Notes under the pieces: generated by a model
The model's input: only the letters and a program-made list of their open reading frames with translations
The model's database searches: none
What the model was told of the DNA's origin: nothing
Origin: Myxococcaceae bacterium
GTDB taxonomy: Bacteria; Myxococcota; Myxococcia; Myxococcales; Myxococcaceae
DNA: 64,000 nt
Reading direction: 5' to 3'
Assembly: GCA_046351675.1 (NCBI GenBank)
Contig: JAXLYB010000002.1
Location: 192,001-256,000 of the forward strand
Part shown: positions 1 to 64,000 of the stretch, one piece after another
How the letters are laid out: the number at the start of each line of letters is the position of its first letter
Numbering within the stretch: the stretch's first letter is position 1
Position numbers and translations under genes: made by a program

Positions 1-55
1 GACGATGATCTCGATGAGCGAGAGGCCTCGTCTGCTGCGCGTTCGTTTGGTCATG
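1..55 (-). CDS. 5' fragment (18 codons) of a prepilin-type N-terminal cleavage/methylation domain protein; gene continues beyond the window edge
   Basis: Reverse complement of 1-55 reads ATG-MTKRTRSRRGLSLIEIIV. The R-G-(L/F)-S/T-L-I-E-hydrophobic motif is the pilin/pseudopilin leader-peptidase site. Confidence 0.4.
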
Positions 56-85
56 CACGGCGCGCACTGCGAACACCGTGCCCGC

Positions 86-130
86 CTCTCTCCCTCTCCT
101 CTTCAGAGGAGAGGGTCGGGGTGAGGAGAG
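86..130. repeat. REP/MITE-like palindromic element (CCCTCTCC-TCTTCAGA-GGAGAGGG + TCGGGGTGAGGAG), copy 1
   Basis: An 8-bp perfect inverted repeat flanks a short loop and is followed by a G-rich tail. The same module recurs at least 19 more times in the window. Confidence 0.8.
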
Positions 131-161
131 AACCTCTTCCTCGAGCCCGACAAATCGTCAC

Positions 162-656
162 TCAGACCCGCACCGGCAGTGCCTTGAAGTGCACCGGGTC
201 GGTGCTGGCCGGCAGACACACCAACACCACCCGCTCGCCCTTCGCGATGCGCGACATCCACTTCGGGTGAAGCACGACGAACGGATTCTCGACCGTCGTC
301 ACCTCGCGAGGCCCGGCGTTCCCGCGAAAGAACGCCTCCTCGACGCTGAGCGACAACCTCGGCTCAGCCGACACGCGCGTGAGCCCCTCGGTCGCGAGCG
401 CCCACCCGCTCTCGGTCACCTGCCCGACGACGAACAGCATCTTCGGCCGCATGTTGCGCACGAACTCGAAGCCGAACGCGATGGCCACCGCGGTCGACAC
501 GAACATCGCCAGGCACACGAACGCACCGCCCGCGAACACCGACACCGCGCTGATGAACATGCCGATGCCGATCGCCGCGACGACGCGAAAGCCCGCGGCC
601 ATCGCGCGCTTCGCACTCGCCGCCCGGTACAGCTCGTCGACTTCGAGGTCGGTCAC
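162..656 (-). CDS. hypothetical membrane protein (2-3 predicted TM helices)
   Basis: 164-aa ORF with an ATG start, a hydrophobic core AAIGIGMFISAVSVFAGGAFVCLAMFV and high GC3. Confidence 0.5.
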   Translation of the reverse strand: MTDLEVDELYRAASAKRAMAAGFRVVAAIGIGMFISAVSVFAGGAFVCLAMFVSTAVAIAFGFEFVRNMRPKMLFVVGQVTESGWALATEGLTRVSAEPRLSLSVEEAFFRGNAGPREVTTVENPFVVLHPKWMSRIAKGERVVLVCLPASTDPVHFKALPVRV

Positions 657-703
657 GTGAGCCGCGAAAACTACCTCAGTTCACATGGCCTCCTGAACCC
701 AAG

Positions 704-710
704 AAGGAGG
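704..710 (+). promoter_or_regulatory. Shine-Dalgarno AAGGAGG, 5 nt upstream of the ATG at 716
   Basis: aagaaggaggtcgccATG. Confidence 0.5.
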
Positions 711-715
711 TCGCC

Positions 716-2023
716 ATGCAGGTCCGCACGTCACTCTTCGCCGCTCTCGTCGTCGCGCTCTGTTCCACCGCTGCTCTCGCGCAGGACAACCCGGAATGCC
801 TCGGCTCGAAGTGCGGCGCGCCGAAGGAAGAAGGCGGCGGAGGTGGCGGCTCCTGCGTCGCGGGCGTCTGCGTCGGCGGCGGCTGCTCGGTGTGGGTCGC
901 GTACACCGACGACGGCAAGACGCTCGCGTACACCGACGACGCCGACGGTGACGGCAAGAGCGACGACACCGACAACTGCCCGTTCTCGACCAACCGCGAC
1001 CAGCTCGACGGCGACGGCGACGGCGTGGGCGACAGCTGCGACACCTGCCTCGCGGCGAGCAACTTCAACCAGCTCGACACCGACGGCGACGGCCAGGGCG
1101 ACGCCTGCGACGACGACCTCGACGGAGACGGCGTGCTCAACGCCGCCGATCTCTGCAGCGGCATCCCCGACCCGAAGCAGCTCGACACCGACGGCGACCA
1201 TCTCGGCGACGCGTGTGACGCCGACGACGACGGCGACGGCATTCTCGACGCGACCGATCTCTGCCCGCTGTTGCCCAACCCCGGCAACACGCCGCTCGCC
1301 GACCCGCGCTGCAACGCCGACCAGGACTTCGACAACGTCAGCGACACCTTCGACAACTGCCTGAGCTCGGTGAACCCCTCGCAGGCCGACTTCGACAGCG
1401 ACGGCCGCGGCGATGCGTGCGACTTGGACCTCGACAACGACGGCATCTTGAACGGCGCCGACAACTGCCCGGGCGCGCGCAACCGCGGCCAGTGGGACGA
1501 AGACGGCGACGGTCTCGGTGACGCGTGTGACGCGCGCTACTGCGTGGTCATCGACCCCAACAACAAGGACGACTGCCTCGACCCCAACGGCCCGTTCCGC
1601 GTGCACGGCGGCGGCTTCGTCACCCTGAAGGCCGGTGAGCAGTTCCGCCTGCCGCTCTTCGCCAACCGCCAGGGCGCCGCCATCGAGTACGTGTGGACCG
1701 TCACCCAGCGTCCCGGCGGCTCGCGCGCTGCCGTGGTGCACCCGCAGGGCGTCACCACGCACGGCACCCGGTGGATGTACTCGTACGAAGCGGGCCGCGC
1801 GCCGACCTTCACCGCCGACGTCGATGGTGATTACGCGCTGCAGCTCCAGGCGAAGCTGGTGTTCGAAGACCGCGCGTACCCGCGCAACCGTGAGTCGACG
1901 AGCTCGCTGAAGATGAGCGCGCTGGGTCGTGGTGCCAACGTCGGCTGCAGCGCCGCCCCGTTCGGAGCCCTCGCCTTCGCCGCCCTGGGCCTGCTGATCA
2001 GCCGCCGCCGCTCGAAGGTTTGA
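716..2023 (+). CDS. secreted thrombospondin type-3 (TSP3) calcium-binding repeat protein with a MYXO-CTERM sorting tail
   Basis: Signal peptide MQVRTSLFAALVVALCSTAALAQD. At least 8 DxDxDGxGDxCD TSP3 repeats. The C-terminus GCSAAPFGALAFAALGLLISRRRSKV (GC + TM + RRR) is the MYXO-CTERM signature. Confidence 0.85.
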   Translation: MQVRTSLFAALVVALCSTAALAQDNPECLGSKCGAPKEEGGGGGGSCVAGVCVGGGCSVWVAYTDDGKTLAYTDDADGDGKSDDTDNCPFSTNRDQLDGDGDGVGDSCDTCLAASNFNQLDTDGDGQGDACDDDLDGDGVLNAADLCSGIPDPKQLDTDGDHLGDACDADDDGDGILDATDLCPLLPNPGNTPLADPRCNADQDFDNVSDTFDNCLSSVNPSQADFDSDGRGDACDLDLDNDGILNGADNCPGARNRGQWDEDGDGLGDACDARYCVVIDPNNKDDCLDPNGPFRVHGGGFVTLKAGEQFRLPLFANRQGAAIEYVWTVTQRPGGSRAAVVHPQGVTTHGTRWMYSYEAGRAPTFTADVDGDYALQLQAKLVFEDRAYPRNRESTSSLKMSALGRGANVGCSAAPFGALAFAALGLLISRRRSKV

Positions 2024-2163
2024 TCCAGCTCGATGCGCGTCGAGTCGCCGCCACGACGTGAGGGTTGGTCCCCCCACCACCCACACGCTTCGTGGCGGCA
2101 AGCCGTTGAAACCACGTGTGCCGCGCCCATGGCGCACCCCTCGCAACCGTCTGGACCGTCGCC

Positions 2164-2958
2164 ATGGGAACGTTCCGGCAAACCCTCGAGATGTGGGCCT
2201 TTGAACCGCGGAAAAAGCCTCGAGACACCGAGGCTCCCGTGGCTCTTCGCTCCCTGAAGAACGTGGCCTTCCCTGCGACCGACGAGCGCCTCCTCGAGGC
2301 GTTGAAGGCGAAGCGGCCCGGCACCTGGTTGCAGTTCTACGACCAGTTCGCGCCGTACGTCCTCGGGGTGCTGCGCAAGGTGATGGGCCCCGACCGCGAG
2401 CTCGAAGACCTGGTGCAGGACATCTTCGCGCGGGCGCTCGAGGGCATCGAGCGGGTGCGCGAAGCAGACAAGTTGAAGCCGTGGCTGCGCGGGCTGACGG
2501 TCTTCACCGCGCGCGAGACGCTGCGGCGCCGCAAGTGGCGCAGCTGGTTGCCGCTGGGCAACCCCGAGGAAGAAGAAGACGTGATTCCCTTTCCCACCAC
2601 CACCGACGCGCTCGAGGAACGGCTGCTGCTGCGCAAGGTGAAGGCCGTGCTCGACTCGATGAACGTCGACGACCGCCTCGCCTTCACGCTGCGCCACCTC
2701 GAAGGGCTCGAGCTGACCGAGGTGGCGGAGACGCTCAAGATGTCGCTCTCCACGGCCAAGCGCCGCATCTGGCGCGCCGAAGAAGAGTTCCGCCGCGCGT
2801 GCGAGCGTGACCGCGACCTGCGTGCCTGCTTCGAAGAGGAAGACGACGCGCCCGAAGAGTCGCTCACCGCCGAGGTGCAGACCGCGCCCGGGGTCGACCC
2901 GTTCAGCGGCAAGCCTGACACCACCGCGCAAGTGCACGTGCTGGAGGTGCGCCGATGA
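2164..2958 (+). CDS. ECF-family RNA polymerase sigma-70 factor (start uncertain; ORF opens at 2116)
   Basis: Region 2 (LQFYDQFAPYVLGVLRKVMG...DLVQDIFARAL) and region 4 (LTEVAETLKMSLSTAKRRIWRA) are present. Its stop overlaps the next start (ATGA at 2955-2958). Confidence 0.8.
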   Translation: MGTFRQTLEMWAFEPRKKPRDTEAPVALRSLKNVAFPATDERLLEALKAKRPGTWLQFYDQFAPYVLGVLRKVMGPDRELEDLVQDIFARALEGIERVREADKLKPWLRGLTVFTARETLRRRKWRSWLPLGNPEEEEDVIPFPTTTDALEERLLLRKVKAVLDSMNVDDRLAFTLRHLEGLELTEVAETLKMSLSTAKRRIWRAEEEFRRACERDRDLRACFEEEDDAPEESLTAEVQTAPGVDPFSGKPDTTAQVHVLEVRR

Positions 2959-4172
2959 GCGCCCTCGACATGAAGAAGGTGGCCGAGCGCCTCGACCGCG
3001 CGAACGAGTCGCAGCGCAACTCGACGCAGATCCTCAACTCCGCGCGCTCGCGCTTCGCCGAGAAGCTGCACGGCATCGACACGCCGGCGCCCTCGCTCTG
3101 GCGTCGCCTGGTGCCGCCCGTCGCGGTGCTCGCGGTCGCCGCGGCGCTCGCGGTGGTGTTCTGGCCCGAGGCGGTGCTCGGCGTGCAGGTGCGCGGCGAG
3201 ACCGGCCCGGTGGAGTTCGTCGACGCGCGCGGTGGTGAGCGCGTGATGGACTTCTCCGACGGCTCGGAAGTGCGCGTGCGCGAAGACGCCCGCGTGCGGC
3301 TGCTCGGCGTGACGTCGAACGGCGCGCAGGTCGCGCTCGAGCGCGGCTCGGCCCACGTCTCGGTCATTCACAAGCAGAAGACGAAGTGGACCTTCTCGGC
3401 CGGCCCGTACCGCGTGCACGTCATCGGCACCCAGTTCGAGCTCAAGTGGAACCCCGACACCGGCGGCCTCGAGGTCGAGATGGACGAAGGCATCGTCGAG
3501 GTCGACGGCCCGGGCCTGCAGCGGCAGCGCGTCACCTCGCGGCAGAAGCTCGAGGCGTTCGCCGAGCCCGCGCGCGCGTCGCTGTACCTCGAGAACCCGG
3601 CGGGGGACACCGAGACGAACGACAAGGGGCTGACCGCGCGCCGTACGAAACGCCCGGCGACGAAGGACGTGAAGGACGAGCCGGTGAAGGTCGAGAAGGG
3701 CAAGGGCTCGGGCGCGTCGTGGCGTCAGCTCGCCGACCAGGGTGACGTGCAGGGCGCGATGGCCGCGGCCGACGAGGCGGGCTTCACGTGGCTGGCCAAC
3801 TCGATGCCGCGCGGCGACGTGCTGGTGCTCGGCGACGTGGCGCGCAAGGCGAAGGACCCGAAGAAGGCGAACGAGGCGTGGCTCGCGGTGCGCGAGCGCT
3901 TCCCCGGCAGCGTGAGCGCGAGCGAGGCGGCGTTGCGCCTGGGCCACCTGGCCGAAGACAAGCACGACGTCGATGGCGCGGTGCGGTGGTTCGAGCAGGC
4001 AGCGCGCGAGGCGCCGAATGCGCCGACCGCTCCGCAGGCGCTCGGTGATTGGCTCGACGTGCTGGTGGGTGCGGGTCGCAAGGCCGAAGCCCGCGAGGTG
4101 GCGACCGAGTACCTGAAGCGCTTCAAGAACGGGCCTGACGCCGCCGCCGCGCGCGCCGCGCTCGCAGACTAA
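2955..4172 (+). CDS. FecR-family anti-sigma factor / sigma regulator with a C-terminal TPR-like domain
   Basis: Single TM (LVPPVAVLAVAAALAVVFW) followed by a FecR domain (VEFVDARGGERVMDFSDGSEVRVREDARVRL...LERGSAHVSV). Translationally coupled to the upstream ECF sigma. Confidence 0.8.
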   Translation: MSALDMKKVAERLDRANESQRNSTQILNSARSRFAEKLHGIDTPAPSLWRRLVPPVAVLAVAAALAVVFWPEAVLGVQVRGETGPVEFVDARGGERVMDFSDGSEVRVREDARVRLLGVTSNGAQVALERGSAHVSVIHKQKTKWTFSAGPYRVHVIGTQFELKWNPDTGGLEVEMDEGIVEVDGPGLQRQRVTSRQKLEAFAEPARASLYLENPAGDTETNDKGLTARRTKRPATKDVKDEPVKVEKGKGSGASWRQLADQGDVQGAMAAADEAGFTWLANSMPRGDVLVLGDVARKAKDPKKANEAWLAVRERFPGSVSASEAALRLGHLAEDKHDVDGAVRWFEQAAREAPNAPTAPQALGDWLDVLVGAGRKAEAREVATEYLKRFKNGPDAAAARAALAD

Positions 4173-4834
4173 CGATCGCCGCGACCAGGCCGCCGCAACG
4201 ACACGAACTGCTCGTACTGCGCCCCGCTCAACGTCGCGCGCGCGGCCTTGTCGGTCTGACGCTGCGCCGCCATCCAGTCCTTCACGGCATCCGCCGAGCG
4301 CGAGTCGAACACCGCCTGGCGCGCATCGGCCTCGGCCTTGAGCCGCTCGACCATCAGCGAGCGTTGATCAACCGACAGCCCCGCACCGTCGAGGAAGGCG
4401 CTGAGCTTCTCGGCCTGCGCCGCCTGGCCCCGCGCGCGGGCTTCGTCGCGCTTGCGCTGTTCCTCGGCGCGCAGCTCGCGCATCACGTCGGCCACCATCG
4501 CGCGGCCACCGTCGGGGTCGAGCCCGAGCGCGTTGCCCTGGCCGAGCGCGCGCACTTCGTCGCGCAGGCGCGCCACTTCGAGCGCCAGCGTCGGATCGAC
4601 GCCGCCGTCGAGCACCGCCACGCCGCGCCGCTCGAGCAGCGTCACGCGGTCCCACAGGTTGCGGGAGTCGTCTTCGAGCAGCTCCACGCGCTTTCGCAGC
4701 TCGAGCATCTCGTCGAGGTTGACTGAAGGCGGGGCTGGCGGTGGCGCGGGAGGTGCCGGCGGCTCGCGAAGAAGAGCGACGCCCAGTGCCACCAGGGCGA
4801 CGAGCAGGCTCGCGATGGGGAGCAGGCGATTCAC
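4169..4834 (-). CDS. hypothetical membrane-anchored coiled-coil protein (GTG start chosen; ORF-track start 4930 reads through a REP element)
   Basis: N-terminal anchor LLPIASLLVALVALGVALL, a proline-rich spacer and a charged coiled-coil. The 32 codons upstream are REP sequence (LTPTLSPGGEGD). Confidence 0.5.
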   Translation of the reverse strand: MNRLLPIASLLVALVALGVALLREPPAPPAPPPAPPSVNLDEMLELRKRVELLEDDSRNLWDRVTLLERRGVAVLDGGVDPTLALEVARLRDEVRALGQGNALGLDPDGGRAMVADVMRELRAEEQRKRDEARARGQAAQAEKLSAFLDGAGLSVDQRSLMVERLKAEADARQAVFDSRSADAVKDWMAAQRQTDKAARATLSGAQYEQFVSLRRPGRGDR

Positions 4835-4847
4835 GATTGGTCCGCCT

Positions 4848-4886
4848 AGCACACTGTCCCCCTCTCCCCCTGGGGAGAGGGTCGGG
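4848..4886. repeat. REP-like element copy (plus a partial inverted half at 4912-4925)
   Basis: cctctccccctggggagagggtcggggtgagggg. Confidence 0.8.
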
Positions 4887-4953
4887 GTGAGGGGTGAACC
4901 GGATCCGTTGAACTGCGCGACTCCCCTCACCCCAGGCGCTAGAGACCGCGCTC

Positions 4954-6111
4954 ATGAACTCCCTGCGCGCGTCGCTCGCCCTGCTCGCCCTCGTCGCCCT
5001 CGCGTGCGGCGAGCCGCCAGGCACCAACCCCGACAGCGGCATCACCAACGACGCAGGCAACACCCCCGACGACGCGGGCACGACCACCGACGCGGGCACG
5101 ACCACCGACGCGGGCACGACCACCGACGCGGGCACGACCACCGACGCGGGCACGAACGACGCCGGCACCGACGCCGGCACCACCTGCCCGCCCGGCCTCC
5201 GCTGCGTGACGACCTTCCCCTTCACCGACACCGCCGACACCACCGACCCCTCACTCCCCGCCGCGCTCGACCACTATTCCTGCTCGCCGAGCACCAACGA
5301 GACGGGCCGCGAGGTGAAGTGGCGCGTCGAGCTCCCCGTCGCGGGCTTCTTGAGCGCCGCGGTGACCGAGATGAACGGCGTCGACGTCGACGTGCACCTG
5401 CTCTCGGCCCTCGACGCGAACGCCTGCCTCGCGCGCGGCAACTTCCACGCGAAGGCCGACGTCGGCCCCGGCACCTATTACGTGGTCGTCGACACCTTCA
5501 CCTCGGGTGGCGTGCCGCAGGCCGGCGCCTTCACCGTCGACATCGGCTTCACCGTGCCCTCGCAGGGCGCGTGCGCGATGGACACCGGCACGCTCTCGCG
5601 CGTGAACGACATGGGCAACTCGCTCGCCATGCCCGCCACCGGACCGATGGCCGTCGAGGCGCACCTCGTGACGCAAGACGAGCCACCGCCCTACCCCGCG
5701 ACCGCGACCGACGAACTCCTCGCGCACTACGCGTTGTCACAGGCGCGCACCGGCTTCGTGATGCACCGCACGCAGGTCTGGGCCCCGCTCGAGGGCGGCA
5801 CCTTCTACGGCGCGGGCATCGGCAGCCCCACGCTGTTCCCCGTCGAGCACGAGGGTTGGTACGTGAACATGTACTGGACCAGCGCGGCGCGGCCCGCGCG
5901 CGGCACGAAGATGATTCTGCGCACGCCCGGCTCGAGCCGCGCGGTGGTCGTCGCCGCGGGCTACGAGACCGGCCCCGGCGACCTCTCGTTCATCGGCGGC
6001 ACGCCCGAGGAATCGCACTTCTACCTGGGCACCGGCCACGGCAGCGTGCTGCAGCTGGGCATCGCGACTGATCAATCGCTGCCGTTCGGCCCGCGCACCT
6101 GCGCGCCCTGA
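4954..6111 (+). CDS. lipoprotein with (TTTDAG)n low-complexity linker and a pre-peptidase-C-terminal-like beta domain
   Basis: Lipobox LVALAC-G. Five tandem DAGTTT repeats. A Cys-containing beta-rich C-terminal domain. Confidence 0.7.
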   Translation: MNSLRASLALLALVALACGEPPGTNPDSGITNDAGNTPDDAGTTTDAGTTTDAGTTTDAGTTTDAGTNDAGTDAGTTCPPGLRCVTTFPFTDTADTTDPSLPAALDHYSCSPSTNETGREVKWRVELPVAGFLSAAVTEMNGVDVDVHLLSALDANACLARGNFHAKADVGPGTYYVVVDTFTSGGVPQAGAFTVDIGFTVPSQGACAMDTGTLSRVNDMGNSLAMPATGPMAVEAHLVTQDEPPPYPATATDELLAHYALSQARTGFVMHRTQVWAPLEGGTFYGAGIGSPTLFPVEHEGWYVNMYWTSAARPARGTKMILRTPGSSRAVVVAAGYETGPGDLSFIGGTPEESHFYLGTGHGSVLQLGIATDQSLPFGPRTCAP

Positions 6112-6112
6112 C

Positions 6113-7705
6113 TCACTTCTTGAGGAAGTTGCGTTCCCACTCGTTGAGCGAGCGCTCGACCTTCGCGCGCTTGGGCACCGTGTCGGCCGCCGCGGCGTCG
6201 ATGCGGTAGCGCCCGAGGAACTGCAGCGCCGTCGGGTCGAGGTTCTTCTTCTTCTTCGCGCGCGCCTCGAGCTTCGCGATGCGGTCCTTCAGCTGCTTCA
6301 CCGTCGCCGGCGGAGGCGGGTTCTTCTTGTTCGGCACGCGGTCGACCACGTCGTCCACGCCCGCGTCAGCCTCGTCGTCGTCAGCCGTGCCCGCGTCGAC
6401 CACCGCGGCGACCGCGGGGCCCGCATCGAGAACTTCAGCGACCGCCGGAGCTCCCGCGTCGACCACCGCCACCGGCGCCGGGGGCCCCGCATCGACGACC
6501 ACCGCGGGCACGTCGGCCACGGGCGGCACCACGGGCTCGGGTTCCTTCGGGCGCGTCAGCACCCACACCGCCGCCGCCACCACCAGGCCGAGCGCGACCA
6601 CCAGGCCCACGCCGCGGTAGTTGCGCCGCCGCTCGACGACGCTCAGCTCACCGGGCGTGTGCGTCGACACGTCGGGCAGCGACGGCGCGGGCCGCGACGG
6701 CTCGGGCGCGGGCGCCATCTGCTGGAACATCGGCGGCAGGCGCGGGGCCGAGCTGCCGGGCACGAACGCCGCGTGCTCGCGCGAGCTGCGCGGCCGCGGC
6801 GCACCCAGCGCCATCACCACGTCTTCGAGCCCGGCGCGCACCTCGTCGACGGTCTGCGGGCGGCTCTCCGGCGCCTTCGAGAGCATGCGCAGCACGAGCG
6901 CGTCGAGCTCGTCGGGCAGGTCGGGCACCAGCGACTTCGGCGACGGCGGCGCGCTGCTGACGTGCGCGACCATCACGTCCATCGGCGTCGCGCCGATGAA
7001 GGGCATGCGCCCGGTGATGAGCTCGAAGGCCACCACGCCCAGCGCGTAGATGTCGGACCGCGGAGAGATGGCCAGCCCGCGCGCCTGCTCCGGCGCCATG
7101 TAGTCGGGCGTGCCGCTCACCGTGGCCTGGTTGGTCTGCTTGGTGTTGCCGTCGAGCCCCAGCGCGCGCTTGGCGAGCCCGAAGTCGAGCAGCTTCAAGA
7201 AGCGCGTCCCGTCGGCCTGGCGGCAGACGAAGATGTTCGACGGCTTCAGGTCGCGGTGGATGACGTTGGCCCGGTGCGCGGCCGAGAGCGGCGCGCACAT
7301 CTCGAGCAACAGCTCCATCGCGGTGAGCAGCGGCACGCGCCCGCCCTGCTTGTGGAGCCACGCGTCGAGGGGCTCGCCCTCGAGGTACTCCATGATGATG
7401 TACGGGCGGCCGTCGGGCAGCTGGCCCAGCGAGAAGATGTCGATGATGCCGCGGTGGCCGATGGCGTTGACCGACTCGGCCTCGGCGATCAGCCGCTGCA
7501 CCTGGTGCTCGTCACCGGCGACTTCGGGCTTGAGCACCTTGATGGCGACCCGCTTCTTGATGAGCGGGTGCACGCCCCGGTACACGACACCCATCCCCCC
7601 CTCGCCGACGGGCTCGAGAATCTCGTACTCCCCCACGTGCTGACCCAGGAGTGGATCGCGCGTCAGCGGAATCGGCGGGGGAATGGGTGGGGGTTGCTCT
7701 GCCAC
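6113..7705 (-). CDS. serine/threonine protein kinase with a proline-rich linker and C-terminal TM/extracytoplasmic tail
   Basis: Hanks motifs are all present: GEGGMGVVY, AIK, HRDLKPSNIF, DFG and GTPDYMAPE. Confidence 0.9.
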   Translation of the reverse strand: MAEQPPPIPPPIPLTRDPLLGQHVGEYEILEPVGEGGMGVVYRGVHPLIKKRVAIKVLKPEVAGDEHQVQRLIAEAESVNAIGHRGIIDIFSLGQLPDGRPYIIMEYLEGEPLDAWLHKQGGRVPLLTAMELLLEMCAPLSAAHRANVIHRDLKPSNIFVCRQADGTRFLKLLDFGLAKRALGLDGNTKQTNQATVSGTPDYMAPEQARGLAISPRSDIYALGVVAFELITGRMPFIGATPMDVMVAHVSSAPPSPKSLVPDLPDELDALVLRMLSKAPESRPQTVDEVRAGLEDVVMALGAPRPRSSREHAAFVPGSSAPRLPPMFQQMAPAPEPSRPAPSLPDVSTHTPGELSVVERRRNYRGVGLVVALGLVVAAAVWVLTRPKEPEPVVPPVADVPAVVVDAGPPAPVAVVDAGAPAVAEVLDAGPAVAAVVDAGTADDDEADAGVDDVVDRVPNKKNPPPPATVKQLKDRIAKLEARAKKKKNLDPTALQFLGRYRIDAAAADTVPKRAKVERSLNEWERNFLKK

Positions 7706-7783
7706 GGGTGGGACCCCTGCATATTCCCACGATTGGGGCGTGTCGCTGAGTTCTTCCCCGCGCTTTCAGGCCTCGAAATACGC

Positions 7784-8260
7784 CTACTTGATGCGCAGGA
7801 GGATCGAGTCGAACACCGCTTCCTCGATTCGTTCGAGCGCGGGGTCGAGGAGCCCCTTGAAGTCGGCCACCACGCGCGTGCTGGTGCCGGCCTGCTTGAG
7901 CGCGCTGGTGATGACCGCCTGCCCCATCACCGGCTCGACCGAGCGCCCGAGGTTGAGCGTCACGGGCACGGTCGCGCCCTCGGTGAAGCCAGCCTGCATG
8001 ATGGTGATGAACGAGGTGCACGACAGCTCGCGGGTCATCGACTTCTTGCCGTCGACCTCGATGTTGAAGAGCTGCGCCACGCGCACCGCGCGCCGCGGCA
8101 AGACGCCATCGGGCGCCTTCTGGCCCTGCGTTTCCATCAGCGAGCGCGCCAGCTCGTCACGCATCGCCAGGTAGCGCGCCTTCTCGTTGTCGTTGAGCGC
8201 CTTCTTCTTCCACTGGTCGTGCATCACCCTGAACGAGATGAGCCACTTCTCGGCATCCAT
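7784..8260 (-). CDS. hypothetical protein, possibly PilZ-like
   Basis: 158-aa ORF between the kinase and tmk on the same strand. An RRAVR motif resembles the PilZ RxxxR motif, and the second motif (LSCTSF) is degenerate. Confidence 0.45.
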   Translation of the reverse strand: MDAEKWLISFRVMHDQWKKKALNDNEKARYLAMRDELARSLMETQGQKAPDGVLPRRAVRVAQLFNIEVDGKKSMTRELSCTSFITIMQAGFTEGATVPVTLNLGRSVEPVMGQAVITSALKQAGTSTRVVADFKGLLDPALERIEEAVFDSILLRIK

Positions 8261-8328
8261 GGGCGCTCAATCTACTTCGCGCGAGGCGGAACGTCAGGCT
8301 TCCGCCCGCCGTGGAACGGCTACATCCG

Positions 8329-8964
8329 TCAGGCGGGCTCGACACCGAGCGGCGTGCGCTCGCGAATCGCGCTGAGCACCGCGGCGAACACCGTGTCCGG
8401 CGAGCCGCTGCCGTCGATGGTGACCACGTGCGGCTCGCGAATCGAGAGGAACGCGTCGCGCACCTTCGTCAGCGCGTCGAGGGTCTCGAAGAGGTCCTGG
8501 CCTTCACCGCGCGCGGCGATGCGCTGCACGCTGAGCTTCGGCTCGACGTCGACCAGCACCACCACGTGCGGCCGCGGGGCGAACGCGCGGTTGAGCGCGA
8601 GCAGCGCCTTCGGGTCGAGCCCGCGCGCGCCCTGGTACGCGGCGGTCGAGTAGTAGTAGCGGTCGATGACCACCACCGCGCCGCGCTGCAACGCGGGTTT
8701 GATCAACGTGGCGACGTGTTCCTTGCGGTCTTCGACGAACGCGTTCAGCTCGTCCTCGGGCGAGAGCCGCTCGGTGAAGCGCGCCGCGCGAATCTTCTTT
8801 CCCCACGGGCCATCGGTGGGCTCGCGGCTGCGCACCACTTCGTAACCGCGCGCCTCGACCCAGTCGGCGAAGCGGCGCGCCTGCGTCGACTTGCCCGAGC
8901 CGTCGATGCCCTCGAAGGCGATGAGCAAGCCACCCTCGAGCCGTCGCTGCGCTTCTTTCGTCAC
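8329..8964 (-). CDS. tmk: thymidylate kinase (dTMP kinase)
   Basis: P-loop LIAFEGIDGSGKSTQ, DRY motif, and a length of 211 aa. Confidence 0.85.
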   Translation of the reverse strand: MTKEAQRRLEGGLLIAFEGIDGSGKSTQARRFADWVEARGYEVVRSREPTDGPWGKKIRAARFTERLSPEDELNAFVEDRKEHVATLIKPALQRGAVVVIDRYYYSTAAYQGARGLDPKALLALNRAFAPRPHVVVLVDVEPKLSVQRIAARGEGQDLFETLDALTKVRDAFLSIREPHVVTIDGSGSPDTVFAAVLSAIRERTPLGVEPA

Positions 8965-8992
8965 CCCGCCCGATTACCCGTAGGCTGCGGCC

Positions 8993-9520
8993 ATGTCGAA
9001 CGTCGCAAGCGCGCCGTCGCGCGTGGTGAAGGCGGTGCCGCTCGAGCCCGAGGCCTTCCACCCGTTCGGGCGCGTGGTGTCGGCGGGGCTGACCAGCGGC
9101 AACGCGGCGAACCAGGGCACCGCGGTGCGCTTCGACTGGAGCACCGAGCTGATCAGCACCCGCCCCGACGCGAAGCCCAACCTCGCGGTGTTCCGCTCGG
9201 TGGCGCGCGTGCTGCCCCTCGACCTCACGCTGCTCGAGCGGCACCCGTGCTCGACGCAGGTCTTCCTGCCGATGATCGTCTCGCGCTACCTGGTGTGCGT
9301 CGCGCCGACCTCGCCGCGCGATGGCCTGCCGGTGCTCGAGGAACTGCGGGCGTTTCTCTGCGGGCCGGGCCAGGGCATCGCGTACGCGCCGGGCACGTGG
9401 CACCACCCGATGGTCGCGCTCGGGCAGCTCTCGGAGTTCGCGATGCTCGCGTGGGAAGACGGCACGCCGCGCGACTGCGAGGTGCACACCCTCGACGCGC
9501 CCGTGCGCATCATCGCGTGA
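8993..9520 (+). CDS. ureidoglycolate lyase/hydrolase (AllA) family cupin protein
   Basis: 175 aa with an ERHPCSTQVFLPM core typical of the ureidoglycolate hydrolase family. Confidence 0.7.
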   Translation: MSNVASAPSRVVKAVPLEPEAFHPFGRVVSAGLTSGNAANQGTAVRFDWSTELISTRPDAKPNLAVFRSVARVLPLDLTLLERHPCSTQVFLPMIVSRYLVCVAPTSPRDGLPVLEELRAFLCGPGQGIAYAPGTWHHPMVALGQLSEFAMLAWEDGTPRDCEVHTLDAPVRIIA

Positions 9521-10307
9521 GGCTGGGCGGGCCGTAGGGCTGCACCTTCGTCACGGTCAGCGCGGGCAGTGGACCGCCCGCGAGCACCGCGCCCAGCACC
9601 TCCAGCTCCGACTGGTGCGAGGGGCCGACCATCAACATCGCGCGCCCGCCGGTGATGGCCGACTGCACCACGGGCGCCGACTGCACCTCGCCGTCGAGCT
9701 CGATGAGCAAGTGCTGGCCGAGGACCTTCTGCGTGAGCTTCGCGAAGTCGTCGGCGCTCGCCCGGTCGAAGGTGACGTTCAACGCCGGCTGGCCTTCCAC
9801 CACCTCGGCGGCGGTGATGCGCGGGGTGCGGCAGTCCTCGTCGGCGGCCCACGCGACGACGGTGCGGTCGGCTTGCGTTTCCCACGCGATGCCTCCGTCG
9901 GCCCAGGGCTGCAGCACCGCGAGCACCGCGTCTCGGGTCCGGCCCTGCACGCCGCACGACTCGTCGCCCAGCGCGCTGAGCCCATCGCGGCGGCCCAGCT
10001 CGCACCACGCCTTCGCGGTCTGCGTCGCTTCACGGCAGAAGCGCAGCTCGCCGCGGGTGGTCACCAGCTTCTTGATGAGCTCGAGGTCGGCGTCGGCTGC
10101 GACGCGAATCGAGAAGGTGTCGCCGTCTTCGCCGAGCTTCGCCTTGAGCTTCAGGTGCGCGAGGCGACGGTCGAGGGTCGCGCGCACTTCGTCGGTGCGG
10201 CCTTCGGGTTTGCTGATGATCAGCATCACGCCGCGCTCGGGGGGCGTGCGGGAAGGGCAGGCGGTGAGGAGTGAGGCGAAGAGAAGGAGCACCGGCGGGC
10301 GCGGCAT
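9510..10307 (-). CDS. lipoprotein with a SecD/SecF P1-head-like periplasmic domain (ATG at 10307 chosen; ORF-track start 10418 reads through a REP)
   Basis: MPRPPVLLLFASLLTAC lipobox. The C-terminal LIELDGEVQSAPVVQSAITGGRAML resembles the SecD periplasmic motif (LDGxVxSAPVIQxAIxGG). Confidence 0.6.
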   Translation of the reverse strand: MPRPPVLLLFASLLTACPSRTPPERGVMLIISKPEGRTDEVRATLDRRLAHLKLKAKLGEDGDTFSIRVAADADLELIKKLVTTRGELRFCREATQTAKAWCELGRRDGLSALGDESCGVQGRTRDAVLAVLQPWADGGIAWETQADRTVVAWAADEDCRTPRITAAEVVEGQPALNVTFDRASADDFAKLTQKVLGQHLLIELDGEVQSAPVVQSAITGGRAMLMVGPSHQSELEVLGAVLAGGPLPALTVTKVQPYGPPSLTR

Positions 10308-10330
10308 CGGTGTGGAGGCTAGCGCAACAT

Positions 10331-10370
10331 CTCCCTCTCCCCCCGAGGGGGAGAGGGTCGGGGTGAGGGG
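10331..10370. repeat. REP-like element copy
   Basis: ctccctctccccccgagggggagagggtcggggtgagggg. Confidence 0.8.
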
Positions 10371-10432
10371 AAACCCGGCTGCGACCCTTTGCTGGATCTC
10401 CGGCGTCGGTTGAGCCAAACGCTCCGCTCGCC

Positions 10433-11530
10433 GTGGTCCTTCGCACCGTCCTCATCCTCTGCCTCGTCGCTGCCCAGGGCTGCGCCACGCTCGGCGCCCA
10501 GACGCTCCCCGACGTGCAGGCCGCGTACAACGACAGCCTCGCCGTCACGCAGGACACGCAGTTCCTGCTCAACATCGTGCGCGCGCGCTACCGCGACACG
10601 CCCGCCTTCCTCGACGTCGCGAGCCTCACCACGCAGCAGACGATGCTCTCGACCGCCGGCCTCTCGGTCAGCGTGCCGCTGTCGCCGACCGCGGTGCCTC
10701 CCGGCGTGGGCGTGACGCCGGGCGCGACGCTCGGCGGCACGATGTCGGTCACGCCGACCACCACCTTCGCGCCGGTGCGCGGCGACGACTTCGTCAAGCG
10801 CCTGGTGACGCCGGTCTCGCTGCAGACGGTGGCGATGGTCGCGTCGTCGGGCTGGAGCATCGCGCGCGTGCTGCAGCTCACCGTCGACCGGCTCAACCGC
10901 ATCACCAACGCGCCGACCGCCACCGGCCCCACGCCCGACCTCTCGCCCGACGTCTCGCGCTTCATCTCGCTCACCCGGGCGCTGCGCGCGCTGCAGCTCG
11001 AAGAGCAGCTCACCATCGGCGCCACGCGCGACGAGAGCTCCGGAGACCAGGGCTACCTGTCGTTCACCTGCGACCCCGACGCGTCGCCGAACTTCGCCAC
11101 CGTGCGCGACCTGCTCGACCTGCCCGAGCGCACGCTGCGGCTGCGGCTCACCGAAGACCGCACGCGCGTCGACGGAGACACGCTGCGGCTCCACATGCGC
11201 TCGGTGCTCGGCGCCATCTTCTACCTGTCGCAGGGCGTCGAGGTGCCGCCCGAGCACGAGGCGCGCGGGCTGGTGACCATCACCCGCGACGCGCAGGGCA
11301 AGCGCTTCGACTGGCAGACCGTGCTCGACGGCAACTTCCGCGTGCACTTCAGCCGCGAGGAGCCGGCGAACGCCGCGGTGCGCGTGAAGCACCGCGACAC
11401 GTGGTTCTTCATCGCCGACGACGACCTCGAGTCGAAGACGACGTTCATGCTGCTCATTCAGCTGTTCAACATGCAGGCCGGCCGCAACGCGCTGCCCGTG
11501 CCGCTGCTCACCATTCCCGCGGGGCGCTGA
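10433..11530 (+). CDS. hypothetical lipoprotein
   Basis: Signal plus lipobox LILCLVAAQGC, 365 aa, with high GC3 throughout. Confidence 0.65.
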   Translation: MVLRTVLILCLVAAQGCATLGAQTLPDVQAAYNDSLAVTQDTQFLLNIVRARYRDTPAFLDVASLTTQQTMLSTAGLSVSVPLSPTAVPPGVGVTPGATLGGTMSVTPTTTFAPVRGDDFVKRLVTPVSLQTVAMVASSGWSIARVLQLTVDRLNRITNAPTATGPTPDLSPDVSRFISLTRALRALQLEEQLTIGATRDESSGDQGYLSFTCDPDASPNFATVRDLLDLPERTLRLRLTEDRTRVDGDTLRLHMRSVLGAIFYLSQGVEVPPEHEARGLVTITRDAQGKRFDWQTVLDGNFRVHFSREEPANAAVRVKHRDTWFFIADDDLESKTTFMLLIQLFNMQAGRNALPVPLLTIPAGR

Positions 11531-11531
11531 C

Positions 11532-12662
11532 GTGGCGCGAATTCCCATGGGCTCGCGCTACACCGCCACGCTCGAGGCGACGCGCGGGGTGCCGTTCACC
11601 TGCCGCTCGTGCGCCTTCCGCGGCGTCGCGGTGGTGCGCGCGAAGGGGGTGGGCGAGGCGTCGGCTCCGCTCTGGATCGGCACCGGCGCCGCGAAGGACC
11701 GTGCTCGCACGGACGCGGAGAAGGACCTCCGGCGCAAGGCCGAGATCCTCGCGGCGGCCGGCACGTGCCCGAAGTGCAGCAAGGCGTGGCGCGATGACCT
11801 CCACGCCGAGCGTTCCAGCGCGCAGGTGTTCGCCGTGCTCATCGCGATGGGCGGCACCGCGCTCCTCGCGTTCACGGTGCGCCGCTTCGACCCGATGCTC
11901 GGGTTCCTCATCTCGGCGGCGATTGCGGGGCTGCACTACAGCTCGAAGTCGTGGCTCTGGAGCGAGGTCGACCGGCGCGTCAGCGTGGTGACCGAGGCCG
12001 ACGCGCGCAAGTTGCTCGACACCGAAGCGCGCGCCGCTCTCGAGGCGAGCGCCGCCGCGGCAGAGGCAGAGTCGAGGCCGCTCCCGCCGCCCGCGACCAA
12101 CTGCGTGCTCTGCCCGCTGTGGAAGAGCGGCTACCAGGACGTCGTCAGCAAGCCGCTCCACGGCAAGCTCCGGCTGGGCCTGTTGGCCATCGAAGGCGAC
12201 GAGGGCACGTGGATCGAGGCGTCTGACCTGACCATGGAGCCCGAGGTGGCGCTCGAGATTGCGCGCCGTGGGCTCGCGGCGCGGTCGAGCAAGCCGTTGC
12301 GCGAGGTGCAGCCCGGCGTGTGGAAGGCCGAATGGGACGACTGGTTCGCCGCGGCCCGCATCGCCGTGCCCGAGCTCTTCGCGTCGCTGAAGGTCGACGG
12401 CGCGCCCATCGCGTTCACGCCCTCGGAGAACACGCTCTTCATCGCGGGCGAGAACGACCGCGCCGGCCTCGAGCTCGCGACGAAGCTCGCCTGCACGCAC
12501 GCGCGCGAAGTCATCACCGGCAAGACCGTCGCCGGCGCGTTCACCGCGCGCCCGTGGAAGCTCGACGGCGAGCACTTCGCGCCGTGGTACCCGTCGGCCG
12601 ACTCCGAGCCGCTGCTCAAGCAGCTCGAAGAGGTCGTTGGCGACAAGGGCTTCCGCCCCTAG
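11532..12662 (+). CDS. hypothetical membrane protein with N-terminal CxxC...CxxC zinc ribbon
   Basis: CRSC...CPKC, then two TM helices and a soluble C-terminal domain. The start abuts the previous stop. Confidence 0.55.
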   Translation: MARIPMGSRYTATLEATRGVPFTCRSCAFRGVAVVRAKGVGEASAPLWIGTGAAKDRARTDAEKDLRRKAEILAAAGTCPKCSKAWRDDLHAERSSAQVFAVLIAMGGTALLAFTVRRFDPMLGFLISAAIAGLHYSSKSWLWSEVDRRVSVVTEADARKLLDTEARAALEASAAAAEAESRPLPPPATNCVLCPLWKSGYQDVVSKPLHGKLRLGLLAIEGDEGTWIEASDLTMEPEVALEIARRGLAARSSKPLREVQPGVWKAEWDDWFAAARIAVPELFASLKVDGAPIAFTPSENTLFIAGENDRAGLELATKLACTHAREVITGKTVAGAFTARPWKLDGEHFAPWYPSADSEPLLKQLEEVVGDKGFRP

Positions 12663-12663
12663 C

Positions 12664-12704
12664 TCCCTCTCCCTGCGAAGCGGGGAGAGGGCCGGGGTGA
12701 GGGG
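12664..12704. repeat. REP-like element copy
   Basis: ctccctctccctgcgaagcggggagagggccggggtgagggg. Confidence 0.8.
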
Positions 12705-12719
12705 CCGTACACGCGCCGC

Positions 12720-15671
12720 TCAACGCTTGATGACGCCCTCGAGGTCGACCAACCGCACCCCGCGCGGCGACTTCGGAAACGACGGCACGTAATCCGTCGG
12801 CCGGCAGGTGATGACGAGCACCTGCGTCTGCGCCGCCGCCTCGGCCAGCGCATCGCGAAACCACGACAGCCGCGCAGCGTCGGAGTGCACCAGGTGGTCA
12901 TCGAGCACCACCGGCAGCTTGAGCTGCGTCGCCAGCGCGAGCCGCACCACCGTCGCCAGCTGGTCCTTCGTGCCCACCGACAAGAAGTCGAGCGCGTCGT
13001 CGCGCACCTCCTCGCCGACCTGCACGTTGCGCGGAGTCAGCGACTCGTCGAACGAGACGGCGCCGTACCGCCCGCGCGTCAGCTCGGCGAAGGCCTTCGA
13101 GACCGGCCCGCTCAGCGCCCGGCCGAGGTCGGCGCTCACCTCGCGGTCGGCGGCCTTGAGCTCCTCGAGCAGCAGCTTCCACCCGTCGGCGACCTCGGCG
13201 AGCCGCGCTTCCGCCGCGCGCGCACGCTCGAGCGCGAAGGTGGTCTCGCTCACCGCGTCCTCGGCGGCCGCGAGCCCGCCGCGCTCCAGCCCGCCGAGCG
13301 CCGCGCCCAGCGCCTGCGTGTCGCGGTCGACCTCGGCGCGCGCGGCCTTCACCGCGGCCTGCAACCTCGAGAGGTCCACCGGGGGCGCGACCGCCTGGGG
13401 CGCCAGCTGCTCGCGCACCTCGCGCAGCGCGCCCTCGAGCGACGCCACCTCGGCCTGCCCACTGCGCAGGGCCTGATCAGCACGCTCGAGCGCGGCCGAC
13501 GCCTCGCGCAGCGCATCCTTCGCCGCCTTCGCGTCTCCCACCGACGCGCCGCGCGCCGCCGGAGCCGCCGCGCCCTGCAACCGCGCCTGCGTCTGCGCCA
13601 GCTGCTCGTCGAGCGCCTCGAGCGCGCGGGCCAGCGTCGCCTCGTCTTGCGCCACGGCCTTCGCCGCCGGCCCGAGCTCGGTGAGCTGGTGCGTGAGCAG
13701 CGCCGCCTCGCCCTCGAGCTTCGCGACGCGCGCCGACGTCTCGTCGAGCGCCTTCGTCGACGTCTCGTGCTGCGCGCTGGTCGCCGATTCCCAGTTGGGG
13801 CCCAGGTCGTTCCACGCCTTCTCGAGCAACTCGAGCGGGAGGCCGCCGATGCGCGCGCGCCGCTTCTCCACTTCCTCGGCGCTCGGCACGGCGCCCTTCG
13901 GCCCGCCCGCGCGGAGCTGCGCGCGCACGGCCTGCAGCTTCGCGTTGAGCTCGGCGACGGCGGCGAGGCGCGATTCCAGCTCGTCGAGCGTGCGCAGGCC
14001 AACGGCCTCGAGCTGCTTGAGCCCTTCCTGCTTCCACCGGCGCTTCAGGTGGTCGACGTCAGCGCGCTTCTCGGGCGCGCCGGCCATCACCTCGAGGTCG
14101 AACTGGTCGCCGACCTGCACCGTCGCGCGCCGCTCGGCGTCGAGCACCTCTTCCTTGCGCGTCACCTTCTCGCTCGCCGGGCCATCGTCGGTCGTGGTGC
14201 GCAGCCGCAGGTCTGACCGCGGGCGAATGGTGAGCGTGAAGCCACCGCCCAGCGCCGCCTCGGCCAGCTCGAGCTGCTTCTTGAGCGAACGGAGCTCGGT
14301 GACCGCGCGCTCCGACGGCACGGGCAGCGCCTCGAGCTCGGCGGCGAGCCGTTGCTCGGTCGAGCGGTCCGCGTCCCCCCCGCCGGACTTCGAGCCCTCG
14401 CGCGCGTCGCGGGCCGAGCGCCACTGGCCGTACGCGATGATGGCGGTGGTGAGGGCGACCTCCTCGCGCAGCGTCGCGAGCTGCTGGCGCGCGGCGGCGA
14501 GCTGCGGAGCCAGGCGCTGCTGCGCGGCCGACACCTCGGTGACGCGCGCGCGCGCCTTGTTCGCGGCGCGGGCCTGCTCGAGCTTGCCCTCGAGCTGCGC
14601 GCGCTTGAGCTGCTGGCCGGCGAGCATCTCCTGCAGCTCGGCGCGGAGGAGCGCCGCCTTCGCCTCACCCTTCTCCGCGGTGGCGTCACGCGCGGCGCGT
14701 TCGAGCTCGGTCGACTTCGCCGCGGCGACGTCGTGCGCGCGGCGGGCCTGTTCGTGCGCCGCCTGGAGTTGTTGCGCCTTCTCGCGCGCGGCCGCGAGCT
14801 GGCGCTCGAGCGCGGTGCGCTTGCCGACGAGCGCCTGGAGGGCTTCTTGCGCGCGGCGCGCCGCGGCCTGCTGCGTCTCGGCGGCGAGCGCGGCGGCGCC
14901 GGCCTGGTCGAGCTTCGCCCTCGAGCTGGCGAGCACCGACTCGAGCGCGGGGATGCGGGAGGCGAGCTGCGTCAGCTCGGCGAGGCGGTGGCGCTCTTGC
15001 TCGAGCTGCGAGGTGAGCCGTTCGACGTCGGCGGCCGCGCGCGCGAGCGCCGAGCCCTTGCCGCCCTTGCGCTTGCCGGTGGCGGTGAAGGCCCTGGCGA
15101 CCTCCTTCTCGGCGCGGGCGACGAGCTTCGCCACGCGGGCGTCGCGGCCGAGCGAGGCGAGCACCTCCGACAGGCGCGCCTGGCCGCTGTCGTCGCCGTC
15201 TTCGTCGAGGCGGGTGCGCAGCACGGACTCGACGTCGCTCTGCGCCGGGAAGAGCGCCTCGAGGAGAAAGCTCGCCGGGGTGCCGCGGACGGTGGCGGGC
15301 ACGCCGAGCGAGAGGAGCGCCTTGATGCGCTCGTCGGCCTTCTTGCCGCTCGCGGCCGCGCGCCAGTTCGCGCCGTCGCTCGACTGCTCGAGGGCCAGGT
15401 CGCTGCTGGTGAAGGTGCGCGAGACGCGCCACCAGTCATCGCCATCGCGGAAGGTGACGCGCACCCACGGCGCGGCGTCGCGGCCCCACGGCACGAGCGT
15501 CTCGGCGAGGCTCGACGTGCCGGGCAGCACCAGCGCCGAGCGAAGCGCGAAGGCGAGCGTCGACTTGCCGAGGTCGTTCGGCCCGTGGAGCACGTTGAGG
15601 CCGGGCGTGAGCGCGAGGTCGACCTCCCGCACCGCGCGCACGTCCTTCACCTCGAGGCGAACGAAGTGCAC
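12720..15671 (-). CDS. SbcC/Rad50-like AAA family ATPase (GTG at 15671 chosen; ORF-track start 15959 reads through a REP and 63-bp repeats)
   Basis: Walker A LNVLHGPNDLGKSTLAFAL follows VHFVRLEVKDVRAV. A long Ala/Glu/Arg coiled-coil follows. The C-terminus has LPVVLDDHLVHSD (Walker B/D-loop). Confidence 0.8.
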   Translation of the reverse strand: MHFVRLEVKDVRAVREVDLALTPGLNVLHGPNDLGKSTLAFALRSALVLPGTSSLAETLVPWGRDAAPWVRVTFRDGDDWWRVSRTFTSSDLALEQSSDGANWRAAASGKKADERIKALLSLGVPATVRGTPASFLLEALFPAQSDVESVLRTRLDEDGDDSGQARLSEVLASLGRDARVAKLVARAEKEVARAFTATGKRKGGKGSALARAAADVERLTSQLEQERHRLAELTQLASRIPALESVLASSRAKLDQAGAAALAAETQQAAARRAQEALQALVGKRTALERQLAAAREKAQQLQAAHEQARRAHDVAAAKSTELERAARDATAEKGEAKAALLRAELQEMLAGQQLKRAQLEGKLEQARAANKARARVTEVSAAQQRLAPQLAAARQQLATLREEVALTTAIIAYGQWRSARDAREGSKSGGGDADRSTEQRLAAELEALPVPSERAVTELRSLKKQLELAEAALGGGFTLTIRPRSDLRLRTTTDDGPASEKVTRKEEVLDAERRATVQVGDQFDLEVMAGAPEKRADVDHLKRRWKQEGLKQLEAVGLRTLDELESRLAAVAELNAKLQAVRAQLRAGGPKGAVPSAEEVEKRRARIGGLPLELLEKAWNDLGPNWESATSAQHETSTKALDETSARVAKLEGEAALLTHQLTELGPAAKAVAQDEATLARALEALDEQLAQTQARLQGAAAPAARGASVGDAKAAKDALREASAALERADQALRSGQAEVASLEGALREVREQLAPQAVAPPVDLSRLQAAVKAARAEVDRDTQALGAALGGLERGGLAAAEDAVSETTFALERARAAEARLAEVADGWKLLLEELKAADREVSADLGRALSGPVSKAFAELTRGRYGAVSFDESLTPRNVQVGEEVRDDALDFLSVGTKDQLATVVRLALATQLKLPVVLDDHLVHSDAARLSWFRDALAEAAAQTQVLVITCRPTDYVPSFPKSPRGVRLVDLEGVIKR

Positions 15672-15680
15672 CGTCACCCC

Positions 15681-15719
15681 CTCCCCCTCTCCCCGTGGGG
15701 AGAGGGTCGGGGTGAGGGG
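15681..15719. repeat. REP-like element copy in the sbcD-sbcC-like intergenic region
   Basis: ctccccctctccccgtggggagagggtcggggtgagggg. Confidence 0.8.
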
Positions 15720-15857
15720 AGACGCACCACCGAGCAACGGAACGACGCCCGCGCCGCGAAGGGAACTCGTCCGCGCGAGAGGAAACGCACTACCGACCGA
15801 CGGCACGACGCCCCCGCCACGAAGGAAACTCGTTCGCGCGACGGGAGACGCACCCGC
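15719..15857. repeat. 63-bp tandem direct repeat, about 2.2 copies
   Basis: gagacgcaccaccgagcaacggaacgacgcccgcgccgcgaagggaactcgtccgcgcgagag is repeated as gaaacgcactaccgaccgacggcacgacgcccccgccacgaaggaaactcgttcgcgcgacgg, then a partial third unit. Confidence 0.7.
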
Positions 15858-15858
15858 A

Positions 15859-16881
15859 TCACCCCTCCCCCGCCAGCATCGCGAGCGCCCGCCGCGCCGC
15901 CGGCTCATCCCGCTCCGCCAACCGCTTGCCCGCGAGCGCGAGCGCCGCCGGCCCATCACCCGTCTCGAGCCCGCGCACCTCGAGGCTGAGCTGCCTCGTG
16001 TCGAGCTCCATCACCAACGCCTCGTCCTCCTCGAGGTCGTCGAGCTCCTGCTGAAACGCAGCGTGCTCCGAGAGCGCAACGCGCGCATTCACCACCACCC
16101 GCAGCACCCGGCTGCCGAGGTCCTTCCGCTGCCCCAGCTGCCGCAGCGACGCGAGCGACCCCACCATCACCTCTTCCCACCGCAGCACGGCCGACTCGCG
16201 CGGCTCGACGAGCAGCTTGCCCTTCGCCCCGAAGCGCAAGAGCGCGACGCGGCCCTCGCCAGGCGCAAAGTCCATCGGCTCTGGAGTGCCGCTGTGCACC
16301 AGCGCGCGATCGTCCCACGCGAAGCCCTGCGCCGGCTCCCCGCCCAGACACCACGCGTCGAGGCCCGCGGCCGCCAGCGCCTCACGCGAGAGCAAGCGCG
16401 CACGGTGCACCACGCCCACCTGCGGGCCCTCACCTTCCGGCGTGGCCGTGACCTCGCGCACGCCGACGCGCGTGGTGGCGGGGAACAGGTGCAGCGTCAG
16501 CTCGTCGCGCACGCGCACGGTGCGCGGCTCGGTGACGACGTGCACGAACGCCGGCAACGCAGCTCGAAAGTCGGCGTCGGTCCACACCGAGCCCTCGAGC
16601 GCCGGGTCGCGGTCACCGGGCACGAGGAAGACCGGCCGGTCCTTCCACTTCAGCGCACCGAGCCGCTCGAGCACGGCCTGGCGGAGCGCGGGCGCGGGGT
16701 GCGGCGAGTCGAAGAGGTCGCCCACGCAGACCACCGCCGCGGCGTCGACCTCGGCGGCGAGCGCCAGCACGTTCTCGACCGCGGTGAGGCGGGCCGCGTC
16801 GAGACGCGGGGCGGCCTCGGGCGCGAAGCGAGCGAAGGGGCGGCCCAACCGCCAGTCAGACGTGTGCAGGAGCGTGAGCAC
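15859..16881 (-). CDS. SbcD/Mre11-like metallophosphoesterase (nuclease subunit)
   Basis: N-terminal LLHTSDWRLG and GDLFD phosphoesterase motifs. Lies immediately upstream of the SbcC-like gene on the same strand. Confidence 0.8.
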   Translation of the reverse strand: MLTLLHTSDWRLGRPFARFAPEAAPRLDAARLTAVENVLALAAEVDAAAVVCVGDLFDSPHPAPALRQAVLERLGALKWKDRPVFLVPGDRDPALEGSVWTDADFRAALPAFVHVVTEPRTVRVRDELTLHLFPATTRVGVREVTATPEGEGPQVGVVHRARLLSREALAAAGLDAWCLGGEPAQGFAWDDRALVHSGTPEPMDFAPGEGRVALLRFGAKGKLLVEPRESAVLRWEEVMVGSLASLRQLGQRKDLGSRVLRVVVNARVALSEHAAFQQELDDLEEDEALVMELDTRQLSLEVRGLETGDGPAALALAGKRLAERDEPAARRALAMLAGEG

Positions 16882-16979
16882 GGGAAATTCGAAGCCGAAA
16901 GTCGCGCGGAAATTACCCCTGAAACGTCAACGCGCGTTGCAGTTCTCTCACACACGGAGGGTGCGGGCAGGTCGGACAA

Positions 16980-17546
16980 TTGGGCATGGCTCCGGCGCTG
17001 GCTCAGAGGGTGGTGGTGGCGACGCAGGCGTGGTGGCGCCAGGTGCGTCCGCGGCCTGACGCGACGTCGGGCGCGCGCCGGCTGGTCGGCGAGCTGCAAC
17101 AGGGCTCGTCGCTGGGCGAGGCGCTGACCGAGGCGGCTGATCAGCTCGCGCGGGTGGCGGTGAGCGAGGCCGCGAAGAGCTTCGAGGGCGGCGTGCTGGC
17201 CCTCTTCATCGTCGACGTGCGCGACTCGCTGCGGCGGCAGCTCTCGCAGGCGGGCGGGCTGTCGCAGGACGCGGTGATGCGCGGCGCGCTGGAGCTCGCC
17301 TCGCGGCGCGTCGATGAAGACACCTTCGTGCAACACCTGATCAACGCGCTGCTCGAGGCGACCGGCATCTACGTGGAGTCGATGCTGGTCGAGCGCCTCG
17401 ACGAGGCGAAGTGCGAGCGCGCGGTGTCGGCGTTGTTCCAGCGTTCGTTGTGCACCCTGGTGGGGCGCAGTGATGCGGCCCGTCGGCTGGGTCAGCGGCC
17501 GTCGCGGCTCGAGTTCATCGTGCCGTCGCCGTCGGCGCCGCGGTGA
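16980..17546 (+). CDS. hypothetical protein
   Basis: 188-aa ORF with high GC3 and globular composition. No antisense gene overlaps, and it fills an otherwise 700-bp gap. Confidence 0.4.
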   Translation: MGMAPALAQRVVVATQAWWRQVRPRPDATSGARRLVGELQQGSSLGEALTEAADQLARVAVSEAAKSFEGGVLALFIVDVRDSLRRQLSQAGGLSQDAVMRGALELASRRVDEDTFVQHLINALLEATGIYVESMLVERLDEAKCERAVSALFQRSLCTLVGRSDAARRLGQRPSRLEFIVPSPSAPR

Positions 17547-17552
17547 CTCGTC

Positions 17553-17581
17553 TCCCTCTCCCCCCGAGGAGGAGAGGGAGA
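17553..17581. repeat. truncated REP-like element (stem-loop only)
   Basis: ctccctctccccccgaggaggagaggga. Confidence 0.6.
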
Positions 17582-17589
17582 TCAGGGGG

Positions 17590-19965
17590 TCAGTGGGTCC
17601 AGGCGTCCGTCGCCAGGAAACCATCGATGGTCACGATGCCCGGCATCCCCGCCGTCGCGCCCGCACCCGCCCGCACGTCGATGCCCGCCGGCATGGCCAC
17701 CGTCACCGTGCTCGCGCTGTCCTGGCTCTCGATGAACACCCGCCCGCCGTTGCCGCCGAAGCCGGTCTGGAGGTCACCCGCGCCGCCCTTCGCCACCAGC
17801 ACGCCGCCGTTCACCACGTGCGTCGCCGTGAGGCTGAGCTCGCCACCGGGCGCCGGCTGCATCACCGGACCACCGCCCGCGACACCGCCCGTGACGTCGA
17901 GCTTGCCGTTGTTGGTCAGCGCCCCGAGCGCGCCCTGCAGCGAGACCGAGCCGCCCGAGCCACCGCCGAAGGTCACGCCCAACCCGCCGCGCGCGTCGGC
18001 GTCGCCGGTGTTGGTCGCGCCGTGCAGGCCGTACACGTTGATCGACCCGCCCACGCCACCCGTCAGGCCACGCCCACCCGACGCGCGCAGCACGCCGTTG
18101 TTGGTGGTGCGTTCCCACGTGCGCCGCGGAATCCAGACGCCCGACTGCGTCGTCAGGTTCAGCGAGCCGCCGTTCGCGCCGCTGCCGTTCACGCAGTCAC
18201 CGCCGTTGACCGACAGGTCGGCCTGGTTCACCACCGCGCCGCCGGGCAGTTCGGACCGGCTGCCCTGGTAGAAGTGGATGCTGCCGCCGCCGCCGGCCGA
18301 CGTCTGGCCTGCACCGCCGTTCGCCTCGAGGCCCGAGTAGCCGAGCAGGACGATCTCCGCGCCCACGCTGAGCCCCGACTCCGCCATGAACTGCACGCTG
18401 CCGCCGTTGCCGCCCGAGTCGCCCGCGCCCGCCGACGCGTTCACCGACACCGAGCTGATCAGCGAGCCCGCGCTGAGTCCGCCGTTGTACGTGCTCAGCC
18501 CAATCTGCACCACGGCCGTGCCGCCCGTGCCGCCGAACGAGCCGCTGCCGCCCGACACGTTCCACCGGCCGTCGACCACCGTCGCCGTCGTGCGGAGGTT
18601 GACGTAACCGCCGCTGCCGCCGGTGCAGCCGCCCTCGCAGGCGCCGAAGCTGCCGCTCAGGTTGCCGCCCTTCGCCGAGATGGCGACCGAGCTGTAGACC
18701 ATGCCGCCGCGCCCGAAGAGACCGCCCACCGTGTTGTCGAGCCGCACTTCGCCACCGGCACCGCCCGAGCCAGGCGTCACCGCGTCGTTGCCGTTGGCCT
18801 CGATGCTGCCCGCCGCGACCAGGTCGCCGCCGGCGGTGAGCGAGACCAGGCCGCCGCGGAAGCCGTCGTCGCCCGCGCCCGCGTTCGCGCGCACCACGCC
18901 ATTCATGAAGAGGTTGCGCCGCGCGTTGAGCGAGACCGACGCGCCGTTGGTGTTGGTGGTCGGCGTGCAGTCGATGGTGCCCTGGTGCACGAGGTCGCCG
19001 TCGGCGGCGTTCACGGTGAAGCTGATCGGCGCGGTGGCGCGCACGCTCGAGCCCGTCGCGAACACCACGTCGGCGCAGTTGAAGACCGCCGAGCCGTTGG
19101 CGCCGGTGATGACGACCGAGCCCGCGAAGCGGCAGCTGCGGTCGACGCCGACGAACGTGGGCGGCAGGGTCAGCGTGGCGCCCGCCGCGACGGTGAGGCT
19201 GGTCACGGTCGAGGGCGTCATGCCCGCGCCGCGCGCGATCGCGATGCCGCTGCCCGTCAGGTACGGCGTGCCCGCGTCGAGCGCGTCAGGCAGCTGCTCG
19301 AAGGTGAGCGTGGTGTTGCCGGTGATGTTGAGCGGCGTCGCGCCGAGCTCGGCCGCCGGCACCGTGGGCGCGGGGCGCGTCGCGTCGGCGTGCCCGGTGC
19401 GCCACACCTTGAGGTGACCGCCGTTGCTGCCGCGGTTGAAGCCGACCGTCACGCTGCCGCCCGAGCCGCCGTTGCGCAGCGAGCCCGCGCCGCCGTTGGC
19501 CTGCAGCACGTTGGTGCCCGCGTCGCCGCCGGGCGCCACGAGGCTGCCGAGCACCGCGCCGTCGTCGCCGTTGCAGACGATCTGCGTGTCGGTGACCTCG
19601 CTCGCCTCGAGCGCCTGGTTGCCCGCGATGCCGCCGTCGGCGCCGTTGTCGAGGCCGCTGGTGATGACGACGCCGCCGGTCGGGCAGCGCTGATCATCGT
19701 TCGGAATGGGCGCCTGCGTCACGAGCGACACCGCGCCGTTCGAGCCGTTGCCACCGTTCATGCCGTCGCCACCGTTGCTGCCGTTCGAGCCGTTGGTGCC
19801 GTTGGTGCCGTTGCAGATGACCTCCGTGGTCTGATCAGGAGAGATCAACCGCACGCCGCCCGCCGCGCACTCCGAGCCGGGGTCGATCTTCTCGACCGTG
19901 AACTGGTCCTTCCGGCAACCCGCAAACACCACCACCACCGCGACAGCCACGAGGGTCTTGTTCAT
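17590..19965 (-). CDS. large Gly/Asn/Thr-rich secreted lipoprotein, probably beta-helix adhesin-like (ATG at 19965; ORF-track start 20391 is an Arg-rich artefact)
   Basis: MNKTLVAVAVVVVFAGC lipobox, then NGTNGTNGSNGSNGGDGMNGGNGSNG and hundreds of residues of GxxGxxG-type repeats. Confidence 0.7.
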   Translation of the reverse strand: MNKTLVAVAVVVVFAGCRKDQFTVEKIDPGSECAAGGVRLISPDQTTEVICNGTNGTNGSNGSNGGDGMNGGNGSNGAVSLVTQAPIPNDDQRCPTGGVVITSGLDNGADGGIAGNQALEASEVTDTQIVCNGDDGAVLGSLVAPGGDAGTNVLQANGGAGSLRNGGSGGSVTVGFNRGSNGGHLKVWRTGHADATRPAPTVPAAELGATPLNITGNTTLTFEQLPDALDAGTPYLTGSGIAIARGAGMTPSTVTSLTVAAGATLTLPPTFVGVDRSCRFAGSVVITGANGSAVFNCADVVFATGSSVRATAPISFTVNAADGDLVHQGTIDCTPTTNTNGASVSLNARRNLFMNGVVRANAGAGDDGFRGGLVSLTAGGDLVAAGSIEANGNDAVTPGSGGAGGEVRLDNTVGGLFGRGGMVYSSVAISAKGGNLSGSFGACEGGCTGGSGGYVNLRTTATVVDGRWNVSGGSGSFGGTGGTAVVQIGLSTYNGGLSAGSLISSVSVNASAGAGDSGGNGGSVQFMAESGLSVGAEIVLLGYSGLEANGGAGQTSAGGGGSIHFYQGSRSELPGGAVVNQADLSVNGGDCVNGSGANGGSLNLTTQSGVWIPRRTWERTTNNGVLRASGGRGLTGGVGGSINVYGLHGATNTGDADARGGLGVTFGGGSGGSVSLQGALGALTNNGKLDVTGGVAGGGPVMQPAPGGELSLTATHVVNGGVLVAKGGAGDLQTGFGGNGGRVFIESQDSASTVTVAMPAGIDVRAGAGATAGMPGIVTIDGFLATDAWTH

Positions 19966-20060
19966 GGGCGGCGACTTGTCACGGGTGTGGGCCGCCTGTC
20001 CACGCGTCAGGCCGCTGCCGCGCGCGGCGTCGGGCGTCGCATGTTCGGGAGGCCGCCACC

Positions 20061-21221
20061 ATGCAACGCGCCGTTTCGATGGCGCTGGAGCTGTGGCGGT
20101 CGTGTCGCTGCGAGCAGCTGGCCCTGAGGCTCGAGCTCGCGACCGAACCCACCCCTGGCGCCGACATTCCCCACTTCGAAGCGCCGGCGTTCGCGCGCTG
20201 GTGGCTCGAGCGCTGCGCCGCGCGACGCTCGCGTGACGTGCCGCTGCTGGTGCGTTCGCTCGCGCCCGCCGCGTCACCGCTCTTCCTCTCGCAGCTCGAG
20301 GGGCTGGCCCGCTTTCGCGCCGACCCGCGCCTCGCCAACGGCCTGCGCGCCGCGCTCGAGCTGCACGCCGCGATGGACCTCGCCGCGCCACGCTTCCGCC
20401 CCCTGTGGCAGCGGGTCTTCAGCCTGCTCGCCGCGATGGGTGACCCGCGCACGCGCGGCTGGCTGCCGCAGCTGGTCGAGGCGCAGCGCCATTCCACGCC
20501 CGCGCACCGGCGCTGGCTGCAGTGGCAGGTCACGCGCGTCACCGGCGCGCTCCCGCTGTCGGTTCCGCCGAGGGAGCCGGTGCACCTCCCGGCGCCGCCG
20601 CCGCCACTCGCGGTGACGAGCCCCGAGGAGCGGCTGGTGTTGGCAGATCAACTGAGCGCCCGCGGCGATCCCCTCGGGGAATTCCTCGTGCTGCAGGCCG
20701 TCGAGGCCGACGCGCGCCTGGCGCCCGAGCAGTCGGCCCGGGTGCGCGCGCTGGTGCAGACCCACGGCCGGCGGTGGCTCGGCGCGCTGACGGTGGCGCT
20801 GCGGCCCGACGGCCTCCGCTTCGAGCGTGGCGCCGTCGCCGCGGGCACGCTGAGCGGCACGCACGCGCTGCGGCTCCACGGTGACCCGGCGTGGTCAGGC
20901 GTGCGCGAGCTCGACCTGCGCGCGATGCAACACACCGACGACGCCGCGCTGTGGCGCTTCCTCACGCACCCGGTGTTCGCGCGGCTCGAGGCGCTGCGCT
21001 CGGTGCCGCTGTCGTTGGCCGAGCCGCTGCGCCGCGGCCCGGTGCCGTTTCGCCTGCGGGTGCTCGGCTTCCTCGACGCGTTCTCCGCCGCCGAGCGCGT
21101 CAACCTGCTGCACGCCGAGCCGCTCGCGCACCTCGAGGTGGTCGAGTTCGCCGGCGGCTCTGACCGGTGGGAACGGCGCGGCGAGCAGTGGTCGCGGCGC
21201 AAGCACGGGAGCCAGGCATGA
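20061..21221 (+). CDS. hypothetical protein with TIGR02996-like 'repeat-companion' domain
   Basis: PEERLVLADQLSARGDPLGEFLVLQAVE matches the (Y/L)ADWLEERGDPRGEF(I/L)RLQ core of that family. Confidence 0.6.
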   Translation: MQRAVSMALELWRSCRCEQLALRLELATEPTPGADIPHFEAPAFARWWLERCAARRSRDVPLLVRSLAPAASPLFLSQLEGLARFRADPRLANGLRAALELHAAMDLAAPRFRPLWQRVFSLLAAMGDPRTRGWLPQLVEAQRHSTPAHRRWLQWQVTRVTGALPLSVPPREPVHLPAPPPPLAVTSPEERLVLADQLSARGDPLGEFLVLQAVEADARLAPEQSARVRALVQTHGRRWLGALTVALRPDGLRFERGAVAAGTLSGTHALRLHGDPAWSGVRELDLRAMQHTDDAALWRFLTHPVFARLEALRSVPLSLAEPLRRGPVPFRLRVLGFLDAFSAAERVNLLHAEPLAHLEVVEFAGGSDRWERRGEQWSRRKHGSQA

Positions 21222-21308
21222 CCCCGGACATGACCCCCGACATGACACGGGCGTGGCGTCCACGAAGGAGGCCACGCCCGAAGTCGAACCGCTCGGCTGA
21301 TCAGCTGA

Positions 21309-22829
21309 TCAGGAAGGCCACGCCGCGCCGAACGCCTGCGAGCTCAAGCCGCGCGCCTCGAAGATGCTGCGCCACTGGTCGGGCGAGTACGCGTTGGCGA
21401 CGCCCGGGTACTTCTGCGCGAGTTCCTGCGCCCGGGCCGGGGCGACGTTGCCCGCGGGCAGCGCCGCGAAGTCGGCCTCGAACGCCTTGCGGGTGGTGGC
21501 CGGCACGCCCTTCTTGAGCACGGTCTGCACGAAGAAGCCGAACTCCTTGCCGTGCTCGTTCCAGTTCACGGTGCTGTTGGGCTTGCCCGCGAGCGTGTCG
21601 TTCACCGCGCCGAGCGTCGGCTTCCAGAAGTAGTCCGGAACGTCGTCGGTGTAGGTGGTCGGCAGGTTGGTCATCGTCTTGAGCTTCTCGTCGTCGGCCA
21701 TGTACGCGGTGAGCACCTTCCCGTTCGCGTCGCAGACGGCGTACATGTTCCAGCTCTTCGAGCTGCGGCCCGGATCGCCCTCGTGGTCGTCGCTGACCTC
21801 GACGCCGTAGGTGCCGACGATGTTGACCTGCTTGACGCTCGCGCCGCCGGTCACGCCGTCCTTCGTCGCCTGGTCGATGAGCTGCTTGGCGACCTCCGGC
21901 TTGAGCGTGGTGGTGGTGAGGTCGGAGCTGACGAAGGGCTGGTTCCAGACTTCCTTGTGGCCCTTCTTCTTGTCGTTGAACACGTCGGCCACGACGCCGC
22001 CGCCGTTGTTCATCAGGTACTGCTGCGTGCCCTTGAGGAGGTCGACCGCGCTCAGGTTGGAGTCGAAGAGCTGGTTGCCGTCGTTGACGGAGATCTTGTC
22101 AGCGACCGCCATCATCCAGTTGCCGAGGTCGGCGCGCGACATGAACTGGCCGCCCACCCACAGGCCGCGCTCGCCCACCGGGCCGGGCACGTCGACGAGC
22201 TTGTCGATCTCGGTCGACAGCGACGACCAGGTCCACGCGTGGCACTTGCCCCACCAGAAGTCGGCGTCGGGGTTGAAGAAGTCCTTCGAGTTCGCCATCG
22301 CCTCGAAGCCGTCGACGCGCACGCCAAACGCCTTCGCCGCGGCGTCGAGCGCCTGGCCGGGGGAGTTCTTCTGCGCCGCCGCGAGGTCCTCGGGCTTGAT
22401 GACGCTCGACGCGGGCACGCTCGAGCCGTGGCGGTTGCGCAGCGGCCCTTCCTTCGTGGCGTCGTAGCTGCGGGTGTACGCGGGCACGTTCGACTCGCCG
22501 TGCACCTTGCCGTCGCGGCCGAGGAACACCGTGTCGTCTTCGAAGCTCGCCTTGTTGGTGCCGTTGACCGCGCGAATCACCTCGGCGTTGGCCGGGGGCG
22601 TGGGCGGGGTGATGTCACCGAGGCCGAGGAACTTCTCGATCATCGTCTTCGCCGCGGGGTCGAGCTTGTCGGCGTTGCGCGAGAGCATCGCCTTGAGCTC
22701 GGCCTTCTCACCCTTGCTCACGCCGCCGTAATCCTTGGTGGCGTCGAGCATCAGCTTCGCCTCGTCGGCGGTGATCTTGGTGTCGGTGAGGAAGCGCTTC
22801 TCGAGGTTCCGCAGGCTGGTGATGCTCAT
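21309..22829 (-). CDS. lysine-rich hypothetical protein with a possible Cys-His active-site motif (WWGKCHAWTW)
   Basis: 506 aa with no signal peptide. Its K/D/N-rich composition is atypical for this Arg/Ala-rich proteome, but codon usage is native (AAG, GAC). The N-terminal 55 aa resemble those of the protein at 51120-51974. Confidence 0.7.
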   Translation of the reverse strand: MSITSLRNLEKRFLTDTKITADEAKLMLDATKDYGGVSKGEKAELKAMLSRNADKLDPAAKTMIEKFLGLGDITPPTPPANAEVIRAVNGTNKASFEDDTVFLGRDGKVHGESNVPAYTRSYDATKEGPLRNRHGSSVPASSVIKPEDLAAAQKNSPGQALDAAAKAFGVRVDGFEAMANSKDFFNPDADFWWGKCHAWTWSSLSTEIDKLVDVPGPVGERGLWVGGQFMSRADLGNWMMAVADKISVNDGNQLFDSNLSAVDLLKGTQQYLMNNGGGVVADVFNDKKKGHKEVWNQPFVSSDLTTTTLKPEVAKQLIDQATKDGVTGGASVKQVNIVGTYGVEVSDDHEGDPGRSSKSWNMYAVCDANGKVLTAYMADDEKLKTMTNLPTTYTDDVPDYFWKPTLGAVNDTLAGKPNSTVNWNEHGKEFGFFVQTVLKKGVPATTRKAFEADFAALPAGNVAPARAQELAQKYPGVANAYSPDQWRSIFEARGLSSQAFGAAWPS

Positions 22830-22896
22830 CGGTGTCTCCCAGGTTGAAGTGGAGCTTCTGATCAGTGAGGCAATCTGACGCGCTTCCCTAGCGCAG

Positions 22897-24543
22897 TCAT
22901 CGCTTCCCGCCCAGTCCCCGCAGCGCGTTCTGATACCGGCCCTGCGCGGGGTTCAACCGGCTGGCATGCCGGTAGGCCTCGATGGCCTCGTCCCGGCGGC
23001 TGAGCGAGAGCGCGAGGTCGGCACGGAAGGCCCACGCGTCTTCGCACTGCGGGTCGCGCGCGCACGCGTCGGCCAGCGCCTCGAGCGATTTCTCGGCGGC
23101 GAAGTCGGGGTTCAGCCGGAAGCGGGCCAGCGCCAACCACGCCAGGGTGCGGCCGGTCGGCTCGATGTCGGCGGCGTACTCGAAGTGTTCCACCGCGCTC
23201 TTCACCTGGCCCTGCTCGAGCCGCTTCTTGCCCTCGTCGAACTGCGACTTCGCGTCGAGCAGCTCGGTGCGAATCTTGAAGTGCTCCGCGGCGCGCGACG
23301 GGTCAGGCCCACCCTTCTTCTTCGCGAGCGCGTTTTCCCGCCGCTTGCGGTGCAGCGCGTGCTGCTCGGGCTCGACGAGGGCTCCGTAGGCGCGGGCGTA
23401 CGCGAGCAGCAGCTGCTCGGCCCGGTTGCGCGCGTCGGGGTGGTGGAACTTCGCCGGCGAGAGCGCGTTGGCCTTCGCGAGGAAGGCGGTGCTCAGCGAG
23501 GCGATGGGCGTCTCGGGCGTCACCGCGAGGAGGTCGAACGCGTCCTTGCTGCGGTACGCGAGGAACTCGGTCGCCAGCGCCGAGAGCAGCGCCTCGTCGT
23601 CGACCGGTTTGGGCGCGGCGACGGGTGGAGAGGCGGCGGGCGCGGGAATCGGCTCGACCGGGAGCTGCGTGAGCCCCGACGGACTCGAGCGCTTCGGCCG
23701 CGCGTCAGCCACCTTCGCGTCGTCGACCAACTCGAGCACGCACAGCGCGTAGAGCTTGCGGCGCAGGTCGTCGCGCTGGGTGTTCGGCAGCGAGAGCACC
23801 GTCGCCACCGTGGGCCGCTTCTTGAGCGCCTGCACCAGCCGCAGGTCCTTCGCGGGGAGCTTCAGCTCTTCGCTCACGTCGTCGACCAGCAGCGCCAGCA
23901 CCTGGTCGTCGGGCAGCTTGAAGTGCGCGTCGAGCAGCTCCACCGGCAGCTGCGCCGCGCCGAGGTACACCAGCTGCGCGGTGTTCATCTTGATGGGCGT
24001 CAGCACCTCGTCGAGGTCGACCAGCTTCCACTTCGCCTCGACCCAGCGAAACGCGTCGAGCAGGGTGTGCGCGAGGTTCTGCTGCAGCAGCTTGAAGAGC
24101 TCGAAGCTGTTGATCAGCTTCTTCTCGACCACCAGCAACTGGAGCGGCTTGCCCACCGCCGCGCTCTCGGCGTTCAGCGCGTGCAGCTGCTCGTCGGTGA
24201 GCTTGCCCTTCGCGACCAGCGCCTTGCCGAACGTCTCGTGGAGCAGGTTCGACTCGCAGCCCACCGGCACGCCGTTCTCGAAGTGCACCCGCTTCTCGAG
24301 GTTGCGCAGCTTCAGCTCGAGCGTGCACGAGCGTTCCTCGCTCAGCAGCGCGTGGAGGAGCAGCGGCAGCGGCGTCTCGTGCAGCGTTCCACTCTTCGCG
24401 CGAACGACCTCGCGCCGTGGGGTGAACACGGGCCGAAGTGTACCCCCGAAGCGCGGAGAACCAGCGTTCACGCCACGGCCTGCAGCACCCTGTCGCACCC
24501 CACCCATCATTTTGCGCAGTGGGCAAACTTGCACAGTGGGCAC
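22897..24543 (-). CDS. DUF4388 domain protein with C-terminal TPR repeats (start uncertain, possibly at MMGG 24507)
   Basis: The TLHETPLPLLLHALLSEERSCTLELK segment is typical of DUF4388. The C-terminal helical repeats are TPR-like. Confidence 0.65.
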   Translation of the reverse strand: MPTVQVCPLRKMMGGVRQGAAGRGVNAGSPRFGGTLRPVFTPRREVVRAKSGTLHETPLPLLLHALLSEERSCTLELKLRNLEKRVHFENGVPVGCESNLLHETFGKALVAKGKLTDEQLHALNAESAAVGKPLQLLVVEKKLINSFELFKLLQQNLAHTLLDAFRWVEAKWKLVDLDEVLTPIKMNTAQLVYLGAAQLPVELLDAHFKLPDDQVLALLVDDVSEELKLPAKDLRLVQALKKRPTVATVLSLPNTQRDDLRRKLYALCVLELVDDAKVADARPKRSSPSGLTQLPVEPIPAPAASPPVAAPKPVDDEALLSALATEFLAYRSKDAFDLLAVTPETPIASLSTAFLAKANALSPAKFHHPDARNRAEQLLLAYARAYGALVEPEQHALHRKRRENALAKKKGGPDPSRAAEHFKIRTELLDAKSQFDEGKKRLEQGQVKSAVEHFEYAADIEPTGRTLAWLALARFRLNPDFAAEKSLEALADACARDPQCEDAWAFRADLALSLSRRDEAIEAYRHASRLNPAQGRYQNALRGLGGKR

Positions 24544-24564
24544 GTTTCATGGTCTGACCACGCC

Positions 24565-25224
24565 ATGACCCGCCGACCCCCGCCCCGCCCCTCCGCGCCC
24601 CAGCCGGGCTTGCGCGAGCGCAAGAAGCAGTCGCTGCGCGGGGAGCTGAGCCTCGCGGCGCTGCGCCTGGCCAAGCAGCACGGCCTCGAGCGCGTGCGCA
24701 CCGACGACATCGTCGACGCGGTGGGCGTGTCGCGGCGCACCTTCAGCAACTACTTCGCCAACAAGTACGAGGCGCTGGCCGACCGCGGCGTCGAGCGGGC
24801 CCAGCAGTCGGCCGAGGTGCTCCGCAGCCGCCCCCGCGACGAGCCGCTGTGGCCGGCGCTCACCGCGGCCCTCATCGCGCCGTACGAGCAGCTGGTGCTC
24901 AACGATTCCCCCGAGAGCCGCGAGGCGACGCTGCTGGTGTTCGACCACCCCTCGGTGCGCGCCGAGCTGTGGAAGGGTGAGCACGCGGCGCAGCAGGCGC
25001 TCGCTCAGGCCATCGCCGAGCGCACCGGCCTCGACCTGCACAAAGACCTCTACCCGGCCCTCGTCGCCGCGACGGCCGTCACCGCGGTCACCACGGTGCT
25101 CGAGCGCTGGCTGCGGCACAAGCGACCGCCGCCACTGCTCCCCCAGCTTCGCGACGCGCTCGCGCAGCTCGAGCACGGCCTGCCCGAGCCCACCCGCCGC
25201 CGCCACCCGAGGAGGTCCACGTGA
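24565..25224 (+). CDS. TetR/AcrR family transcriptional regulator
   Basis: HTH LERVRTDDIVDAVGVSRRTFSNYFANKYEAL. Only the last 220 codons of the 752-aa track ORF are real. Confidence 0.85.
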   Translation: MTRRPPPRPSAPQPGLRERKKQSLRGELSLAALRLAKQHGLERVRTDDIVDAVGVSRRTFSNYFANKYEALADRGVERAQQSAEVLRSRPRDEPLWPALTAALIAPYEQLVLNDSPESREATLLVFDHPSVRAELWKGEHAAQQALAQAIAERTGLDLHKDLYPALVAATAVTAVTTVLERWLRHKRPPPLLPQLRDALAQLEHGLPEPTRRRHPRRST

Positions 25225-26072
25225 AGCCTGGAACCGAGAGTCAAACCGCGGTGATGGTCGCCGCCGCCCGCGCCGCAGCACACGGCCGCACGAGCGTCGG
25301 CCGCTTCGCCGACCCCACCGTGCTGACGCTGTTGCCCCACGACGCCCGTCAGCGCGTCGAGCAGCTGCGCAGCGGGGCGACGCCGCACGGGCTCCGCGAG
25401 CGGCTGGGGCGCAAGATGCTCGAGGGCCGCGTGAAGATGATGGTGCCGCGCACGGTGGCCATCGACGACGCGATTCGCGCCGCCGCCGCGCCGCAGGTGG
25501 TGATTCTCGGTGCCGGGCTCGACGGTCGCGCGTGGCGCATGCCCGAGCTGGCCGACGCCACCGTCTTCGAGGTCGACCACCCCGACTCGCAGCGCCGCAA
25601 GCAGGAACGGGCCGCGACGCTCACCCCCACCGCGCGCGAGCTGCGCTTCGTGCCCGTCGACTTCACGCGCGACCGGCTCGACACCGCGCTCGCTGCCGCG
25701 GGCCACGACGCCACCCGGCCGACCACCTGGGTCTGGGAAGGCGTGGTGATGTACCTCGAGCGCGCCGACATCGAGGCCACCCTGCGGGTGCTCCGCGAGC
25801 GCTCGGCGCCTGGCAGCCACCTCGTCATCCTCTACACGTCGCCCTCGCTGGTGCGGAAGTTCGCCGGCCTGGTGCTCGGCCTGCTCGGGGAACCGTTTCG
25901 CTCGGCGTTCACCGCCCGGCAGATGCGTGGCTTGCTCCACGGCTTCGGCTTCGAGGTGGCGCACGACGACGACCTCGCGACGCTCGCGCAGCGCCTGGCG
26001 TCCGAGCCGTCGAGCCTCTTCAAAGACGTTCGGCTGGTCACCGCCACCGCCCGGAGGAATGAAGTGGTGTAG
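25221..26072 (+). CDS. class I SAM-dependent methyltransferase (TIGR00027/Ppm1-like O-methyltransferase)
   Basis: GTG start overlaps the TetR stop. The VVILGAGLDGRAW and FEVDHP motifs are present. Confidence 0.8.
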   Translation: MKPGTESQTAVMVAAARAAAHGRTSVGRFADPTVLTLLPHDARQRVEQLRSGATPHGLRERLGRKMLEGRVKMMVPRTVAIDDAIRAAAAPQVVILGAGLDGRAWRMPELADATVFEVDHPDSQRRKQERAATLTPTARELRFVPVDFTRDRLDTALAAAGHDATRPTTWVWEGVVMYLERADIEATLRVLRERSAPGSHLVILYTSPSLVRKFAGLVLGLLGEPFRSAFTARQMRGLLHGFGFEVAHDDDLATLAQRLASEPSSLFKDVRLVTATARRNEVV

Positions 26073-26084
26073 GACTGCCTGCGA

Positions 26085-26964
26085 GATGTTGCTCGACGCC
26101 GCCACCCTGTCCCGCATCGCCGGTCTCAAGCTGCGGGCCCGCGCGGTGGTCGAGGGCGTGCTCTCGGGCCTCCACAAGTCGCCGCACCAGGGCCAGAGCG
26201 TGGAGTTCGCCGAGCACAAGGAATACGCGCCGGGCGACGAGCTCCGTCACCTCGACTGGAAGGCGTTCGGCAAGTTCGACAAGTACTACGTCAAACGCTT
26301 CGAGCACGAGACCAACCTCCGCGCGGTGATGGTGGTCGACACCTCGGGCTCGATGGCGTTCGGCACCACGGGCTTGAGCAAGCTCGACGTCAGCCGCGTG
26401 ATGGCCGCGACGCTGAGCCACCTGCTGGTGCGGCAGCAAGACGCCGCCGGTGTCGCGCTCGTGGCGCAGGGCCGCTTCGCCGAGATTCCCCCGCGCGCGG
26501 CCGCCACCCACCTCGGCGCGGTGCTCGACGCGCTCGAGGGCGCGAAGGCGTCGGGGCCGACCGACCTGAGCGCCGCCGCCGACACGCTCGCCGAGAAGCT
26601 GCCGCGCCGCAGCCTGGTGTGCGTGTTTTCTGACTTCTTCGACGAGCGGGCCGACGCGCTGAAGCGGGTGCTGGCGCTGCGCTCGCGCAAGCACGACGTG
26701 GCGGTGTTCCACCTCGTCGACCCGGCCGAGCTCACCTTCCCGTGGGAAGACCCGACGCTCTTCCTCTCGATGGAAGACGAGCGCCGCGTCGAGGTGAACC
26801 CGCGGGAAATCAAGGAAAGCTACCTCGAGGAGTTCAACAAGTTCCTCGACCAGACCCGCGACGCGTGCCGCGCGGCCGACTGCGACTACCAGCTGGTGCG
26901 CACCGACGAGGCGATTGATCAGGCGCTGCTCAGGTTCCTCGCGCGCCGCGGGGGCCGCCTGTGA
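26085..26964 (+). CDS. DUF58 domain protein (MoxR/BatA-associated); alternative start 26059
   Basis: Canonical DUF58 N-terminus: LLDAATLSRIAGLKLRARAVVEGVLSGLHKSPHQGQSVEFAEHKEYAPGDELRHLDWK. Confidence 0.8.
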
Positions 26965-29051
26965 GCTTCGCGCAGCCGCTGTTCCTGCTCGGCACGCTCG
27001 CCGCGCTGATTCCCCTGCTGGTGCACCTCTTCGACCGGCGCCGCCCGCGCGAGGTGCCGTTCGCCGCGCTCGACTTCGTGTTGCGCAGCCAGCGCCGCAC
27101 CGCCTCGCGCCTGCGCCTGAAGCGGTTGCTCCTCTACATCCTGCGCACGCTGCTCTTGCTCGCGGTGCCCATCGCGCTCGCCCGGCCCTCGTTCGACGCC
27201 TCGGGCACGCTCGACACGCGGAGGGGACTGGCCGCGACCGCCATCGTGCTCGACACCTCGCTCGCGATGCGGTGGTCCGACGGCACGCGGCTGTTCGACG
27301 TCGCGAAGGACGAGGCGAAGGGCGCGCTGCGCGAGCTGAGCGCGGAAGAGCCCGCGACCGTCGTCATCTGCACCCGCACCCCGCAGACCATCGGCCCGCT
27401 GGGCTTCGAGCGCACGCGGTTGATCAGCGCGCTCGACGACGCGAAGCCGCAGTTCGAGAGCGTCGACCTGAACCAGTGCCTCGAGCAGGCCGTGCGCTCA
27501 CTCGACGAGTCGCCGCTCCCCAACCGCCGCCTGGTGCTGGTGAGCGCGCTGACGCAGGGCTCGCTCAAGCTCGAGGCCGCGCCGCCCATCGGCACCAGCA
27601 GCAAGGGCGAGCACTTGAAGCCCGAGGTGGTGGTGCGCGACGTGGCGAAGGGGAAGGACCTGCCCAACCGCGCCATCATCGACGTGCGCGCCGAGGCCGC
27701 CCCGCAGCTCGGGCCCCGCGCGTGGCAGTTCACCTTCACGGTGCGCAACTTCTCCAACGAGGCCGCGCACGACGTCGAGCTGCAGCTCGAGGTGAACGGC
27801 GAGGTGGTGCAGAAGGGCTTCGTCGACGTCGCCGCCGACGGCACGAGCCAGAAGACGCTCGCGTGGCGCTTCGAGAAGGGCGGCGTGGCGACCGTCACCG
27901 GCAAGCTCGAGCCCGACGCGCTGCCCGACGACGACGCGCGCAGCGTGGTGCTCTCGGTGCCGCGGCCCCTCACGGCGCTGGTGGTGAACGGCGCGCCCTC
28001 GGCCCAGAAGTACCGCGACGAGGCCTTCTTCACCGAGGCAGCGCTGAGCGCGAGCGGCTCGCCCGTGCGCGCGGTGGTGCGCGACGCCGACGCCGCGTGG
28101 CGCGAGAAGCTGAGCGACTACGACGTGGTGCTGCTGCTCAACGCCGAGCCGCCGCCGCCCGACACGGTGCGCGCGCTCGCCGACTTCGTGAGCCAGGGCG
28201 GAGGCCTCTTCATCAGCGTCGGTGACCGCGTCGACCCCGACGCGTGGAACCTCGCGATGGCGACCGTGCTGCCGCGCAAGCTGCGCGTGATGAAGACCGC
28301 GGTGGAGCCGAACGCCGTCGACGCCGCCACCCGCGCCGCGCGCCTCTCGCAGGTGTCGTTGAACCACCCGGTGATGGCGCCGTTCCAGGGCCGCGCGCGC
28401 GAAGGTCTGTTGTCGACGCGCTTCTACCGGTACGCGCTCTTCGAGGGCGACGCGTCGGGCGTGGAGACCGAGGTGCTCGGCACGATGGACGACGGCGCGC
28501 CGGTCTTCCTCGCCGCGCGCCAGGGCAAGGGCCGCGTCTTCGTCTACGCCTCGACCGTCGACCGCGACTGGTCCGACCTGCCGATTCGCACCTCGTTCCT
28601 GCCGCTGATGCAGCGCGTGGCGGCGTGGCTCACCGGCACCCTCGACGAGCGCGAAGAGGTGCACGCGCGCGTCGGGGCGGGCGTGGTGCTCGCGCCGGAG
28701 AAGGGGCAGTCGCCGGCGTATGCGCGCGCTCCCTCGGGGCTGGAGGTCGCGCTGACCGCGGTGCCGCAGACGTCGCAGTTCAGCGGTGGGCCGCTGCCCG
28801 AGCCCGGCGCGTACACCGTGGTCGACGCGCGCGGCGTGGCGCTGCCCAACCTCGGGTTCGCCGCGGCCATCGACCCGGGCGCGAGCAACCTCGCGCGGCA
28901 CCCGGTCGACTCGTTGAGCGCCTGGCTGGGCGAAGACTCGGTGCGCGTCGCGGGCGGCGCGGGGGCCGAGCGCACCACCCCGCTGTGGACGTGGCTCATC
29001 ACGCTCGCGGTCATCGCCTTCTTCCTCGAAGGCGTGCTGTTGCGGCGCTGA
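26961..29051 (+). CDS. BatA domain-containing membrane protein (N-terminal double-TM BatA domain, large periplasmic region)
   Basis: N-terminus MSFAQPLFLLGTLAALIPLLVHLFDRRRPREVPFAALDFV. ATGA overlap with DUF58. Length 696 aa. Confidence 0.85.
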   Translation: MSFAQPLFLLGTLAALIPLLVHLFDRRRPREVPFAALDFVLRSQRRTASRLRLKRLLLYILRTLLLLAVPIALARPSFDASGTLDTRRGLAATAIVLDTSLAMRWSDGTRLFDVAKDEAKGALRELSAEEPATVVICTRTPQTIGPLGFERTRLISALDDAKPQFESVDLNQCLEQAVRSLDESPLPNRRLVLVSALTQGSLKLEAAPPIGTSSKGEHLKPEVVVRDVAKGKDLPNRAIIDVRAEAAPQLGPRAWQFTFTVRNFSNEAAHDVELQLEVNGEVVQKGFVDVAADGTSQKTLAWRFEKGGVATVTGKLEPDALPDDDARSVVLSVPRPLTALVVNGAPSAQKYRDEAFFTEAALSASGSPVRAVVRDADAAWREKLSDYDVVLLLNAEPPPPDTVRALADFVSQGGGLFISVGDRVDPDAWNLAMATVLPRKLRVMKTAVEPNAVDAATRAARLSQVSLNHPVMAPFQGRAREGLLSTRFYRYALFEGDASGVETEVLGTMDDGAPVFLAARQGKGRVFVYASTVDRDWSDLPIRTSFLPLMQRVAAWLTGTLDEREEVHARVGAGVVLAPEKGQSPAYARAPSGLEVALTAVPQTSQFSGGPLPEPGAYTVVDARGVALPNLGFAAAIDPGASNLARHPVDSLSAWLGEDSVRVAGGAGAERTTPLWTWLITLAVIAFFLEGVLLRR

Positions 29052-29103
29052 GTTGAGGGAGAATCACGGTCGTGCCGAAGAGTCCTTTCAGACGAGCGCA
29101 CCG

Positions 29104-30189
29104 ATGAGTCTCGAGCGCCCCAGGGTGCTGGTGGTCGACGACGACGAGATCATTCGCCGTCTGGTGAAGGTCACGCTCGCGCAGAAGTACGAGGTCTTCG
29201 AGGCGCCCGACGCGCCCACCGCCATCGAGCTGGTCGGCCAGCACGACATCGAGGTGGTGGTCATCGACGTGATGATGCCCGGCATGACCGGCATGGAAGC
29301 GGTGCCGAAGCTGCGGGAACGCGCGAAGAACCCCATCTACGTGCTGTTGCTCACCGCGCTCCACGACCAGCAGAGCCGCAACCAGGGGCTCGAGGCCGGG
29401 GCCGATGACTACCTGGCCAAGCCGATGGACCGCAAAGAGCTCGTCTTGCGCGTGCAGAACTTCGTGCGCCTCGGCCGGCAGGAACGGCTCATTCGTCAGC
29501 AGCTCGAGTCACTGAGCCAGCTGCAGGCGCTCAAGGACGACCTCACGGCGCTGCTGGTGCACGACCTGCGCAACCCGCTCACCGCGGTGTCGAGCGCGTT
29601 CCAGTTGATGGAGAGCTCGATTCCCGAGAGCGAGCGCGAGCTCTTCAACCTCGGGAAGAACGCGCTCAAGCGGGTGATGGAAGGCGTCAGCGACCTGCTC
29701 AAGGTGCGCATGCTCGAGAAGGGCGAGCTGCAGCTCGAGCGCTCGACGTTCGAGCCGAAGGAGCTCGCCGAGGAAGTGGTGCAGACCCTCAAGGCCGCGG
29801 CGCTCGACGGGAAGATCGACGTGGCGGTGGTGTCCCCGCCGGGCGTCACGTTGAACGCCGACGCGAAGCTGCTCAAGCGCGCGCTCGAGAACCTGTTGAT
29901 CAACGCGTTCCGCCACACGCGCGGGAAGGTCGACGTCATCATCGAGCCCACCGCCGACGCGGTGCTGGTGTCGGTCGCCGACCGGGGACCCGGGGTGCCT
30001 GACTTCTTGAAGGGCGAGCTGTTCGACATGTTCGGCTCGCTCAAGCTCAAGGAGAGCGGCGGTCGGCGCGGGCATGGGCTGGGGCTGTACCTGGTGCGGC
30101 TCGTGGCGCGAGCACACGGCGGCGATGTGGTGGTGAAAGACCGTGAAAGCGGCGGCGCCGTCTTCCAGCTCAGCTTCCCGAAGTCGTAG
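29104..30189 (+). CDS. hybrid response regulator-histidine kinase (REC + HisKA + HATPase_c)
   Basis: REC domain residues VLVVDDDE and VIDVMMPGMTG, H-box LVHDLRNPL, and G-boxes DRGPGV and GHGLGLYL. The ATG at 29104 was preferred over a TTG at 29053. Confidence 0.85.
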   Translation: MSLERPRVLVVDDDEIIRRLVKVTLAQKYEVFEAPDAPTAIELVGQHDIEVVVIDVMMPGMTGMEAVPKLRERAKNPIYVLLLTALHDQQSRNQGLEAGADDYLAKPMDRKELVLRVQNFVRLGRQERLIRQQLESLSQLQALKDDLTALLVHDLRNPLTAVSSAFQLMESSIPESERELFNLGKNALKRVMEGVSDLLKVRMLEKGELQLERSTFEPKELAEEVVQTLKAAALDGKIDVAVVSPPGVTLNADAKLLKRALENLLINAFRHTRGKVDVIIEPTADAVLVSVADRGPGVPDFLKGELFDMFGSLKLKESGGRRGHGLGLYLVRLVARAHGGDVVVKDRESGGAVFQLSFPKS

Positions 30190-30208
30190 CGCCCTCTCCT
30201 CTTCAGAG

Positions 30209-31658
30209 CTGACGATCCAACACAACTTGTGAATCGCGCGCGGGCATGATCTCGCTCGCAAATGCACGCACTTCCTCCGATTCACGACGAGTTCCGAGAC
30301 TGCGAGTTTCCCGACCTTCGTCTTCTCGACCGAGTCGTGAGGATTGCGAGACAGCTCGAGGTGGACCCGAAGGCGAGCCTGCCCGAGTCGTTTCGAAACC
30401 CGTCGCAGCTCGAAGGCACGTACCGGTTCTTCGGTAACGAGCGCATTGACCTGGGCACCGTCGTCGCCGGCCACGTGAGCAACACGGTCCGACGCGTCGA
30501 TGTCGCGAAGCGCGCGCTGGCCATTCACGACACGACATCGTTCGTCTTCGACGGAGAGCGAGACGGACTCGGAATCGTCGACCGCTCGCAGCAAGGCTTC
30601 TATGCCCACGCGTGTCTCGCTGTTTCCGCGGATGGTGTGCGGCAACCTCTTGGATTGCTCGCGCTCGACACGTGGATGCGCACGAAGAAGAAGGGCAAGC
30701 GCACGACGGAAGCGCGACGCAACGAGAAGGAGCTCGAGTCCGACCGTTGGTTGGAGCAGTCGCTTGCCGTCGAAGAGCTCGTGTCGAACTCGACGGTGCT
30801 CATCCACGTCGAGGACCGCGAGGGCGATATCTACGAGAGCCTCGCGACGCGGGCGCAGCGAGGGATGCACTTCATCGTTCGCGCGTCGTCAAACCGAGTT
30901 GTGAAACTCGAAGGCGGCGGCACACAGAACGTCCTCGAATCCGCTCGCACGCTTCCGTTGCGCTCGAAGCGAGAGGTCGACCTCTCGGAGCGTCACAATC
31001 CGTTCGCGCACCTCCCAAAGACTTCGCATGGCAATCGCCAGGCGCGCACGACGCAGGTTGAGATTCGCTCCGGCGAGCTGACGCTGCGACGGCCGCAGAG
31101 AGCTCTCCGGTCGTCTGACTTGCCCAAAGAGCTTCGCCTCAACGTGGTGCACGTCGGCGAGGTCGATGCGCCTCCAGGCGAGAAGGCGGTCGAGTGGCTC
31201 CTCTTCACGACCGAGCCCGTCGATTCAGCGACCGATGCTGAGCAAGTCGTCGACTTCTACCGAACGCGATGGCTCATCGAGGAATACTTCAAAGCGCTCA
31301 AGACGGGCTGCAAGTACGAAGACAAAAGGCTCGAGAGCGGCCCCGCGCTCCTCAACGCGCTCGGTGTTTTTGCCATCGTCGCGTGGCGGCTTCTCGTCCT
31401 GCGCTTCATCGACCGAACGGCGGACGACAGCCCAGCCGAGTCCGTCGCGACAGACGCCGAAATCGCAGTGCTCGTCGCGAAGAAGCGCCTGAAGCCGAAC
31501 GCTACAGCGCGCGAATTCACCACCGCACTCGCTCGCTACGGCGGTCACCTGCCGCAGAACGGACCACCCGGCTTACTCATCCTCTGGCGAGCGCTCCGTG
31601 CACTGCAGCAAGTCGCGGAAGGCTGGTCCTTGGCTCAGGAAATGTGATCAATCCTCAG
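30209..31658 (+). mobile_element. IS4-family (IS50/Tn5-like) insertion sequence, about 1450 bp, with 10-bp direct target duplication CTCTTCAGAG
   Basis: Left end CTGACGATCCAACACAACTTGT resembles the Tn5 outside end CTGACTCTTATACACAAGT. The reverse complement of the right end (CTGAGGATTGATCACATT) pairs with the left end at 12 of 18 positions. Flanks 30199-30208 and 31659-31668 are identical. GC content is lower than that of the flanking DNA. Confidence 0.8.
30262..31647 (+). CDS. IS4 family transposase (Tn5 Tnp-like DDE)
   Basis: 461 aa. C-terminal YRTRWLIEEYFKALKTGCKYEDKRL is the IS4/Tn5 YREK signature region. The N-terminus resembles the Tn5 Tnp DNA-binding region. Confidence 0.9.
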   Translation: MHALPPIHDEFRDCEFPDLRLLDRVVRIARQLEVDPKASLPESFRNPSQLEGTYRFFGNERIDLGTVVAGHVSNTVRRVDVAKRALAIHDTTSFVFDGERDGLGIVDRSQQGFYAHACLAVSADGVRQPLGLLALDTWMRTKKKGKRTTEARRNEKELESDRWLEQSLAVEELVSNSTVLIHVEDREGDIYESLATRAQRGMHFIVRASSNRVVKLEGGGTQNVLESARTLPLRSKREVDLSERHNPFAHLPKTSHGNRQARTTQVEIRSGELTLRRPQRALRSSDLPKELRLNVVHVGEVDAPPGEKAVEWLLFTTEPVDSATDAEQVVDFYRTRWLIEEYFKALKTGCKYEDKRLESGPALLNALGVFAIVAWRLLVLRFIDRTADDSPAESVATDAEIAVLVAKKRLKPNATAREFTTALARYGGHLPQNGPPGLLILWRALRALQQVAEGWSLAQEM

Positions 31659-31713
31659 CTCTTCAGAGGAGAGGGTCGGGGTGAGGAGAGAAGCGTCGGG
31701 CGTTGGAGTCGCC

Positions 31714-34700
31714 TCAGCGCTTGAACAGCCCCTTCAGCGTCGCCCAGAACCCACCCGCGCGCTTCTCGAGCTCTTCACCGCGCTCCTTGTTCACCGCGGC
31801 CGCCTTCTCAGCCGTGATGCCGAGCTTCTGCGCCGCCTCTTCGCTCGTGTAGCGCGTGGCCAACGTCGCCCGCACCACCGAGCGCGTCTTGAACTCCCGC
31901 GCCTCGACGCGCAGCACGCACTCGGCGTCGAGCGACAGCGTCACCGCCACCTGCACCGCGCCCGCGGGCCCCTTCGGCAACCCGGTGATCAACACCGAGC
32001 CGAGGAACTCGTTGCCCGCCACGTTCGAGTCCTCGCCCTGGTACACGAGCACCTCGAGCTCGGTCTCCCCGTCCTTCTGGGTCGAGAGGCCGAACGACTT
32101 CGTGACGGGCAGCGCGGTGTTGCGCTCGATGAGCCGGTGGAACACGCCGCCCGGCCGACCGACGCCCACCGTCATCGGCACCACGTCGATGAGCACCAGC
32201 GGCGAGACCTTGTCGAGGGTGCCGCTGTACAGCGCGGCGCCGAGCGCGACGGCCTCGTCGGCGTTGACCGACGCGTGCGCGGGCTTCTTGAAGACCGCCT
32301 TCAACTTCTCGCGCACCAGCGGCATGCGGCTCTGCCCGCCGACGAGGATGATGTCGTCGACCTGCGCGGGCTTGAGGCGCGCGTCGAGCAGCACGTCCTG
32401 CACGGCCTGGATGGTGCGGTCGACCAGCTCGCCACACGCGGCCTCGAGCTCGGCGCGCGTGACGGTGGTGCGCAGGTCGAGCGGCTGGCCGCCGTCCATC
32501 TCCAGCATCGGCAGGTGCACGTCGAAGCTGGTGCGCTCGGACAGGGCCATCTTCGCCTTCTCGGCGACCTCGTTGATGCGCGAGAGCGCGATGCGGTCGC
32601 CGCCGAACGGGCGCTTGTGCCACGAGGTGTAGCGATCGAGCAGGAGCTTCACGACCTGCGCGTCGAAGTCGACGCCGCCGAGGAACACGTCGCCCCCCGT
32701 CGCGAGCACCTCGAAGACGTTCTTGTCGAGCTTGAGGAGCGTGGCGTCGAAGGTGCCGCCGCCGAGGTCGTAGACGAGCACGGTCTTCGTCAGGTCGCGG
32801 CCCATGCCGAACGCGAGCGCGGCGGCGGTGGGCTCGTTCAGCACGCGCTCGACCTTGAGGCCGGCCATCGCGCCCGCGCGCCGCACCGCCTCGCGCTGCG
32901 CCTCGGAGTAGTACGCCGGGCACGTCACCACCGCGCGCGTGACGGGCGTGCCCAGTGATTGCTCGGCGAAGTCGCGGCATTCCTTGAGCACCAGCGCCTG
33001 CACCTCGTCGAGCGAGAGCACCTTGCCGCCCAGCTTCACGGCAGCGCGGCGATCGGGGCCGGCGACGATGGAGAAGTGCGCGCGTTCCTTCACCTGCTGC
33101 ACGGTGGCGTTGTCGAAGTCGCGGCCCACGAGGCGCTTGGCGCCGGTGATGGACTGCGTCGGGTTGAGCACCATCTGCTGCTTCGCGCGGTGGCCGATGA
33201 GGAGGCGGCCCTGCGTGGTGAGCGCGACCACCGAGGGAATCGTGTTGTAGCCATCGCGCGAGACGACGATGTGCGGGCGGCCCTTGTTGAGCACCGCGAC
33301 CGCGGAGTTCGTCGTGCCGAGGTCGATGCCGATGAGCGCGCCGGTGGCGTCGCCGCCGACCTTCACGTCCTTGAGGTACACCGGGCCGGCCGGCACGGGC
33401 GCCGTCTCGAGCGCGGGCGGCGGACCTTCGAGCTTCGGAGCGAGGACTGGCGCGGAGGGCGCGAGCGCCGGCGGAGGCGCGGCGGGGACCGCTTCGAGCT
33501 GCTCGAGGTCGACGTCGAAGCCCGACGGCCCCGAGGAGAAGGGAATGTCTTCGGCCGGCGCGGTGGTGTCGGACAGCAGTGAGTCGAGGTCGAGCTCGAT
33601 GTCGCGTGACGGGTCGGTGTCGGCGGTCGCGTCCGAGAAGATGTCGGACGGGTCGACGTCGAGGGGCGCCTCTTCCTCGGCAGCCACCGCGGGAGGCGGA
33701 GGCGGCGCTGCGGCGGTGAAGAAGGAGCTGAAGTCGGCGGGCTCGTCGGCGTCGGGCGCGGGCGGAGCCTCGGTCGCGGGCACGACCCCGTACGCGGCGG
33801 TGCGCGGACTCTCTGGCACGGGTGCGGCCGGCGCGGGCACGACTCCGTACGCGGCGGTGCGCGAGCCGTCAGCCGGTGCACTCGTGGGAGCGGGGGCAGG
33901 TGCAACTCCAGCCGTCGCTGCGCGCGGGCCAGCGGCCTGACCAGCCTGCGTCGCGGGCGCAACGCCAGGCGGAGCCGCGGGGCTCACAGGCGGAACTTCA
34001 GGCGTCGCGGCGCGCGGGACAGCGGGTGCCGAAGCAACTCCAGGCGCGAGAGCCGTGGCGGGCGGCGCGGCCGCAACGCCAGGCGTTGGCGCTGGAGCCG
34101 CTGGTGCTGCAGGCGCAACTCCGGCACTCGCGGCGCGCGAGGCAGCCGATGTTGCGGGCGCAACTCCAGGCGTCGCAGCGCGTGGGGCCGATGTCGCGGC
34201 AGGAACTCCAGGCGTCGCAGCACCCGAGGTCGCAGGCGCAACTCCCGGCGTCGCGGTGCGCGGGGCCGATGTCGCGGCAGGAACTCCAAGCGTTGCAGCA
34301 CCCGGGGTCGCAGGCGCAACTCCCGGCGTCGCAGCGCGCGGGGCCGATGTCGCGGGAGGAACTCCAGGCGTCGCAGCACCTGGGGTCGCAGGCGCAACTC
34401 CCGGCGTCGCAGCGCGCGGGGCCGATGTCGCGGAAGGAACTCCAGACGTCGGAGCACCTTGTGTCGCAGGCGGAACTCCGGTCGCCGCAGCGCGCGGGGC
34501 CGATGTCGCGGCAGGAACTCCAGGCGTCGCAGCACCTGGGGTCGCAGGCGCAACTCCCGGCGTCGCAGCGCGCGGGGCCGATGTCGCGGCAGGAACTCCA
34601 GACGTCGGAGCACCTTGTGTCGCAGGCGGAACTCCGGTCGCAGAGGCTGAGGGAGGAACTGCAGGCGTTGGAGCACCCGCGGTCGGCGCAACTCCCGACG

Positions 34701-35508
34701 TCGCAGCAGCACGCGGGGCCGCTGTCGCGGGAGGAACTCTAGGCGTCGGAGCGCCCGCCGTCGCAGCGCGCGGGGCCGAGGTCGCGGCAGGAGCTCCAGG
34801 CGACGGAGCACCGCCGGTCCCAGGCGCAGGCTGAGCGGTCGCGGGCACGACGCCGTAGGCCGCGGTGCGCGGACCGGCGGCTGGAACTGCGGGAGGCGCA
34901 GCGGTCGCAGGCACGACGCCATAGGTCGCGGTGCGCGGAGGAATGACCCCCGACGTCTCCGCGGTGAAGAGGGACCCGACGTCTTCCTGATCAGGCCGCT
35001 CCGGCTCAGCGCGCGGAGGAATCACCCCCGACGTCTCCGCCGTGAAGAGCGAGCCCACGTCTTCCTGCGCCGGCCGCGGCGGCGGCACGATGCCCGACGT
35101 CGCCGAGGTGAAGAGCGAGTCGAGCTCCACGGCCGGAGGCGCGCTGGGCGGAGGAGGAGGCGCTGGAGGCCGCGCCGCCGGCTTCCCGAGCATGCGATCG
35201 ACCAGCTCGCGTGACGCGGGGTCGAGCGTGACGAACTGCAGCCCCATGCCCGCGGGCCCGCCGGGATCATTCTCCCCGCGCACCCACCGCACGATGGCCG
35301 TGCCCTGCAGCACGCGCTGCCCCGAGGCGATCTCCACCTTGAAGTTCAGCTCGGTGCCGACGGGCTTCGGCTCCCGCGTGCGAATGAACATGCCGCCGTC
35401 GGACAAGTTGGTCGCGTACTTCGACGCGAACTCGTCGAGGCCCTTGTGGGCCAGCTTCACCAACAGCCCGACCTGTTTGCGAACGTTCGAGCGGTGGTCG
35501 TTCGACAC
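31714..35508 (-). CDS. PilZ domain-Hsp70 (DnaK-like) fusion protein with a long Pro/Ala/Thr-rich repetitive linker
   Basis: N-terminal PilZ motifs RSNVR (RxxxR) and DGGMFI (DxSxGG). About 550 aa of low-complexity repeats follow. A complete Hsp70 NBD (IGIDLGTTNS, DLGGGTFD) and substrate-binding domain complete the protein. Confidence 0.85.
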   Translation of the reverse strand: MSNDHRSNVRKQVGLLVKLAHKGLDEFASKYATNLSDGGMFIRTREPKPVGTELNFKVEIASGQRVLQGTAIVRWVRGENDPGGPAGMGLQFVTLDPASRELVDRMLGKPAARPPAPPPPPSAPPAVELDSLFTSATSGIVPPPRPAQEDVGSLFTAETSGVIPPRAEPERPDQEDVGSLFTAETSGVIPPRTATYGVVPATAAPPAVPAAGPRTAAYGVVPATAQPAPGTGGAPSPGAPAATSAPRAATAGAPTPRVPPATAAPRAAATSGVAPTAGAPTPAVPPSASATGVPPATQGAPTSGVPAATSAPRAATPGVAPATPGAATPGVPAATSAPRAAATGVPPATQGAPTSGVPSATSAPRAATPGVAPATPGAATPGVPPATSAPRAATPGVAPATPGAATLGVPAATSAPRTATPGVAPATSGAATPGVPAATSAPRAATPGVAPATSAASRAASAGVAPAAPAAPAPTPGVAAAPPATALAPGVASAPAVPRAATPEVPPVSPAAPPGVAPATQAGQAAGPRAATAGVAPAPAPTSAPADGSRTAAYGVVPAPAAPVPESPRTAAYGVVPATEAPPAPDADEPADFSSFFTAAAPPPPPAVAAEEEAPLDVDPSDIFSDATADTDPSRDIELDLDSLLSDTTAPAEDIPFSSGPSGFDVDLEQLEAVPAAPPPALAPSAPVLAPKLEGPPPALETAPVPAGPVYLKDVKVGGDATGALIGIDLGTTNSAVAVLNKGRPHIVVSRDGYNTIPSVVALTTQGRLLIGHRAKQQMVLNPTQSITGAKRLVGRDFDNATVQQVKERAHFSIVAGPDRRAAVKLGGKVLSLDEVQALVLKECRDFAEQSLGTPVTRAVVTCPAYYSEAQREAVRRAGAMAGLKVERVLNEPTAAALAFGMGRDLTKTVLVYDLGGGTFDATLLKLDKNVFEVLATGGDVFLGGVDFDAQVVKLLLDRYTSWHKRPFGGDRIALSRINEVAEKAKMALSERTSFDVHLPMLEMDGGQPLDLRTTVTRAELEAACGELVDRTIQAVQDVLLDARLKPAQVDDIILVGGQSRMPLVREKLKAVFKKPAHASVNADEAVALGAALYSGTLDKVSPLVLIDVVPMTVGVGRPGGVFHRLIERNTALPVTKSFGLSTQKDGETELEVLVYQGEDSNVAGNEFLGSVLITGLPKGPAGAVQVAVTLSLDAECVLRVEAREFKTRSVVRATLATRYTSEEAAQKLGITAEKAAAVNKERGEELEKRAGGFWATLKGLFKR
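34060..34800. repeat. 78-bp (26-codon) tandem repeat array, about 9 copies, inside the PilZ-Hsp70 linker
   Basis: Unit ggcaggaactccaggcgtcgcagcacccgaggtcgcaggcgcaactcccggcgtcgcggtgcgcggggccgatgtcgc encodes ATSAPRAATPGVAPATPGAATPGVPA on the minus strand. Confidence 0.8.
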
Positions 35509-35526
35509 TGCGGCTCCCGGGGCTGA

Positions 35527-36540
35527 TCAGCTCATCGCGCCGATGATGGCGTTGGTGAACTCCACGGTGTTGTTCTTGCCGCCGAGATCACCGGTGCGCA
35601 CCTTGCCCTCGGCGTACACCTTCATCACCGCCTTCTCGATGCGCTGCGCGTGCGCGTCGAGGTTGAGCCACTCGAGCATCATCACGGTCGACATCAGCAG
35701 CGCCGTCGGGTTCGCCAACCCCTTGCCCGCGATGTCGGGCGCCGTGCCGTGCACCGCTTCGAAGACCGCGCACGAGGCGCCGATGTTCGCGCCCGGCACC
35801 ACGCCCAGCCCGCCGACCAGGCCCGAGCAGAGGTCCGAGATGATGTCGCCGTAGAGGTTTTCCATCACCATCACGTCGAACTTCTCGGGGCTCTTCACCA
35901 GCTGCATGCACAGCGCGTCGACGATGACCTCGCTGGTCTCGATCTGCGGGAAGTCGCGCGCCACCTTGCGGAAGCAGTCGAGGAACAGGCCGTCGGACAG
36001 CTTCATGATGTTCGCCTTGTGAACGGCGCTCACCTTCTTGCGGCCCTTCTTCACGGCGTACTCGAAGGCGAAGCGGCAGATGCGGGTGCTCGCCTTCTCG
36101 GTGATGATCTTCAGCGACTCCACGACGCCCGGCACCACGATGTGCTCGATGCCCGCGTAGAGGTCTTCGGTGTTCTCACGCACCACCACGAGGTCGACGT
36201 TCTCGTAGCGCGTCTTCACGCCCGGCACCGACTTGATGGGCCGCAGCGACGCGTAGAGGTCGAGCCGCTTGCGCAGCGCCACGTTCGCCGACTGCTGGCC
36301 GCCGCCGATGCCCGTCGCCGTCGGGCCCTTCAGCCCACAGCCGTTGCGCATGATGGCCTCGACCGTCTCGTTCGGCAGGTTGGTGCCGTAGCGGTTGGCG
36401 ATCTCCGAGCCCGCGTCCTTGTACTCGAACTCCAGCGGCGCCTTCGACGCTTCGAGAATCTTGCGGCACGCGTCCATCACCTCGGGGCCGATGCCGTCGC
36501 CGTTCAGCAGCGTCACCTTGCGAATCGTCTGAGCGCTCAT
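35527..36540 (-). CDS. NAD-dependent isocitrate dehydrogenase (IDH3-like, beta-decarboxylating dehydrogenase family)
   Basis: 337 aa with LLNGDGIGPEV, ENTEDLYAGIEH and NLYGDIISDLCSGLVGGLG motifs. Lies 18 bp upstream of the PilZ-Hsp70 gene on the same strand. Confidence 0.8.
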   Translation of the reverse strand: MSAQTIRKVTLLNGDGIGPEVMDACRKILEASKAPLEFEYKDAGSEIANRYGTNLPNETVEAIMRNGCGLKGPTATGIGGGQQSANVALRKRLDLYASLRPIKSVPGVKTRYENVDLVVVRENTEDLYAGIEHIVVPGVVESLKIITEKASTRICRFAFEYAVKKGRKKVSAVHKANIMKLSDGLFLDCFRKVARDFPQIETSEVIVDALCMQLVKSPEKFDVMVMENLYGDIISDLCSGLVGGLGVVPGANIGASCAVFEAVHGTAPDIAGKGLANPTALLMSTVMMLEWLNLDAHAQRIEKAVMKVYAEGKVRTGDLGGKNNTVEFTNAIIGAMS

Positions 36541-36580
36541 GGGCGCGCAGTATGCACCGAGTTCCGCGACGCGCTTCAGC

Positions 36581-37249
36581 TCAGTTGCACATCGAGTACT
36601 CGCGGCCGTCGGCGTTGATGATGGGGTAGCCGTTGCTGTTGCGCGTGATGGTCAGCGGCACCGGCGAGAGCACCGGGTTCTCGGGCGAGCTCAAGTACAG
36701 CTGGCCACCCTTCACCGCCCACTGGCCGCCGTTGGTGCGGTTGCCCGTCGCCTGCGCCACCGTGCCCGTGTACGCGTTGTTCGAATAGATGTCGGACTCG
36801 CTGAAGTCCTGCCAGGTGCCGTTCGCGTTGAAGTGCACCTTCTGGGTGTAGCTGTTGCCGTTCGAGTAGCGCAGCCAGCACCAGTTCGACGAGAGCAGCA
36901 GGCGGCTGAGCTGATCATTTCCCGCGGGCGTGGCCTTCGGCGCGACCGGTGGCGCCACGGTCTCGGCGGCCGGCTTGTTCTTCTTGCCGCCCGCGCGCGT
37001 GAGCTGCACCGGCATGCCGCCGAGGTTCACCACCAGCACGTCGCCGTTGACCTGGTACGGCAGGCGGTCGGCCTCTCCGTCGGGGTCGGTCAACGTCAGC
37101 GTCGAGCCGTCGCTCTTCCACTTGAGCGGGTCGCCTTCCATCGAGCCGGTGCCGTTGGCGTTGAGGGTGAGGAAGGGCTCGCCGTTCATCTGCCACGAGC
37201 CGACGAGCGGGTTGGGCGCTGCTGCCACCACGAGGAGCGCGAGGAGCAT
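36581..37249 (-). CDS. secreted hypothetical protein (start at MLLALL; ORF opens 37273)
   Basis: Signal peptide MLLALLVVAAAPN. Asn/Gly/Ser-rich beta-type composition. Confidence 0.5.
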   Translation of the reverse strand: MLLALLVVAAAPNPLVGSWQMNGEPFLTLNANGTGSMEGDPLKWKSDGSTLTLTDPDGEADRLPYQVNGDVLVVNLGGMPVQLTRAGGKKNKPAAETVAPPVAPKATPAGNDQLSRLLLSSNWCWLRYSNGNSYTQKVHFNANGTWQDFSESDIYSNNAYTGTVAQATGNRTNGGQWAVKGGQLYLSSPENPVLSPVPLTITRNSNGYPIINADGREYSMCN

Positions 37250-37294
37250 GGCCCCAAGTGTAGGGCAGGACACGGTTTGCTAGCGTGCGCCGCG

Positions 37295-38527
37295 ATGCAG
37301 CTGGACCGCATTCGGCAGAAGGTGTGGGCGGGTGAACGCCTCAACGACCAGGAGCTCGACGAGCTCCAGCGCGCCGCCCAACGCGAAGGTGGTCCCACGC
37401 TGCGCACCACCGTGGCCCAGGCGCTGATCAACGCCGACGCCGTGGTGCAGGCGCTGCCGATTCTCGAGGCCGTGCGCCGCGACTTCCCGCGCGACGTGCA
37501 GGCCCACCTCGCGCTCGGCCGCGCGCTCTGTTCCCTCGAGAAGTGGAACGAGGCCGTCGCGCCGCTCGAGCAGGCGCTCGCGCTGCAGCCCGGCGACCCC
37601 GAGCCGATGAAGGCGCTCGCCGTCGTCGCGCTGCGCCGCGGGGAGTTCGCCCGCGCGCGCTCGCTGCTCGACGCGGTGCTCGCCGACGACCCGCTCGACG
37701 ACGAGGCGCGCGTGCTGCTGGCCGAGCTCGAAGAAGACACGCCGCCCGCCACGGTGCCGACGCTCGACGACTTCTCCCGCGCGCTCATCGAGCGGCTGCG
37801 CGCGCAGAGCACGCCGCACGTGGTCGCCAAGGGACAGCTCACGATTCGGCTCGGCCGGGGCGCGGTGGCGCGCTTCGACCTGCGCGGGCTCTTCGAAGAG
37901 GCGATGCAGGTCGGCCGCGGCGTCGACGAGGCGGTGACGCTGGTGGCGCGCGACCTCGCCGAGCGCACGCTGGGGTTGCCGCCGGGCAAGGTGCCGCTGT
38001 TGGCGCGCGTGCTGCCGGTGCTGCGCGACGCGCAGTTCCTCGAGCGCGGCGAGGGCAGCGTGCACCGCGAAGGTCCCGCGTCGCTGCTCATCTTCTATGC
38101 GCTCGATGATCCCGAGGCGGTGCTCTACGTGCCCGAGGGCCTGGTGCGCGCGCTGAGCATCAGCGCCGAGGAGCTCGACGAAGCCGCGTGGAAGAACCTC
38201 GAGACGCGCGGCGCCGAGGTGCGCTCGCTCGAGCTCGAGCAGGGCGCGCTGCGGCTGTCGAACTCGGTGACGGGGCTGTGGGCGCTCGCGCACGGTGATG
38301 GCCACGACGCGGCGCGGCTGCTGACGCGCTCGCACCAGCAGAAGATGGTCGAGGCCGCGGGCGACGGGCCGCTGCGCGTGTACCTGGGGCTGCGCGAGCT
38401 GGTGTTGTTCTGCCGCGAGTCAGACGACGCGAACGTGGCGAAGCTCGACGGGCTCGAAGCCGCGCGCGAGGGCATCAGCGGTGCGTGGCGCCTGCACGAA
38501 GGCAAACTGACCTCAGTCCCCGAATAA
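37295..38527 (+). CDS. TPR repeat protein (only the 3' 410 codons of the 662-aa track ORF)
   Basis: MQLDRIRQKVWAGERL... followed by LALGRALCSLEKWNEAVAPLEQALALQP-type TPR units. Confidence 0.6.
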   Translation: MQLDRIRQKVWAGERLNDQELDELQRAAQREGGPTLRTTVAQALINADAVVQALPILEAVRRDFPRDVQAHLALGRALCSLEKWNEAVAPLEQALALQPGDPEPMKALAVVALRRGEFARARSLLDAVLADDPLDDEARVLLAELEEDTPPATVPTLDDFSRALIERLRAQSTPHVVAKGQLTIRLGRGAVARFDLRGLFEEAMQVGRGVDEAVTLVARDLAERTLGLPPGKVPLLARVLPVLRDAQFLERGEGSVHREGPASLLIFYALDDPEAVLYVPEGLVRALSISAEELDEAAWKNLETRGAEVRSLELEQGALRLSNSVTGLWALAHGDGHDAARLLTRSHQQKMVEAAGDGPLRVYLGLRELVLFCRESDDANVAKLDGLEAAREGISGAWRLHEGKLTSVPE

Positions 38528-38529
38528 AA

Positions 38530-38571
38530 CTCCCTCTCCCTGCAAAGCGGGGAGAGGGTCGGGGTGAGGGG
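38530..38571. repeat. REP-like element copy
   Basis: ctccctctccctgcaaagcggggagagggtcggggtgagggg. Confidence 0.8.
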
Positions 38572-38586
38572 CCAACCATCACTCCT

Positions 38587-40170
38587 TCACTCAACGACCC
38601 CGCCCCGCGCCGTCACCAACGCCCGAAGCTCCTCGAGCTGCGCCCCCTTCACATTCCGCCCCGGCCGAGCGACCAACTTCCGCCCCGCCGGCACCACCCC
38701 GAGCACCTCGCGCACGGTGACGAGCACCCGCTCAATCCACCCCGGATTCGGCGGCACCTCGAGTTCGAGCGCCACCTCGTTCGCCGTCACCCGCACCTCG
38801 AGCCCCCAGTCCTTCGGCTCGTAGTGCAGCACGAACACCGCCACCTCGGGCACCCCGGTCGCGAGCGCCCGCGGGATGAGCGACGGCCCGCCCTCGCGCG
38901 CCCACAAGCCGACGCCGAACACCAACCGCAACGAGCGCAGCCCCCGCACCACGGGGAGCGCGAGCACCTCGCTGAGCAGGTGCGGGTACGCCACGCCCGA
39001 CAGCACCTCGAGCTTCGTGAAGCGCGGCAGCTGAGCCAGCGCGTCGTCATCGAGCCGCACGCCCTTCACGCTGCGCAGCCCGGGATGCCGCCCCGCCAAT
39101 TGCGTAAAGGTGCAGCTCGGATCCTCGAGGGAGGTCAGCGACTTCATGACCGGGTGCATGGTGATCTCGTAGCCGCCGCGGCCGGCGAGCTGCTCCACCG
39201 TCGCCCAGTGGGGATCTCCCGCGACCTTCTCGAGCTCGAGCTGCAGTGACTTCGCGTTGCCCTGCTTCAGCTCGACGCGCGAGAGGAAGCCGCGCGAGAA
39301 CTCCGCGTCCTTGATCACCCCCGCCAGCGGACCCACCCACTCCGCGAGGTGCGCGCTGATCAGCTCCTTCACGCGCTTCTTCTGCGCCGGGGTCGCCGTG
39401 CCCGCACGCTCGGCCTCCTGCAGCGTCATCAACTCCCCGCGCGGGTCTCCCGCCTCGAGGAGCGCATCCATCAACACCCGCCGCGCCGCCTCATCGAGCG
39501 GGTTCTGCAGCACCGCGTCGATCAACCGCGTGGTCGACTTCGCCTCGTGCGCGGAGCGCTCCTTCGCCGCCGCCGAGCTGACCACGCCCTTCGCGGCCGC
39601 GACCTTCGCCAGCACCTCGGCGCTCAACGTGACCGAAGGCAGCTCGAGTCCCTTCGCGAGCCGCTCGTAGTGCCCCTTCAAGAACGCCTGCCACGGCACG
39701 CTGTCCTTCCACGTGGCGCTGGTCGCGGTGAGCGACTCCCACGCGGCCACGTCACGCAGGTGCCCCGCGAGCGCGACCAGCTGCGTCCAGAACGGCCGCG
39801 CGCCGGTGCTGGTGAACGGAGGATTCGCGTAGGTGTGCGCGACGAAGCGGTCGAGGCGCGGGTCGGGCGCGAACTTCACGAGCGCCGTCACCCGGTCGCG
39901 CAGCACGGTCGCCGAGCCGCCCGCCATCGCCGCGAGCAACGCCGAGAGGTCTCCCGGTCGCTTCTTCGCCGCCACGTCGTCCCACGTCTTCGCGTCGACC
40001 TTCGTGCCCACCGTCTCGCCCAGCGCGACGAGTGCATCGGCCAGCTCGCGATGCGGGGCCTGCCGCCACGCGTCCAGCAACGCCGCCACCGCGTCCGCCG
40101 GCTTGCCTGCCTGCTGGGCCTTCTCCGCCGCCGCCACCAGCGCCTCGACGCTCTTCGCCGCTTTCGCCAT
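38587..40170 (-). CDS. hypothetical protein with TIGR02996-like 'repeat-companion' domain (paralog of 20061-21221)
   Basis: AARRVLMDALLEAGDPRGELMTLQEAE. Length 527 aa. Confidence 0.6.
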   Translation of the reverse strand: MAKAAKSVEALVAAAEKAQQAGKPADAVAALLDAWRQAPHRELADALVALGETVGTKVDAKTWDDVAAKKRPGDLSALLAAMAGGSATVLRDRVTALVKFAPDPRLDRFVAHTYANPPFTSTGARPFWTQLVALAGHLRDVAAWESLTATSATWKDSVPWQAFLKGHYERLAKGLELPSVTLSAEVLAKVAAAKGVVSSAAAKERSAHEAKSTTRLIDAVLQNPLDEAARRVLMDALLEAGDPRGELMTLQEAERAGTATPAQKKRVKELISAHLAEWVGPLAGVIKDAEFSRGFLSRVELKQGNAKSLQLELEKVAGDPHWATVEQLAGRGGYEITMHPVMKSLTSLEDPSCTFTQLAGRHPGLRSVKGVRLDDDALAQLPRFTKLEVLSGVAYPHLLSEVLALPVVRGLRSLRLVFGVGLWAREGGPSLIPRALATGVPEVAVFVLHYEPKDWGLEVRVTANEVALELEVPPNPGWIERVLVTVREVLGVVPAGRKLVARPGRNVKGAQLEELRALVTARGGVVE

Positions 40171-40268
40171 GGTGCGGTTCTACCGTTCGCGAAGACCCCG
40201 AATTCACTCAAAGTGCACTGCTCGACTTCCCACTTTTCGAGGCTCGGCCGTCATCGAGGGCGAATCGT

Positions 40269-40781
40269 GTGAACGACCATGGAACGCTCTCGACCTGGTA
40301 CGAGAAATACGGCGCGCTCGTGCATCGCCGCTGCCGCACGCTCATGGGCAACGACGCCGACGCGAACGACGCGCTCCAGGAGACGTTCTTGCGCGCGCAC
40401 CGCACCCGAAAGGACGACGTGATGCAGCCGCTGCCCTGGCTCTACGCCATCGCCACGCGCATCTGCTTCGACGCGCTCGAGTCGAGCAAGCGGCGACGGC
40501 CGACCGATGACTCGGTGCTCACGCGCCTCAAGGAATTCGTCGGGCTGGCCGAGGCGCGCCATGCGTCGGTGGAAGACAAGCTCTGCATGGGCTCGGCGTT
40601 GGTGACGCTCGAGGCGACGACGCGCGAGATGGCGTTGCTCCACTGGGTCGACGGCATGACGCAGGAAGAGGTGGCGCAGCAGACGGGGTATTCGCGGAAG
40701 ACGGTCGGCGTGAAGTTGCGTGAGGCCGAGGTGAAGTTGCGCGGGCTGTATGGCGCCGAGCTGACGGAGGTGTCGACGTGA
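40269..40781 (+). CDS. ECF-family sigma-70 factor (GTG start; 170 aa)
   Basis: Region 2 (YEKYGALVHRRCRTLMGNDADANDALQETFLRAH) and region 4 (MTQEEVAQQTGYSRKTVGVKLREAEVKLR) are present. Confidence 0.8.
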   Translation: MNDHGTLSTWYEKYGALVHRRCRTLMGNDADANDALQETFLRAHRTRKDDVMQPLPWLYAIATRICFDALESSKRRRPTDDSVLTRLKEFVGLAEARHASVEDKLCMGSALVTLEATTREMALLHWVDGMTQEEVAQQTGYSRKTVGVKLREAEVKLRGLYGAELTEVST

Positions 40782-40792
40782 AGACCCAGAAA

Positions 40793-40833
40793 CTCCCTCT
40801 CCCCTCGAGAGGGGAGAGGGTCGGGGTGAGGGG
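40793..40833. repeat. REP-like element copy (direct orientation)
   Basis: ctccctctcccctcgagaggggagagggtcggggtgagggg. Confidence 0.8.
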
Positions 40834-40875
40834 CGCGCCGCAGCAAACAATGTTTTCGCGGAAGACGGTGTCGAC

Positions 40876-41634
40876 ATGAGCGCTGAAGGCCCCTCACCCC
40901 AGCCCTCTCCCCTCTCGAGGGGAGAGGGAGAGCTTGCCCCGACCCGCCGCGAAGGCTGCCCCGCGCGCGTCACGCTCGAGAGCGCCTCAGCCGGAGACTG
41001 GGCCGATGGAATCCGCGCCCACGTCGACGCCTGCCCGCACTGCCGCGAACAACTCCAGGCGCTCGAAGCCCACCGCGCCGCCTTCCTCGCCGCGCGCCCG
41101 ACCGAGCGATTCCTCGGTCAACTCGACGCCCGCGCGCAGAAGAAGCCCGCCCGGCGCGCCTGGCTCCCCGCACTCGGCCTCGTCGCCACCGCCGCCGTCG
41201 CGCTCTTCGTCCTCCTGCCGCGCAACCCGGATCCTACCGGTGTGAACTTCAAGGGCCTCTCGAGCATCGCGCTCAAGCGTGGCGACCGCGTCGAGACTGC
41301 CGCCTCGTCCACGAAGCTCGCCCCCGGCGACGCCCTGCGCTTCTCGGTGCACGCCCCACGCGACGGCTTCGCAGTGGTGCTCGAGCGCGACGGCGCCGGC
41401 AAGGTGACCATCGTCGCGCCCTTCGCCGCGACCGCGCCGCTGGCGGTGAGCGTGGGCACGACCGACCTCCCCGACTCCGCGGTGCTCGACGACGTGCGCG
41501 GCGCCGACACCTTCTTCACCGTCTTCTCCGAGCAGCCCTTCGAGCTGAAGCCACTCGTCGACGCGCTCGAGCGCGGAGAATCACCGCGCTGCCCCGGCTG
41601 CACCGTGGAGGTGTCGAGCTTCGACAAGCCGTGA
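40876..41634 (+). CDS. zf-HC2 (ChrR/RsrA-like) anti-sigma factor with one TM helix
   Basis: HVDACPHCREQL zinc-finger motif, and TM WLPALGLVATAAVALFVLL. The first 20 codons are REP-derived (SPQPSPLSRGEGE). Confidence 0.7.
   Translation: MSAEGPSPQPSPLSRGEGELAPTRREGCPARVTLESASAGDWADGIRAHVDACPHCREQLQALEAHRAAFLAARPTERFLGQLDARAQKKPARRAWLPALGLVATAAVALFVLLPRNPDPTGVNFKGLSSIALKRGDRVETAASSTKLAPGDALRFSVHAPRDGFAVVLERDGAGKVTIVAPFAATAPLAVSVGTTDLPDSAVLDDVRGADTFFTVFSEQPFELKPLVDALERGESPRCPGCTVEVSSFDKP
40890..40928. repeat. REP-like element copy (inverted orientation), overlapping the 5' end of the anti-sigma ORF
   Basis: cccctcaccccagccctctcccctctcgaggggagaggg. Confidence 0.8.
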
Positions 41635-43202
41635 TGCGCGCCTTCATCCTCCGTCTCGCCGTGGCGCTCATCCTCTCGTGGGGAGCGACGAGCTTTGCGG
41701 GCGAGGCGCCGGTGCGGCTGCTGCTCGCGTTCGGCAGCGACCTGGGCGACCCCGACGAGGCGCCGCTCTCGCACGCCGAGGAAGACGCCCAGCGCCTGCG
41801 CGACCTCTTCACCGAGCTGGGCAGCGTGGAGTCCTCGCGCGCCCTCGTGCTCCGCCGCGCCGCCGCCGACAAGGTGCGCGAGCGCTTCGCCGAGCTGCAG
41901 GGCCGCGTCGCCGAGCTGAAGGCCGCGGGCAAGCGCGTCGAGCTGGTGGTCTTCGCCTCGGCGCACGGCAAGGGCGGCGCATTGCACCTCGCCGGCACAC
42001 GCCTCGAGTTGGACGAATTGCGCGAGCTCGCCCGCCGCTGCGGCGCCGACCTCACCATCACCATCGTCGACGCGTGCGAGGCCGGCCTCTCGCGCGCGAA
42101 GGGCTCGCAGAAGGGCCCCGCGTACCAGCTCACGGTGACGCCGCCGTCGGTGAAGGGCGAGGTCTTCATCGCGTCGTCGGGCGCGAGCGAGGCCGCGCAG
42201 GAATGGGAAGCGCTCTCGGGCTCGCTCTTCACGCACCACCTGATCAGCGGCCTGCGCGGAGACGCCGACGGCGACGGCGACGGCACCGTCACCCTGATGG
42301 AAAGCTACGCGTACGCCGAGCACCGCACGGTGGCCAACAGCCTCGACCGCGGCCAGCACCCGGAGTTCGCCGTGAAGCTCGAGGGCGCCAGCGACGTGGT
42401 GCTCACCCGCCTCGACCAGGGCCGCGCGAAGGTGGTGCTCGACGAGAACCTCGAGGGCCGCTTCGTGCTCGTCTCGCAGCCGCGGCCCGACGTGGTGACC
42501 GAGGTGAGCAAGGTGCGCGGCAAGCCGCTGACGCTCGCCGTGCCCGCGGGCCGCTACGTGCTGCGGCAGGCGCGCGGCTTCTCGGTGGCGATGCAAGACG
42601 TCGAGCTCCCGTACGGAGGCACCTCGCGCGTCGACGGCAAGCGCTTCGTCACGCGCGACTACGCCGAGGTCGCGCTGAAGGGCGGCGCGCTGGAGTTCCA
42701 CCCGCAAGCCATCCAGCTCGGCGCCGCGCTCTCACTGCCGCCCGAAGACGGCACGCCCGCACGCTGGGAAATGCAGGGCGCGTGGCGGTACACGGCCGGC
42801 CGCGCGTGGCTCCTCGTCGGCGGCGGGTGGGGTACCGCGCGCTTTCGCGGCGTCGGGCTGACGACTCGCGACAACCGTTTTGCCGTGCGAGTGCAGGGCG
42901 GCGGCCGCTTCTGGCTCGGGCCGTTGAGCTTGATGCCCGGGCTGGAGCTCGAAGGCTCCGTGCTGAGGCAGGATTCCGAGCGCGACCAGGAGGCGGAGAT
43001 TCTCCGCAGCTATCCCCCGCTGCCGATTCGCGTGACGGCGGGTCTCGGGGTCGGTCCCGTGGTGCGCGGTGAGCTCCCGCTGCCCGGGCCGCTGTTCGCC
43101 ACGCTCTCCGCCGGGGCCTCGCTGCGTTGGCTGCCGCTGGTCGACGCGCCGGCCTTCTCCTTCGGGGCCCATGCGGACGTGGGGCTGGGGGTGCGCTTTT
43201 GA
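41631..43202 (+). CDS. secreted caspase-like (clan CD peptidase C14/C13-like) domain protein with a C-terminal outer-membrane beta-barrel-like domain
   Basis: Signal peptide MMRAFILRLAVALILSWGATSFA. His motif VVFASAHGKGG and Cys motif TIVDACEAG (compare caspase QACxG and legumain EACESG). The C-terminus has alternating beta strands and ends in Phe (GLGVRF). ATGA overlap with the anti-sigma. Confidence 0.65.
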   Translation: MMRAFILRLAVALILSWGATSFAGEAPVRLLLAFGSDLGDPDEAPLSHAEEDAQRLRDLFTELGSVESSRALVLRRAAADKVRERFAELQGRVAELKAAGKRVELVVFASAHGKGGALHLAGTRLELDELRELARRCGADLTITIVDACEAGLSRAKGSQKGPAYQLTVTPPSVKGEVFIASSGASEAAQEWEALSGSLFTHHLISGLRGDADGDGDGTVTLMESYAYAEHRTVANSLDRGQHPEFAVKLEGASDVVLTRLDQGRAKVVLDENLEGRFVLVSQPRPDVVTEVSKVRGKPLTLAVPAGRYVLRQARGFSVAMQDVELPYGGTSRVDGKRFVTRDYAEVALKGGALEFHPQAIQLGAALSLPPEDGTPARWEMQGAWRYTAGRAWLLVGGGWGTARFRGVGLTTRDNRFAVRVQGGGRFWLGPLSLMPGLELEGSVLRQDSERDQEAEILRSYPPLPIRVTAGLGVGPVVRGELPLPGPLFATLSAGASLRWLPLVDAPAFSFGAHADVGLGVRF

Positions 43203-43264
43203 CTTCCCACAATTTTCGAGTCGGCCGTCTTGAGGGCGCAGCGCACCTTCACTCACTCTCGAGG

Positions 43265-45082
43265 ATGACCGACATGACGTTCCGCAAAGCACTCTTGACC
43301 GCCGCGATGACCGTGCTCGCGGCCTGCCAGCAACCCGGTGGTACGGGCCCGAAGTACCAGGGCGAGCCGCTCTTCACCGTGAAGGGCCAGATGGCCCTCA
43401 CCAACGGAGGCACCGCGCCCTCGGGCCCGATTCGCCTCGCCGTCGCGTGGTACCCCGACTCGTCGTCGAACAGCGCCCCGCGCGCGATGGTCACGCAGGA
43501 CGTGCAGTACCAGGGCACCTTCCCGCTCAACTATTCGTTCTCGTTCTTCGGCGTGCCTCCGGCCGCGGCGCTGAGCGACTACACGAACGCGGGCGCGACG
43601 ACGCGCGCGGCCTTCGGCGTGTTGATGGCGTACGAAGACGTGAACGGCAACGGCCAGCTCGACACCATCGCCGCGGGTGGCAGCCCGGTCGACCACGTGC
43701 TCGGCACCTCGCTGGGTGACCGCTTCAACGGCGACGACACGACGGATCAGATCTACGTCGCGTACGTCGACGGCCAGCCGCCCAGCGACTGGGTCGGCTA
43801 CGGCCCGGGCTTCCAGCTGTGGAAGTCGGGCACCATCGTGCCGGTCAGCACCAGCGTGCCGATTCCGCTGCACCAGACCAACGAGCTCGACTTCTTCGTC
43901 TGCGAGGAGTTCATCAAGAGCTCGGGCTACGGCTACGACCTGCCGTGCCACATCGCGCCGACCGACGGCGTGCGCGTCATCGGCAACGTCTACCGCCTCG
44001 ACGGCGTGGGCTACGCCGGCCTGCGCATCACCGACGGCACCAACGCGCTCAGCAACATGACGGTCGAGGTGAACGGCGCGCCGGTGGCGTTCGACGCCGC
44101 GTCGGGCCTCTACTCCGCGTACGGCACGATTCCCGTCAACGCGCCCGGCCGCAACGTGGTCCGCGTGACGCCACCCGGCCAGCCCGCGCGCGTGTTCGAG
44201 ATGGATGCCCCGGCTGACTTCGCGCTCCAGGCGCCGAGCGATGGCCTGCACCTGCTCGCCGGCTCGCCGCTGAACGTGGGCTGGACCCGCGCCGCCGGCG
44301 CGAGCTTCTACAACGTGGGCGCCAACCGCGTGACGCCGCCCTTCGCGTCGACCAACGTCGAGCTCGTCTACGACCGCGGCCAGGCGCAGCTCGGCACGCA
44401 GCTGAGCGGCTTCACCGACGACGACTACTACCAGCTGCAGGTGGTCGCCTTCGCGCCCAACTACCTGGCGCGTGGCCGCGGCGGCTCGATGGTGAACACC
44501 TCGGCGATTCGCCAGGCCTACGTCGACGTCATCGCGGCGAACGCCGGGCTGCGCGTCGAGGGCACCGTCACGCACTACACGTTCATGGGCCAGTCGTCGG
44601 GCAGCGCGTGGGTGCAGGCGTTCGACGGCATCACCTCGCTGCAGCAGGCCACCGTGACGCTCAACGGCGACGCGCTGACGTGGGACGCGACGTACCAGAT
44701 GTTCGGCCTCGACACGGCCAACGTGCAGCCGGGCGCGTCGTCGACGTTCTCGCTGTCGACCTCGAGCCGCAGCGCGGTGAGCGTGCAGGTCGCGCTGCCC
44801 GGTGACTTCACGGTCGACCCGCTGCCGGCCTCGCAGTCGAAGAGCGCGCCGCTGTCGCTCACGTGGTCGGCGTCGTCGGGCGCGACCTCGTACCGGGTGT
44901 GGGCGGTCGACGCGCAGGGCCAGCAGCTGTTCTTCGACAACGTGGCGGGCACGTCGGCGCAGATTCCCGCGCTGAACGTCGAGGGTGACGTGTACGTGAG
45001 CGTCGCGGCGTACCTCCAGGGCGCTGATCGTCACCTCGCGGGCGCGGTGCAGAAGACCAACGCGGTGACGCTGACGCCGTGA
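43265..45082 (+). CDS. hypothetical lipoprotein (605 aa)
   Basis: MTDMTFRKALLTAAMTVLAAC lipobox, then a beta-rich composition. Confidence 0.7.
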   Translation: MTDMTFRKALLTAAMTVLAACQQPGGTGPKYQGEPLFTVKGQMALTNGGTAPSGPIRLAVAWYPDSSSNSAPRAMVTQDVQYQGTFPLNYSFSFFGVPPAAALSDYTNAGATTRAAFGVLMAYEDVNGNGQLDTIAAGGSPVDHVLGTSLGDRFNGDDTTDQIYVAYVDGQPPSDWVGYGPGFQLWKSGTIVPVSTSVPIPLHQTNELDFFVCEEFIKSSGYGYDLPCHIAPTDGVRVIGNVYRLDGVGYAGLRITDGTNALSNMTVEVNGAPVAFDAASGLYSAYGTIPVNAPGRNVVRVTPPGQPARVFEMDAPADFALQAPSDGLHLLAGSPLNVGWTRAAGASFYNVGANRVTPPFASTNVELVYDRGQAQLGTQLSGFTDDDYYQLQVVAFAPNYLARGRGGSMVNTSAIRQAYVDVIAANAGLRVEGTVTHYTFMGQSSGSAWVQAFDGITSLQQATVTLNGDALTWDATYQMFGLDTANVQPGASSTFSLSTSSRSAVSVQVALPGDFTVDPLPASQSKSAPLSLTWSASSGATSYRVWAVDAQGQQLFFDNVAGTSAQIPALNVEGDVYVSVAAYLQGADRHLAGAVQKTNAVTLTP

Positions 45083-45121
45083 GCTTCAGTTTCGTGAAGT
45101 GATTGGGGCGAGGGAGAGAGC

Positions 45122-45889
45122 GTGCGAGGGTGTCTCATGCCCCGCGCGCTCGTCTTCCTCGCTCTCGTCGTTGGTGCCGGTTGCAGCCCCGTCTCGCGCT
45201 CGCTGCGTCCCGATGGACTCGAGCTCGTGACGCTGACCCACGACAACACCAACGCGGTGTTGGTGAAGAAGGGCGACGCGGCGTTCCTGTTCGACAGCGG
45301 CTACGAGAAGAACGCTGATCAGCTCGAGGCCGACCTGCGCGCGCTGCCGTTCGACCCGAAGCAGTTGAAGGCCATCATCTTGAGCCACGGGCACGCGGAC
45401 CACGCGGGCGCGGCGCACGTCTTCCACCAGAAGTTCGGCACGCCGGTGGTGCTCGGGTCGGGCGACGAGGCGATGTACGGGAAGGGGTTCAACGAGCCGC
45501 TGTGTCCGACGGGGTTCATCGCGCGGTCGCGGCTCGATACGGATCAGCAAGCGACGTTCGGAGGTTCGGTGGCCGACGTGCTGGTGAGCGAAGACGTCGA
45601 CCTCGAGCCGCTCACCGGAATTCCGGGGAAGGTGCTGCACGTGCCGGGTCACACGAAGGGCTCGCTGGTGGTGTCCGTCGGCGACGTCTTGCTGGTGGGA
45701 GACCTGCTGCGCGGCGACATCGTGGGGTTCGGCGCCGAGACGCACTTCTTCATGTGCGACCTCGAGGAGAACCGCCGCAACATCGCCGCGCTGTTGCGTG
45801 CGCACCCGAAGGCCCAGGTCGTCGTCGTTGGGCACTTCGGGCCGGTCACGCCGCTGGCGGTGCGCCAGCACTTCGAGATCAACGACTGA
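45122..45889 (+). CDS. MBL-fold metallo-hydrolase lipoprotein
   Basis: LSHGHADHAG zinc-binding motif, VPGHTKGS, and lipobox LVVGAGC. Confidence 0.8.
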   Translation: MRGCLMPRALVFLALVVGAGCSPVSRSLRPDGLELVTLTHDNTNAVLVKKGDAAFLFDSGYEKNADQLEADLRALPFDPKQLKAIILSHGHADHAGAAHVFHQKFGTPVVLGSGDEAMYGKGFNEPLCPTGFIARSRLDTDQQATFGGSVADVLVSEDVDLEPLTGIPGKVLHVPGHTKGSLVVSVGDVLLVGDLLRGDIVGFGAETHFFMCDLEENRRNIAALLRAHPKAQVVVVGHFGPVTPLAVRQHFEIND

Positions 45890-45901
45890 CGCAGAGACGG
45901 A

Positions 45902-46318
45902 TCAGACCGTCATCCCGCACAGCAGACATTCCTTCGCACCGACCGGAATCTCGGCGGCGCACACCTGACACCGCTGGCCAACCGCACGAGGCGCGTCGAT
46001 CACCGTCGGCGCCTCGTGGTGATCGAGCGCCACCTTCGGCGCCTCCACCGGACCGCCGCCGCACGCGTCGACCCACCGCGCGAGCTCGGCCTCGGCAGGC
46101 AGCGGCACACCCAACCCGCCCGGCGCGAACGTGAAGCGCATGCGGCCTTCGCTGATCAGCTCGACCGACAGCCGCAGCGGGCCCTGCAAGTTGACGAAGT
46201 GGTACTCGTGGTCGGCGCGCGACGAGACCGACCAGCCGTTCGCCACGAGCCAGTCCTCCGCGCGGTGCAGCGCGCGCAGCCCCGAACCGGCGCGCTCGAA
46301 CTTCAGCTCCCTGGTCAT
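45902..46318 (-). CDS. hypothetical protein with C-terminal zinc ribbon (CQVC...CLLC)
   Basis: 138 aa. Its ATG overlaps the stop of the upstream cytochrome-like gene (ATGA). Confidence 0.5.
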   Translation of the reverse strand: MTRELKFERAGSGLRALHRAEDWLVANGWSVSSRADHEYHFVNLQGPLRLSVELISEGRMRFTFAPGGLGVPLPAEAELARWVDACGGGPVEAPKVALDHHEAPTVIDAPRAVGQRCQVCAAEIPVGAKECLLCGMTV

Positions 46319-47697
46319 CGCAAAGCCTCGAGCACGCGCGTCTTCTCCTCGTCCGTCAGCACGCCCGCGAAGGGCGGCGGCATCACCAGCACATCTTCGG
46401 GCGGGCGCTGCACGCGGTCGAGCGCAAGTGCACGTTCCTCGGCGGTGAGGGCTCCCAGTCGCGTCACGTCGAAGCGGGCGCGCGTGAGCGCCTGGTTGCG
46501 CGCGGGCTGGTGGCACTGGCCGCACGATTCCATCAGCAGCGCGGCGCCGGTCGCGCCGGCCGAGGGACGCACCTGGGTGGCGCGCTCGACCTCCTCGGTC
46601 ATCAGGTGGCGCACGTCGGGCACGTCGGTGCGCGGGCCGCTGATCAACGCCTGCTTGAACTTCGCGGCGAGCGCCGACTGCGCGGTCGTGTCGGTCACAC
46701 GCAGCTCCTTCCACGGCACGGGGATGAACTGACCCGCGCGCGCCCCGGCGACCAGCGCGTCGTACGTCGGGCTCGCGCCGGTCGATTGCAGCTCGAGGTT
46801 GATGACGAAGCCGGGGAACTCGTTGGGCTGCGTCGCGGAGTCTTCCTGCGCGAGCAACTGGCTCAGCACGGCCGGGTCGCTCGACTGCCGAATGAGGCCC
46901 GCGGGAATCGCGCCGTAGCGCTCGGTGTCGACGTGCGCCGAGAAATAATCGTCGACCAACTGGCCGCCGCTCACCGTCTCGCTCGCCGGCGCGAGGAAGT
47001 GCGTCCACGGGAAGCGGAGTTCCTGCATGCGGAGCAACCGCGGCGTGCCCGGCCCTTGTGGTTGGTGGCAGCGGAGGCAGTCGAGCGCGGTGTTCTCGAG
47101 GTCGACGTCTTCGTAGAGCTCGACGGCCTTCCAGTTGCGCTCGGTGTCTTCGGTCAGCGTGTCGGCCGCGGTGCAGGTGGCCGTGAGGTCGCACGCGCGC
47201 GTGAAGGCGAGCACGAAGAAGCGCAGGGCCTGGGTCGTCTCGTCGCGCGTCGCGAGCTCGACGATGGGCTCTCCGCGCGTGAAGCCCGCGGCGACGAAGC
47301 GACGGCGTGCGTACGGCTCGCGTGGGACGCCGTCGAAGACGAGGGCGCGGGGGTTGAGTGGGTTGACGCTGCGGATGCCGAGCGCGGTGGAGTGCGCGGT
47401 CAGCGCCACCGTCACGCCGGTCTCGCCCGGGACGAGGCCGAGCGCGCGGTAGACGGCGAGGAGTCCGTCGGGGACGGGGCGCGGGTCCTGGCAGAACCAG
47501 CGCGTGACGCGGTCGTCGTTGCCGCGTGCGCAGAGCGTGTCGCGCGAGGGCGGCGGGAGGAAGCGGCGGAGTTCGCTCGGGGTCGCGATGCCGACCGGTG
47601 GAGCGCCCGCGTCGAGTACGACCTGATCAACCGCGCAGGCATTGATCAGCACCACGCAGAGCGCGAGTCCGGCGCGATGGAAGTGACGACGTTCCAC
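46315..47697 (-). CDS. putative di-haem c-type cytochrome lipoprotein (GTG at 47697; ORF-track start 47790 reads through a REP)
   Basis: Two CxxCH motifs (CLRCH, CGQCH) and lipobox LCVVLINAC. Confidence 0.55.
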   Translation of the reverse strand: MERRHFHRAGLALCVVLINACAVDQVVLDAGAPPVGIATPSELRRFLPPPSRDTLCARGNDDRVTRWFCQDPRPVPDGLLAVYRALGLVPGETGVTVALTAHSTALGIRSVNPLNPRALVFDGVPREPYARRRFVAAGFTRGEPIVELATRDETTQALRFFVLAFTRACDLTATCTAADTLTEDTERNWKAVELYEDVDLENTALDCLRCHQPQGPGTPRLLRMQELRFPWTHFLAPASETVSGGQLVDDYFSAHVDTERYGAIPAGLIRQSSDPAVLSQLLAQEDSATQPNEFPGFVINLELQSTGASPTYDALVAGARAGQFIPVPWKELRVTDTTAQSALAAKFKQALISGPRTDVPDVRHLMTEEVERATQVRPSAGATGAALLMESCGQCHQPARNQALTRARFDVTRLGALTAEERALALDRVQRPPEDVLVMPPPFAGVLTDEEKTRVLEALR

Positions 47698-47718
47698 GCG
47701 ATGAGCATAGCGTCCCTG

Positions 47719-47757
47719 TCTCCCTCTCCTCTTCAGAGGAGAGGGTCGGGGTGAGGA
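47719..47757. repeat. REP-like element copy (direct)
   Basis: tctccctctcctcttcagaggagagggtcggggtgagga. Confidence 0.8.
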
Positions 47758-47780
47758 GTAACCCTCGAGCGTTTCTGCGT

Positions 47781-47818
47781 CTCCCCTCACCCCAACCCTC
47801 TCCCCAGCGGGGAGAGGG
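47781..47818. repeat. REP-like element copy (inverted)
   Basis: tcccctcaccccaaccctctccccagcggggagaggg. Confidence 0.8.
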
Positions 47819-49535
47819 GGCCACGACCAGGGCGCTCGATGATCACGTCATCCACCACCAGCGCATCCACCGGGTGCGACAAGAAGAACGCCAGCGCATC
47901 GGCCTCCGTCGCGACGATGGGCTCGCCCTGCCCATTGAGCGACGTGTTGAGCAGCACCGGCACGCTCGTCTCCCGCGCAACCCGCGCGAGCAGCGCCCCG
48001 ACCAGCGAGTCCTCCCGCACCGTCTGCAGCCGCGCCGTACCATCCACGTGCGTCACCGCCTCGAGCTTCGCCCGCGCCTCGCCCTTCACCTCAGCCACCG
48101 TGGTCATGAACGGCCCAAGCCGCGGCGCGAAGGGCCCGAAGAAGTCCGCGGCCCGCGCCTCCGCCACCATCGGCGCGAAGGGCCGAAACGGCTCGCGGCG
48201 CTTCACGACGCGATTGAGGCGCTCCTTCACCGCGACCGGCGTCGGCAACGAGAGCAGGCTGCGCTGCCCCAGCGCACGCGGCCCCCACTCGAAGCGGCCC
48301 TGTACCCACGCGAGCACCTGCCCCTGCATCAGGCGCTCCGCCGTCGCCTCGACCACGTTCTCGACGCGCTGCACGCGCAACCCGAGCCCCTTCGCCACCT
48401 CGCTCGCCACCGAGCCCTGCACGCCCGTGCCCCACGCCGCGTGCGCGAAGCCCGTGCGCGCCTCGCCCTTCTGCGCCGCCGCGAGCAACGCCGCGCCGAG
48501 CGCCCCGCCGGCGTCACCGGCCGCTGGCTGCACCCACAAGTCGGAGAAGCCCGCCTCGCGGAAGAGCCGCGCGTTGGCGACCGCGTTCAGCGCCACGCCG
48601 CCCGCGAGGCAGAGCGCGTCAGCCCCGGTGAGCACCTTCGCGCGCTTCGCCAGCGCCAGCAGCGCGTCTTCGAGCACCGCCTGCAACGTGGCGGCGATGT
48701 CGGCGCCGCGCTGATCAGCCTCCGGCACCGCGCCGCCCTCGAGCGACCACGGCGTGCCCGGCATCCGTCGCGGCCCCAGCAGCGCCTCGAGCTTCGAGGA
48801 GAACCCGACCTCGGTGTTGGTGTGCGCGTCGAAGTACTCGAGCCCGAGCGTGAACTGCCCGTCGCCCCGCACCTGGAGCAGTCGCTCGAACTCCGCGCGG
48901 AACTTCGGCGTGCCGAACGCCGCCAGGCCCATCACCTTGTACTCGCCCTCGTTCACCTCGAAGCCGAGGTACGCGGTGAGCGCCGAGTAGAGCAGGCCGA
49001 GCGAGTGCGGGAAGCCGATGCGCTCCTTGCACTCGAGCGTGCGGCCCTCGCCGAGCCACAGCGCGGTGCTCGTGTCTTCGCCTACTGCGTCGACGGTGAG
49101 GATCGCCGCGCGCTCGAACGGTGACGTGAAGAAGGCGCTCGCGGCGTGGGAGGCGTGGTGCTCGCCGTGCGAGATGCGCGCGCGGTCGATGCCGAGCCCC
49201 GAGCTCAGCGCGTCGAGCACCCACACCTTGCCGCCCAGCTGAGAGGCGAGCGCGCGGGGGAATTGCCGCAGCGACCGGGGGAAGGTGCGCAGCATCGACA
49301 GCAGGACTCGTTCGAGCTTCCCGTACGGGTTCTCGTAGAAGACGACCTGGTCGACTGCGCCGGGCTCGAGCTTGCCGACCGCGAGGCATGCGCGTGCTGC
49401 GCGCAGTGGCAACGAGGCGTCGTTCTTGATGCGCGAGAAGCGCTCTTCCTGCATCGCGGCGACGAGTTGGCCGTCGACGAGGAGGGCCGCGGCTGCGTCG
49501 TGGTAGTTCGCGCTGATGCCGAGGATGACGCTCAT
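47787..49535 (-). CDS. carbamoyltransferase (NodU/CmcH family)
   Basis: MSVILGISANYHDAAAALL... and HGEHHASHAASAFF. Length 582 aa. The 3' end runs into a REP (ERPGRGPLSPLGRGLG). Confidence 0.85.
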   Translation of the reverse strand: MSVILGISANYHDAAAALLVDGQLVAAMQEERFSRIKNDASLPLRAARACLAVGKLEPGAVDQVVFYENPYGKLERVLLSMLRTFPRSLRQFPRALASQLGGKVWVLDALSSGLGIDRARISHGEHHASHAASAFFTSPFERAAILTVDAVGEDTSTALWLGEGRTLECKERIGFPHSLGLLYSALTAYLGFEVNEGEYKVMGLAAFGTPKFRAEFERLLQVRGDGQFTLGLEYFDAHTNTEVGFSSKLEALLGPRRMPGTPWSLEGGAVPEADQRGADIAATLQAVLEDALLALAKRAKVLTGADALCLAGGVALNAVANARLFREAGFSDLWVQPAAGDAGGALGAALLAAAQKGEARTGFAHAAWGTGVQGSVASEVAKGLGLRVQRVENVVEATAERLMQGQVLAWVQGRFEWGPRALGQRSLLSLPTPVAVKERLNRVVKRREPFRPFAPMVAEARAADFFGPFAPRLGPFMTTVAEVKGEARAKLEAVTHVDGTARLQTVREDSLVGALLARVARETSVPVLLNTSLNGQGEPIVATEADALAFFLSHPVDALVVDDVIIERPGRGPLSPLGRGLG

Positions 49536-49559
49536 GGGCGTCGCACCCGGGCCGGCCAC

Positions 49560-49780
49560 CGCGAAGGTCGCCGCGAGTGAGCCGGCGGGAGCGAGACGTC
49601 GTTCTTGATGCGCAAGAAGCGCTCTTCCTGCATCGCCGCGTCCAAGTCGTTCGCGCTCCCGAGGATGACGGCCGCGCTTGAAGGGTTACCCCTCACCCCG
49701 ACCCTCTCCCCCGCGGGGGAGAGGGAGCCTGCTTCCCCGACCGGTGCTGCGTCGTCGCTCTTTTTGATGACGCTCATGCC
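49560..49780 (-). pseudogene. degenerate partial duplicate of the carbamoyltransferase 5' end, interrupted by an inverted REP copy (49689-49727)
   Basis: 49584-49676 matches 49422-49535 (tcgttcttgatgcgc[a/g]agaagcgctcttcctgcatcgc...gaggatgacg). 49766-49778 repeats gatgacgctcat. Confidence 0.5.
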
Positions 49781-50421
49781 CGCGGCGCGCGCGCCTTCTC
49801 GACCAGCGCGAGCGGGAAGAGCAGCAGGTACACCACCGACATCAACCCGGTGAACACCAGGCCGCTCAGGGCCGCGCCCGCGCGCAGCCAGCCGCGCTTG
49901 AGCTCCCACGCGCGCGCGAGGCCCAGCGAACCGCCCAGCGTCTTCGTCAGCTCGAGCGAGTACGACTCGTGGCGCTCTTCGTCTTTCGACACCGCGTCGA
50001 GCAGCGCCTTCGTCTTCGTGTCGGCGCGCGCCGTTCCCTCCAGCGCGGCGAGCTCGTCACGGAAGAGCTGCATCTGCGCGCGGCCACGCCGTTCCCCGAG
50101 GTGCACGAAGCTGATGAAGCGCGCCTCGCCGAGCGACGTGAAGAGGTGCTCGAAGTCGCTGGTGTAGAGCGCGGGGTCGGCCGCGCGCGAGGGGTCCAGC
50201 TCCAGCGCGCGCAGGGTGAACATCTTCGCGTGGCGCGCTTCGTCGACGGCGTGCGCGACGTACTGCGCCTTGCGCGCCGGGTCGGCGGTGCCGTTCGCCG
50301 CTTCCATCATGTCGAAGAAGCTCGAGCGCTCGGCCTTGGCGAACTCCAGCAGCATGCGCGCGGTGGCGCGCGGGCTCCGCCACCGGAAGGGCCGCATCAG
50401 GCGCGCGAGGAGGAGCCGCAT
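49774..50421 (-). CDS. ferritin-like (di-iron) domain protein with C-terminal TM helix
   Basis: E-x-x-H style pairs (DEARHAKMF, KDEERHESYS) and TM tail LSGLVFTGLMSVVYLLLFPLALV. Confidence 0.5.
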   Translation of the reverse strand: MRLLLARLMRPFRWRSPRATARMLLEFAKAERSSFFDMMEAANGTADPARKAQYVAHAVDEARHAKMFTLRALELDPSRAADPALYTSDFEHLFTSLGEARFISFVHLGERRGRAQMQLFRDELAALEGTARADTKTKALLDAVSKDEERHESYSLELTKTLGGSLGLARAWELKRGWLRAGAALSGLVFTGLMSVVYLLLFPLALVEKARAPRA

Positions 50422-50443
50422 CAGCGGCCCAGCATACGCCCTC

Positions 50444-51022
50444 TCACCAGCCGCGACGCCACTCGCGCGGCACCGCCTCGCGGGTCGCCTGGTGGTCGAG
50501 CTGGTCGAGGTCGGCCTCGGCGTCCTTCAGCTCGTTGCGCTTGAGGGCGAGCTGCTGCATCGCCTGCTCGTACGCCGGGTTCGGGTTGCAGACCGCGCGC
50601 GTGGGCGCCGCCGTGCCGGTGCCCGTCGTCGTCACCACCGCCGCGGGCAAGCACGTCTGCATGGTGGGCACCGTGGCCTCGAGCGCGGAGATGTTCTGCT
50701 TGAGGCTGGTGATGCGGCGCGTGGCGTCGATGAAGCGGTTGCGCCAGGTGCGCTCGAGCGCGTACGGGTCAGCCGGGGCAGGCGCCGCGGGAACCGGCGC
50801 TGGAGCCGCCGCGGGCGCGCTCTTCTCGTCGACCACCGCCTTCTTCGGCGCGACCGGCGCGACGGCCATCTGCTCGGTGCCCACCTTCGCCTTCTTCGGC
50901 ACCTGCGACGGGTCGTCGGTGTAGTGCATGCCGTCCTTGTCTTCCCAGGAGTAGACGGTCTGGGCGAACGCGGGGCTGGCGACGAGCAACAGGCTGGCGA
51001 GGGCGAAGAGGGAGCGGCGCAT
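50444..51022 (-). CDS. DUF4124 domain-containing secreted protein
   Basis: Signal MRRSLFALASLLLVASPAFAQ + TVYSWEDKDGMHYTDDP (DUF4124 signature). Confidence 0.7.
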   Translation of the reverse strand: MRRSLFALASLLLVASPAFAQTVYSWEDKDGMHYTDDPSQVPKKAKVGTEQMAVAPVAPKKAVVDEKSAPAAAPAPVPAAPAPADPYALERTWRNRFIDATRRITSLKQNISALEATVPTMQTCLPAAVVTTTGTGTAAPTRAVCNPNPAYEQAMQQLALKRNELKDAEADLDQLDHQATREAVPREWRRGW

Positions 51023-51119
51023 GTGGCCTCCAGGTGCTGCTCGGGTGAGGTGAACGGGCCCTCGACGGCCCGCCCACCACGAAATTCACGACACGAAATT
51101 CATCTTCGCGCGGAACCCC

Positions 51120-51974
51120 TCACGTCTCGACGGCGCCGATGAGGATGCCGGCGACCTTCCCGTCGGAGGTGCGACCCAGCACCATGCGCCCGTACAGGCC
51201 CTGATCAGACGCGACCCCACCGTGGTCGTCCTTCGGGCCGATGTTGATCACCTGCAAGTCCGTGAGGTTGTCCTTCATCAGCGTGGTGATGCCCTTCCAC
51301 GCCGCGCTCGACTTCGGGTCCTCGTCGTCGGCCAGGCCGTTGATGAAGCTCGTGGCGTCACGCGGCGAATACGTCTCGCCCGCGAAGTCGGCGGGGAAGT
51401 TGCCGTCGTCCTTGAACAGGTTCTTCAAGGGGCCGGCGAAGGCCGTCATCGCGTTGGGGCCGTTCAGGTGGCTGGCCGCCGCGATGTCGCCGGTGACGAA
51501 CACCGGGCTGTAGTCGCTCTCGGACACGTAGTTCGCGTCCTTCGCGAGCTTGTTGATGGCGGTGCCGAGCTCCTTGCTGCCCAGCTTGCCGCCGCCGTCG
51601 ACGTCGCTGCCACCCGCGGCCTTGAGCGCCTTCGCGAGCGCCACCGCGTTCTTGCCGGTGAGCGACATGCGCGAAATCTCGTCCTTCGAGAGCCCGTTCT
51701 GGTTCAGGTCGTACTTCGCGACCATGTGCTCCTTCGCGTACGCGACCGCCTTGTTCACGTCTTTCGCGGTCACCTGCGCGCCGGCCTTGAAGTCACGGCG
51801 GTCGATGAACTTGAAGAAGATGTCGGCGAGCGCGCGCTGTTCCTTCGGCAACGCGTTGAGCGCGGCCTTCATCTCGGCGCGGCTGGTGCGGCCGTCGGTG
51901 CCACCGGCGGTGATGATGGACTTCGCGGCGAGGGCGAGCGCGGCGTTGACGTCGGCTTTGGCGATGCGGGGCAT
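51120..51974 (-). CDS. lysine-rich hypothetical protein with a canonical EF-hand loop
   Basis: YDLNQNGLSKDEI fits DxNxNGxIxxxE. The N-terminal 55 aa are similar to those of the protein at 21309-22829. No signal peptide. Confidence 0.7.
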   Translation of the reverse strand: MPRIAKADVNAALALAAKSIITAGGTDGRTSRAEMKAALNALPKEQRALADIFFKFIDRRDFKAGAQVTAKDVNKAVAYAKEHMVAKYDLNQNGLSKDEISRMSLTGKNAVALAKALKAAGGSDVDGGGKLGSKELGTAINKLAKDANYVSESDYSPVFVTGDIAAASHLNGPNAMTAFAGPLKNLFKDDGNFPADFAGETYSPRDATSFINGLADDEDPKSSAAWKGITTLMKDNLTDLQVINIGPKDDHGGVASDQGLYGRMVLGRTSDGKVAGILIGAVET

Positions 51975-52058
51975 GGGTCACCTTCGAAACGGCGAGGGAA
52001 GAAACGCCGCGACGAAAGTGCCCGCCTCGCTCGGGGTCAACCCCGAAACCGAAAACCT

Positions 52059-55000
52059 TCAGCGAATGGTGACGACCACGCGGTAGGCGAACTGCGAGTT
52101 GGCGCCGCTGGTCGAGAAGCCCTTCACCTGCACGTACCAGGTCACGCTCGTGGTGCCGGTGTTCTTCACGCCGGTGTGGAGCGGGCTGGTGCCGGTGCCA
52201 TCGACGAGCGAGCAGTTGCCGCGGCCGTCGTCGTCGCTGGTGGCCAGCGACGTGCCGGTGGGCCCGAGAATCGAGATGACGCTGTCGACGCCGAGGCTCT
52301 CGCAGGTCTCGGTGTTGCCCTCGATGATTTCAGCGCGCACCGCCTTGCCGGCCGGCACGGTGATGGCCCACACGTCGACGTCGGTCGCCAACGAGTGGTC
52401 GCCGCCGCCGAAGCCCTCGGGGAAGGTGAGCAGGCGCGTCTCGGCGGTGGCGGTGGTGTCGTTGACGCCCGAGATGCCGACGCCCTCGGTCTCGGTGCCG
52501 CGCGGCGCCTCGATGGCCGCCTCGAGGAAGTAGCGGGTGAGGGTCGCGTCGTTCCCGCTCTCCTCGACCTGGATGTAATAGGTGCCGACCGGCAGCAGGG
52601 TGACGATGGCGCTGCAGCTCGAGATGCCCGAGGTGGTGTCGGTGAGCATCGCCATGCCGTTGCTGGTGAGCAGGCGCAGCGTGGTGGTGCCGGTCTGGCA
52701 ATCGCCCGCCGAGGTGAAGGTCTCGAAGCGCATCACCGTCGCCGCGGCCACCGACACGCGGAACACGTCGACGTCGCCCACCGTGCCGATGGCGCCGCGG
52801 AGCATCGTGGTGCCGGTGATCTGCACCGTCGAGCTGTCGGCCTGCTGGCGCGTGTTGTTCGGCTCGATCTCATCGACGGCGTTGATGCGGCACATGTTGT
52901 TGCAGCCGTCGGTGTTGATCATGTTGCCGTCGTCGCATTCCTCGACCGCCGGCGTGAGGATGCCGTCGCCGCACACGATGGGCGTGAAGCGCACCTCGAG
53001 GCCGTAGCCGGTGATGAGGTCGGTGTCGCCGTAGTCCATCACCTGCACGTAGACCGTCGCGCCCGGAGCCAGCGAGAGGCTCGCCGTCGAGCAGCGATCG
53101 AGCGAGCCGTTGCGGTCGTCGTTCGACACCAGCACCGCGCGCGTCGCGTCGTACACCGTCATGCCGGTGTCGATGCTCGTGCCGCACGCCACGCCCTGGC
53201 CGTAGCCACTCGCGCGGTTCCACGTGTCGAGCTGCAGCGTCTGCGGCACCGCGGTGTCGTTGGTGATGGCGAACACGTCTTCGTCGCCGGCGGGCGAGAT
53301 GGCCGCGAGCACCCCCTGCGTGCCGTTCGACGCGCGCACCGCGCCGTTGGCGTTGGCGCGGGTGATGGCGCTCGCGTCGACGTCGTTGCCCACGATGCCG
53401 CTGCCGCCGGTCGAGGGCGTGCCGTCTTCGTTCGGCTCGGTCTCGGTGGGCTCGGTGCGGCAGCCCGCGCTGCACCCGTCGAGGCTGCGGGTGTTGGCGT
53501 CGTCACACTGCTCGTTGCCGTCGATGAACCCGTCGCCGCAGGTCTGGGTGCGCATCACGCACATCGAGGGCATGGTGCCGGTGCAGCTCCAGCCGACCTC
53601 CACGGTGCAGGTCGCCGAGCAGCCGTCGCCCGGCGTGGTGTTGCCCTGGTCGCAGCCCTCGGTGCTCGCCTTCACGCCGTCGCCGCAGGTGGTGGTGCAC
53701 GTCGAGGGCATGCCGGTGCAGGTGAAGCCGGTCTCCACGGTGCAGGTCGCCGAGCAGCCGTCGCCCGGCGTGGTGTTGCCCTGGTCGCAGGTCTCGCCGT
53801 TCAAGATGCGCCCGTCGCCGCAGATGCCGCGGCACACCGAGGGGTTGGTGCCGGTGCACGCGTAGCCGCTCTCGATGGTGCAGGTCGCCGAGCAGCCGTC
53901 GTTGTTCGCCAGGTTGCCGTCGTCGCACGCCTCGGTCGCGGCCTTCGCGCCGTCGCCGCAGCGAATGGTGCACATCGAGGGCGCGCCGGTGCACGAGTAG
54001 CCCGCCTCGACCTGGCACGTCGCGGAGCAGCCGTCGTTGGGCAACAGGTTGCCGTCGTCGCAGGTCTCGCGCGCGCCGGTCAGGCCGTCGCCACACACCG
54101 CGGTGCACACCGACGGAGAGCCGGTGCACGTCGAGCCCGCCTCGACCACGCACGCGCTCGAGCAGCCGTCGCCGTTGGCGGTGTTGCCGTCGTCGCACGC
54201 CTCGTTGCCCTGTTTCGTCCCGTCACCGCAGTTGCCGCTGCACACCGAGGGCATGCCGCTGCACGCGTAGCCCGCCTCGATGGCGCAGGTGGTGGAGCAG
54301 CCGTCGCCCGCCGCCACGTTGCCGTCGTCGCAGCGCTCGGCGCCGCTGATCAACCCGTCGCCGCAGCGCGTGACGCAGCGCGAGGGCACGCCCGCGCACT
54401 GGTAGCCGGTCTCGACGGTGCACGTCGCCGAGCAGCCGTCGCCCGCGGTGGTCCCCATGTCGTCGCAGCCCTCGGCCCCCACGGGAATGCCGTCGCCGCA
54501 CGTGGTGGTGCAGGTCGAGGGCGTGCCGGTGCAGGAGAAGCCGAGCTCCTTGAGGCAGTTGGCCGAGCAGCCGTCACCGGCGGTGCGGTTGCCGTCGTCG
54601 CAGTCTTCCGACGGGTTCTGCATGCCGTCGCCGCACGAGCTGGTGCACTGGCTGGGCATCATGGTGCACGCGTAGCCGGGCTCGACGCGGCAGCCCGCGG
54701 AGCAGCCATCGCCGCCCATCGCGTTGCCGTCGTCACAGGTCTCGGTGCCGGCGACCACGCCGTTGCCGCAGCGGGTGACGGTGCAGTTGGTGTCGCAGCC
54801 GTCGCCGTTGGTGGCGTTGCCGTCGTCGCACGCCTCGGTGCCGGTCTTCACGCCGTTGCCGCAGCCGGTGGGCCGGCAGGTGCCGCCCGCGCCGTCGTCG
54901 CAGCCGTCGTCGTTGGTGTGGTTGCCGTCGTCGCACGCCTCGCCCATCTGCTGCACGCCGTCGCCGCACGCGCCCGCGGCGCAGCGGTTCATCGCGCACA

Positions 55001-55409
55001 GGCCGCTCTGGCAGTCGGCAGGCACCTGGCAGCCTCCGTTGGTGGCGCACTGGCGGGTGGGCGCGCAGCTGCCGCCGCAGTCGACGCCGGTCTCGTCGCC
55101 GTTGCGCATGCCGTCGGTGCACGAGCCCGCCGCGACGCTGCAGGTGTGGGTGCCGAGGTTGCAGACGTTGGGCGCGCAGTCGAGGTTCGACAGGCACTGC
55201 ACGCACGCGCCCTGGCCGTCACAGGTGCCGGTGTTGCACCGCGTGCCCAGCGAGGTCGGCACGTGCCGCGCGACGCCGCTGCTGCTGCACACGTCGTCGG
55301 TGCACGGGTTGCCGTCGTCGAGCGCGTCGCAGGTCGGCTTGCCGCACGAAGAAGCGAGGGCGAGGCCGAGCGCGAGGCTCGCAGCGAGAGAAGCGCGGGA
55401 GCTGATCAT
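52059..55409 (-). CDS. giant lipoprotein built from 'myxococcus cysteine-rich repeat' units plus C-terminal pre-peptidase (PPC)-like beta domains (ATG at 55409)
   Basis: Lipobox LALASSCG. More than 15 CGDGxxxxxExCDDGNxxxGDGCSxxC units. The C-terminal 450 aa are beta-rich PPC-like domains. Confidence 0.8.
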   Translation of the reverse strand: MISSRASLAASLALGLALASSCGKPTCDALDDGNPCTDDVCSSSGVARHVPTSLGTRCNTGTCDGQGACVQCLSNLDCAPNVCNLGTHTCSVAAGSCTDGMRNGDETGVDCGGSCAPTRQCATNGGCQVPADCQSGLCAMNRCAAGACGDGVQQMGEACDDGNHTNDDGCDDGAGGTCRPTGCGNGVKTGTEACDDGNATNGDGCDTNCTVTRCGNGVVAGTETCDDGNAMGGDGCSAGCRVEPGYACTMMPSQCTSSCGDGMQNPSEDCDDGNRTAGDGCSANCLKELGFSCTGTPSTCTTTCGDGIPVGAEGCDDMGTTAGDGCSATCTVETGYQCAGVPSRCVTRCGDGLISGAERCDDGNVAAGDGCSTTCAIEAGYACSGMPSVCSGNCGDGTKQGNEACDDGNTANGDGCSSACVVEAGSTCTGSPSVCTAVCGDGLTGARETCDDGNLLPNDGCSATCQVEAGYSCTGAPSMCTIRCGDGAKAATEACDDGNLANNDGCSATCTIESGYACTGTNPSVCRGICGDGRILNGETCDQGNTTPGDGCSATCTVETGFTCTGMPSTCTTTCGDGVKASTEGCDQGNTTPGDGCSATCTVEVGWSCTGTMPSMCVMRTQTCGDGFIDGNEQCDDANTRSLDGCSAGCRTEPTETEPNEDGTPSTGGSGIVGNDVDASAITRANANGAVRASNGTQGVLAAISPAGDEDVFAITNDTAVPQTLQLDTWNRASGYGQGVACGTSIDTGMTVYDATRAVLVSNDDRNGSLDRCSTASLSLAPGATVYVQVMDYGDTDLITGYGLEVRFTPIVCGDGILTPAVEECDDGNMINTDGCNNMCRINAVDEIEPNNTRQQADSSTVQITGTTMLRGAIGTVGDVDVFRVSVAAATVMRFETFTSAGDCQTGTTTLRLLTSNGMAMLTDTTSGISSCSAIVTLLPVGTYYIQVEESGNDATLTRYFLEAAIEAPRGTETEGVGISGVNDTTATAETRLLTFPEGFGGGDHSLATDVDVWAITVPAGKAVRAEIIEGNTETCESLGVDSVISILGPTGTSLATSDDDGRGNCSLVDGTGTSPLHTGVKNTGTTSVTWYVQVKGFSTSGANSQFAYRVVVTIR

Positions 55410-55558
55410 TTCGGGCGCAGGCTCTACCCCGGGGGGCGGCGGCCGGTCCACCGGGGGACCGCTCGTGCTTCCACCCTCTTCGGGCTTGGCCGGGCGCGCG
55501 CCTCGTGCCATGTCCGCCCCACTTCGCCGTTCGCTCGCGTCACCGAGGGGAAATCCAC

Positions 55559-56389
55559 ATGCCGACCCGCCTGCCGTATGCCTCGACCGTCGCGCTGTTC
55601 GCCGCGCTCGCCTTCGCGTCCTTCACGGGCTGCCAGGAAGACATGACCGCCGAGAAGGCCCGGTGGGACGGCATGCAGAAGGAATGGGCGACCAAGCTCG
55701 AGGCGACGAAGAAGGGCCACGCCGAGCTCGCCGAGAAGCTCAAGGCCGTCGCCGCGCCCGAGGGTGAAGGAGAGCTGGTGGCCGCGCGCAACGCGCTCAA
55801 CGAGCAGCTGACCGCCGGCGAGAAGGCCATCACCGAGGCCGAGAAGGCCGTGGGCGAGGCGAAGGCCAACATCGAGGGCCTCATCGCCAAGGGCAAGAAG
55901 GTGCCGGTCGAGGTGGCGCTGGGCAACGTGAAGAACTCCGTCGACGGCCACGTGATGCGCGCCTCGTCGCTGGTGAACGCCGGCAACGAGCAGCTCGAAC
56001 AGCTCGACCGCAAGATGCAGACCCTGAAGGCCGAGGGTGAAGCGGCGAAGTCGCGCACCAGCGCGTGGGCCGGCGAGGTGAAGAAGAAGGGCGGCATGCT
56101 CGCCATCGACGACATCGTCTTCCAGGGCGAGGGCCTCGTGGCCGACAAGTCGCGCGTCGCGCTGACCAGCCTGGTGGCGACGCTCAAGACGTGCGCCGAG
56201 GTGCGGGTCGAGGTCGCGGTGACGGCGGTGAGCGACGTGGCCGACCTGGGCAGCAAGCGCGCCGAGGCGCTCAAGGGCTACCTGACGGGCAAGGGCGTCG
56301 ACGCGGCGGTGCTCGCGAAGGTGTCGGGCACGTCGGCGAAGGAAGGCGACGAGAAGGTCGCGGTCAACATCACCACGCCCTGCAAGTGA
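55559..56389 (+). CDS. OmpA-family lipoprotein with a coiled-coil spacer
   Basis: Lipobox FASFTGC. C-terminal OmpA-like block GEGLVADKSRVALTSLVATLKTC...KRAEALKGYL. Confidence 0.7.
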   Translation: MPTRLPYASTVALFAALAFASFTGCQEDMTAEKARWDGMQKEWATKLEATKKGHAELAEKLKAVAAPEGEGELVAARNALNEQLTAGEKAITEAEKAVGEAKANIEGLIAKGKKVPVEVALGNVKNSVDGHVMRASSLVNAGNEQLEQLDRKMQTLKAEGEAAKSRTSAWAGEVKKKGGMLAIDDIVFQGEGLVADKSRVALTSLVATLKTCAEVRVEVAVTAVSDVADLGSKRAEALKGYLTGKGVDAAVLAKVSGTSAKEGDEKVAVNITTPCK

Positions 56390-56398
56390 GCCGCGCCG

Positions 56399-57031
56399 TC
56401 AGGGCTTGCGTCGAATGACGATGCCCTGCGAGTAGCGGAACACGCCCCACGCGACGCACGCCATCGACGCCACGCCGCCCAGGCGCACCGCGTAGAAGGC
56501 GAGGTCGTCGTTGATCTTCACCATCTCGGTGACGGTCATCATCGTGCCCAGGCCCAGCGCGAGCAGAATCGCCGCGCCAAAGCCCATCCAGTACAGGCCG
56601 ACGACGTGTGACGGGCCGGTGAGCCCGATGTCCGACAGGCTGAACACCGACGGCGAGAGCGTGTTGGTGCCGGCGGTCAGCTGCGCGCTCGGCAGCTCGG
56701 CGGGCATCGCGCCCATCACCGAGTTGACCAGCACCTTCGCCGACTCGTCGTCGTGGCCCTGGGCCTTGAGGCGCGTGATGGCGTCTTCGCGCGAGACGCC
56801 CTCGGTCTTCCACTTCGTGACCTGGTCGTAGGCGGTGCCCGACGCAGCGGCTGCGGGCTCGCTCGGAGAAGGCGAGGCAGAAGGGGGCGCGTCAGCAGTC
56901 GCAGTGCTCGTCGCGGTGGGAGCGGCTCCGCCCTCGGGCGCGGGCTTGTCCTTCCACCACGGGGAGTCCGGCGGGGAATCGCTCACGAGGCAACGCTGCG
57001 GGACCTGCCGGCCACTGTCAATGATCGCCAT
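56399..57031 (-). CDS. hypothetical membrane protein (the only sensible 3' part of a 717-aa antisense-rich ORF)
   Basis: The C-terminal 70 aa contain two TM helices (HVVGLYWMGFGAAILLALGLGTMM; LGGVASMACVAWGVF). Divergent from the PrsW gene. Confidence 0.45.
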   Translation of the reverse strand: MAIIDSGRQVPQRCLVSDSPPDSPWWKDKPAPEGGAAPTATSTATADAPPSASPSPSEPAAAASGTAYDQVTKWKTEGVSREDAITRLKAQGHDDESAKVLVNSVMGAMPAELPSAQLTAGTNTLSPSVFSLSDIGLTGPSHVVGLYWMGFGAAILLALGLGTMMTVTEMVKINDDLAFYAVRLGGVASMACVAWGVFRYSQGIVIRRKP

Positions 57032-57070
57032 CGCCCCGGTCGCGGCGGGTACACTCCCGGGCGCCCCGCC

Positions 57071-57835
57071 ATGATCTACCTGCTCGCCTTTTCCGGCGTC
57101 GTTCCCGCGGTGGTGTTGATGGCGGTGATGGCGCGCTTCGACAGCAAGCGCCCCGAGCCCAAGAAGCAGCTCTACCTCGCGACGCTCTTCGGCGGGCTCT
57201 CGACCATTCCCGTCATCTTCCTGCAGGTGGCGCTCGAGAAGCTGAACCCCGGCGGCGTGAGCGGCGCGCTGTACACCGCGTTCGGCGTCGCGGCGCTCAC
57301 CGAGGAGACCGCCAAGGCGCTCGTCGTCTACTTCGTGGTGTGGAAGAGCGCGGCCTTCGACGAGCGGCTCGACGGCATCGTGTACGCCACGCGCGCGGGC
57401 CTGGGCTTCGCGCTGGTCGAGAACGTCGGCTACCTGATGGGCGCCGAGAGCCTGCAGGGCTTCATCGGCATCTTCATCGTGCGCGCCATTCTCGCGGTGC
57501 CCGGCCACGCCATCTACGCGGGCTTCATGGGCTACTGGGCCGCGCGGAAGAAGTTCGACCAGACCGGCCCGGGGCTGCTCGGCGGGCTGGGCATCGCCAT
57601 CTTCCTGCACGGCGCGTACGACGCGGCGCTCTTCCTCATCGGCGTGCTCGGCAAGCAGGGCGGGCTCGCGGCGCTGTTGATTCTGCCGCTCCTCGCGGTG
57701 CCGCTGGTGGTGGTCATCGGCGGGTTCCGTCGGCTCAAGCGCCACGCCGAGGAAGCCCTGCGCCTCGACGACGTCTCGCACGCGCCGCGCCCCGAGCCGC
57801 GGCTGCCGTTTGGCATGGGCTTCGTCTTGCGGTGA
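57071..57835 (+). CDS. PrsW-family intramembrane metalloprotease
   Basis: EETAKAL (EExxK) and FLHGAYDAALF (FxxxHxxxD) motifs within 6-7 TM helices. Confidence 0.8.
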   Translation: MIYLLAFSGVVPAVVLMAVMARFDSKRPEPKKQLYLATLFGGLSTIPVIFLQVALEKLNPGGVSGALYTAFGVAALTEETAKALVVYFVVWKSAAFDERLDGIVYATRAGLGFALVENVGYLMGAESLQGFIGIFIVRAILAVPGHAIYAGFMGYWAARKKFDQTGPGLLGGLGIAIFLHGAYDAALFLIGVLGKQGGLAALLILPLLAVPLVVVIGGFRRLKRHAEEALRLDDVSHAPRPEPRLPFGMGFVLR

Positions 57836-57841
57836 GGGTCG

Positions 57842-59164
57842 ATGGCGACGCGCTTCTCCTTCGAGCTGGCGAAGGTGGCCGAGAAGTTCTCGGTGAAGCT
57901 CGACGCGCGCGGCCTGATTCCCCTCGACGACGCGCGGCGCTGGCTCGCACAGACCACCGCGTACGTGCGCGAGAGCGCTGATCAGACCTGGGCCGCGCTG
58001 CTCTCGCTCGAGTCGGCCGAGGAGTTCGTCCGCGCGGCGTCGGCGCTCGAATGGAAGTTCCCCATGCTGCGCGGGTGGGACAACGAAGACGCGGTGCGCC
58101 GCTACGGCGAGGGCGCGCTGCCGTGGCTCGAGACGCTGCTCGACCGCATCAAGGGGCGCGTGGGCGCGATTCCCGCGCTGCCGTTCAACTTCGTGGGCTC
58201 GCACCTCCTGGCGCTCGGGGGCGACGCGGCGGGCGCTGCGCTGCGCGTGAAGCTGTCGAGCGACGCCGACCCCGATGGGCTGGGCTTCGTCGTCGACTGG
58301 CTCAAGCGGCAGAAGGCCGACGGGTGGGCGGGGCTGGTGCGCCTGGCCGAGAGCGGCAACCCCGAGGCGAAGCGCGCGCTCGACGTGCTCGAGAAGCGCG
58401 ACCCGAAGGGCGTGGCGCGGGTGCTCAAGCAGGTGGGCGTGGCGGTCGCGAAGAAGAAGAAGGCCGAGCTGACGGTGGCGGGCGTGCTGCACGTGCTCGA
58501 CGCGGCCGCCGCGGCGCCGATGGGCGCGCGCATTCCGTGGCCGTCGCTGCACCCGACGTCAGGGCACTTCGAGCCGCACGCGTGGCGGGTGGTGACGGTG
58601 CGCCAGGAGAAAGGCGACCACTGGGGCGTGCTCATCGAGGTGGTGCAGGGCGACCTGCTCGACCCGAAGGTGAAGTGGCCGGCGGTGGTGCAGCGCTACA
58701 CGTACGGCTCGAAGGTGCAGTCGGGCGGGCGGTACGTGCTCGACGCGAAGCGGTTGAAGGTGAACCGGCGCACGAAGGTGACCGAGGAGCTCATCGAGAC
58801 GCTCGACTTGCGCGCCGGGCAGTCGGTGACCGGCGCGGTGGAGTCGTGGAAGGACGTGCTGCTGATTCGCCATGCGCTCGCGAGGGACCCTGGCGTGTTC
58901 TTCGCGCCCGCGGAGAAGGCGGCGAAGGTGCTCAAGGTGCCGAAGGGGAAGGTCGTGTCCGTCGTGACGAAGTGGGAGCACGTCGATGGCACGGCGCTCG
59001 GGAAGGACGAGCACGCGCGGTTGCCGTCGAGCTCGGTGGCGTGGAAGAGCCTCGCCGAGGCGTTGGTCGCGAGGGACGCGTCGAAGTTCCAGGCGGGGGC
59101 GGTGAACACCGAGTGGCGCTCGTTGCTCCCTCTCCCTGCGACGGCGGGGAGAGGGTCGGGGTGA
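57842..59164 (+). CDS. hypothetical protein
   Basis: 440 aa, Lys/Ala-rich centre. The last 15 codons are REP-encoded (LPLPATAGRGSG). Confidence 0.6.
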   Translation: MATRFSFELAKVAEKFSVKLDARGLIPLDDARRWLAQTTAYVRESADQTWAALLSLESAEEFVRAASALEWKFPMLRGWDNEDAVRRYGEGALPWLETLLDRIKGRVGAIPALPFNFVGSHLLALGGDAAGAALRVKLSSDADPDGLGFVVDWLKRQKADGWAGLVRLAESGNPEAKRALDVLEKRDPKGVARVLKQVGVAVAKKKKAELTVAGVLHVLDAAAAAPMGARIPWPSLHPTSGHFEPHAWRVVTVRQEKGDHWGVLIEVVQGDLLDPKVKWPAVVQRYTYGSKVQSGGRYVLDAKRLKVNRRTKVTEELIETLDLRAGQSVTGAVESWKDVLLIRHALARDPGVFFAPAEKAAKVLKVPKGKVVSVVTKWEHVDGTALGKDEHARLPSSSVAWKSLAEALVARDASKFQAGAVNTEWRSLLPLPATAGRGSG

Positions 59165-59399
59165 GGGGCTGGAATTGCCACCTGCGCCCGACGCTTCTCT
59201 CCTCACCCCAACCCTCTCCTCTGAAGAGGAGAGGGAGCAAGTCGAAGTTCCAGGCGGGGGCGGTGAACACCGAGTGGCGCTCGCTGCTCCCTCTCCCTGC
59301 GACCGCGGGGAGAGGGTCGGGGTGAGGGGCTGAAATTGCCACCTGCGCCCGACGCTTCTCTCCTCACCCCAACCCTCTCCTCTGAAGAGGAGAGGGAGC
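59078..59399. repeat. 161-bp tandem duplication (2 copies), each containing one direct and one inverted REP element plus the last 85 bp of the upstream CDS
   Basis: gtcgaagttccaggcgggggcggtgaacaccgagtggcgctcg...gaagaggagagggagcaa occurs at 59080 and 59241 with 3 mismatches. Confidence 0.85.
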
Positions 59400-59401
59400 A
59401 A

Positions 59402-62400
59402 TCAGTTCGACGGCGCCGCCTGCCCGTTCGCGCCAGCGTTCCCCGGCGACGAGCCACCCGCACCCGCCGTGCCGTTGTTCATCGTGACCGAGGTCAGCAC
59501 CGGCGCCGAGTTCACCTTGTAGAGCGCGTACGACCACCCGCCCTGCCCGCCGCCACCGTGCCCACCGCGCCCGCCGGCGCCACCATTGCCGCCGCGGCCG
59601 CCACCACCGACCTCGCTGGTGCACGCCGTACCGCCACCCGCGCCCGAGCCCGGTGAGCCGCCGCCACCACCCGGCCCGCCCTGCCCGCCGTTGCCGCCCG
59701 CGCCCGAGGTGAGAATCACCGTCTCGAGCCGCAGCCCGTTCGACCCGATGAGGAACAGCGCGAACGACGACCCGCCCGGCGAGCCACCGCGCGCCAGCGT
59801 GCCGTGACACCCGCCACCGCCACCACCACCGCCGCCGTTGCCGCCGCCGTCGTCGACGCACAGGCCGCCCTGGCCACCGCCGCCGCCACCACCGCCACCG
59901 CCGTTGCCGTCAGCTCCGTCGGTGCCATCCGCGCCCGGCGCGCACTCGAGGTACGGGCCGACCAGCTGCGCGTTGTTGCCACCCGCACCATCGGTGCCGG
60001 GGTTGCCCGCCGCGCCAGGCGCACCATCACCACCCGCGCCGGCCGTACACCCGCCGCTCAAGCACAGCGTCGAGTTCGCGCTGCACTGCGGGCCTGCGCT
60101 GCCGCCGCTGGCCACGACTCCGGCGAAGCCACCCTGCCCCGCGTTGCTGCCCTCGGCGCCACCGTTGCCGCCCGCGCCGCCGTTCCGCGCGCAGACCGAG
60201 AAGCCTCCCGGCCCGCCCGCGCCCGCCGCGCTGTCGCACGAGCCGTTGCCGCCCGGGCTCCCGTCACCCGCCGGCGCGCCCGCCGTGCCGCTCGCGCCCG
60301 CGGTGCCATTCGCGCCCGCGCCCGCCGTCACGTTCACCTGGTGCAGCAGCAGGTTGGTGCAGTTCACGCAATGCAGGCCGATGGAGCTCGCGCCCGCGCC
60401 CGTCGCGTTGCCCGAGCGAATCGCGAGATACGCCACCGTGGTGTTCACGTTGATGGCGTTGCCCGTCACCGCGATGACCTTGCCGCTGACCGTGGTGTCG
60501 TTCTGGATGGTCACCGGGTACAGCGAGGTGTTGCGCGTCCAGTTCGCGACCTGCGAGTAGCCGCCGTAGACCGAGACTCCGGGGCGCAGCGAGACCGTCT
60601 CGAGGTAGACGCCCGTCGAGACGTACACGTGCGGCTTCGCGAGGCTCGCCGCGTTGATGCCCGCCTGCACGGTGCGCTTGGGCGCCAGCTTGGTGCCGGG
60701 GTTCGCGTCGGCGCCGAGCTGCGAGACGAAGATGGCGCGCGACTCGTCGCCGTCGATGCCGTCGCAGTTCGCGTCGACCACCGCGTCATCGGGGTCATCG
60801 ACGCCGCTGGGCGTGCAGAGGAACTCGCAGCCGTTCGACGACAGGCCGTCGAAGTCGATGAAGCCGGGCAGACACGAGAAGCCGCAGGTGTTGAGCGCGC
60901 AGTACCGCGCGGCGTTGGGCCGGTTGGGGCACACCGTCGAGCAGTTGCCGCACGCGTTCACGTTGCTGTCGATGTTGGTCTCGCAGCCGTCGGGGCTCTG
61001 GCCGTTGCAGTTGCTCCAGCCCGCGTTGCAGGCGCCGAGCTGGCAGGTCGACGTGACGCAGGTGGCGGCCGCGTGCGCGTAGGTGCACACGTTGCCGCAG
61101 CCGCCGCAGTTGTTGGGGTTGTTCGAGGTGTTCACCTCGCAGCCGTCGACGAACTGCAGGTTGCAGTCGACCGTGCTGGCCACGCAGGTGTTCACGAAGC
61201 ACGCGCCGCCGGTGCAGCGGGCGCCGGTGACGTTGGGCGCGCTGCAGACGCGGCCGCACGAGCCGCAGTTGTTCACGTCGGTCGCGAGGTTGTAGCCCTC
61301 GTCGATCAACCCATCGCAGTCGTTGTCGAGCAGGTCACAGGTCTCGACGCCGCCGTTGGTGATGGCGCACGCGTACTCGCAGCCGTCGAGCGGCGAGCCG
61401 TTGATGTTCCAGAAGTTGGGCTGGCACGCGCCGATGCCGCAGAAGCCGTTCAAGCACACGCCGCTCGCGTGGGCCGGCGCGCAGGGGGCGTTGCACGCGC
61501 CGCAGTTGGCGAGGTCGGAGTTGGTGTTGATTTCACACCCGTCGCCCACCGTGCCGTTGCAGTTCGCGTAGCCGGAGTTGCACGTCACGATGCCGCAGGT
61601 GCCCGTGGTGCAGCGGGGCGTCGCGTTGGGCGGGTTGCAGGGCTGGGCGCAGCCGCCGCAGTTCTGCAGGTCGCTGTCGGTGCTCACCTCGCACCCGTCG
61701 GCGTACTGGCCGTTGCAGTTGGCGTGGCCCTGGACGCAGGAGTTGATGCGGCACATCGAGCTCCCGCAGCCGGTGATGGCGAAGGGCGCAGTGCACACCG
61801 TGGTGCACGAGCCGCAGTGGTCGGGGTCGCTGGTGAGGTCGAAGTCTTCGTCGACGCGGTTGTCGCAGTCGTTGTCGATGCGGTCGCACTGCTCGACGCC
61901 GTTGTTGGTGAGCACGCACGCGTACTCGCAGCCGTTGGCGCGCTGGCCGTCGACGTCCCACCAGTTGGGTTGGCAGGTGTACTGGCAGCCGCCGTTCACG
62001 CAGCTGTTGTTGGCGTTCGCCGCGTTGCAGGTGACGTTGCAGCCGCCGCAGTTGCTCAGCGAGGTGTTGGTGTTCACCTCGCAGCCATCGGGCACGAGGG
62101 TGTTGCAGTTCGCGAAGCCCGGGTCGCACGTGCCGACGCGGCACGAGCCGACCACGCACGCCGGGGTGGCGTTGGGCGTCACGCACGCGCGGCCGCACTG
62201 GCCGCAGTGGTTCGGGTCGCTGGCCACCTGCACCTCGCACCCGTCGGCGTACTGCTGGTTGCAGTTGGCGCGGCCCATGGCGCAGACCGCGATGCCGCAC
62301 GTGCCCGCGACGCAGGCGTAGGAGCTGACCGAGCCGCCCGGCACCGAGCACACCAGGCCGCACTGGCCGCAGTTGTTGGGGTCGCTCGGCAGGTTCCAGT

Positions 62401-63232
62401 CTTCGTCGATCTGGCCGTCGCAGTCGTTGTCGATGCCGTCACACACCTCGGCGGTGACCTGCACGTTGTCGTCGATGCCGCCGTTGCAGTCGTCGTCCTT
62501 GCCGTTGCAGACCTCGGTGGTGGGCTGGCCGGGCACGCACGCCTGCGGCACGCCGTTGATGCACGACGCGGTGGTGCGCTTGCACTCGCCCACGCCGCAG
62601 TGCGCGTCGCCGAGGTCTTCGTCGGTCATGCCGTCGCAGTCGTCGTCTTGCCCGTTGCACGTCTCACCCGCCGGCACCTTCGCCGAGCAGGTGGTGAAGC
62701 CGACCGGCGGCTCGCAGACCTTCACGCCGAGGCAGCGGCCCGCGTCGGTGTCGTTCTCGCAGGGCACCTGCTGGCCGGCGTTGGCGGCGACGCAGTCGCA
62801 GGTGCCGGACGTCGGCGCGCACTGGTGGTCGGCGGTGCAGGTGTACGTCGGCGGGCAGGTGCCGTCGAAGCTGCAGTCGCGCCCGCAGACCTTCGTGCCG
62901 CCCACGGTGATGCAGCGGTCAGCCGCGCGCGGACAGTCGGCGTCGGAATCGCACGGCTTGCAGAGGCCCGCGCGCTCGGGGACGCAGGCGTAGCGGTTGC
63001 CGGGCAGCGTGGTGCACACGTCGGACCCGCGGCAGCCCTGGGTGCACGGGCGCAGGCAGACCTTCGGCGCGCCTTCGACCGAGTCGCACAGCCCTGTCTC
63101 GCAGCGCTCGTCTTCCTGGCAGGGCTGCAGCTCGGCGATGGGCGTCTCGATGGCCGCGCGGCGCTGGCAGTTGCACGACGACAGCGCGCTGATCAACGCC
63201 AGCAGCGCGGCGACTCTCGAAGTGGATTTCAT
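59402..63232 (-). CDS. giant Cys-rich / Gly-rich secreted lipoprotein (ATG at 63232; ORF-track start 63463 is artefactual)
   Basis: MKSTSRVAALLALISALSSC lipobox. About 25 repeats of NCGxCGxxCxxxxAxxxCxxGxC-type Cys modules. A C-terminal GGAGGNGG poly-Gly region similar to that of the protein at 17590-19965. Confidence 0.75.
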   Translation of the reverse strand: MKSTSRVAALLALISALSSCNCQRRAAIETPIAELQPCQEDERCETGLCDSVEGAPKVCLRPCTQGCRGSDVCTTLPGNRYACVPERAGLCKPCDSDADCPRAADRCITVGGTKVCGRDCSFDGTCPPTYTCTADHQCAPTSGTCDCVAANAGQQVPCENDTDAGRCLGVKVCEPPVGFTTCSAKVPAGETCNGQDDDCDGMTDEDLGDAHCGVGECKRTTASCINGVPQACVPGQPTTEVCNGKDDDCNGGIDDNVQVTAEVCDGIDNDCDGQIDEDWNLPSDPNNCGQCGLVCSVPGGSVSSYACVAGTCGIAVCAMGRANCNQQYADGCEVQVASDPNHCGQCGRACVTPNATPACVVGSCRVGTCDPGFANCNTLVPDGCEVNTNTSLSNCGGCNVTCNAANANNSCVNGGCQYTCQPNWWDVDGQRANGCEYACVLTNNGVEQCDRIDNDCDNRVDEDFDLTSDPDHCGSCTTVCTAPFAITGCGSSMCRINSCVQGHANCNGQYADGCEVSTDSDLQNCGGCAQPCNPPNATPRCTTGTCGIVTCNSGYANCNGTVGDGCEINTNSDLANCGACNAPCAPAHASGVCLNGFCGIGACQPNFWNINGSPLDGCEYACAITNGGVETCDLLDNDCDGLIDEGYNLATDVNNCGSCGRVCSAPNVTGARCTGGACFVNTCVASTVDCNLQFVDGCEVNTSNNPNNCGGCGNVCTYAHAAATCVTSTCQLGACNAGWSNCNGQSPDGCETNIDSNVNACGNCSTVCPNRPNAARYCALNTCGFSCLPGFIDFDGLSSNGCEFLCTPSGVDDPDDAVVDANCDGIDGDESRAIFVSQLGADANPGTKLAPKRTVQAGINAASLAKPHVYVSTGVYLETVSLRPGVSVYGGYSQVANWTRNTSLYPVTIQNDTTVSGKVIAVTGNAINVNTTVAYLAIRSGNATGAGASSIGLHCVNCTNLLLHQVNVTAGAGANGTAGASGTAGAPAGDGSPGGNGSCDSAAGAGGPGGFSVCARNGGAGGNGGAEGSNAGQGGFAGVVASGGSAGPQCSANSTLCLSGGCTAGAGGDGAPGAAGNPGTDGAGGNNAQLVGPYLECAPGADGTDGADGNGGGGGGGGGGQGGLCVDDGGGNGGGGGGGGGCHGTLARGGSPGGSSFALFLIGSNGLRLETVILTSGAGGNGGQGGPGGGGGSPGSGAGGGTACTSEVGGGGRGGNGGAGGRGGHGGGGQGGWSYALYKVNSAPVLTSVTMNNGTAGAGGSSPGNAGANGQAAPSN

Positions 63233-63281
63233 GGTCAGGGGCGGGGAACCCACCCAGCAGAACCATGACCACCCGGTTTGG

Positions 63282-63737
63282 TCAACGGAGCGGCTGCGAC
63301 TTTTCCGACGGCACGGCCTGCACCGAGACTTCCATGCCGCCGGCCGCCAGCGCGTGGAGCGCGTCGGTGTCGGACTGGTCGAGGAAGACCGAGCGGGAGA
63401 TGGCCTCGCGGCCCGGGCCGGAGTGCACGTTGCCCAGGTTGAGCGGCACCGCGGGCAGGCCACGCGCGCGCGCGGCGACGGCGCTCTTCACGTCGCGGAA
63501 CAACAGCAGGGTGCGCACGCCATCACCGGCGAGCGCCGCGAAGTCGGTCCCGCCGACGGTCGAGAGCACCACCTCGATGTCGGGGGGCACGGCGAGGCCG
63601 TACGCCATCCTGGTCATCGGGTCGGCGGCAGCGGCGTCATCGGCGACCACCACGCGGCGCACGGCGAGATGCGGGAGCCAGGCCTCGACCACCTGGCCAT
63701 GGATGAGGCGACTGTCGATGCGGGTCCAGGCAATCAC
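63282..63737 (-). CDS. PTS system mannose/fructose/sorbose-family EIIB component
   Basis: IAWTRIDSRLIHGQVVEAW is the EIIB(Man) phospho-His motif. GTG start. Confidence 0.8.
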   Translation of the reverse strand: MIAWTRIDSRLIHGQVVEAWLPHLAVRRVVVADDAAAADPMTRMAYGLAVPPDIEVVLSTVGGTDFAALAGDGVRTLLLFRDVKSAVAARARGLPAVPLNLGNVHSGPGREAISRSVFLDQSDTDALHALAAGGMEVSVQAVPSEKSQPLR

Positions 63738-63774
63738 GACTCACTCCCACTGCTGCGCGACCGCCGGCGGCTTT

Positions 63775-64000
63775 TCACGACCGTGGCGGCGACGTCAACT
63801 GCGACTCGACCAGGCTCTTCACGATGATGACCCGTGAGACACCGAAGGTCTGCAGAACGGTTCGCAGCTGCGCCTCGGCCGACCGGGCAGCCTGCTCGGA
63901 AAGAGAGGCGTCGCGCTCGGCGTCGGCCTGGAGCCGGGCCCGCGCAAACACGAGGAAATCGCCGGTCTGGGCGGCGTCGAGGGAGCTGTGGAGGAAGCGC
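63775..64000 (-). CDS. 3' end of an upstream gene, possibly PTS EIIA(Man)-like; partial at window edge
   Basis: Minus-strand frame reads ...FLVFARARLQADAERDASLSEQAARSAEAQLRTVLQTFGVSRVIIVKSLVESQLTSPPRS-stop at 63775-63777. Co-oriented with the IIB gene. Confidence 0.3.
   Translation of the reverse strand, partial: RFLHSSLDAAQTGDFLVFARARLQADAERDASLSEQAARSAEAQLRTVLQTFGVSRVIIVKSLVESQLTSPPRS

Follow-up and report, generated by a model that had tools for sequence, protein, structure and literature searches.

A dense repeat family of the BoxC/PIT/TMECO type, with triplex-forming potential and an IS lodged in a hairpin, in 64 kb of Myxococcota DNA

Short palindromic repeats punctuate the 64-kb stretch of DNA analysed here (the window). 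The pattern CCCTCTCC-N(6-12)-GGAGAGGG occurs 16 times in it, against 0.00 expected from 100 dinucleotide-preserving shuffles, and the octamer GGAGAGGG 34 times, against 3.2 expected; the two surplus octamers belong to a 17th copy, which an insertion sequence (IS) has cut into halves at 30208/31659. The window total is 17 copies (15 complete, one tail-less and one IS-split), and nhmmer (--max), run with a profile built from the copies, found no further degenerate copy in the window. Hence, the dispersed palindromic family announced by the original prediction is real and every coordinate listed for it marks a true copy, but its estimate of about 20 copies comes down to 17 by pattern and nhmmer profile. 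The copies, about one per 3.8 kb, form subfamilies (A, B and C) of near-identical members. Together with the adjoining features, they are arranged as follows:

90..128, plus strand: subfamily A copy, stem CCCTCTCCTCT/AGAGGAGAGGG, linker TCG, third block GGGTGAGGAGA; 33 nt past the stop of gene 162-656 (minus).
4858..4894, plus strand: subfamily C copy between divergent gene starts; fits the strict published TMECO pattern.
10331..10370, plus strand: subfamily C copy between divergent gene starts.
12663..12704, plus strand: subfamily B copy, 12-bp stem with one T.G; fills a 57-nt convergent-gene gap and abuts the stop of gene 11532-12662 (plus).
15683..15719, plus strand: subfamily C copy whose tail is the start of the adjoining tandem repeat.
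15714..15854, no strand: 63-bp x 2.2 tandem repeat, 82% matches, starting within the third block of copy 15683.
17552..17580, no strand: hairpin-only copy without tail; left arm C-type, right arm A-type, flanks TCT...AGA.
30190..30208, plus strand: left half of the split subfamily A copy; abuts the stop of response-regulator/histidine-kinase gene 29104-30189 (plus).
30209..31658, plus strand: IS4-family, Tn5/IS50-like IS of 1450 bp, at the axis of the repeat hairpin.
31659..31702, plus strand: right half of the split subfamily A copy; third block and 14-nt A-type 3' extension AGAAGCGTCGGGCG.
38530..38571, plus strand: subfamily B copy in a 59-nt convergent-gene gap, 2 nt past the stop of gene 37277-38527 (plus).
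40793..40833, plus strand: subfamily C copy, left member of a pair; 11 nt past the stop of ECF sigma gene 40269-40781 (plus).
40890..40930, minus strand: subfamily C copy, right member of that pair; hairpin identical to that at 40795.
47720..47758, plus strand: subfamily A copy, member of a tail-inward pair.
47783..47820, minus strand: subfamily C copy; gives carbamoyltransferase gene 47787-49559 (minus) its last 14 codons and TGA (PGRGPLSPLGRGLG*).
49536..49777, minus strand: decayed duplicate of the carbamoyltransferase 5' end, about 140 nt of which align with the real start.
49689..49727, minus strand: subfamily C copy inside that decayed duplicate.
59080..59401, no strand: 161-bp x 2.0 tandem duplication, 98% identical.
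59126..59168, plus strand: subfamily B copy; gives gene 57842-59164 (plus) its last 13 codons and TGA.
59199..59237, minus strand: subfamily A copy, tail-inward partner of copy 59126.
59287..59329, plus strand: subfamily B copy, duplicate of copy 59126.
59360..59398, minus strand: subfamily A copy, duplicate of copy 59199; 3 nt from the stop of gene 59402-63253 (minus).

Each unit, non-coding and about 40 nt long, starts with a 5' CT. There follow a pyrimidine block made of CCCTCTCC and 1-4 variable bases, a loop of 3-4 nt and a complementary purine block, which together give a 9-12-bp hairpin (computed DNA free energy of this part, -9.6 to -12.7 kcal/mol); then a 3-nt linker (TCG, CCG, TTG or CTG); and finally a second purine block, made of GGGTGAGG and 1-3 more bases, which mirrors the first. 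Across copies, the pyrimidine block reads CCCTCTCC(C) and the mirror-repeat block GGGTGAGG(G), and the stem of subfamily B has 12 bp with one T.G mismatch. A G-rich tail had already been noted and is indeed present; what had been missed is that it is a mirror repeat of the purine arm. All 16 tailed copies (the 15 intact ones and the split one) offer 9-11 consecutive triads allowed in the purine motif (G.G-C, A.A-T, T.A-T), so that the tail is, judged from its sequence, a potential third strand of a purine-motif DNA triplex. If the G-rich strand became single-stranded, the second purine block could be placed in the major groove, antiparallel to the purine arm, and form G.G-C, A.A-T and T.A-T triads. 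For E. coli sequences, a stable triplex of the isolated G-rich strand has been measured; it was seen in isolated single strands only, and was absent from duplex DNA and from in vivo DMS footprinting (Holder et al. 2015, PMC4666352).

We showed that stem and third block covary in keeping with triplex rules. In the window, stems in ...CCTCT/AGAGG... go with a third block in ...GAGGAGA (5 of 5 hairpins) and stems in ...CCCC/GGGG... with ...GAGGGG (10 of 10). When unrelated contigs are examined, the third strand has G for a C-G pair at position 9 in 104 of 109 cases, and for a T-A pair it has T in 8 of 9 and G in none; position 10 shows G for 27 of 30 C-G pairs and T for 6 of 8 T-A pairs. These covariation counts take in related copies and do not represent independent events. 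Since the covarying bases lie at the 3' end of the third block, the symmetry is that of a mirror and not of a direct repeat. In subfamily A, triad 9 has passed from C-G.G to T-A.A by joint change of all three positions. The same copies weigh on the regulatory switch between G-quadruplex, hairpin and duplex that Kaplan et al. 2016 (PMC5100583) proposed for the E. coli motif, with ion-dependent CD changes as evidence. Ten tailed B- and C-type copies do carry four G-runs (GGGG AGA GGG TC GGGG TGA GGGG). However, with no more than two G-runs of at least 3, the five type-A copies cannot form a G-quadruplex, yet they keep every triad; elsewhere, T-A stem pairs go with a third-strand T, useless for a quadruplex; and no functional class emerges among the flanking genes, either in the window or in E. 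coli. We regard such a switch as a very unlikely explanation of the repeats.

The tail YYGGGGTGAGGRG sets the orientation of each copy, i.e., 11 on the plus strand (split copy counted), 5 on the minus strand and one without tail, and both orientations are thus found, as predicted. So are convergent pairs: four tail-inward pairs occur (40793/40890, 47720/47783, 59126/59199 and 59287/59360), three of unlike subtypes (A/C, B/A, B/A) and one C/C, and the pair 40793/40890 can be folded as a single 41-bp hairpin (-60 kcal/mol, z = -12.7). The unpaired copies comprise seven on the plus and one on the minus strand. The expected position at gene ends or starts was borne out as well. Indeed, only 5.8% of the window is non-coding, and all 17 copies, at 13 loci, lie there or at extreme gene ends, being intergenic or in last codons; roughly one-fifth of the intergenic DNA of the window consists of these repeats. 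For eight copies, the stop of a co-oriented gene is 0-46 nt away or overlapped, all but one of the convergent gene junctions with a gap of at least 30 nt hold a copy, two copies lie between divergent gene starts and several are anti-oriented. Using codon-usage gene calling and Pfam domain ends, we found that the frequent read-through by ORFs claimed for the copies holds for two genes, 47787-49559 (minus) and 57842-59164 (plus), to which the repeats supply new C-termini and TGA stops; the remaining read-through ORFs are spurious ORFs of 71%-GC DNA. The carbamoyltransferase orthologues of two relatives (loci L132 and L133) end just short of the copy-derived C-terminus. The strand excess among unpaired copies might speak for a function instead of selfish spread, and so might the tight fit of the copies to stop codons.

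This placement raises the question of termination, already envisaged in the original prediction. The copies could be U-tract-less, possibly bidirectional terminators or mRNA-protecting 3' hairpins, selected at the gene ends of a 71%-GC genome lacking canonical terminators. The eight copies at co-oriented stops and the filled convergent gaps fit this idea, as does the T.G mismatch of subfamily B, which becomes a U.G wobble in the co-oriented transcript, and termination was proposed for the same hairpins in the Enterobacter sp. 638 genome paper (PMC2869309). As an intrinsic (Rho-independent) terminator, the element has the hairpin and lacks the U-tract: there is no T-run on either side, a G-rich block following the hairpin on one strand and mixed sequence on the other. 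In a terminator scan, none of the six copies in 38-50 kb was among the terminator-like sites, and the two copies between divergent starts and the anti-oriented ones also argue against termination. In E. coli, PIT elements were without promoter or terminator activity (Hoyne & Maher 2002, as reported in Holder et al. 2015, PMC4666352), and ilvC-ppiC has a distinct canonical terminator hairpin whether or not the element is there. An RNA hairpin also leaves the conserved, covarying third block unexplained, because purine-motif triplexes exclude RNA strands, and the element has no match in Rfam. Altogether, we consider a terminator or RNA 3'-end module unlikely.

The copies were also expected to drive local rearrangements, and they do coincide with one IS insertion, three adjacent duplications and, as gene-end remodelling, the two replaced C-termini. 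The last two tail-inward pairs (59126/59199 and 59287/59360) arise from the 161-bp tandem duplication, whose unit is made of the last ~48 nt of gene 57842-59164 and a B/A pair of copies, and one of its boundaries is the outer edge of the A copy. The ATGAGCGTCATC overlapping the upstream stop recurs as the opening of the decayed duplicate at 49536..49777; in the relative L132, the two genes of this locus overlap (GTGA) with nothing in between. The tail-less copy 17552-17580 is read, by its likeness to E. coli strain Z135-5, as a tail-inward pair probably collapsed by deletion between CCCTCTCC direct repeats. In that strain, the polymorphism is a deletion between direct repeats and not an excision. 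A separate case, the one E. coli filled/empty comparison, has untidy junctions. The tandem duplications and the collapsed pair are as expected of a replication-slippage hotspot.

Another event affecting a copy is the insertion of the IS. Its transposase (30262-31647) carries the Pfam domains Tnp_DNA_bind and DDE_Tnp_1, its homologues give matches to the Tn5 dimerisation domain, and the IS ends, CTGACGATCC...GGATTGATCAC, resemble the Tn5 outside end. The resident IS sits at the hairpin axis with a 9-10-bp duplication. An identical transposase is found with at least four different left and at least six different right flanks, all of them hairpin halves. For a 60%-identical homologue (P0012), the five IS copies of the complete 9.4-Mb genome GCA_047600485.1 all have a 9-bp duplication, which centres on the hairpin loop and restores an intact element, with the tail on either side of the IS; for two others (P0009 and P0004, 63-67% identical), hairpin arms lie at the IS ends in 7 of 7 metagenome contigs. 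Hence, wherever the site can be read, this Tn5-like IS clade (at least 60% identity) has the hairpin loop as its insertion point, with 12 verified 9-bp duplications or reconstructed targets across the clade, the remaining flanks showing a hairpin arm at one IS end only. Relatives at 41-43% identity are lodged in other GC-rich palindromes, and the nearest plasmid-borne IS4 relatives are ~33% identical.

As every IS copy is bordered by both hairpin halves, these halves might be taken for IS terminal repeats, and the element for a MITE derived from, or moved by, the resident IS. This reading is scarcely tenable: the halves plus the 9-bp duplication rebuild intact elements; the asymmetric tail is on one side of the IS in L216 and on the other in L212-L215; the IS inverted repeats (CTGAGGATCC...) bear no likeness to the element; intact copies have no target duplication; and the element is present in genomes without this IS, e.g., E. 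coli K-12. In the window, terminal repeats matching the resident IS and a target-site duplication, as sought in a MITE, are both absent.

On the contrary, the repeats are, by sequence, the known BoxC/PIT/TMECO "intrastrand triplex motif" and not a species-specific REP or MITE. This motif, treated among others by Bachellier et al., Hoyne & Maher 2000 and 2002, Holder et al. 2015 (PMC4666352) and Kaplan et al. 2016 (PMC5100583), occurs in E. coli and hundreds of other genomes; PIT stands for potential intrastrand triplex. The published TMECO pattern is CCCTCNCCC N3-6 GGGNGAGGG N3 GGGNGAGGG, one mismatched triad being allowed (Holder et al. 2015, PMC4666352). Four copies of the window fit it strictly and 11 with a loop 1 of up to 10 nt, needed because the window stems are longer; the five type-A copies deviate at triad 9 only, with compensation, and one copy has no tail. 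Like TMECO, the family is multi-copy, dispersed, intergenic and on both strands, with close inverted pairs of unlike subtypes and a mirror-repeat third block. We found the same motif on more than 120 IMG/VR contigs (37-73% GC) and in 127 plasmid records. The nearest relative, L132, has 5 copies in 16.9 kb; L133 and the 78 remaining carbamoyltransferase loci, drawn from many phyla, have none, and one copy is tabulated for Myxococcus xanthus DK1622 (PMC4666352). That the family extends beyond the window is indicated indirectly by L132, by a related-strain metagenome contig of the region, both ends of which break inside repeats, and by transposase-identical ISs lodged in at least six other repeat copies elsewhere. 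From these data and the 64 kb, we infer its genome-wide abundance in the source organism.

The original reading as a genome-specific REP or MITE gives way to this block-for-block identity, the hallmarks of both being absent. In its REP/REPIN form, the hairpin would be the recognition structure of a RAYT encoded elsewhere in the genome, and the tail-inward doublet the replicative unit. We judge this improbable. It accounts for a short GC-rich extragenic hairpin, for inverted doublets foldable as one long hairpin, for near-identical subfamilies without target duplication and for an IS that targets the element, a known phenomenon for REPs. Against it, a Pfam scan of 49 window proteins gave no Y1 transposase (RAYT) domain, and the conserved mirror-repeat third block has no REP counterpart. 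RAYT-associated REPs reportedly have a GTAG or CGTC head (Nunvar 2010, Di Nocera 2013), which is absent here: of the 17 copies, 13 have (T/G/A)CT as their 5' flank, three have CC and one has CG. REP families are species-specific, whereas the window motif recurs unchanged from E. coli to Myxococcota, and transposase or integrase remnants were never found near TMECO sites (Holder et al. 2015, PMC4666352).

The repeats most probably represent a lineage-specific burst of the BoxC/PIT/TMECO motif in an uncultured member of the Myxococcota. The unit would be a selfish or near-neutral DNA element, multiplied by a copy-and-paste process that may act on the folded single-stranded form and would leave no target duplication. 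No direct repeats or target duplication flank the intact copies of the window, no mobilising enzyme was found among the window genes, and the comparisons made gave no clean filled/empty junction. The element fills gene gaps, alters gene ends and serves as an IS landing site.

Compared with known systems, the element is closest to E. coli BoxC/PIT/TMECO. Its consensus CCCTCTCCC-loop-GGGAGAGGG-TCG-GGGTGAGGG, preceded by the 5' CT, is that of K-12 TMECO type B (nos 12 and 20), and both are restricted to intergenic DNA in both orientations, form inverted pairs of unlike subtypes, are patchy among close relatives and are tied to small local rearrangements. The window differs by its host phylum, Myxococcota, by a far higher density of copies (17 in 64 kb, against 23 per genome in K-12 and a published maximum of 143 per genome), by its longer stems (10-12 bp) and by subfamily A, with T-A.A for C-G.G at triad 9, T-A.A at an extra triad 11 and a 14-nt 3' extension. 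Moreover, Holder et al. reported no link with mobile elements, whereas an IS clade targets the hairpin here. The same hairpin is found in Enterobacter sp. 638 as CCCTCTCCCXX(X)GGGAGAGGG, in ~100 copies, often duplicated or triplicated at gene 3' ends, and was published as a hairpin and presumed terminator, the third block being unmentioned (Taghavi et al. 2010, PMC2869309). With REP, BIME and REPIN, the element shares short extragenic palindromes, doublets forming long hairpins, the lack of target duplication and a role as IS target; it differs by lacking the GTAG/CGTC head, by not being species-specific and by its extra third block. Like H-DNA, it is a homopurine-homopyrimidine mirror repeat in which R.R-Y triads are possible; however, H-DNA arises by supercoil-driven unpairing of a duplex mirror repeat, whereas the three blocks of the element lie on one strand and would need single-stranded DNA.

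The IS joins the REP-targeting elements of the IS4 family by its IS4-family DDE transposase, its fixed point in the palindrome and its short duplication. It resembles ISRm22 of Sinorhizobium meliloti (IS4 family), all copies of which lie at the axis of a GC-rich palindrome with a short duplication, other REP-targeting ISs being IS1397, ISKpn1, IS621, ISPpu9/10 and ISPa11 (Tobes & Pareja 2006, PMC1525189). Unlike for ISRm22, the target here is BoxC/TMECO and the duplication is 9 bp as for Tn5/IS50, against 6 bp reported (PMC1525189). What the window adds to this literature is a density of ~1 copy per 3.8 kb in Myxococcota, a loop-targeting Tn5-like IS clade and three adjacent tandem duplications.

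Searching the window for CCCTCTCC-N(3-12)-GGAGAGGG returned 16 occurrences in the 64 kb, versus 0 in 100 dinucleotide-preserving shuffles, and the octamer CCCTCTCC alone occurs 34 times versus 3.2 expected. The surplus octamer matches at 30192 and 31668 are the two halves of a seventeenth, split copy. Each copy coordinate of the original prediction matches a real copy, and the inventory comprises 15 complete copies, one tail-less hairpin (17552-17580), and the split copy; a profile built from these copies found no further one in the window. Read in one orientation, the copies share a common layout: 5' (K)CT, CCCTCTCC, a stem extension that is variable yet self-complementary, a loop of 3-4 nt, GGAGAGGG, a pyrimidine-rich dinucleotide, and the tail GGGGTGAGGRG. 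Single hairpins fold at -9.6 to -12.7 kcal/mol as DNA. Four tail-inward pairs (i.e., two copies with their third blocks facing each other) are present, and the pair at 40793-40930 can be folded into one 41-bp hairpin (-60 kcal/mol, z = -12.7). The copies fall into three subfamilies.

Subfamilies of the element in the window
Subfamily A: stem ...CCTCT/AGAGG..., tail ...GAGGAGA, 14-nt extension AGAAGCGTCGGGCG
Subfamily B: 12-bp stem CCCTCTCCCTGC/GCGGGGAGAGGG, with one T.G
Subfamily C: stem ...CCCC/GGGG...

A two-block full-text search led to the same element in Holder et al. 2015 (PMC4666352), Kaplan et al. 2016 (PMC5100583), and the Enterobacter sp. 638 genome paper (PMC2869309); the earlier BoxC and PIT literature cited by Holder et al. 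describes it too. TMECO (formerly BoxC or PIT) is defined as 5'-CCCTCNCCC N3-6 GGGNGAGGG N3 GGGNGAGGG-3', with 23 copies in E. coli K-12, 3610 across 262 proteobacterial genomes, and a maximum of 143 per genome; its copies are invariably intergenic and often form inverted pairs that combine two subtypes (PMC4666352). In K-12 copies 12 and 20 (CCCTCTCCC...GGGAGAGGGTCGGGGTGAGGG), the three blocks and the linker are identical to the window consensus, and we found the K-12 pair at alx-sstT directly in the sequence, where it has no RefSeq annotation. Because of this identity with TMECO, what had been described as a G-rich tail is the third block of a purine-motif intrastrand triplex, giving the triads G.G-C, A.A-T, and T.A-T when read antiparallel to the purine arm. 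Rfam, at gathering thresholds, gave no match over the whole window. Hence, the repeats first reported are real and were well described, but they belong to an already published family, known since the 1990s without an accepted function or a known spreading route; the window is a burst of the BoxC/PIT/TMECO triplex motif in a new host lineage, with new subfamilies.

The hairpin and tail pattern is also found on at least 120 IMG/VR contigs, with a GC content of 37-73% among the matches listed, a range that makes a species-specific REP impossible. More generally, a REP/RAYT-type element is unlikely: the copies carry no GTAG head, the motif is not species-specific, the third block would be left unexplained, and a search of the window for a RAYT or Y1 transposase found none.

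Since the core of the purine arm, GGGAGAGGG, reads alike both ways, a mirror and a direct repeat are indistinguishable there, and they were told apart by the variable stem extension. In the window, the third block ends in ...AGA in 5/5 A-type hairpins (pairs 9-11 T-A, C-G, T-A) and in ...GG in 10/10 B- and C-type hairpins (pairs 9-10 C-G, C-G). Among 140 non-identical instances from unrelated contigs, the third strand has G in 104 of 109 with a C-G pair at position 9; for position 10, it has G in 27 of 30 with a C-G pair, T in 6 of 8 with a T-A pair, and G in only 34 of 91 without pairing. In a separate scan that left the third strand free, hairpins with T-A at position 9 had T in 8/9 (6 distinct sequences) and G in 0/9. 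Related copies enter into all of these counts, so the events are not independent. The covarying bases are those at the 3' end of the third block, where a mirror-image strand running antiparallel to the purine arm should have them; neither a direct repeat nor an alternative Watson-Crick hairpin predicts this position. This covariation obeys the triplex rules G.G-C, A.A-T, and T.A-T, and it nonetheless argues that a three-stranded fold, or a protein reading both purine blocks, is under selection. Variants in which all three positions change in a compensatory way (C-G.G to T-A.A or T-A.T) occur naturally; they support a role for the third strand and separate the triplex from a G-quadruplex model. 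A G-quadruplex switch is indeed very improbable, being ruled out for type A, which has only two G-runs. The literature describes purine-motif triplexes as excluding RNA, and this points to single-stranded DNA; Holder et al. report seeing the triplex in isolated strands, but neither in duplex DNA nor in vivo (PMC4666352). A metagenome scan with the subfamily-A pattern, in which the tail was fixed and covariation hence outside the test, gave 5 matches only, from unrelated organisms of 41-72% GC, uninformative on copy number in the source.

The copies are tightly placed relative to genes. Raw ORF lists are useless here because the window has a GC content of 71%, and genes were called by a self-trained codon model and checked against Pfam. 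In this gene map, non-coding DNA makes up only 5.8% of the window, and 13/13 repeat loci lie within it or reach into the final few codons of a gene. Copies 12663 and 30190 have their first base directly after a stop codon, while 38530, 40793, and 59360 lie 2, 11, and 3 nt from one; the convergent-gene gaps at 12.7 and 38.5 kb measure 57-59 nt, barely longer than the element itself, and copies 4858 and 10331 are located between divergent gene starts. ORF read-through, originally said to be frequent, comes down to two genes that truly enter a copy. The carbamoyltransferase gene (47787-49559, minus strand) receives PGRGPLSPLGRGLG and its TGA stop from copy 47783; its Pfam C-terminal domain is already complete 14 residues before the protein end, and the orthologues at the loci of the nearest relatives (L132 and L133) end right after the conserved ...HPVDAL..D..I.R. 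In the gene at 57842-59164, the last 13 codons and the TGA are likewise supplied by the third block of copy 59126. For the annotation of GC-rich genomes, such repeats yield spurious ORF extensions (e.g., PSPLGRGLG), but also genuine though accidental C-terminal tails.

This preference for gene ends makes an RNA terminator or stabilizer attractive. Nevertheless, the U-tract that the originally suggested terminator needs is absent from the copies, the third block is again unexplained, Holder et al., citing Hoyne & Maher 2002, report a negative result for termination in E. coli (PMC4666352), and the E. coli ilvC-ppiC copy is accompanied by a separate terminator, so that we regard this function as improbable. 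The four unpaired copies near a stop codon all point the same way as the gene that it ends, two other unpaired copies have the opposite orientation to the nearest stop codon, and pairs, being symmetric, are uninformative; we see no more than a trend in the orientation towards the upstream gene and do not count it as evidence. The G-rich strand is on the plus strand in 7/8 unpaired tailed copies (90, 4858, 10331, 12663, 15683, 30190, and 38530; the exception is 49689). GC skew turns from mostly negative to positive at ~50 kb, its cumulative minimum lying near 49-50 kb. The plus-strand excess could be a replication-strand bias, in a sample too small to tell. Within 40269-41634, a tail-inward pair separates an ECF sigma factor gene from the next gene downstream, which has no Pfam match and a codon-model start inside the second repeat copy; if the two genes form a sigma/anti-sigma operon, the pair would be transcribed within it.

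The copy at 30.2 kb is split by a 1450-bp Tn5-like IS of the IS4 family, at 30209-31658 (transposase 30262-31647, with Tnp_DNA_bind and DDE_Tnp_1). Its ends start with CTGAC, as does the Tn5 outside end. Removing the IS and a 9-10-bp duplication restores a perfect A-type copy. An identical transposase occurs on 21 short metagenome contigs, and the 10 that were read show at least 4 left and at least 6 right flanks, all different and each half a hairpin. A homologue with 60% identity (P0012) is present in five copies in a 9.4-Mb 'Archangium sp.' MAG (GCA_047600485.1), each at the axis of a CCCTCTCCC-GCGA-GGGAGAGGG hairpin and, in 5/5, with a 9-bp duplication from which an intact element is reconstructed. 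Two others (P0009 and P0004, 63-67% identical) have hairpin arms at the IS ends in 7/7 contigs, and all remaining flanks examined for this clade are hairpin halves. Target duplications were scored only in the window and in the five complete-genome copies, because the left and right flanks of short metagenome contigs are often chimeric between IS copies. We conclude that the axis of the BoxC/TMECO hairpin is the insertion site of a Tn5/IS50-like clade of the IS4 family whose transposases are 60-100% identical (the IS of the window and loci L121-L130 and L212-L223).

Of the five P0012 copies, four have the tail on the right side of the IS and one has it on the left, so that the hairpin is the target and not a part of the IS. 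That the element could be a MITE of the resident IS is a negligible prospect, contradicted both by this and by the restoration of the element once the IS and its duplication are removed. Relatives at 41-43% identity are inserted in other GC-rich palindromes, and palindrome targeting may be general to this IS group, with a target sequence shifting between subclades. For one of these distant relatives, the palindrome is GGGGAGGAGGC-GCGT-GCCTCCTCCCC, in three different flanks, and for the other it consists of 34-nt perfectly complementary arms on both sides (loci L226-L229 for P0084, 41% identity; L230-L234 for P0070, 43%). With ISRm22, also of the IS4 family, as a precedent for insertion at a REP axis (PMC1525189), our observation is a new instance of a known behavior; even so, it runs against the published statement denying TMECO motifs any association with transposons (PMC4666352). 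Tn5-like transposases that recognize the element also offer a protein probe for BoxC/PIT/TMECO.

Rearrangements accompany the copies, in agreement with the original prediction: besides the copy split by the IS and an apparently collapsed pair, 3/13 loci have adjacent duplications.

Duplications adjacent to repeat loci
59080-59401: 161-bp sequence in two copies, 98% identical, with a gene end and a B/A pair
From 15714: 63-bp repeat in 2.2 copies, beginning within the third block
Around copy 49689: decayed duplicate of the carbamoyltransferase 5' end, which holds this copy

At L132, the two genes corresponding to this last locus overlap by GTGA, with no DNA between them; in the window, the carbamoyltransferase 5' end was apparently disrupted and then rescued by duplication. 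In 49536-49777, the original start overlapped the upstream stop (ATGA) and is followed by an insert of ~100 nt, which carries the repeat copy and is bounded by the direct repeat GTCATC, then by a decayed N-terminal coding copy; the working start lies 240 nt downstream. The tail-less copy at 17552 combines a C-type left arm, an A-type right arm, and the outer flanks TCT...AGA, a make-up suggestive of a pair that collapsed when the DNA between CCCTCTCC direct repeats was deleted. The same event was found at E. coli alx-sstT, where the K-12 pair is reduced to a tail-less hairpin in strain Z135-5. The duplications and the collapsed pair in the window fit the description of TMECO as a 'source of genomic instability' (PMC4666352).

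Filled and empty sites were also compared in E. coli. K-12-like genomes have the ilvC-ppiC copy (L250 versus L252-L254), and a large class with O157:H7 among its members lacks it. The alleles differ by an indel of ~48 nt whose junctions have diverged on both sides, with neither a duplication nor a clean insertion junction, and both carry the separate terminator hairpin. These differing junctions imply that the unit gained or lost exceeds the three-block motif, at about 48-62 nt, close to the 56 bp quoted as the length of BoxC. Neither ilvC-ppiC nor alx-sstT reveals an insertion mechanism. In E. coli B / T7Express (L249), the alx-sstT region that holds the K-12 pair is replaced by ~400 nt of unrelated sequence.

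Taking these observations together, we propose that the unit would be a selfish or near-neutral DNA element, multiplying via a folded single-stranded form without target duplication, and whose spread would be tolerated only between genes or at extreme gene ends. Because the third block stays triad-compatible with the stem across phyla, the triplex, and not the mere hairpin, may be the form selected or recognized. The complete reading, in which a structure-defined horizontal DNA parasite spreads without target duplication, reaches hundreds to thousands of copies here, and serves a Tn5-like IS clade as a safe landing pad, is tentative, and we hold it as possible rather than probable. If it is true, the lineage of the window would be the best available system for the 30-year-old BoxC question. 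The points to keep are the density beside a relative that is repeat-free at one locus, the covariation by triplex rules, and the clade of hairpin-targeting Tn5-like IS.

The genes of the window are typical of Myxococcota (DUF4215, MopE cysteine-rich repeats, TSP3 repeats, a Ser/Thr kinase, ECF sigma factors, DUF4388, and a PilZ-Hsp70 protein), and three of them have a repetitive structure of their own.

Large repeat-containing genes of the window
31714-35508, minus strand: 1264-aa ORF with N-terminal PilZ, a long linker, and a C-terminal Hsp70 domain; 78-bp tandem repeats in the linker (34157-35077, 6 copies, 91% identical); codon model backs the Hsp70 part only
52059-55409, minus strand: very large secreted-type cysteine-rich repeat protein with 11 DUF4215 repeats and a PPC domain; periodicities of 135, 270, and 405 bp at 53559-54985
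59402-63253, minus strand: very large secreted-type cysteine-rich repeat protein with MopE-type metal-binding motifs

Among species-representative genomes, the nearest carbamoyltransferase loci belong to two MAGs labelled Archangium (76-78% amino-acid identity), followed by Polyangiaceae, Kofleriaceae, and Nannocystis (57-58%). The element occurs in only 1/80 carbamoyltransferase loci (~1.3 Mb, many phyla), namely L132 of MAG Ja1_bin-1494, whose 16.9 kb contain 5 copies, two of them forming a tail-inward pair that follows the carbamoyltransferase gene in the same place as in the window; L133, as close as L132, has no copy at this locus. The 9.4-Mb 'Archangium sp.' MAG contains 4 intact and 5 IS-occupied copies in the ~93 kb sampled. 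A 37-nt subfamily-A sequence had 0 matches in contigs of species-representative genomes. Genome-wide abundance in the source organism is only indirectly supported: a related-strain metagenome contig of the 38.5-40.8-kb region has both ends inside a copy, as assemblers do at high-copy repeats, and an IS identical to that of the window occupies at least 6 further copies. Plasmids and chromids carry similar sequences as well, in 127 records, 8 of them conjugative plasmids, and with as many as 31 on one Azospirillum replicon. The IMG/VR matches are no proof of a phage-borne element: only 4 of 50,697 cultured phage genomes match, and because these are so few, many 'viral' IMG/VR contigs with the element probably include host DNA.

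A lineage dense in the element beside a close relative that lacks it at one locus is ideal for filled/empty-site comparison, and suits the phylogenetic profiling of a candidate mobilizing gene. In the supplementary table of Holder et al. (PMC4666352), Myxococcus xanthus DK1622 has 1 copy, and the other model myxobacteria searched for are not listed. The distribution of the element is thus patchy and burst-like, as described for E. coli versus Salmonella, and at ~1 copy per 3.8 kb the lineage of the window is more than 10 times denser than any published genome.

Follow-up and report, generated by a model that had tools for sequence, protein, structure and literature searches.

A protein of uncultured Myxococcota that is distantly related to the GP42 transglutaminase of Phytophthora and has additional flanking domains

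What kind of protein is encoded on the minus strand at positions 21309-22829 of the window, the 64,000-nucleotide stretch of DNA that is analysed here? A preliminary description, made from the sequence by itself, drew attention to the lysine-rich composition of this 506-amino-acid protein (P1) and to the motif WWGKCHAWTW, which it compared with the Cys-His cores of papain- and transglutaminase-like enzymes. It also proposed that P1 shares its N-terminal module with a second lysine-rich protein of the window, P2, in the manner of secreted effectors or polymorphic toxins. We report a computational analysis of P1, of its relatives and of P2, from which P1 emerges, close to certainly as judged by profile comparisons and by its predicted structure, as a distant bacterial relative of the GP42 transglutaminase of Phytophthora, by homology as well as by fold.

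The gene is complete, with its stop codon at 21309-21311, and its reality is borne out by the open reading frame listing and by more than 120 homologues; a protein identical to P1 is present in a Myxococcaceae MAG. A GGGAG Shine-Dalgarno sequence lies 6-7 nt to the 5'-side of the ATG. The frame extends from stop to stop over 21312-22952 and the earliest start codon within it is that at 22829, so that P1 can have no longer N-terminus and no signal peptide can be hidden upstream. Lysine makes up 7.9% and arginine 3.2% of P1, against 8.8% and 3.5% of P2, while aspartate and asparagine together account for 13.6-14.4% of the two proteins. The ratio K/(K+R) is 0.71 in both and has a median of 0.29 among the 41 coding-like open reading frames of the window, which bears out the earlier remark that the richness of P1 and P2 in K, D and N is unusual for their surroundings. 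The GC3 values of the two genes (0.97 for P1 and 0.95 for P2) reveal a strong codon bias, and the genes therefore look native rather than foreign; a horizontal or plasmid origin of the P1 gene was considered and rejected in view of this GC3 value and of a plasmid search that gave no match. The surroundings of the P1 gene show neither a sigma-70-like promoter nor an intrinsic terminator, from which nothing can be concluded in this organism.

The more than 120 full-length homologues of P1, with E-values down to 1e-279, all derive from Myxococcota MAGs or from metagenomes, and every one of them is either without a name or labelled 'hypothetical protein'. Their identity to P1 falls smoothly from 81% to around 36% within this single phylum, with a second copy of the gene in some genomes only. 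When GTDB was scanned with one genome for each species, 36 loci of the family turned up, all in uncultured Myxococcota MAGs, with two paralogues per genome in two of these genomes. The family is small, since only 156 proteins at E <= 0.001 emerged when 1.84 billion representatives were searched exhaustively with a profile. Neither Pfam, NCBIfam nor PADLOC holds a match for P1, nor do the families of the Pfam Peptidase_CA clan, and Pfam domains are likewise absent from nearly all of the homologues, the exceptions being two of the 120 listed, which carry Somatomedin_B only. None of the close homologues in the alignment matches a Pfam or an NCBIfam model.

The classification of P1 comes instead from its predicted structure and from sequences that bridge the gap to known proteins. 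An AlphaFold2 model of P1, for which 31 family members were used, has high confidence (pLDDT 91.8, pTM 0.80), and a Foldseek search with this model gave one match at E <= 0.001, the GP42 structure 3tw5_A (E = 3.5e-8). The model folds like the catalytic domain of GP42 (3TW5), and structure prediction thus places the Cys-His region, as the preliminary description had suspected, in a transglutaminase fold of the papain superfamily. The direct sequence comparisons are silent on this point: the Pfam model PF16683 (TGase_elicitor) does not match P1 even at E <= 1, P1 being too divergent for it, and a profile of the close family (alignment A1) found nothing among the PDB sequences. The case for membership of the GP42 family is therefore made by way of intermediates, together with the predicted structure. 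The weakest matches of the A1 profile (P0314, P0329, P0340 and P0358) exceed the gathering score of PF16683, and in a bridging alignment of 36 sequences (A3) 19 match PF16683, the best with E = 1.7e-31. The A3 profile, which combines P1 with these intermediates, matches the 3tw5 sequence with E = 8.9e-24 over 218 profile positions, and the motifs W.G.(C/S)HAW, VWNQP and PDFLW line up between the two.

The putative active site lies within these motifs. The translated WWGKCHAWTW (residues 192-201; 22227-22256, minus strand) aligns with TWFGIsHAWS of GP42 in 3tw5, so that the Cys-His core noted earlier turns out to be the 'CH' motif of GP42, the sole significant structural neighbour of P1. A 2023 classification of papain-like enzymes calls the GP42 site 'highly uncommon' because its histidine has moved from the canonical strand to the position following the cysteine; its partner there is an Asn of strand beta-2 or an Asp from a helix outside the core (PMC10318531). 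At the sequence level P1 has both the 'CH' motif, in which the codons of Cys196 and His197 occupy 22239-22244 (minus strand), and the Asn of VWNQP; this strand (residues 294-298; 21936-21950, minus strand) aligns with VWNQP of GP42 and provides Asn296 as a candidate partner for His197. Asp162, which lies on the helix 157-167 (22344-22346, minus strand), is a candidate third member of the site in view of its conservation, and we infer from the sequence that it may be the equivalent of the GP42 'Asp on a non-core helix', which forms a salt bridge with the His.

Conservation was counted over 182 relatives, each of at least 380 amino acids, and is highest for Cys196 and Trp199 (170/182 each), followed by Asp162 (164/182), Asn296 (160/182) and His197 (123/182). 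The cysteine of the motif is essentially invariant among homologues and the histidine is conserved only in part; of the 120 best homologues, 101 keep the CH pair intact. Where residue 197 is not His it is most often Asp (21 sequences) or Tyr (11), then Ala (6) or Glu, Gln or Asn (3 each), and the alignment has a gap at this position in 8 of the 182. Positions 197 and 296 change together: all 12 of the sequences with Tyr or Phe at position 197 have Phe at position 296, and Phe296 is absent from the sequences with His197. Such coupled change points to neighbouring side chains at the two positions, as in GP42.

Around this core P1 has additional parts on either side. The N-terminal module (residues 1-70; 22620-22829, minus strand) comprises four helices in the AlphaFold2 model (2-16, 21-31, 39-51 and 58-68), laid out like a pair of EF-hands with no canonical Ca2+ loop. 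It is followed by a proline-rich linker, GDITPPTPPA (residues 71-80; 22590-22619, minus strand), whose length varies in the alignment and for which pLDDT drops below 50 at residues 72-78. The GP42-type transglutaminase core occupies approximately residues 81-405 (21615-22589, minus strand) and gives way to a C-terminal helical domain (approximately residues 406-506; 21312-21614, minus strand; helices over 407-489 in the model) with the pattern GVP...FE...YPGVANAYSP.QW...RGL...FGA. The alignment with 3tw5 ends before this last domain, which is specific to bacteria and kept in bacterial relatives, including those that match PF16683; its final 50 or so amino acids are triplicated in P0096. The N-terminal module is a mobile domain of around 67 amino acids: stand-alone proteins carry it in 2-4 tandem copies (P0324, P0326, P0330, P0338, P0354, P0355 and P0373), P0358 has it N-terminal to a GP42-type core, and in P0367 two copies precede a Tgl-type domain (PF20085, E = 7.6e-55). 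Since a search of a 5.8-billion-protein set with the module alignment (A4) gave nothing at E <= 0.001, these architectures are known solely from the profile search of the 1.84 billion representatives. The flanking parts of P1, N- and C-terminal alike, are most likely substrate-recruiting or regulatory.

On balance we favour the reading that P1 is a cysteine acyl-transferase with a GP42-type transglutaminase fold, which probably cross-links or deamidates protein glutamines with the flanking parts recruiting substrates or regulating the reaction. P1 would be a three-part enzyme in which the central 325 or so residues adopt a divergent form of the GP42 or 'transglutaminase elicitor' fold of the papain superfamily. 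Cys196, at the start of the helix 196-202, would be the nucleophile and His197 the general base, held in place by Asn296 of VWNQP and probably also by Asp162 on the neighbouring helix. By analogy with GP42, a thioester would be formed with the side chain of a protein-bound glutamine, from which the acyl group could be passed either to the amine of a lysine, giving an isopeptide cross-link, or to water, giving deamidation.

The same fold might alternatively serve a hydrolase, such as a cysteine protease, a peptidoglycan or protein amidase or a glutamine deamidase, in which it is water that resolves the thioester. Two distant relatives, P0277 and P0278, carry PG_binding_1 where P1 has its N-terminal module, and an enzyme of this kind could be a cell-wall amidase just as well as a cross-linker. 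Against this, GP42 is the sole characterised member of the fold and is described as a transglutaminase, and the module of P1 is found on the Tgl-type protein-glutamine gamma-glutamyltransferase domain of P0367, which links it, as an accessory domain, to cross-linking enzymes. We regard a hydrolase as a possible but distinctly less probable reading. The occurrence of the module on two structurally unrelated types of cross-linker (GP42 and Tgl), and in stand-alone tandem arrays, is also the ground for a more speculative proposal, which we put forward tentatively and would ourselves rather bet against: the module could be a transglutaminase accessory domain and part of an unrecognised cross-linking system, with the tandem-repeat proteins as substrates or scaffolds, for example in the assembly of spores or matrix. 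If this were true, a signal-less GP42-type enzyme would recognise the module, or be restrained by it, in uncultured Myxococcota.

A further alternative is that P1 is a pseudoenzyme, that is, a structural or binding protein that keeps the GP42 fold and has no catalytic role. The replacement of His197 in around 29% of the relatives shows that this histidine is not universally required, and in one clade Tyr and Phe stand in for His197 and Asn296. Set against a non-catalytic role are the complete Cys-His-Asn-Asp set, found in 115 of the 182 relatives including P1 and its close clade, and the invariance of Gly194, Cys196 and Trp199 in the alignments A1 and A3, distant relatives included, which would be unexpected of an idle site. 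A pseudoenzyme is in our judgement improbable for P1.

The proposed kinship of P1 and P2 bears on a different reading, in which P1 is a secreted effector or polymorphic toxin whose N-terminal module serves in trafficking and is shared with P2. BLASTP of the two proteins gave no N-terminal alignment, its best segment being an unrelated one with E = 0.65, and hhalign of the two families' N-termini gave probabilities of 13% and 6%. With deeper profiles, of 166 instances of the P1 module and around 115 N-termini of the P2 family, the probability was 26.7%, and the match fell on P2 residues 47-107 rather than on the residues 7-40 of the original proposal. An HMM of the 166 instances, run against the six-frame translation of the window, matched P1 (E = 1.3e-27) and nothing else; P2 scored 5.7 bits (E = 0.79). 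What the two N-termini have in common is a helix-loop-helix, EF-hand-like layout and the short motif 'DG.I..E', and neither protein matches the Pfam EF-hand models or has the canonical 12-residue Ca2+ loop. As the BLASTP, hhalign and HMM comparisons, the last of which covered the P2 family as well as the window, are all non-significant, the notion of a module common to both proteins has to be given up: the N-terminal modules of P1 and P2 are two different modules. The pattern of an N-terminal module on divergent cargo does hold for P1 and for P2, each taken separately, and fails as the pattern of one joint module.

P2 (284 amino acids; 51120-51974, minus strand) consists of an EF-hand-like N-terminal module (residues 1-122) and a NuiA-like C-terminal domain. 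Its model has helices at 6-23, 32-39, 44-58, 70-87, 97-101 and 105-122. The EF-hand that had been placed in the C-terminal part is misplaced there, as the EF-hand-like loop (residues 89-99) sits in the N-terminal module. The match of P2 to the Pfam family NuiA (PF07924) has E = 0.0016 and, at 19.1 bits, lies just below the gathering score of 22.1, while PF07924 is present in most of the homologues listed at 41-67% identity, some of which go by the name of 'nuclease A inhibitor family protein'. To judge from these sequence matches P2 is probably a NuiA-family (nuclease-inhibitor-like) protein, and it is a separate system from P1. It differs from classical NuiA (PF07924, PDB 1J57) by its extra, highly conserved module of 122 amino acids, which turns up again, at around 60-80% identity, in front of at least three kinds of C-terminus. 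P2 also gave a weak match with the Ca-binding effector XopAW (E = 0.0024), far below the cutoff.

The features expected of an exported protein are also lacking in P1 itself. The N-termini of P1 and P2 are not hydrophobic, as the sequences make plain, and the earlier statement that both are without signal peptides stands; within the P1 family, to which we applied a hydrophobicity heuristic, 110 of the 120 best homologues have no N-terminal hydrophobic segment and the ten others, all distant, have lipoprotein signals. Most of the PF16683-like relatives of P1 do have signal peptides, so that the signal-less state of the P1 clade is a derived one. In a synteny search of 45 loci, 44 of them with a relative of the P1 gene and two (L007 and L015) representing one genomic place, the upstream DUF4388/TPR gene (22897-24543), which had been suggested as a partner of P1, adjoins the P1 gene only in contigs with an identical P1 and in the 81%-identical orthologue; this restricted adjacency argues against a partnership. 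Six distant loci of the family all differ in their surroundings, with no conserved neighbour of any kind, and P1 is encoded by a stand-alone gene of uncultured Myxococcaceae. Neither an immunity-like gene nor a secretion context was found near the P1 gene, and the PADLOC search for defence systems and the plasmid search gave no match at P1.

These observations leave little of the pattern of a secreted effector or polymorphic toxin. The idea can draw on the mobility of the P1 module, which is found both in tandem arrays and ahead of unlike C-terminal domains, on the lipoprotein or Sec signals of ten distant members and of further relatives, which suggest that the fold can work extracellularly, and on the unusual composition that P1 and P2 share. 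Polymorphic toxins typically have variable C-terminal tips, and the full-length homologues of P1 instead grade smoothly in identity within one phylum. With N-termini that are not significantly similar, a P2 cargo that appears to be of the NuiA inhibitor-like type and not a toxin, no signal peptide in P1 or possible upstream of it, no conserved neighbour, a DUF4388 gene that accompanies only the closest orthologue and empty PADLOC and plasmid searches, this reading, with or without DUF4388 as a partner, is very improbable.

With P1 read as a GP42-type acyl-transferase, a family of more than 120 unnamed proteins can be given a fold and an active site, along with a chemistry that can be tested. 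The range of the GP42 fold is widened to Myxococcota, to a new domain architecture and to proteins with no secretion signal, and the co-variation of His197 and Asn296 offers independent, evolutionary support for the unusual layout of the GP42 active site. If P1 is active, it would furthermore represent a new scaffold for microbial transglutaminases and a handle on protein cross-linking in uncultured social, spore-forming bacteria.

The closest known system is GP42 of Phytophthora sojae (PDB 3TW5; PF16683), with which P1 shares the aligned motifs W-x-G-x-C-H-A-W, VWNQP and PD(F/Y)(L/F)W at an overall identity to 3TW5 of just 15-18%. Relative to GP42, P1 adds the four-helix N-terminal module of 70 amino acids and the C-terminal helical domain of around 100 amino acids. 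The family of P1 is confined to uncultured Myxococcota, whereas GP42 is an oomycete enzyme with oomycete and bacterial homologues; the fold was reportedly described, in the 2011 paper on the GP42 structure, from oomycetes and marine Vibrio. P1 is without a signal peptide, unlike most of its PF16683-like relatives, and GP42 itself is said in the original papers to be a secreted cell-wall glycoprotein. The Pep-13 elicitor context of the oomycetes appears to be missing from P1. Papain-like cysteine proteases and the Transglut_core family (PF01841) have their canonical His on a beta-strand, in contrast to P1 and GP42, in which the His comes directly after the Cys. A second likeness is to Tgl, the spore-coat enzyme of Bacillus (PF20085; PDB 4P8I), which is also a protein cross-linking enzyme of the papain superfamily. 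Tgl acts from inside the producing cell and is not known to have a signal peptide, and myxobacteria, like Bacillus, sporulate, though the parallel is one of analogy only. The catalytic domain family and the layout of the active site differ between Tgl and P1, and Tgl gives neither a sequence match nor a top structural match with the P1 core; in Tgl, a Glu takes the place of the His (PMC10318531). Among these systems, P1 stands for a subfamily that has so far gone unannotated and that differs in architecture from the rest of a known kind of enzyme, and it introduces no new principle.

The mobile four-helix module that forms the N-terminus (residues 1-70) of the 506-aa GP42-type transglutaminase homologue (21309-22829, minus strand; the query) is also found in four stand-alone proteins (P0354, P0355, P0373 and P0326), which are built of three to four copies of it in tandem, joined by proline-rich P(M/L)YG(M/V)P linkers. 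None of the four has a Pfam match; one possibility is that they serve the transglutaminase-like enzymes as partners or substrates. Repetition is also seen at the other end of the protein: in the 582-aa P0096, the C-terminal domain has its last ~50 residues (YP.VA.AYS..QW...F...GL.A.AFGA) in three tandem copies, and this triplication suggests that the segment is an independent small binding unit.

Residues 1-122 of the lysine-rich, NuiA-like protein (51120-51974, minus strand) constitute a module of their own, which contains an EF-hand-like loop, YDLNQNGLSKDE, and is conserved at roughly 60-80% identity between proteins whose C-termini are of at least three unrelated kinds. These are the NuiA-like C-terminus itself, that of a class of ~240 aa with ...GAGDNTYGA...DGD at its end, and that of a class of ~265-285 aa carrying PPR.DEGFSEPDE. 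A third ORF strongly rich in lysine (55505-56389, plus strand; K 9.9%, R 4.1%) is predicted to encode a lipoprotein (…FASFTGCQED) whose middle region resembles a coiled coil, and this product bears no relation to either of the other two lysine-rich proteins. Two large proteins of odd composition are also encoded near the genes for those two, at 52059-55511 and 17590-20391 (both minus strand); one, of 1150 aa, is 8.3% cysteine with repeated C..DDGN...DGCS units, and the other, of 933 aa, is 19.5% glycine with GGxGG-type repeats.

More than one copy of the transglutaminase-like gene can occur in a single genome. The 9.4 Mb Archangium sp. MAG JASGKS010000001.1 carries two paralogues, L010 and L023, which are 81% and 49% identical to the query and lie about 1 Mb apart, and the MAG La3_concoct.158 likewise has two. 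Within the family alignment, one clade (P0104, P0108, P0113 and others) has Cys-Tyr in place of the Cys-His pair (query residue 197), and in every case (12 of 12) the asparagine of the VWNQP motif (query residue 296) is replaced by phenylalanine. Either the active site has been re-wired in this clade, or the branch is inactive.

Among more distant relatives of the query, other domains stand in place of, or ahead of, the N-terminal module: P0277 and P0278 contain PG_binding_1 (E 1e-15), and P0114 and P0115 are lipoproteins with a Somatomedin-B-like, cysteine-rich domain. Both kinds of domain hint at targets in the cell envelope.

What the first reader, a model, noticed from the sequence alone, without database searches (positions are those of the whole stretch)
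30191..31690. IS50/Tn5-like IS inserted precisely into the loop of a REP element with a 10-bp target duplication
The REP left half (ccctctc CTCTTCAGAG) sits at 30191-30208 and the right half (CTCTTCAGAG gagagggtcggggtgagg) at 31659-31690. Between them lies a 1450-bp IS4-family element with imperfect terminal IRs and a single 461-aa transposase. IS GC content is visibly lower than in the flanks, consistent with recent acquisition. REP hairpins as IS targets are well documented for some IS families but not typically for the IS4/IS50 group.
Basis: seen in the sequence. Interest (0 to 1): 0.5.

Follow-up and report, generated by a model that had tools for sequence, protein, structure and literature searches.

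The report
Tn5-like insertion sequence that targets REP hairpins
A 1450-bp jumping gene related to the famously random Tn5 sits exactly at the centre of a short palindromic repeat, and every other copy of it and of its close relatives that could be found sits at the same spot of the same kind of repeat, so it is a site-specific relative of Tn5, not a chance insertion.

Summary
Window 30209-31658 is an intact 1450-bp IS4-family, IS50/Tn5-like IS. It has one 461-aa transposase (Tn5 fold, TM 0.83; DDE and YREK intact) and imperfect OE/IE-like ends. A 10-bp duplication, CTCTTCAGAG, flanks it. Removing the IS and one duplicate restores CCCTCTCCTCTTCAGAGGAGAGGG, identical to intact repeats at 92 and 47722. 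That repeat is a real REP-like family, with 17 copies in 64 kb.

The refutation test came out the opposite way. Metagenome contigs with 99.9-100 % identical IS copies show at least 6 independent junctions, all at the apex of the same REP subtype. Relatives at 48-68 % identity add at least 14 sites, all at REP apexes, in both orientations. More distant relatives (37-47 %) sit in other palindromic repeats.

The most likely mechanism is Tn5-type cut-and-paste, with a two-fold symmetric transpososome capturing the palindromic duplex. REP insertion acts as a safe harbour.

REP targeting is already known for IS3, IS110, IS256, IS5 and one IS4-family element (ISRm22, IS4Sa subgroup). I found no report for the IS50/Tn5 subgroup or for Myxococcota. 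I rate it a new variant of a known kind, of moderate interest.

The parts
29104..30189 (+). Upstream gene, a hybrid sensor histidine kinase/response regulator. Its stop codon is 2 bp before the REP.
   Evidence: ORF. Pfam Response_reg, HisKA and HATPase_c on the identical protein. NCBI name MFO0595057.1.
30192..30198 (+). Outer part of the left REP arm (CCCTCTC).
30199..30208 (+). Left copy of the 10-bp target-site duplication CTCTTCAGAG (REP inner stem plus loop).
   Evidence: (D6).
30209..31658 (+). The IS50/Tn5-like insertion sequence, 1450 bp.
   Evidence: In 10 metagenome contigs, identity of 99.86-100 % runs over IS positions 1-1450 and no further. Flanks are shown.
30209..30235 (+). Left terminal inverted repeat, OE-like (CTGACGATCCAACACAACT..., 13/19 to Tn5 OE).
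30262..31647 (+). Transposase gene, 461 aa. Catalytic residues D90, D185, E340; YREK motif Y333, R336, E340, K347.
31632..31658 (-). Right terminal inverted repeat, IE-like (CTGAGGATTGATCACATTT..., 13/19 to Tn5 IE, with the conserved TTGATCA).
   Evidence: The same sequence is conserved in relatives.
31659..31668 (+). Right copy of the target-site duplication CTCTTCAGAG.
31669..31688 (+). Outer part of the right REP arm (GAGAGGG) plus the asymmetric REP tail TCGGGGTGAGGAG.
31714..35508 (-). Convergent downstream gene (1264 aa, Hsp70-like C-terminal part with Pro/Ala-rich repeats). The empty-site intergenic gap would be 64 bp.

Best explanation
This is an intact, recently expanded IS of the IS4 family, IS50/Tn5 subgroup, in a Myxococcaceae MAG. 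It inserts almost exclusively at the dyad centre of one subtype of the host's abundant REP-like palindrome, CCCTCTCCTC-NNNN-GAGGAGAGGG.

Proposed mechanism: the transposase binds the OE-like and IE-like ends. It forms a two-fold symmetric Tn5-type synaptic dimer and excises the element by the DDE/YREK hairpin cut-and-paste route. It then captures the REP as duplex DNA, with each monomer reading one arm of the palindrome. The two 3'-OH ends attack phosphates 10 bp apart, symmetrically about the dyad: after CCCTCTC on the top strand and at the mirror position on the bottom strand. Gap repair duplicates the 10-bp apex.

REPs lie between genes (here between convergent stop codons) and are present at roughly one per 4 kb. 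Targeting them therefore gives the IS many harmless landing sites.

Shown by the data: the identity and fold of the transposase, the element ends, the duplication, the reality of the REP family, recurrent apex insertion in both orientations, and subtype preference. Inferred: cut-and-paste chemistry (by homology with Tn5), duplex rather than cruciform recognition, the transposase itself as the specificity determinant, and the safe-harbour benefit.
For: IS identity. Pfam Tnp_DNA_bind and DDE_Tnp_1 match. NCBIfam transpos_IS4_3 scores 302 bits against a cutoff of 160. Tn5 transposase in the PDB matches at E = 5e-33. The AF2 model (pLDDT 95) superposes on full-length Tn5 transposase at TM 0.83, with no extra domain. 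D90, D185, E340 and Y333, R336, K347 are invariant in 75 homologues. The ends match Tn5 OE and IE at 13/19 each.

REP family. There are 17 copies in the window where 0 are expected, all at gene boundaries.

Systematic targeting. Contigs carrying the identical transposase give 4 different left and 6 different right unique flanks. Every one begins with a REP half, ccctctcCTCnnnnGAG|IS|CTCnnnnGAGgagaggg. The chance of one random hit on a REP apex is about 2.7e-4. All 6 sites are the TC subtype, which makes up 5 of the 17 REPs in the window, giving (5/17)^6 = 6e-4. The bare motif CTCNNNNGAG occurs 25 times in the window, mostly outside REPs.

Relatives. These are L011, five copies in Archangium sp. 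5N606, P0009, P0004, P0011, P0048 and P0036, at 48-68 % identity. All sit at the apex of CCCTCTCC-type REPs with 9- or 10-bp duplications, and in both orientations relative to the REP tail.

Target binding in Tn5. The model has the 9-bp site lying in a channel spanning the dimer interface, with the flanks wrapping the protein (PMC2229646). A symmetric dimer of this kind naturally favours a palindromic target.
Against: No transposition assay exists, so activity and the source of specificity are inferred. No IS-free allele of this locus was found, so the empty site is reconstructed from identical intact REPs elsewhere. Most extra copies come from short metagenome contigs in which left/right flank pairing is chimeric, so only the junctions count, not the pairs. 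The distance from the conserved outer box CCCTCT to the cut varies with REP length: 6-7 nt in 22-nt REPs and 10 nt in the 27-nt REP of L011. The insertion stays within 1 bp of the dyad. That fits centre or structure recognition at least as well as fixed base readout. The basic loop 141-156 next to the Tn5 target-contact residues is also present in relatives without REP targets, so no specificity determinant has been identified.
Confidence: 0.8

Rival explanations
1. Structure-specific capture. The transpososome recognises a distorted or extruded form of the palindrome (cruciform, hairpin apex or unusually bendable centre), not its base sequence.
For: Insertion follows the dyad centre even when stem length changes (L011 27-nt REP against 22-nt REPs). 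Different clades use unrelated palindromes: GGGCGGGG-acgag-CCCCGCCC in L016/L024, GTCCCT-ggcg-AGGGAC in L043 and CCCACGTGGG in L029. Loop sequences vary freely among targets of the same IS (TTCA, CAAG, TGAA, TGCG).
Against: The window IS uses only the TC subtype (6/6) although C-type REPs are more than twice as common in the window. The relative in MAG MFD09495 inserts at a fixed position of a repeat that has no local hairpin (stem 2-4, not above background). In a cruciform the two attacked phosphates would lie in different arms, which does not fit the 9-10-bp stagger of a Tn5-type complex acting on B-DNA (inference).
Confidence: 0.25
2. Host-factor tethering. A protein bound to REPs (gyrase-, IHF- or RAYT-like) recruits the transpososome.
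For: E. coli REPs bind gyrase and other proteins (stated in PMC3733652). No extra DNA-binding domain is present in the transposase.
Against: Insertion is precise to within 1 bp and subtype-specific, which is hard to obtain by tethering. Specificity changes with transposase clade, including to non-palindromic repeat positions. For IS1397 and ISKpn1 the transposases themselves determine REP specificity (cited in PMC1525189).
Confidence: 0.08
3. Random insertion followed by selection. Only copies that landed in harmless intergenic REPs survive.
For: REPs are intergenic. IS insertions into genes are usually purged.
Against: Selection cannot explain the same base-pair position within the REP at 20 or more sites, nor the absence of copies elsewhere in intergenic DNA. 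The copies are 99.9-100 % identical, hence young.
Confidence: 0.02
4. The REP halves are part of the mobile element (33-nt extended inverted repeats), and REPs are derivatives or footprints of the IS.
For: Arms 30192-30224 and 31643-31675 form a 33-nt inverted repeat with 82 % complementarity (I1).
Against: The apex bases differ between copies, as expected for target duplications. The asymmetric tail lies on either side of the IS. Relatives with similar IS ends are flanked by unrelated palindromes. REPs lack the OE/IE-like transposase-binding sequence and far outnumber the IS.
Confidence: 0.02

Closest known systems
IS50 / Tn5 (IS4 family, IS50 subgroup)
   Same: Same fold over the whole protein (TM 0.83, 27-28 % identity). 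It has the N-terminal end-binding domain, the DDE triad and the YREK motif. It has one ORF read inward from an OE-like end, 5'-CTG termini, non-identical OE-like and IE-like ends with TTGATCA in the inner-type end, and a size of about 1.45 kb.
   Different: Tn5 inserts nearly at random, with only a weak symmetric 9-bp consensus (as summarised in PMC1525189 and PMC2229646). This element is found only at the apex of one REP subtype and makes an apparent 10-bp duplication; its closest relatives make 9 bp. No internal Met equivalent to the Tn5 inhibitor start is evident. Loop 141-156 is basic and 8 aa longer than the acidic Tn5 loop.
ISRm22 of Sinorhizobium meliloti (IS4 family, IS4Sa subgroup)
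   Same: It is an IS4-family DDE element. All its copies are inserted in REPs, at the axis of the palindrome, between convergent genes (PMC1525189; insertion specificity also noted in PMC2266710).
   Different: It belongs to a different subgroup (IS4Sa), has a 6-bp reported duplication, and has a different host phylum and REP. It is not a Tn5-type protein with the PF14706 N-terminal domain (Pfam listed there as Transposase_11 only).
IS1397 / ISKpn1 (IS3 family) in enterobacterial palindromic units
   Same: Insertion into the central part of REP/PU hairpins. Specificity is attributed to the transposase.
   Different: Two-ORF IS3-type transposase acting through a circle-junction intermediate, with 3-4 bp duplications (established knowledge, cited in PMC1525189).
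IS621, ISPpu9/ISPpu10, ISPa11 (IS110 family) in REPs
   Same: All copies lie at one fixed position of a REP.
   Different: These use DEDD recombinases guided by a bridge/seek RNA (PMC11208160, PMC11187229) and have no inverted repeats. Here there is no non-coding region long enough for a guide RNA (53 bp upstream and 11 bp downstream of the ORF), and there was no Rfam hit.

Membership tests
IS4 family, IS50/Tn5 subgroup | DDE catalytic triad plus the Y-(2)-R-(3)-E-(6)-K signature | tested here: met
   D90, D185, E340 and Y333, R336, E340, K347 align with Tn5 D97, D188, E326 and Y319, R322, E326, K333. All are invariant in 75 homologues.
IS4 family, IS50/Tn5 subgroup | Tn5-type N-terminal end-binding domain and overall Tn5 transposase fold | tested here: met
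   PF14706 at 3e-15. NF049926 and NF033590 are above their cutoffs. The AF2 model has pLDDT 95 and TM 0.83 to 4dm0/1mus over about 460 residues.
IS4 family, IS50/Tn5 subgroup | 5'-CT(G) termini with short imperfect inverted repeats | tested here: met
   The ends are CTGACGATCC... and CTGAGGATTG..., 17/27 identical, and match Tn5 OE and IE at 13/19 each. 5'-CT ends are typical of the IS10 and IS50 subgroups (PMC2266710).
IS4 family, IS50/Tn5 subgroup | Target duplication of about 9 bp | tested here: inconclusive
   The apparent duplication here is 10 bp, with 8-10 bp in the relatives examined (9 bp in the closest ones). The palindromic target makes the exact length ambiguous from sequence alone. 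It lies within the 'about 10 bp' range of the IS4 family (PMC2266710).
IS4 family, IS50/Tn5 subgroup | Cut-and-paste transposition through a DNA hairpin intermediate | not testable with these tools
   Inferred from conservation of the catalytic and YREK residues only.
REP-targeting IS (type 1 association of Tobes and Pareja 2006) | [quoted passage not shown] | tested here: met
   The reconstructed site equals the intact REPs at 92 and 47722.
REP-targeting IS (type 1 association of Tobes and Pareja 2006) | All or nearly all copies of the IS inserted at the same REP position | tested here: met
   Six of 6 independent junction sets for this IS. At least 14 of 14 for relatives at 48-68 % identity. 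A complete genome census was not possible.
REP-targeting IS (type 1 association of Tobes and Pareja 2006) | Specificity resides in the transposase | not testable with these tools
   Only indirect support: target type changes with transposase clade.
REP / REPIN elements mobilised by RAYT | Short (20-40 bp), abundant, extragenic imperfect palindrome | tested here: met
   17 copies of 22-28 nt in 64 kb, at gene boundaries, some as inverted pairs.
REP / REPIN elements mobilised by RAYT | GTAG or CGTC tetranucleotide tag at one end | tested here: not met
   The units start with CCCTCTCC and end with GGGGTGAGG(G/A)G, with no GTAG or CGTC tag (criterion from PMC3733652). 'REP' is therefore used here descriptively.
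REP / REPIN elements mobilised by RAYT | Cognate RAYT (Y1 transposase) gene flanked by REPs | not tested
   The window was not screened for a Y1 transposase and the genome is not available in the collections.

The most novel reading that the evidence does not exclude
A whole lineage of Tn5-fold transposases in Myxococcota has near-absolute specificity for the dyad centre of host palindromic repeats. It has no accessory protein, extra domain or guide RNA. It has been re-tuned several times to different repeats: CCCTCTCC-type REPs (two subtypes), GGGCGGGG-acgag-CCCCGCCC, GTCCCT-ggcg-AGGGAC, and a fixed position in a 95-bp GGTGTCACTCTCC element. That would make it a natural series for learning how a Tn5-type transpososome reads target DNA, and for engineering site-directed Tn5 derivatives.
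Probability: 0.5. Interest if true: 0.7.

Novelty: new variant of a known kind. Interest (0 to 1): 0.55.

Why it matters
Tn5 is the textbook near-random transposase and the standard tool for mutagenesis and tagmentation, and how it reads target DNA is still poorly defined. Close structural homologues that hit one base-pair position of a palindromic repeat, and that change target with clade, give a direct comparative route to the residues that read target DNA. They also add the IS50 subgroup and the Myxococcota to the list of IS lineages that use REPs as safe harbours. On the practical side, these elements explain why metagenome assemblies of such genomes break at REPs, and they mark REPs as recombination and rearrangement hot spots.

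Tried and rejected
1. IS-free allele. Exact look-up of the upstream kinase found 4 further contigs, all ending inside the IS. A scan of JGI metagenomes for the empty site CCCGAAGTCGTAGCGCCCTCTCC-N4-12-GGAGAGGG found nothing.

2. Degenerate IS-end scan of JGI metagenomes. The accepted one gave one real extra junction (L070) and one chance hit (L069).

3. The genome-contig scan did not contain the window's own genome; the best hit was 65 % identical. A genome-wide census of IS copies against REPs was therefore impossible.

4. Rfam on the whole window gave no hit. The promoter/terminator scan of the locus gave nothing above shuffles. There is therefore no sign of a guide or antisense RNA.

5. The perfect-stem palindrome score failed for L011 (imperfect stem) and for the MFD09495 relatives, which are inserted at a conserved non-hairpin position. 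'Hairpin apex' is therefore not the universal rule for the wider family.

6. The basic loop 141-156 was considered as the specificity determinant. It is also present in relatives without REP targets, so it stays a lead only.

7. Literature searches for IS50-subgroup or myxobacterial REP targeting found nothing. ISfinder could not be queried.
Full report
**1. What is in the sequence**

Reading 29900-32000 shows the stop codon of a hybrid histidine kinase/response regulator gene at 30187-30189. It is followed by CCCTCTC (30192-30198) and CTCTTCAGAG (30199-30208). Then comes a 1450-bp block that starts CTGACGATCCAACACAACTTG (30209) and ends ...GGAAATGTGATCAATCCTCAG (31658). After it come CTCTTCAGAG again (31659-31668), GAGAGGG (31669-31675) and TCGGGGTGAGGAG (31676-31688). 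A convergent 1264-aa gene ends at 31714 on the minus strand.

The block holds one long ORF (30262-31647, 461 aa). Its terminal inverted repeats are imperfect, 17 of 27 positions. The block has 62.6 % G+C against 71.0 % for the rest of the window. Third-codon-position G+C is 0.77 against 0.93 and 0.83 in the two neighbouring genes.

**2. The element is a Tn5/IS50-like IS**

- The protein matches Pfam Tnp_DNA_bind (3e-15) and DDE_Tnp_1 (8e-10).
- It matches NCBIfam transpos_IS4_3 (302 bits, cutoff 160) and the IS4/Tn5 N-terminal DNA-binding model.
- It matches Tn5 transposase chains in the PDB at E = 5e-33 over residues 12-384.
- An AlphaFold2 model built on 75 homologues has mean pLDDT 95. It superposes on full-length Tn5 transposase-DNA complexes with TM 0.83 at 27-28 % identity. 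There is no additional domain.
- D90, D185 and E340, and the YREK residues Y333, R336, E340 and K347, align with Tn5 D97, D188, E326 and Y319, R322, E326, K333. All are invariant across the 75 homologues.
- The left end matches the Tn5 outside end at 13/19 positions. The right end matches the inside end at 13/19, including TTGATCA (OE and IE sequences are from established knowledge).
- The gene is read inward from the OE-like end, as in IS50.

**3. The flanking palindrome is a real repeat family**

GGAGAGGGTCGGGGTGAGG (up to 3 mismatches) occurs 16 times in the window, against none in shuffles. CCCTCTCC-N(0-20)-GGAGAGGG hairpins occur 16 times. Counting the interrupted one, there are 17 units in 64 kb, all at gene boundaries, and several form inverted pairs.

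Two subfamilies exist, in which the inner stem and the 3' tail covary:
- TC type: CCCTCTCCTC-NNNN-GAGGAGAGGG followed by TCGGGGTGAGGAG. Five units, including this one.
- C type: CCCTCTCCCC...GGGGAGAGGG followed by TCGGGGTGAGGGG. Twelve units.

Deleting the IS and one copy of the 10-mer gives CCCTCTCCTCTTCAGAGGAGAGGG. That is identical to the intact units at 92-115 and 47722-47745.

The units lack the GTAG or CGTC tags of RAYT-type REPs (criterion from PMC3733652). 'REP' is therefore used here descriptively.

**4. Is REP insertion systematic?

*Copies of the same IS.* The exact transposase is encoded on at least 21 metagenome contigs, of which ten were retrieved plus one more. Their IS sequences are 99.86-100 % identical over positions 1-1450, and identity stops there. 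They expose four different unique left flanks and six different unique right flanks. Every flank begins with a REP half of the form ccctctcCTCnnnnGAG|IS|CTCnnnnGAGgagaggg, with apex variants TTCA, CAAG, TGAA and TGCG.

Left/right pairing across a multicopy 1.45-kb repeat is arbitrary in short-read assemblies, so I count junctions, not pairs. That gives at least six independent sites. One of them carries the reverse-complement apex (CTCTGAAGAG) without a tail on the right, so both orientations relative to the asymmetric tail appear to be used.

A random insertion hits a REP apex with probability of about 2.7e-4. All six sites are TC-type, although only 5 of the 17 window REPs are. The bare motif CTCNNNNGAG occurs 25 times in the window, mostly outside REPs.

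The window belongs to an NCBI MAG named Myxococcaceae bacterium. In that MAG the same protein is annotated three times, plus one truncated copy.

No IS-free allele of this locus was found.

**5. Relatives**

A scan of GTDB species representatives found 54 loci, mostly in Myxococcota MAGs. The window's own genome was not among them. Flanks were read, and pairwise identities computed.

*Relatives at 48-68 % identity. All are at the apex of CCCTCTCC-type REPs:*
- L011: CCCTCTCCCT|GCGGAGCGG|GGAGAGGG.
- Five copies in Archangium sp. 5N606: CCCTCT|CCCGCGAGG|GAGAGGG, or shifted by one base. One copy is in the opposite orientation to the REP tail.
- P0009: at least 4 sites. P0004 and P0011.
- P0048: CCCTCTC|CCGCAAGCGG|GAGAGGG, a 10-bp, exactly centred duplication.
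- P0036: a longer palindrome with the same CCCTCTCC core.

For the sites with perfect stems, 9-11-bp stems centred on the duplication occur at 0.1 % or fewer of control positions in the same loci.

*More distant relatives (37-47 % identity). These use other repeats:*
- GGGCGGGG-ACGAG-CCCCGCCC, with duplication GGACGAGCC (L016, L024).
- GTCCCT-GGCG-AGGGAC (L043).
- CCCACGTGGG (L029, L033, L046).
- CCCATGGG-like sites (P0064).
- A low-GC MAG (MFD09495) has ten copies at one fixed position of a roughly 95-bp palindromic element, GGTGTCACTCTCC...GGAGAGTGACACC. In L019 both symmetric positions of a single element are occupied.
- One relative in a Bryobacteraceae MAG (L025), and L045, show no palindrome at the insertion point.

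Most of these duplications share the form 5'-CC...GG-3' (L011, L016/L024, L025 and L045 do not). The window IS uses CTC...GAG.

**6. Duplication length**

Because the target is palindromic, the ends could formally be moved outward by 1-3 bp, giving 8-, 6- or 4-bp duplications with the same empty site. Three arguments support CTGA/TCAG as the true ends:
- The match to Tn5 OE and IE.
- The ends of relatives inserted in non-palindromic DNA (L025).
- In Archangium copies offset by one base (L012 against L015), only the CTGAGG/CCTCAG boundaries regenerate the canonical 22-nt REP.

On that basis the window IS and P0048 make 10-bp duplications. Most other relatives whose duplication could be read make 9 bp; a few more distant ones make 8 bp (L043, L025, L045) or 10 bp (L029).

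**7. Mechanism**

*Shown:* a full Tn5-type transposase with intact catalytic residues, OE/IE-like ends, near-identical copies (a recent burst), and strictly recurrent insertion centred on the REP dyad in both orientations, with subtype preference.

*Inferred:*
- Cut-and-paste through the Tn5 hairpin pathway.
- Capture of the REP as B-form duplex by the two-fold symmetric synaptic dimer, each monomer reading one arm. This fits the Tn5 model, in which the 9-bp target lies in a channel across the dimer interface and the flanks wrap the protein (PMC2229646).
- Symmetric strand transfer 10 bp apart, then repair.

The absence of any extra domain, the short non-coding ends (53 bp and 11 bp) and the lack of an Rfam hit argue against an accessory reader or guide RNA.

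The main rival is recognition of a distorted or extruded palindrome. In its favour, insertion tracks the dyad when stem length changes, and different clades use unrelated palindromes. Against it are the subtype preference, the non-hairpin target in MFD09495, and the geometry of a 9-10-bp stagger. Host-factor tethering, survivorship after random insertion, and 'the REP halves belong to the IS' are each poorly supported (see the rival explanations).

A basic, 8-residue-longer loop (141-156, TKKKGKRTTEARRNEK) replaces the acidic Tn5 loop next to the target-contact residues K160 and K164. It also occurs in relatives without REP targets, so it is only a lead.

**8. Comparison with what is known**

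Tobes and Pareja (PMC1525189) showed REP-specific insertion for members of the IS3, IS110, IS4, IS256 and IS5 families. The IS4-family case is ISRm22. All its copies sit at the palindrome axis of S. meliloti REPs, with a reported 6-bp repeat. De Palmenaer et al. place ISRm22 in the IS4Sa subgroup and report no such specificity for the IS50 subgroup (PMC2266710).

The IS110-family cases are now known to be guided by bridge/seek RNAs (PMC11208160, PMC11187229), which is a different mechanism.

Searches for IS50-type or myxobacterial REP targeting found nothing. ISfinder could not be consulted.

The element passes the tested membership criteria for the IS4 family, IS50 subgroup. The only open point is the duplication length: 10 bp here against 9 bp in IS50.

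**9. Verdict**

The insertion is not a chance event. It is one instance of a REP-apex-specific lineage of Tn5-like IS elements in Myxococcota.

REP targeting is a known kind of behaviour, with one precedent in another IS4 subgroup, so this is a new variant and not a new category. Interest is moderate (0.55). It is higher for those who study or engineer Tn5 target choice, because the lineage offers several natural re-targetings on an unchanged Tn5 scaffold.

Noticed in passing
window 92-115, 47722-47745, 59212-59235, 59373-59396 (TC type), against 4860, 10333, 12665, 15685, 17554, 38532, 40795, 40903, 47796, 49702, 59128, 59289 (C type): The REP family splits into two subfamilies. The inner stem (CTC/GAG against CCC/GGG) covaries with the last bases of the 3' tail (GGTGAGGAG against GGTGAGGGG), which suggests the whole unit including the tail is copied as one piece. 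There is no GTAG or CGTC tag.
   Followed up: partly
window 59080-59401: A 161-bp unit carrying an inverted REP pair is tandemly duplicated (2.0 copies, 98 % identity).
   Followed up: no
window 31714-35508 (minus strand), repeats at 34157-34844: A 1264-aa Hsp70-like protein has a long Pro/Ala-rich N-terminal half, encoded by 78-bp tandem repeats (6 copies, 91 %).
   Followed up: no
window 53559-54985: A long array of 135-bp (and 270/405-bp) coding repeats with 68-72 % matches, probably a Cys-rich repeat protein on the minus strand.
   Followed up: no
L070 1-1932: This IS copy is identical to the window IS for positions 1-981, then joins unrelated sequence. It is either a truncated copy or an assembly chimera. 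Its left junction is a normal REP half.
   Followed up: partly
L019 2905-5947; L039, L041: In MAG MFD09495, two copies of a 37 %-identical relative lie 62 bp apart. They occupy the two mirror-image target positions of one roughly 95-bp palindromic element, GGTGTCACTCTCC...GGAGAGTGACACC. L039 and L041 have non-matching duplications with opposed repeat arms, as expected after recombination or inversion between IS copies.
   Followed up: partly
L087 1-1874: The right flank of this IS is the reverse complement of its left flank (138/141 nt). This is either a k = 141 assembly fold-back at the palindromic target or a real inverted duplication.
   Followed up: partly
window 30682-30729 (transposase residues 141-156): A basic loop, TKKKGKRTTEARRNEK, replaces the shorter acidic Tn5 loop PDDPADADEK next to the Tn5 target-contact residues K160 and K164. 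KGKR is conserved in the closest relatives and a basic motif persists at that position across the family.
   Followed up: partly
L016 around 2800-2860 and 4376-4450: The GGGCGGGG-ACGAG-CCCCGCCC palindrome targeted by the L016 relative occurs in tandem units of about 40 bp (…CCCCTACGGAATCGGGGAACTGAGGGCGGGGAC…), forming a BIME-like cluster.
   Followed up: no
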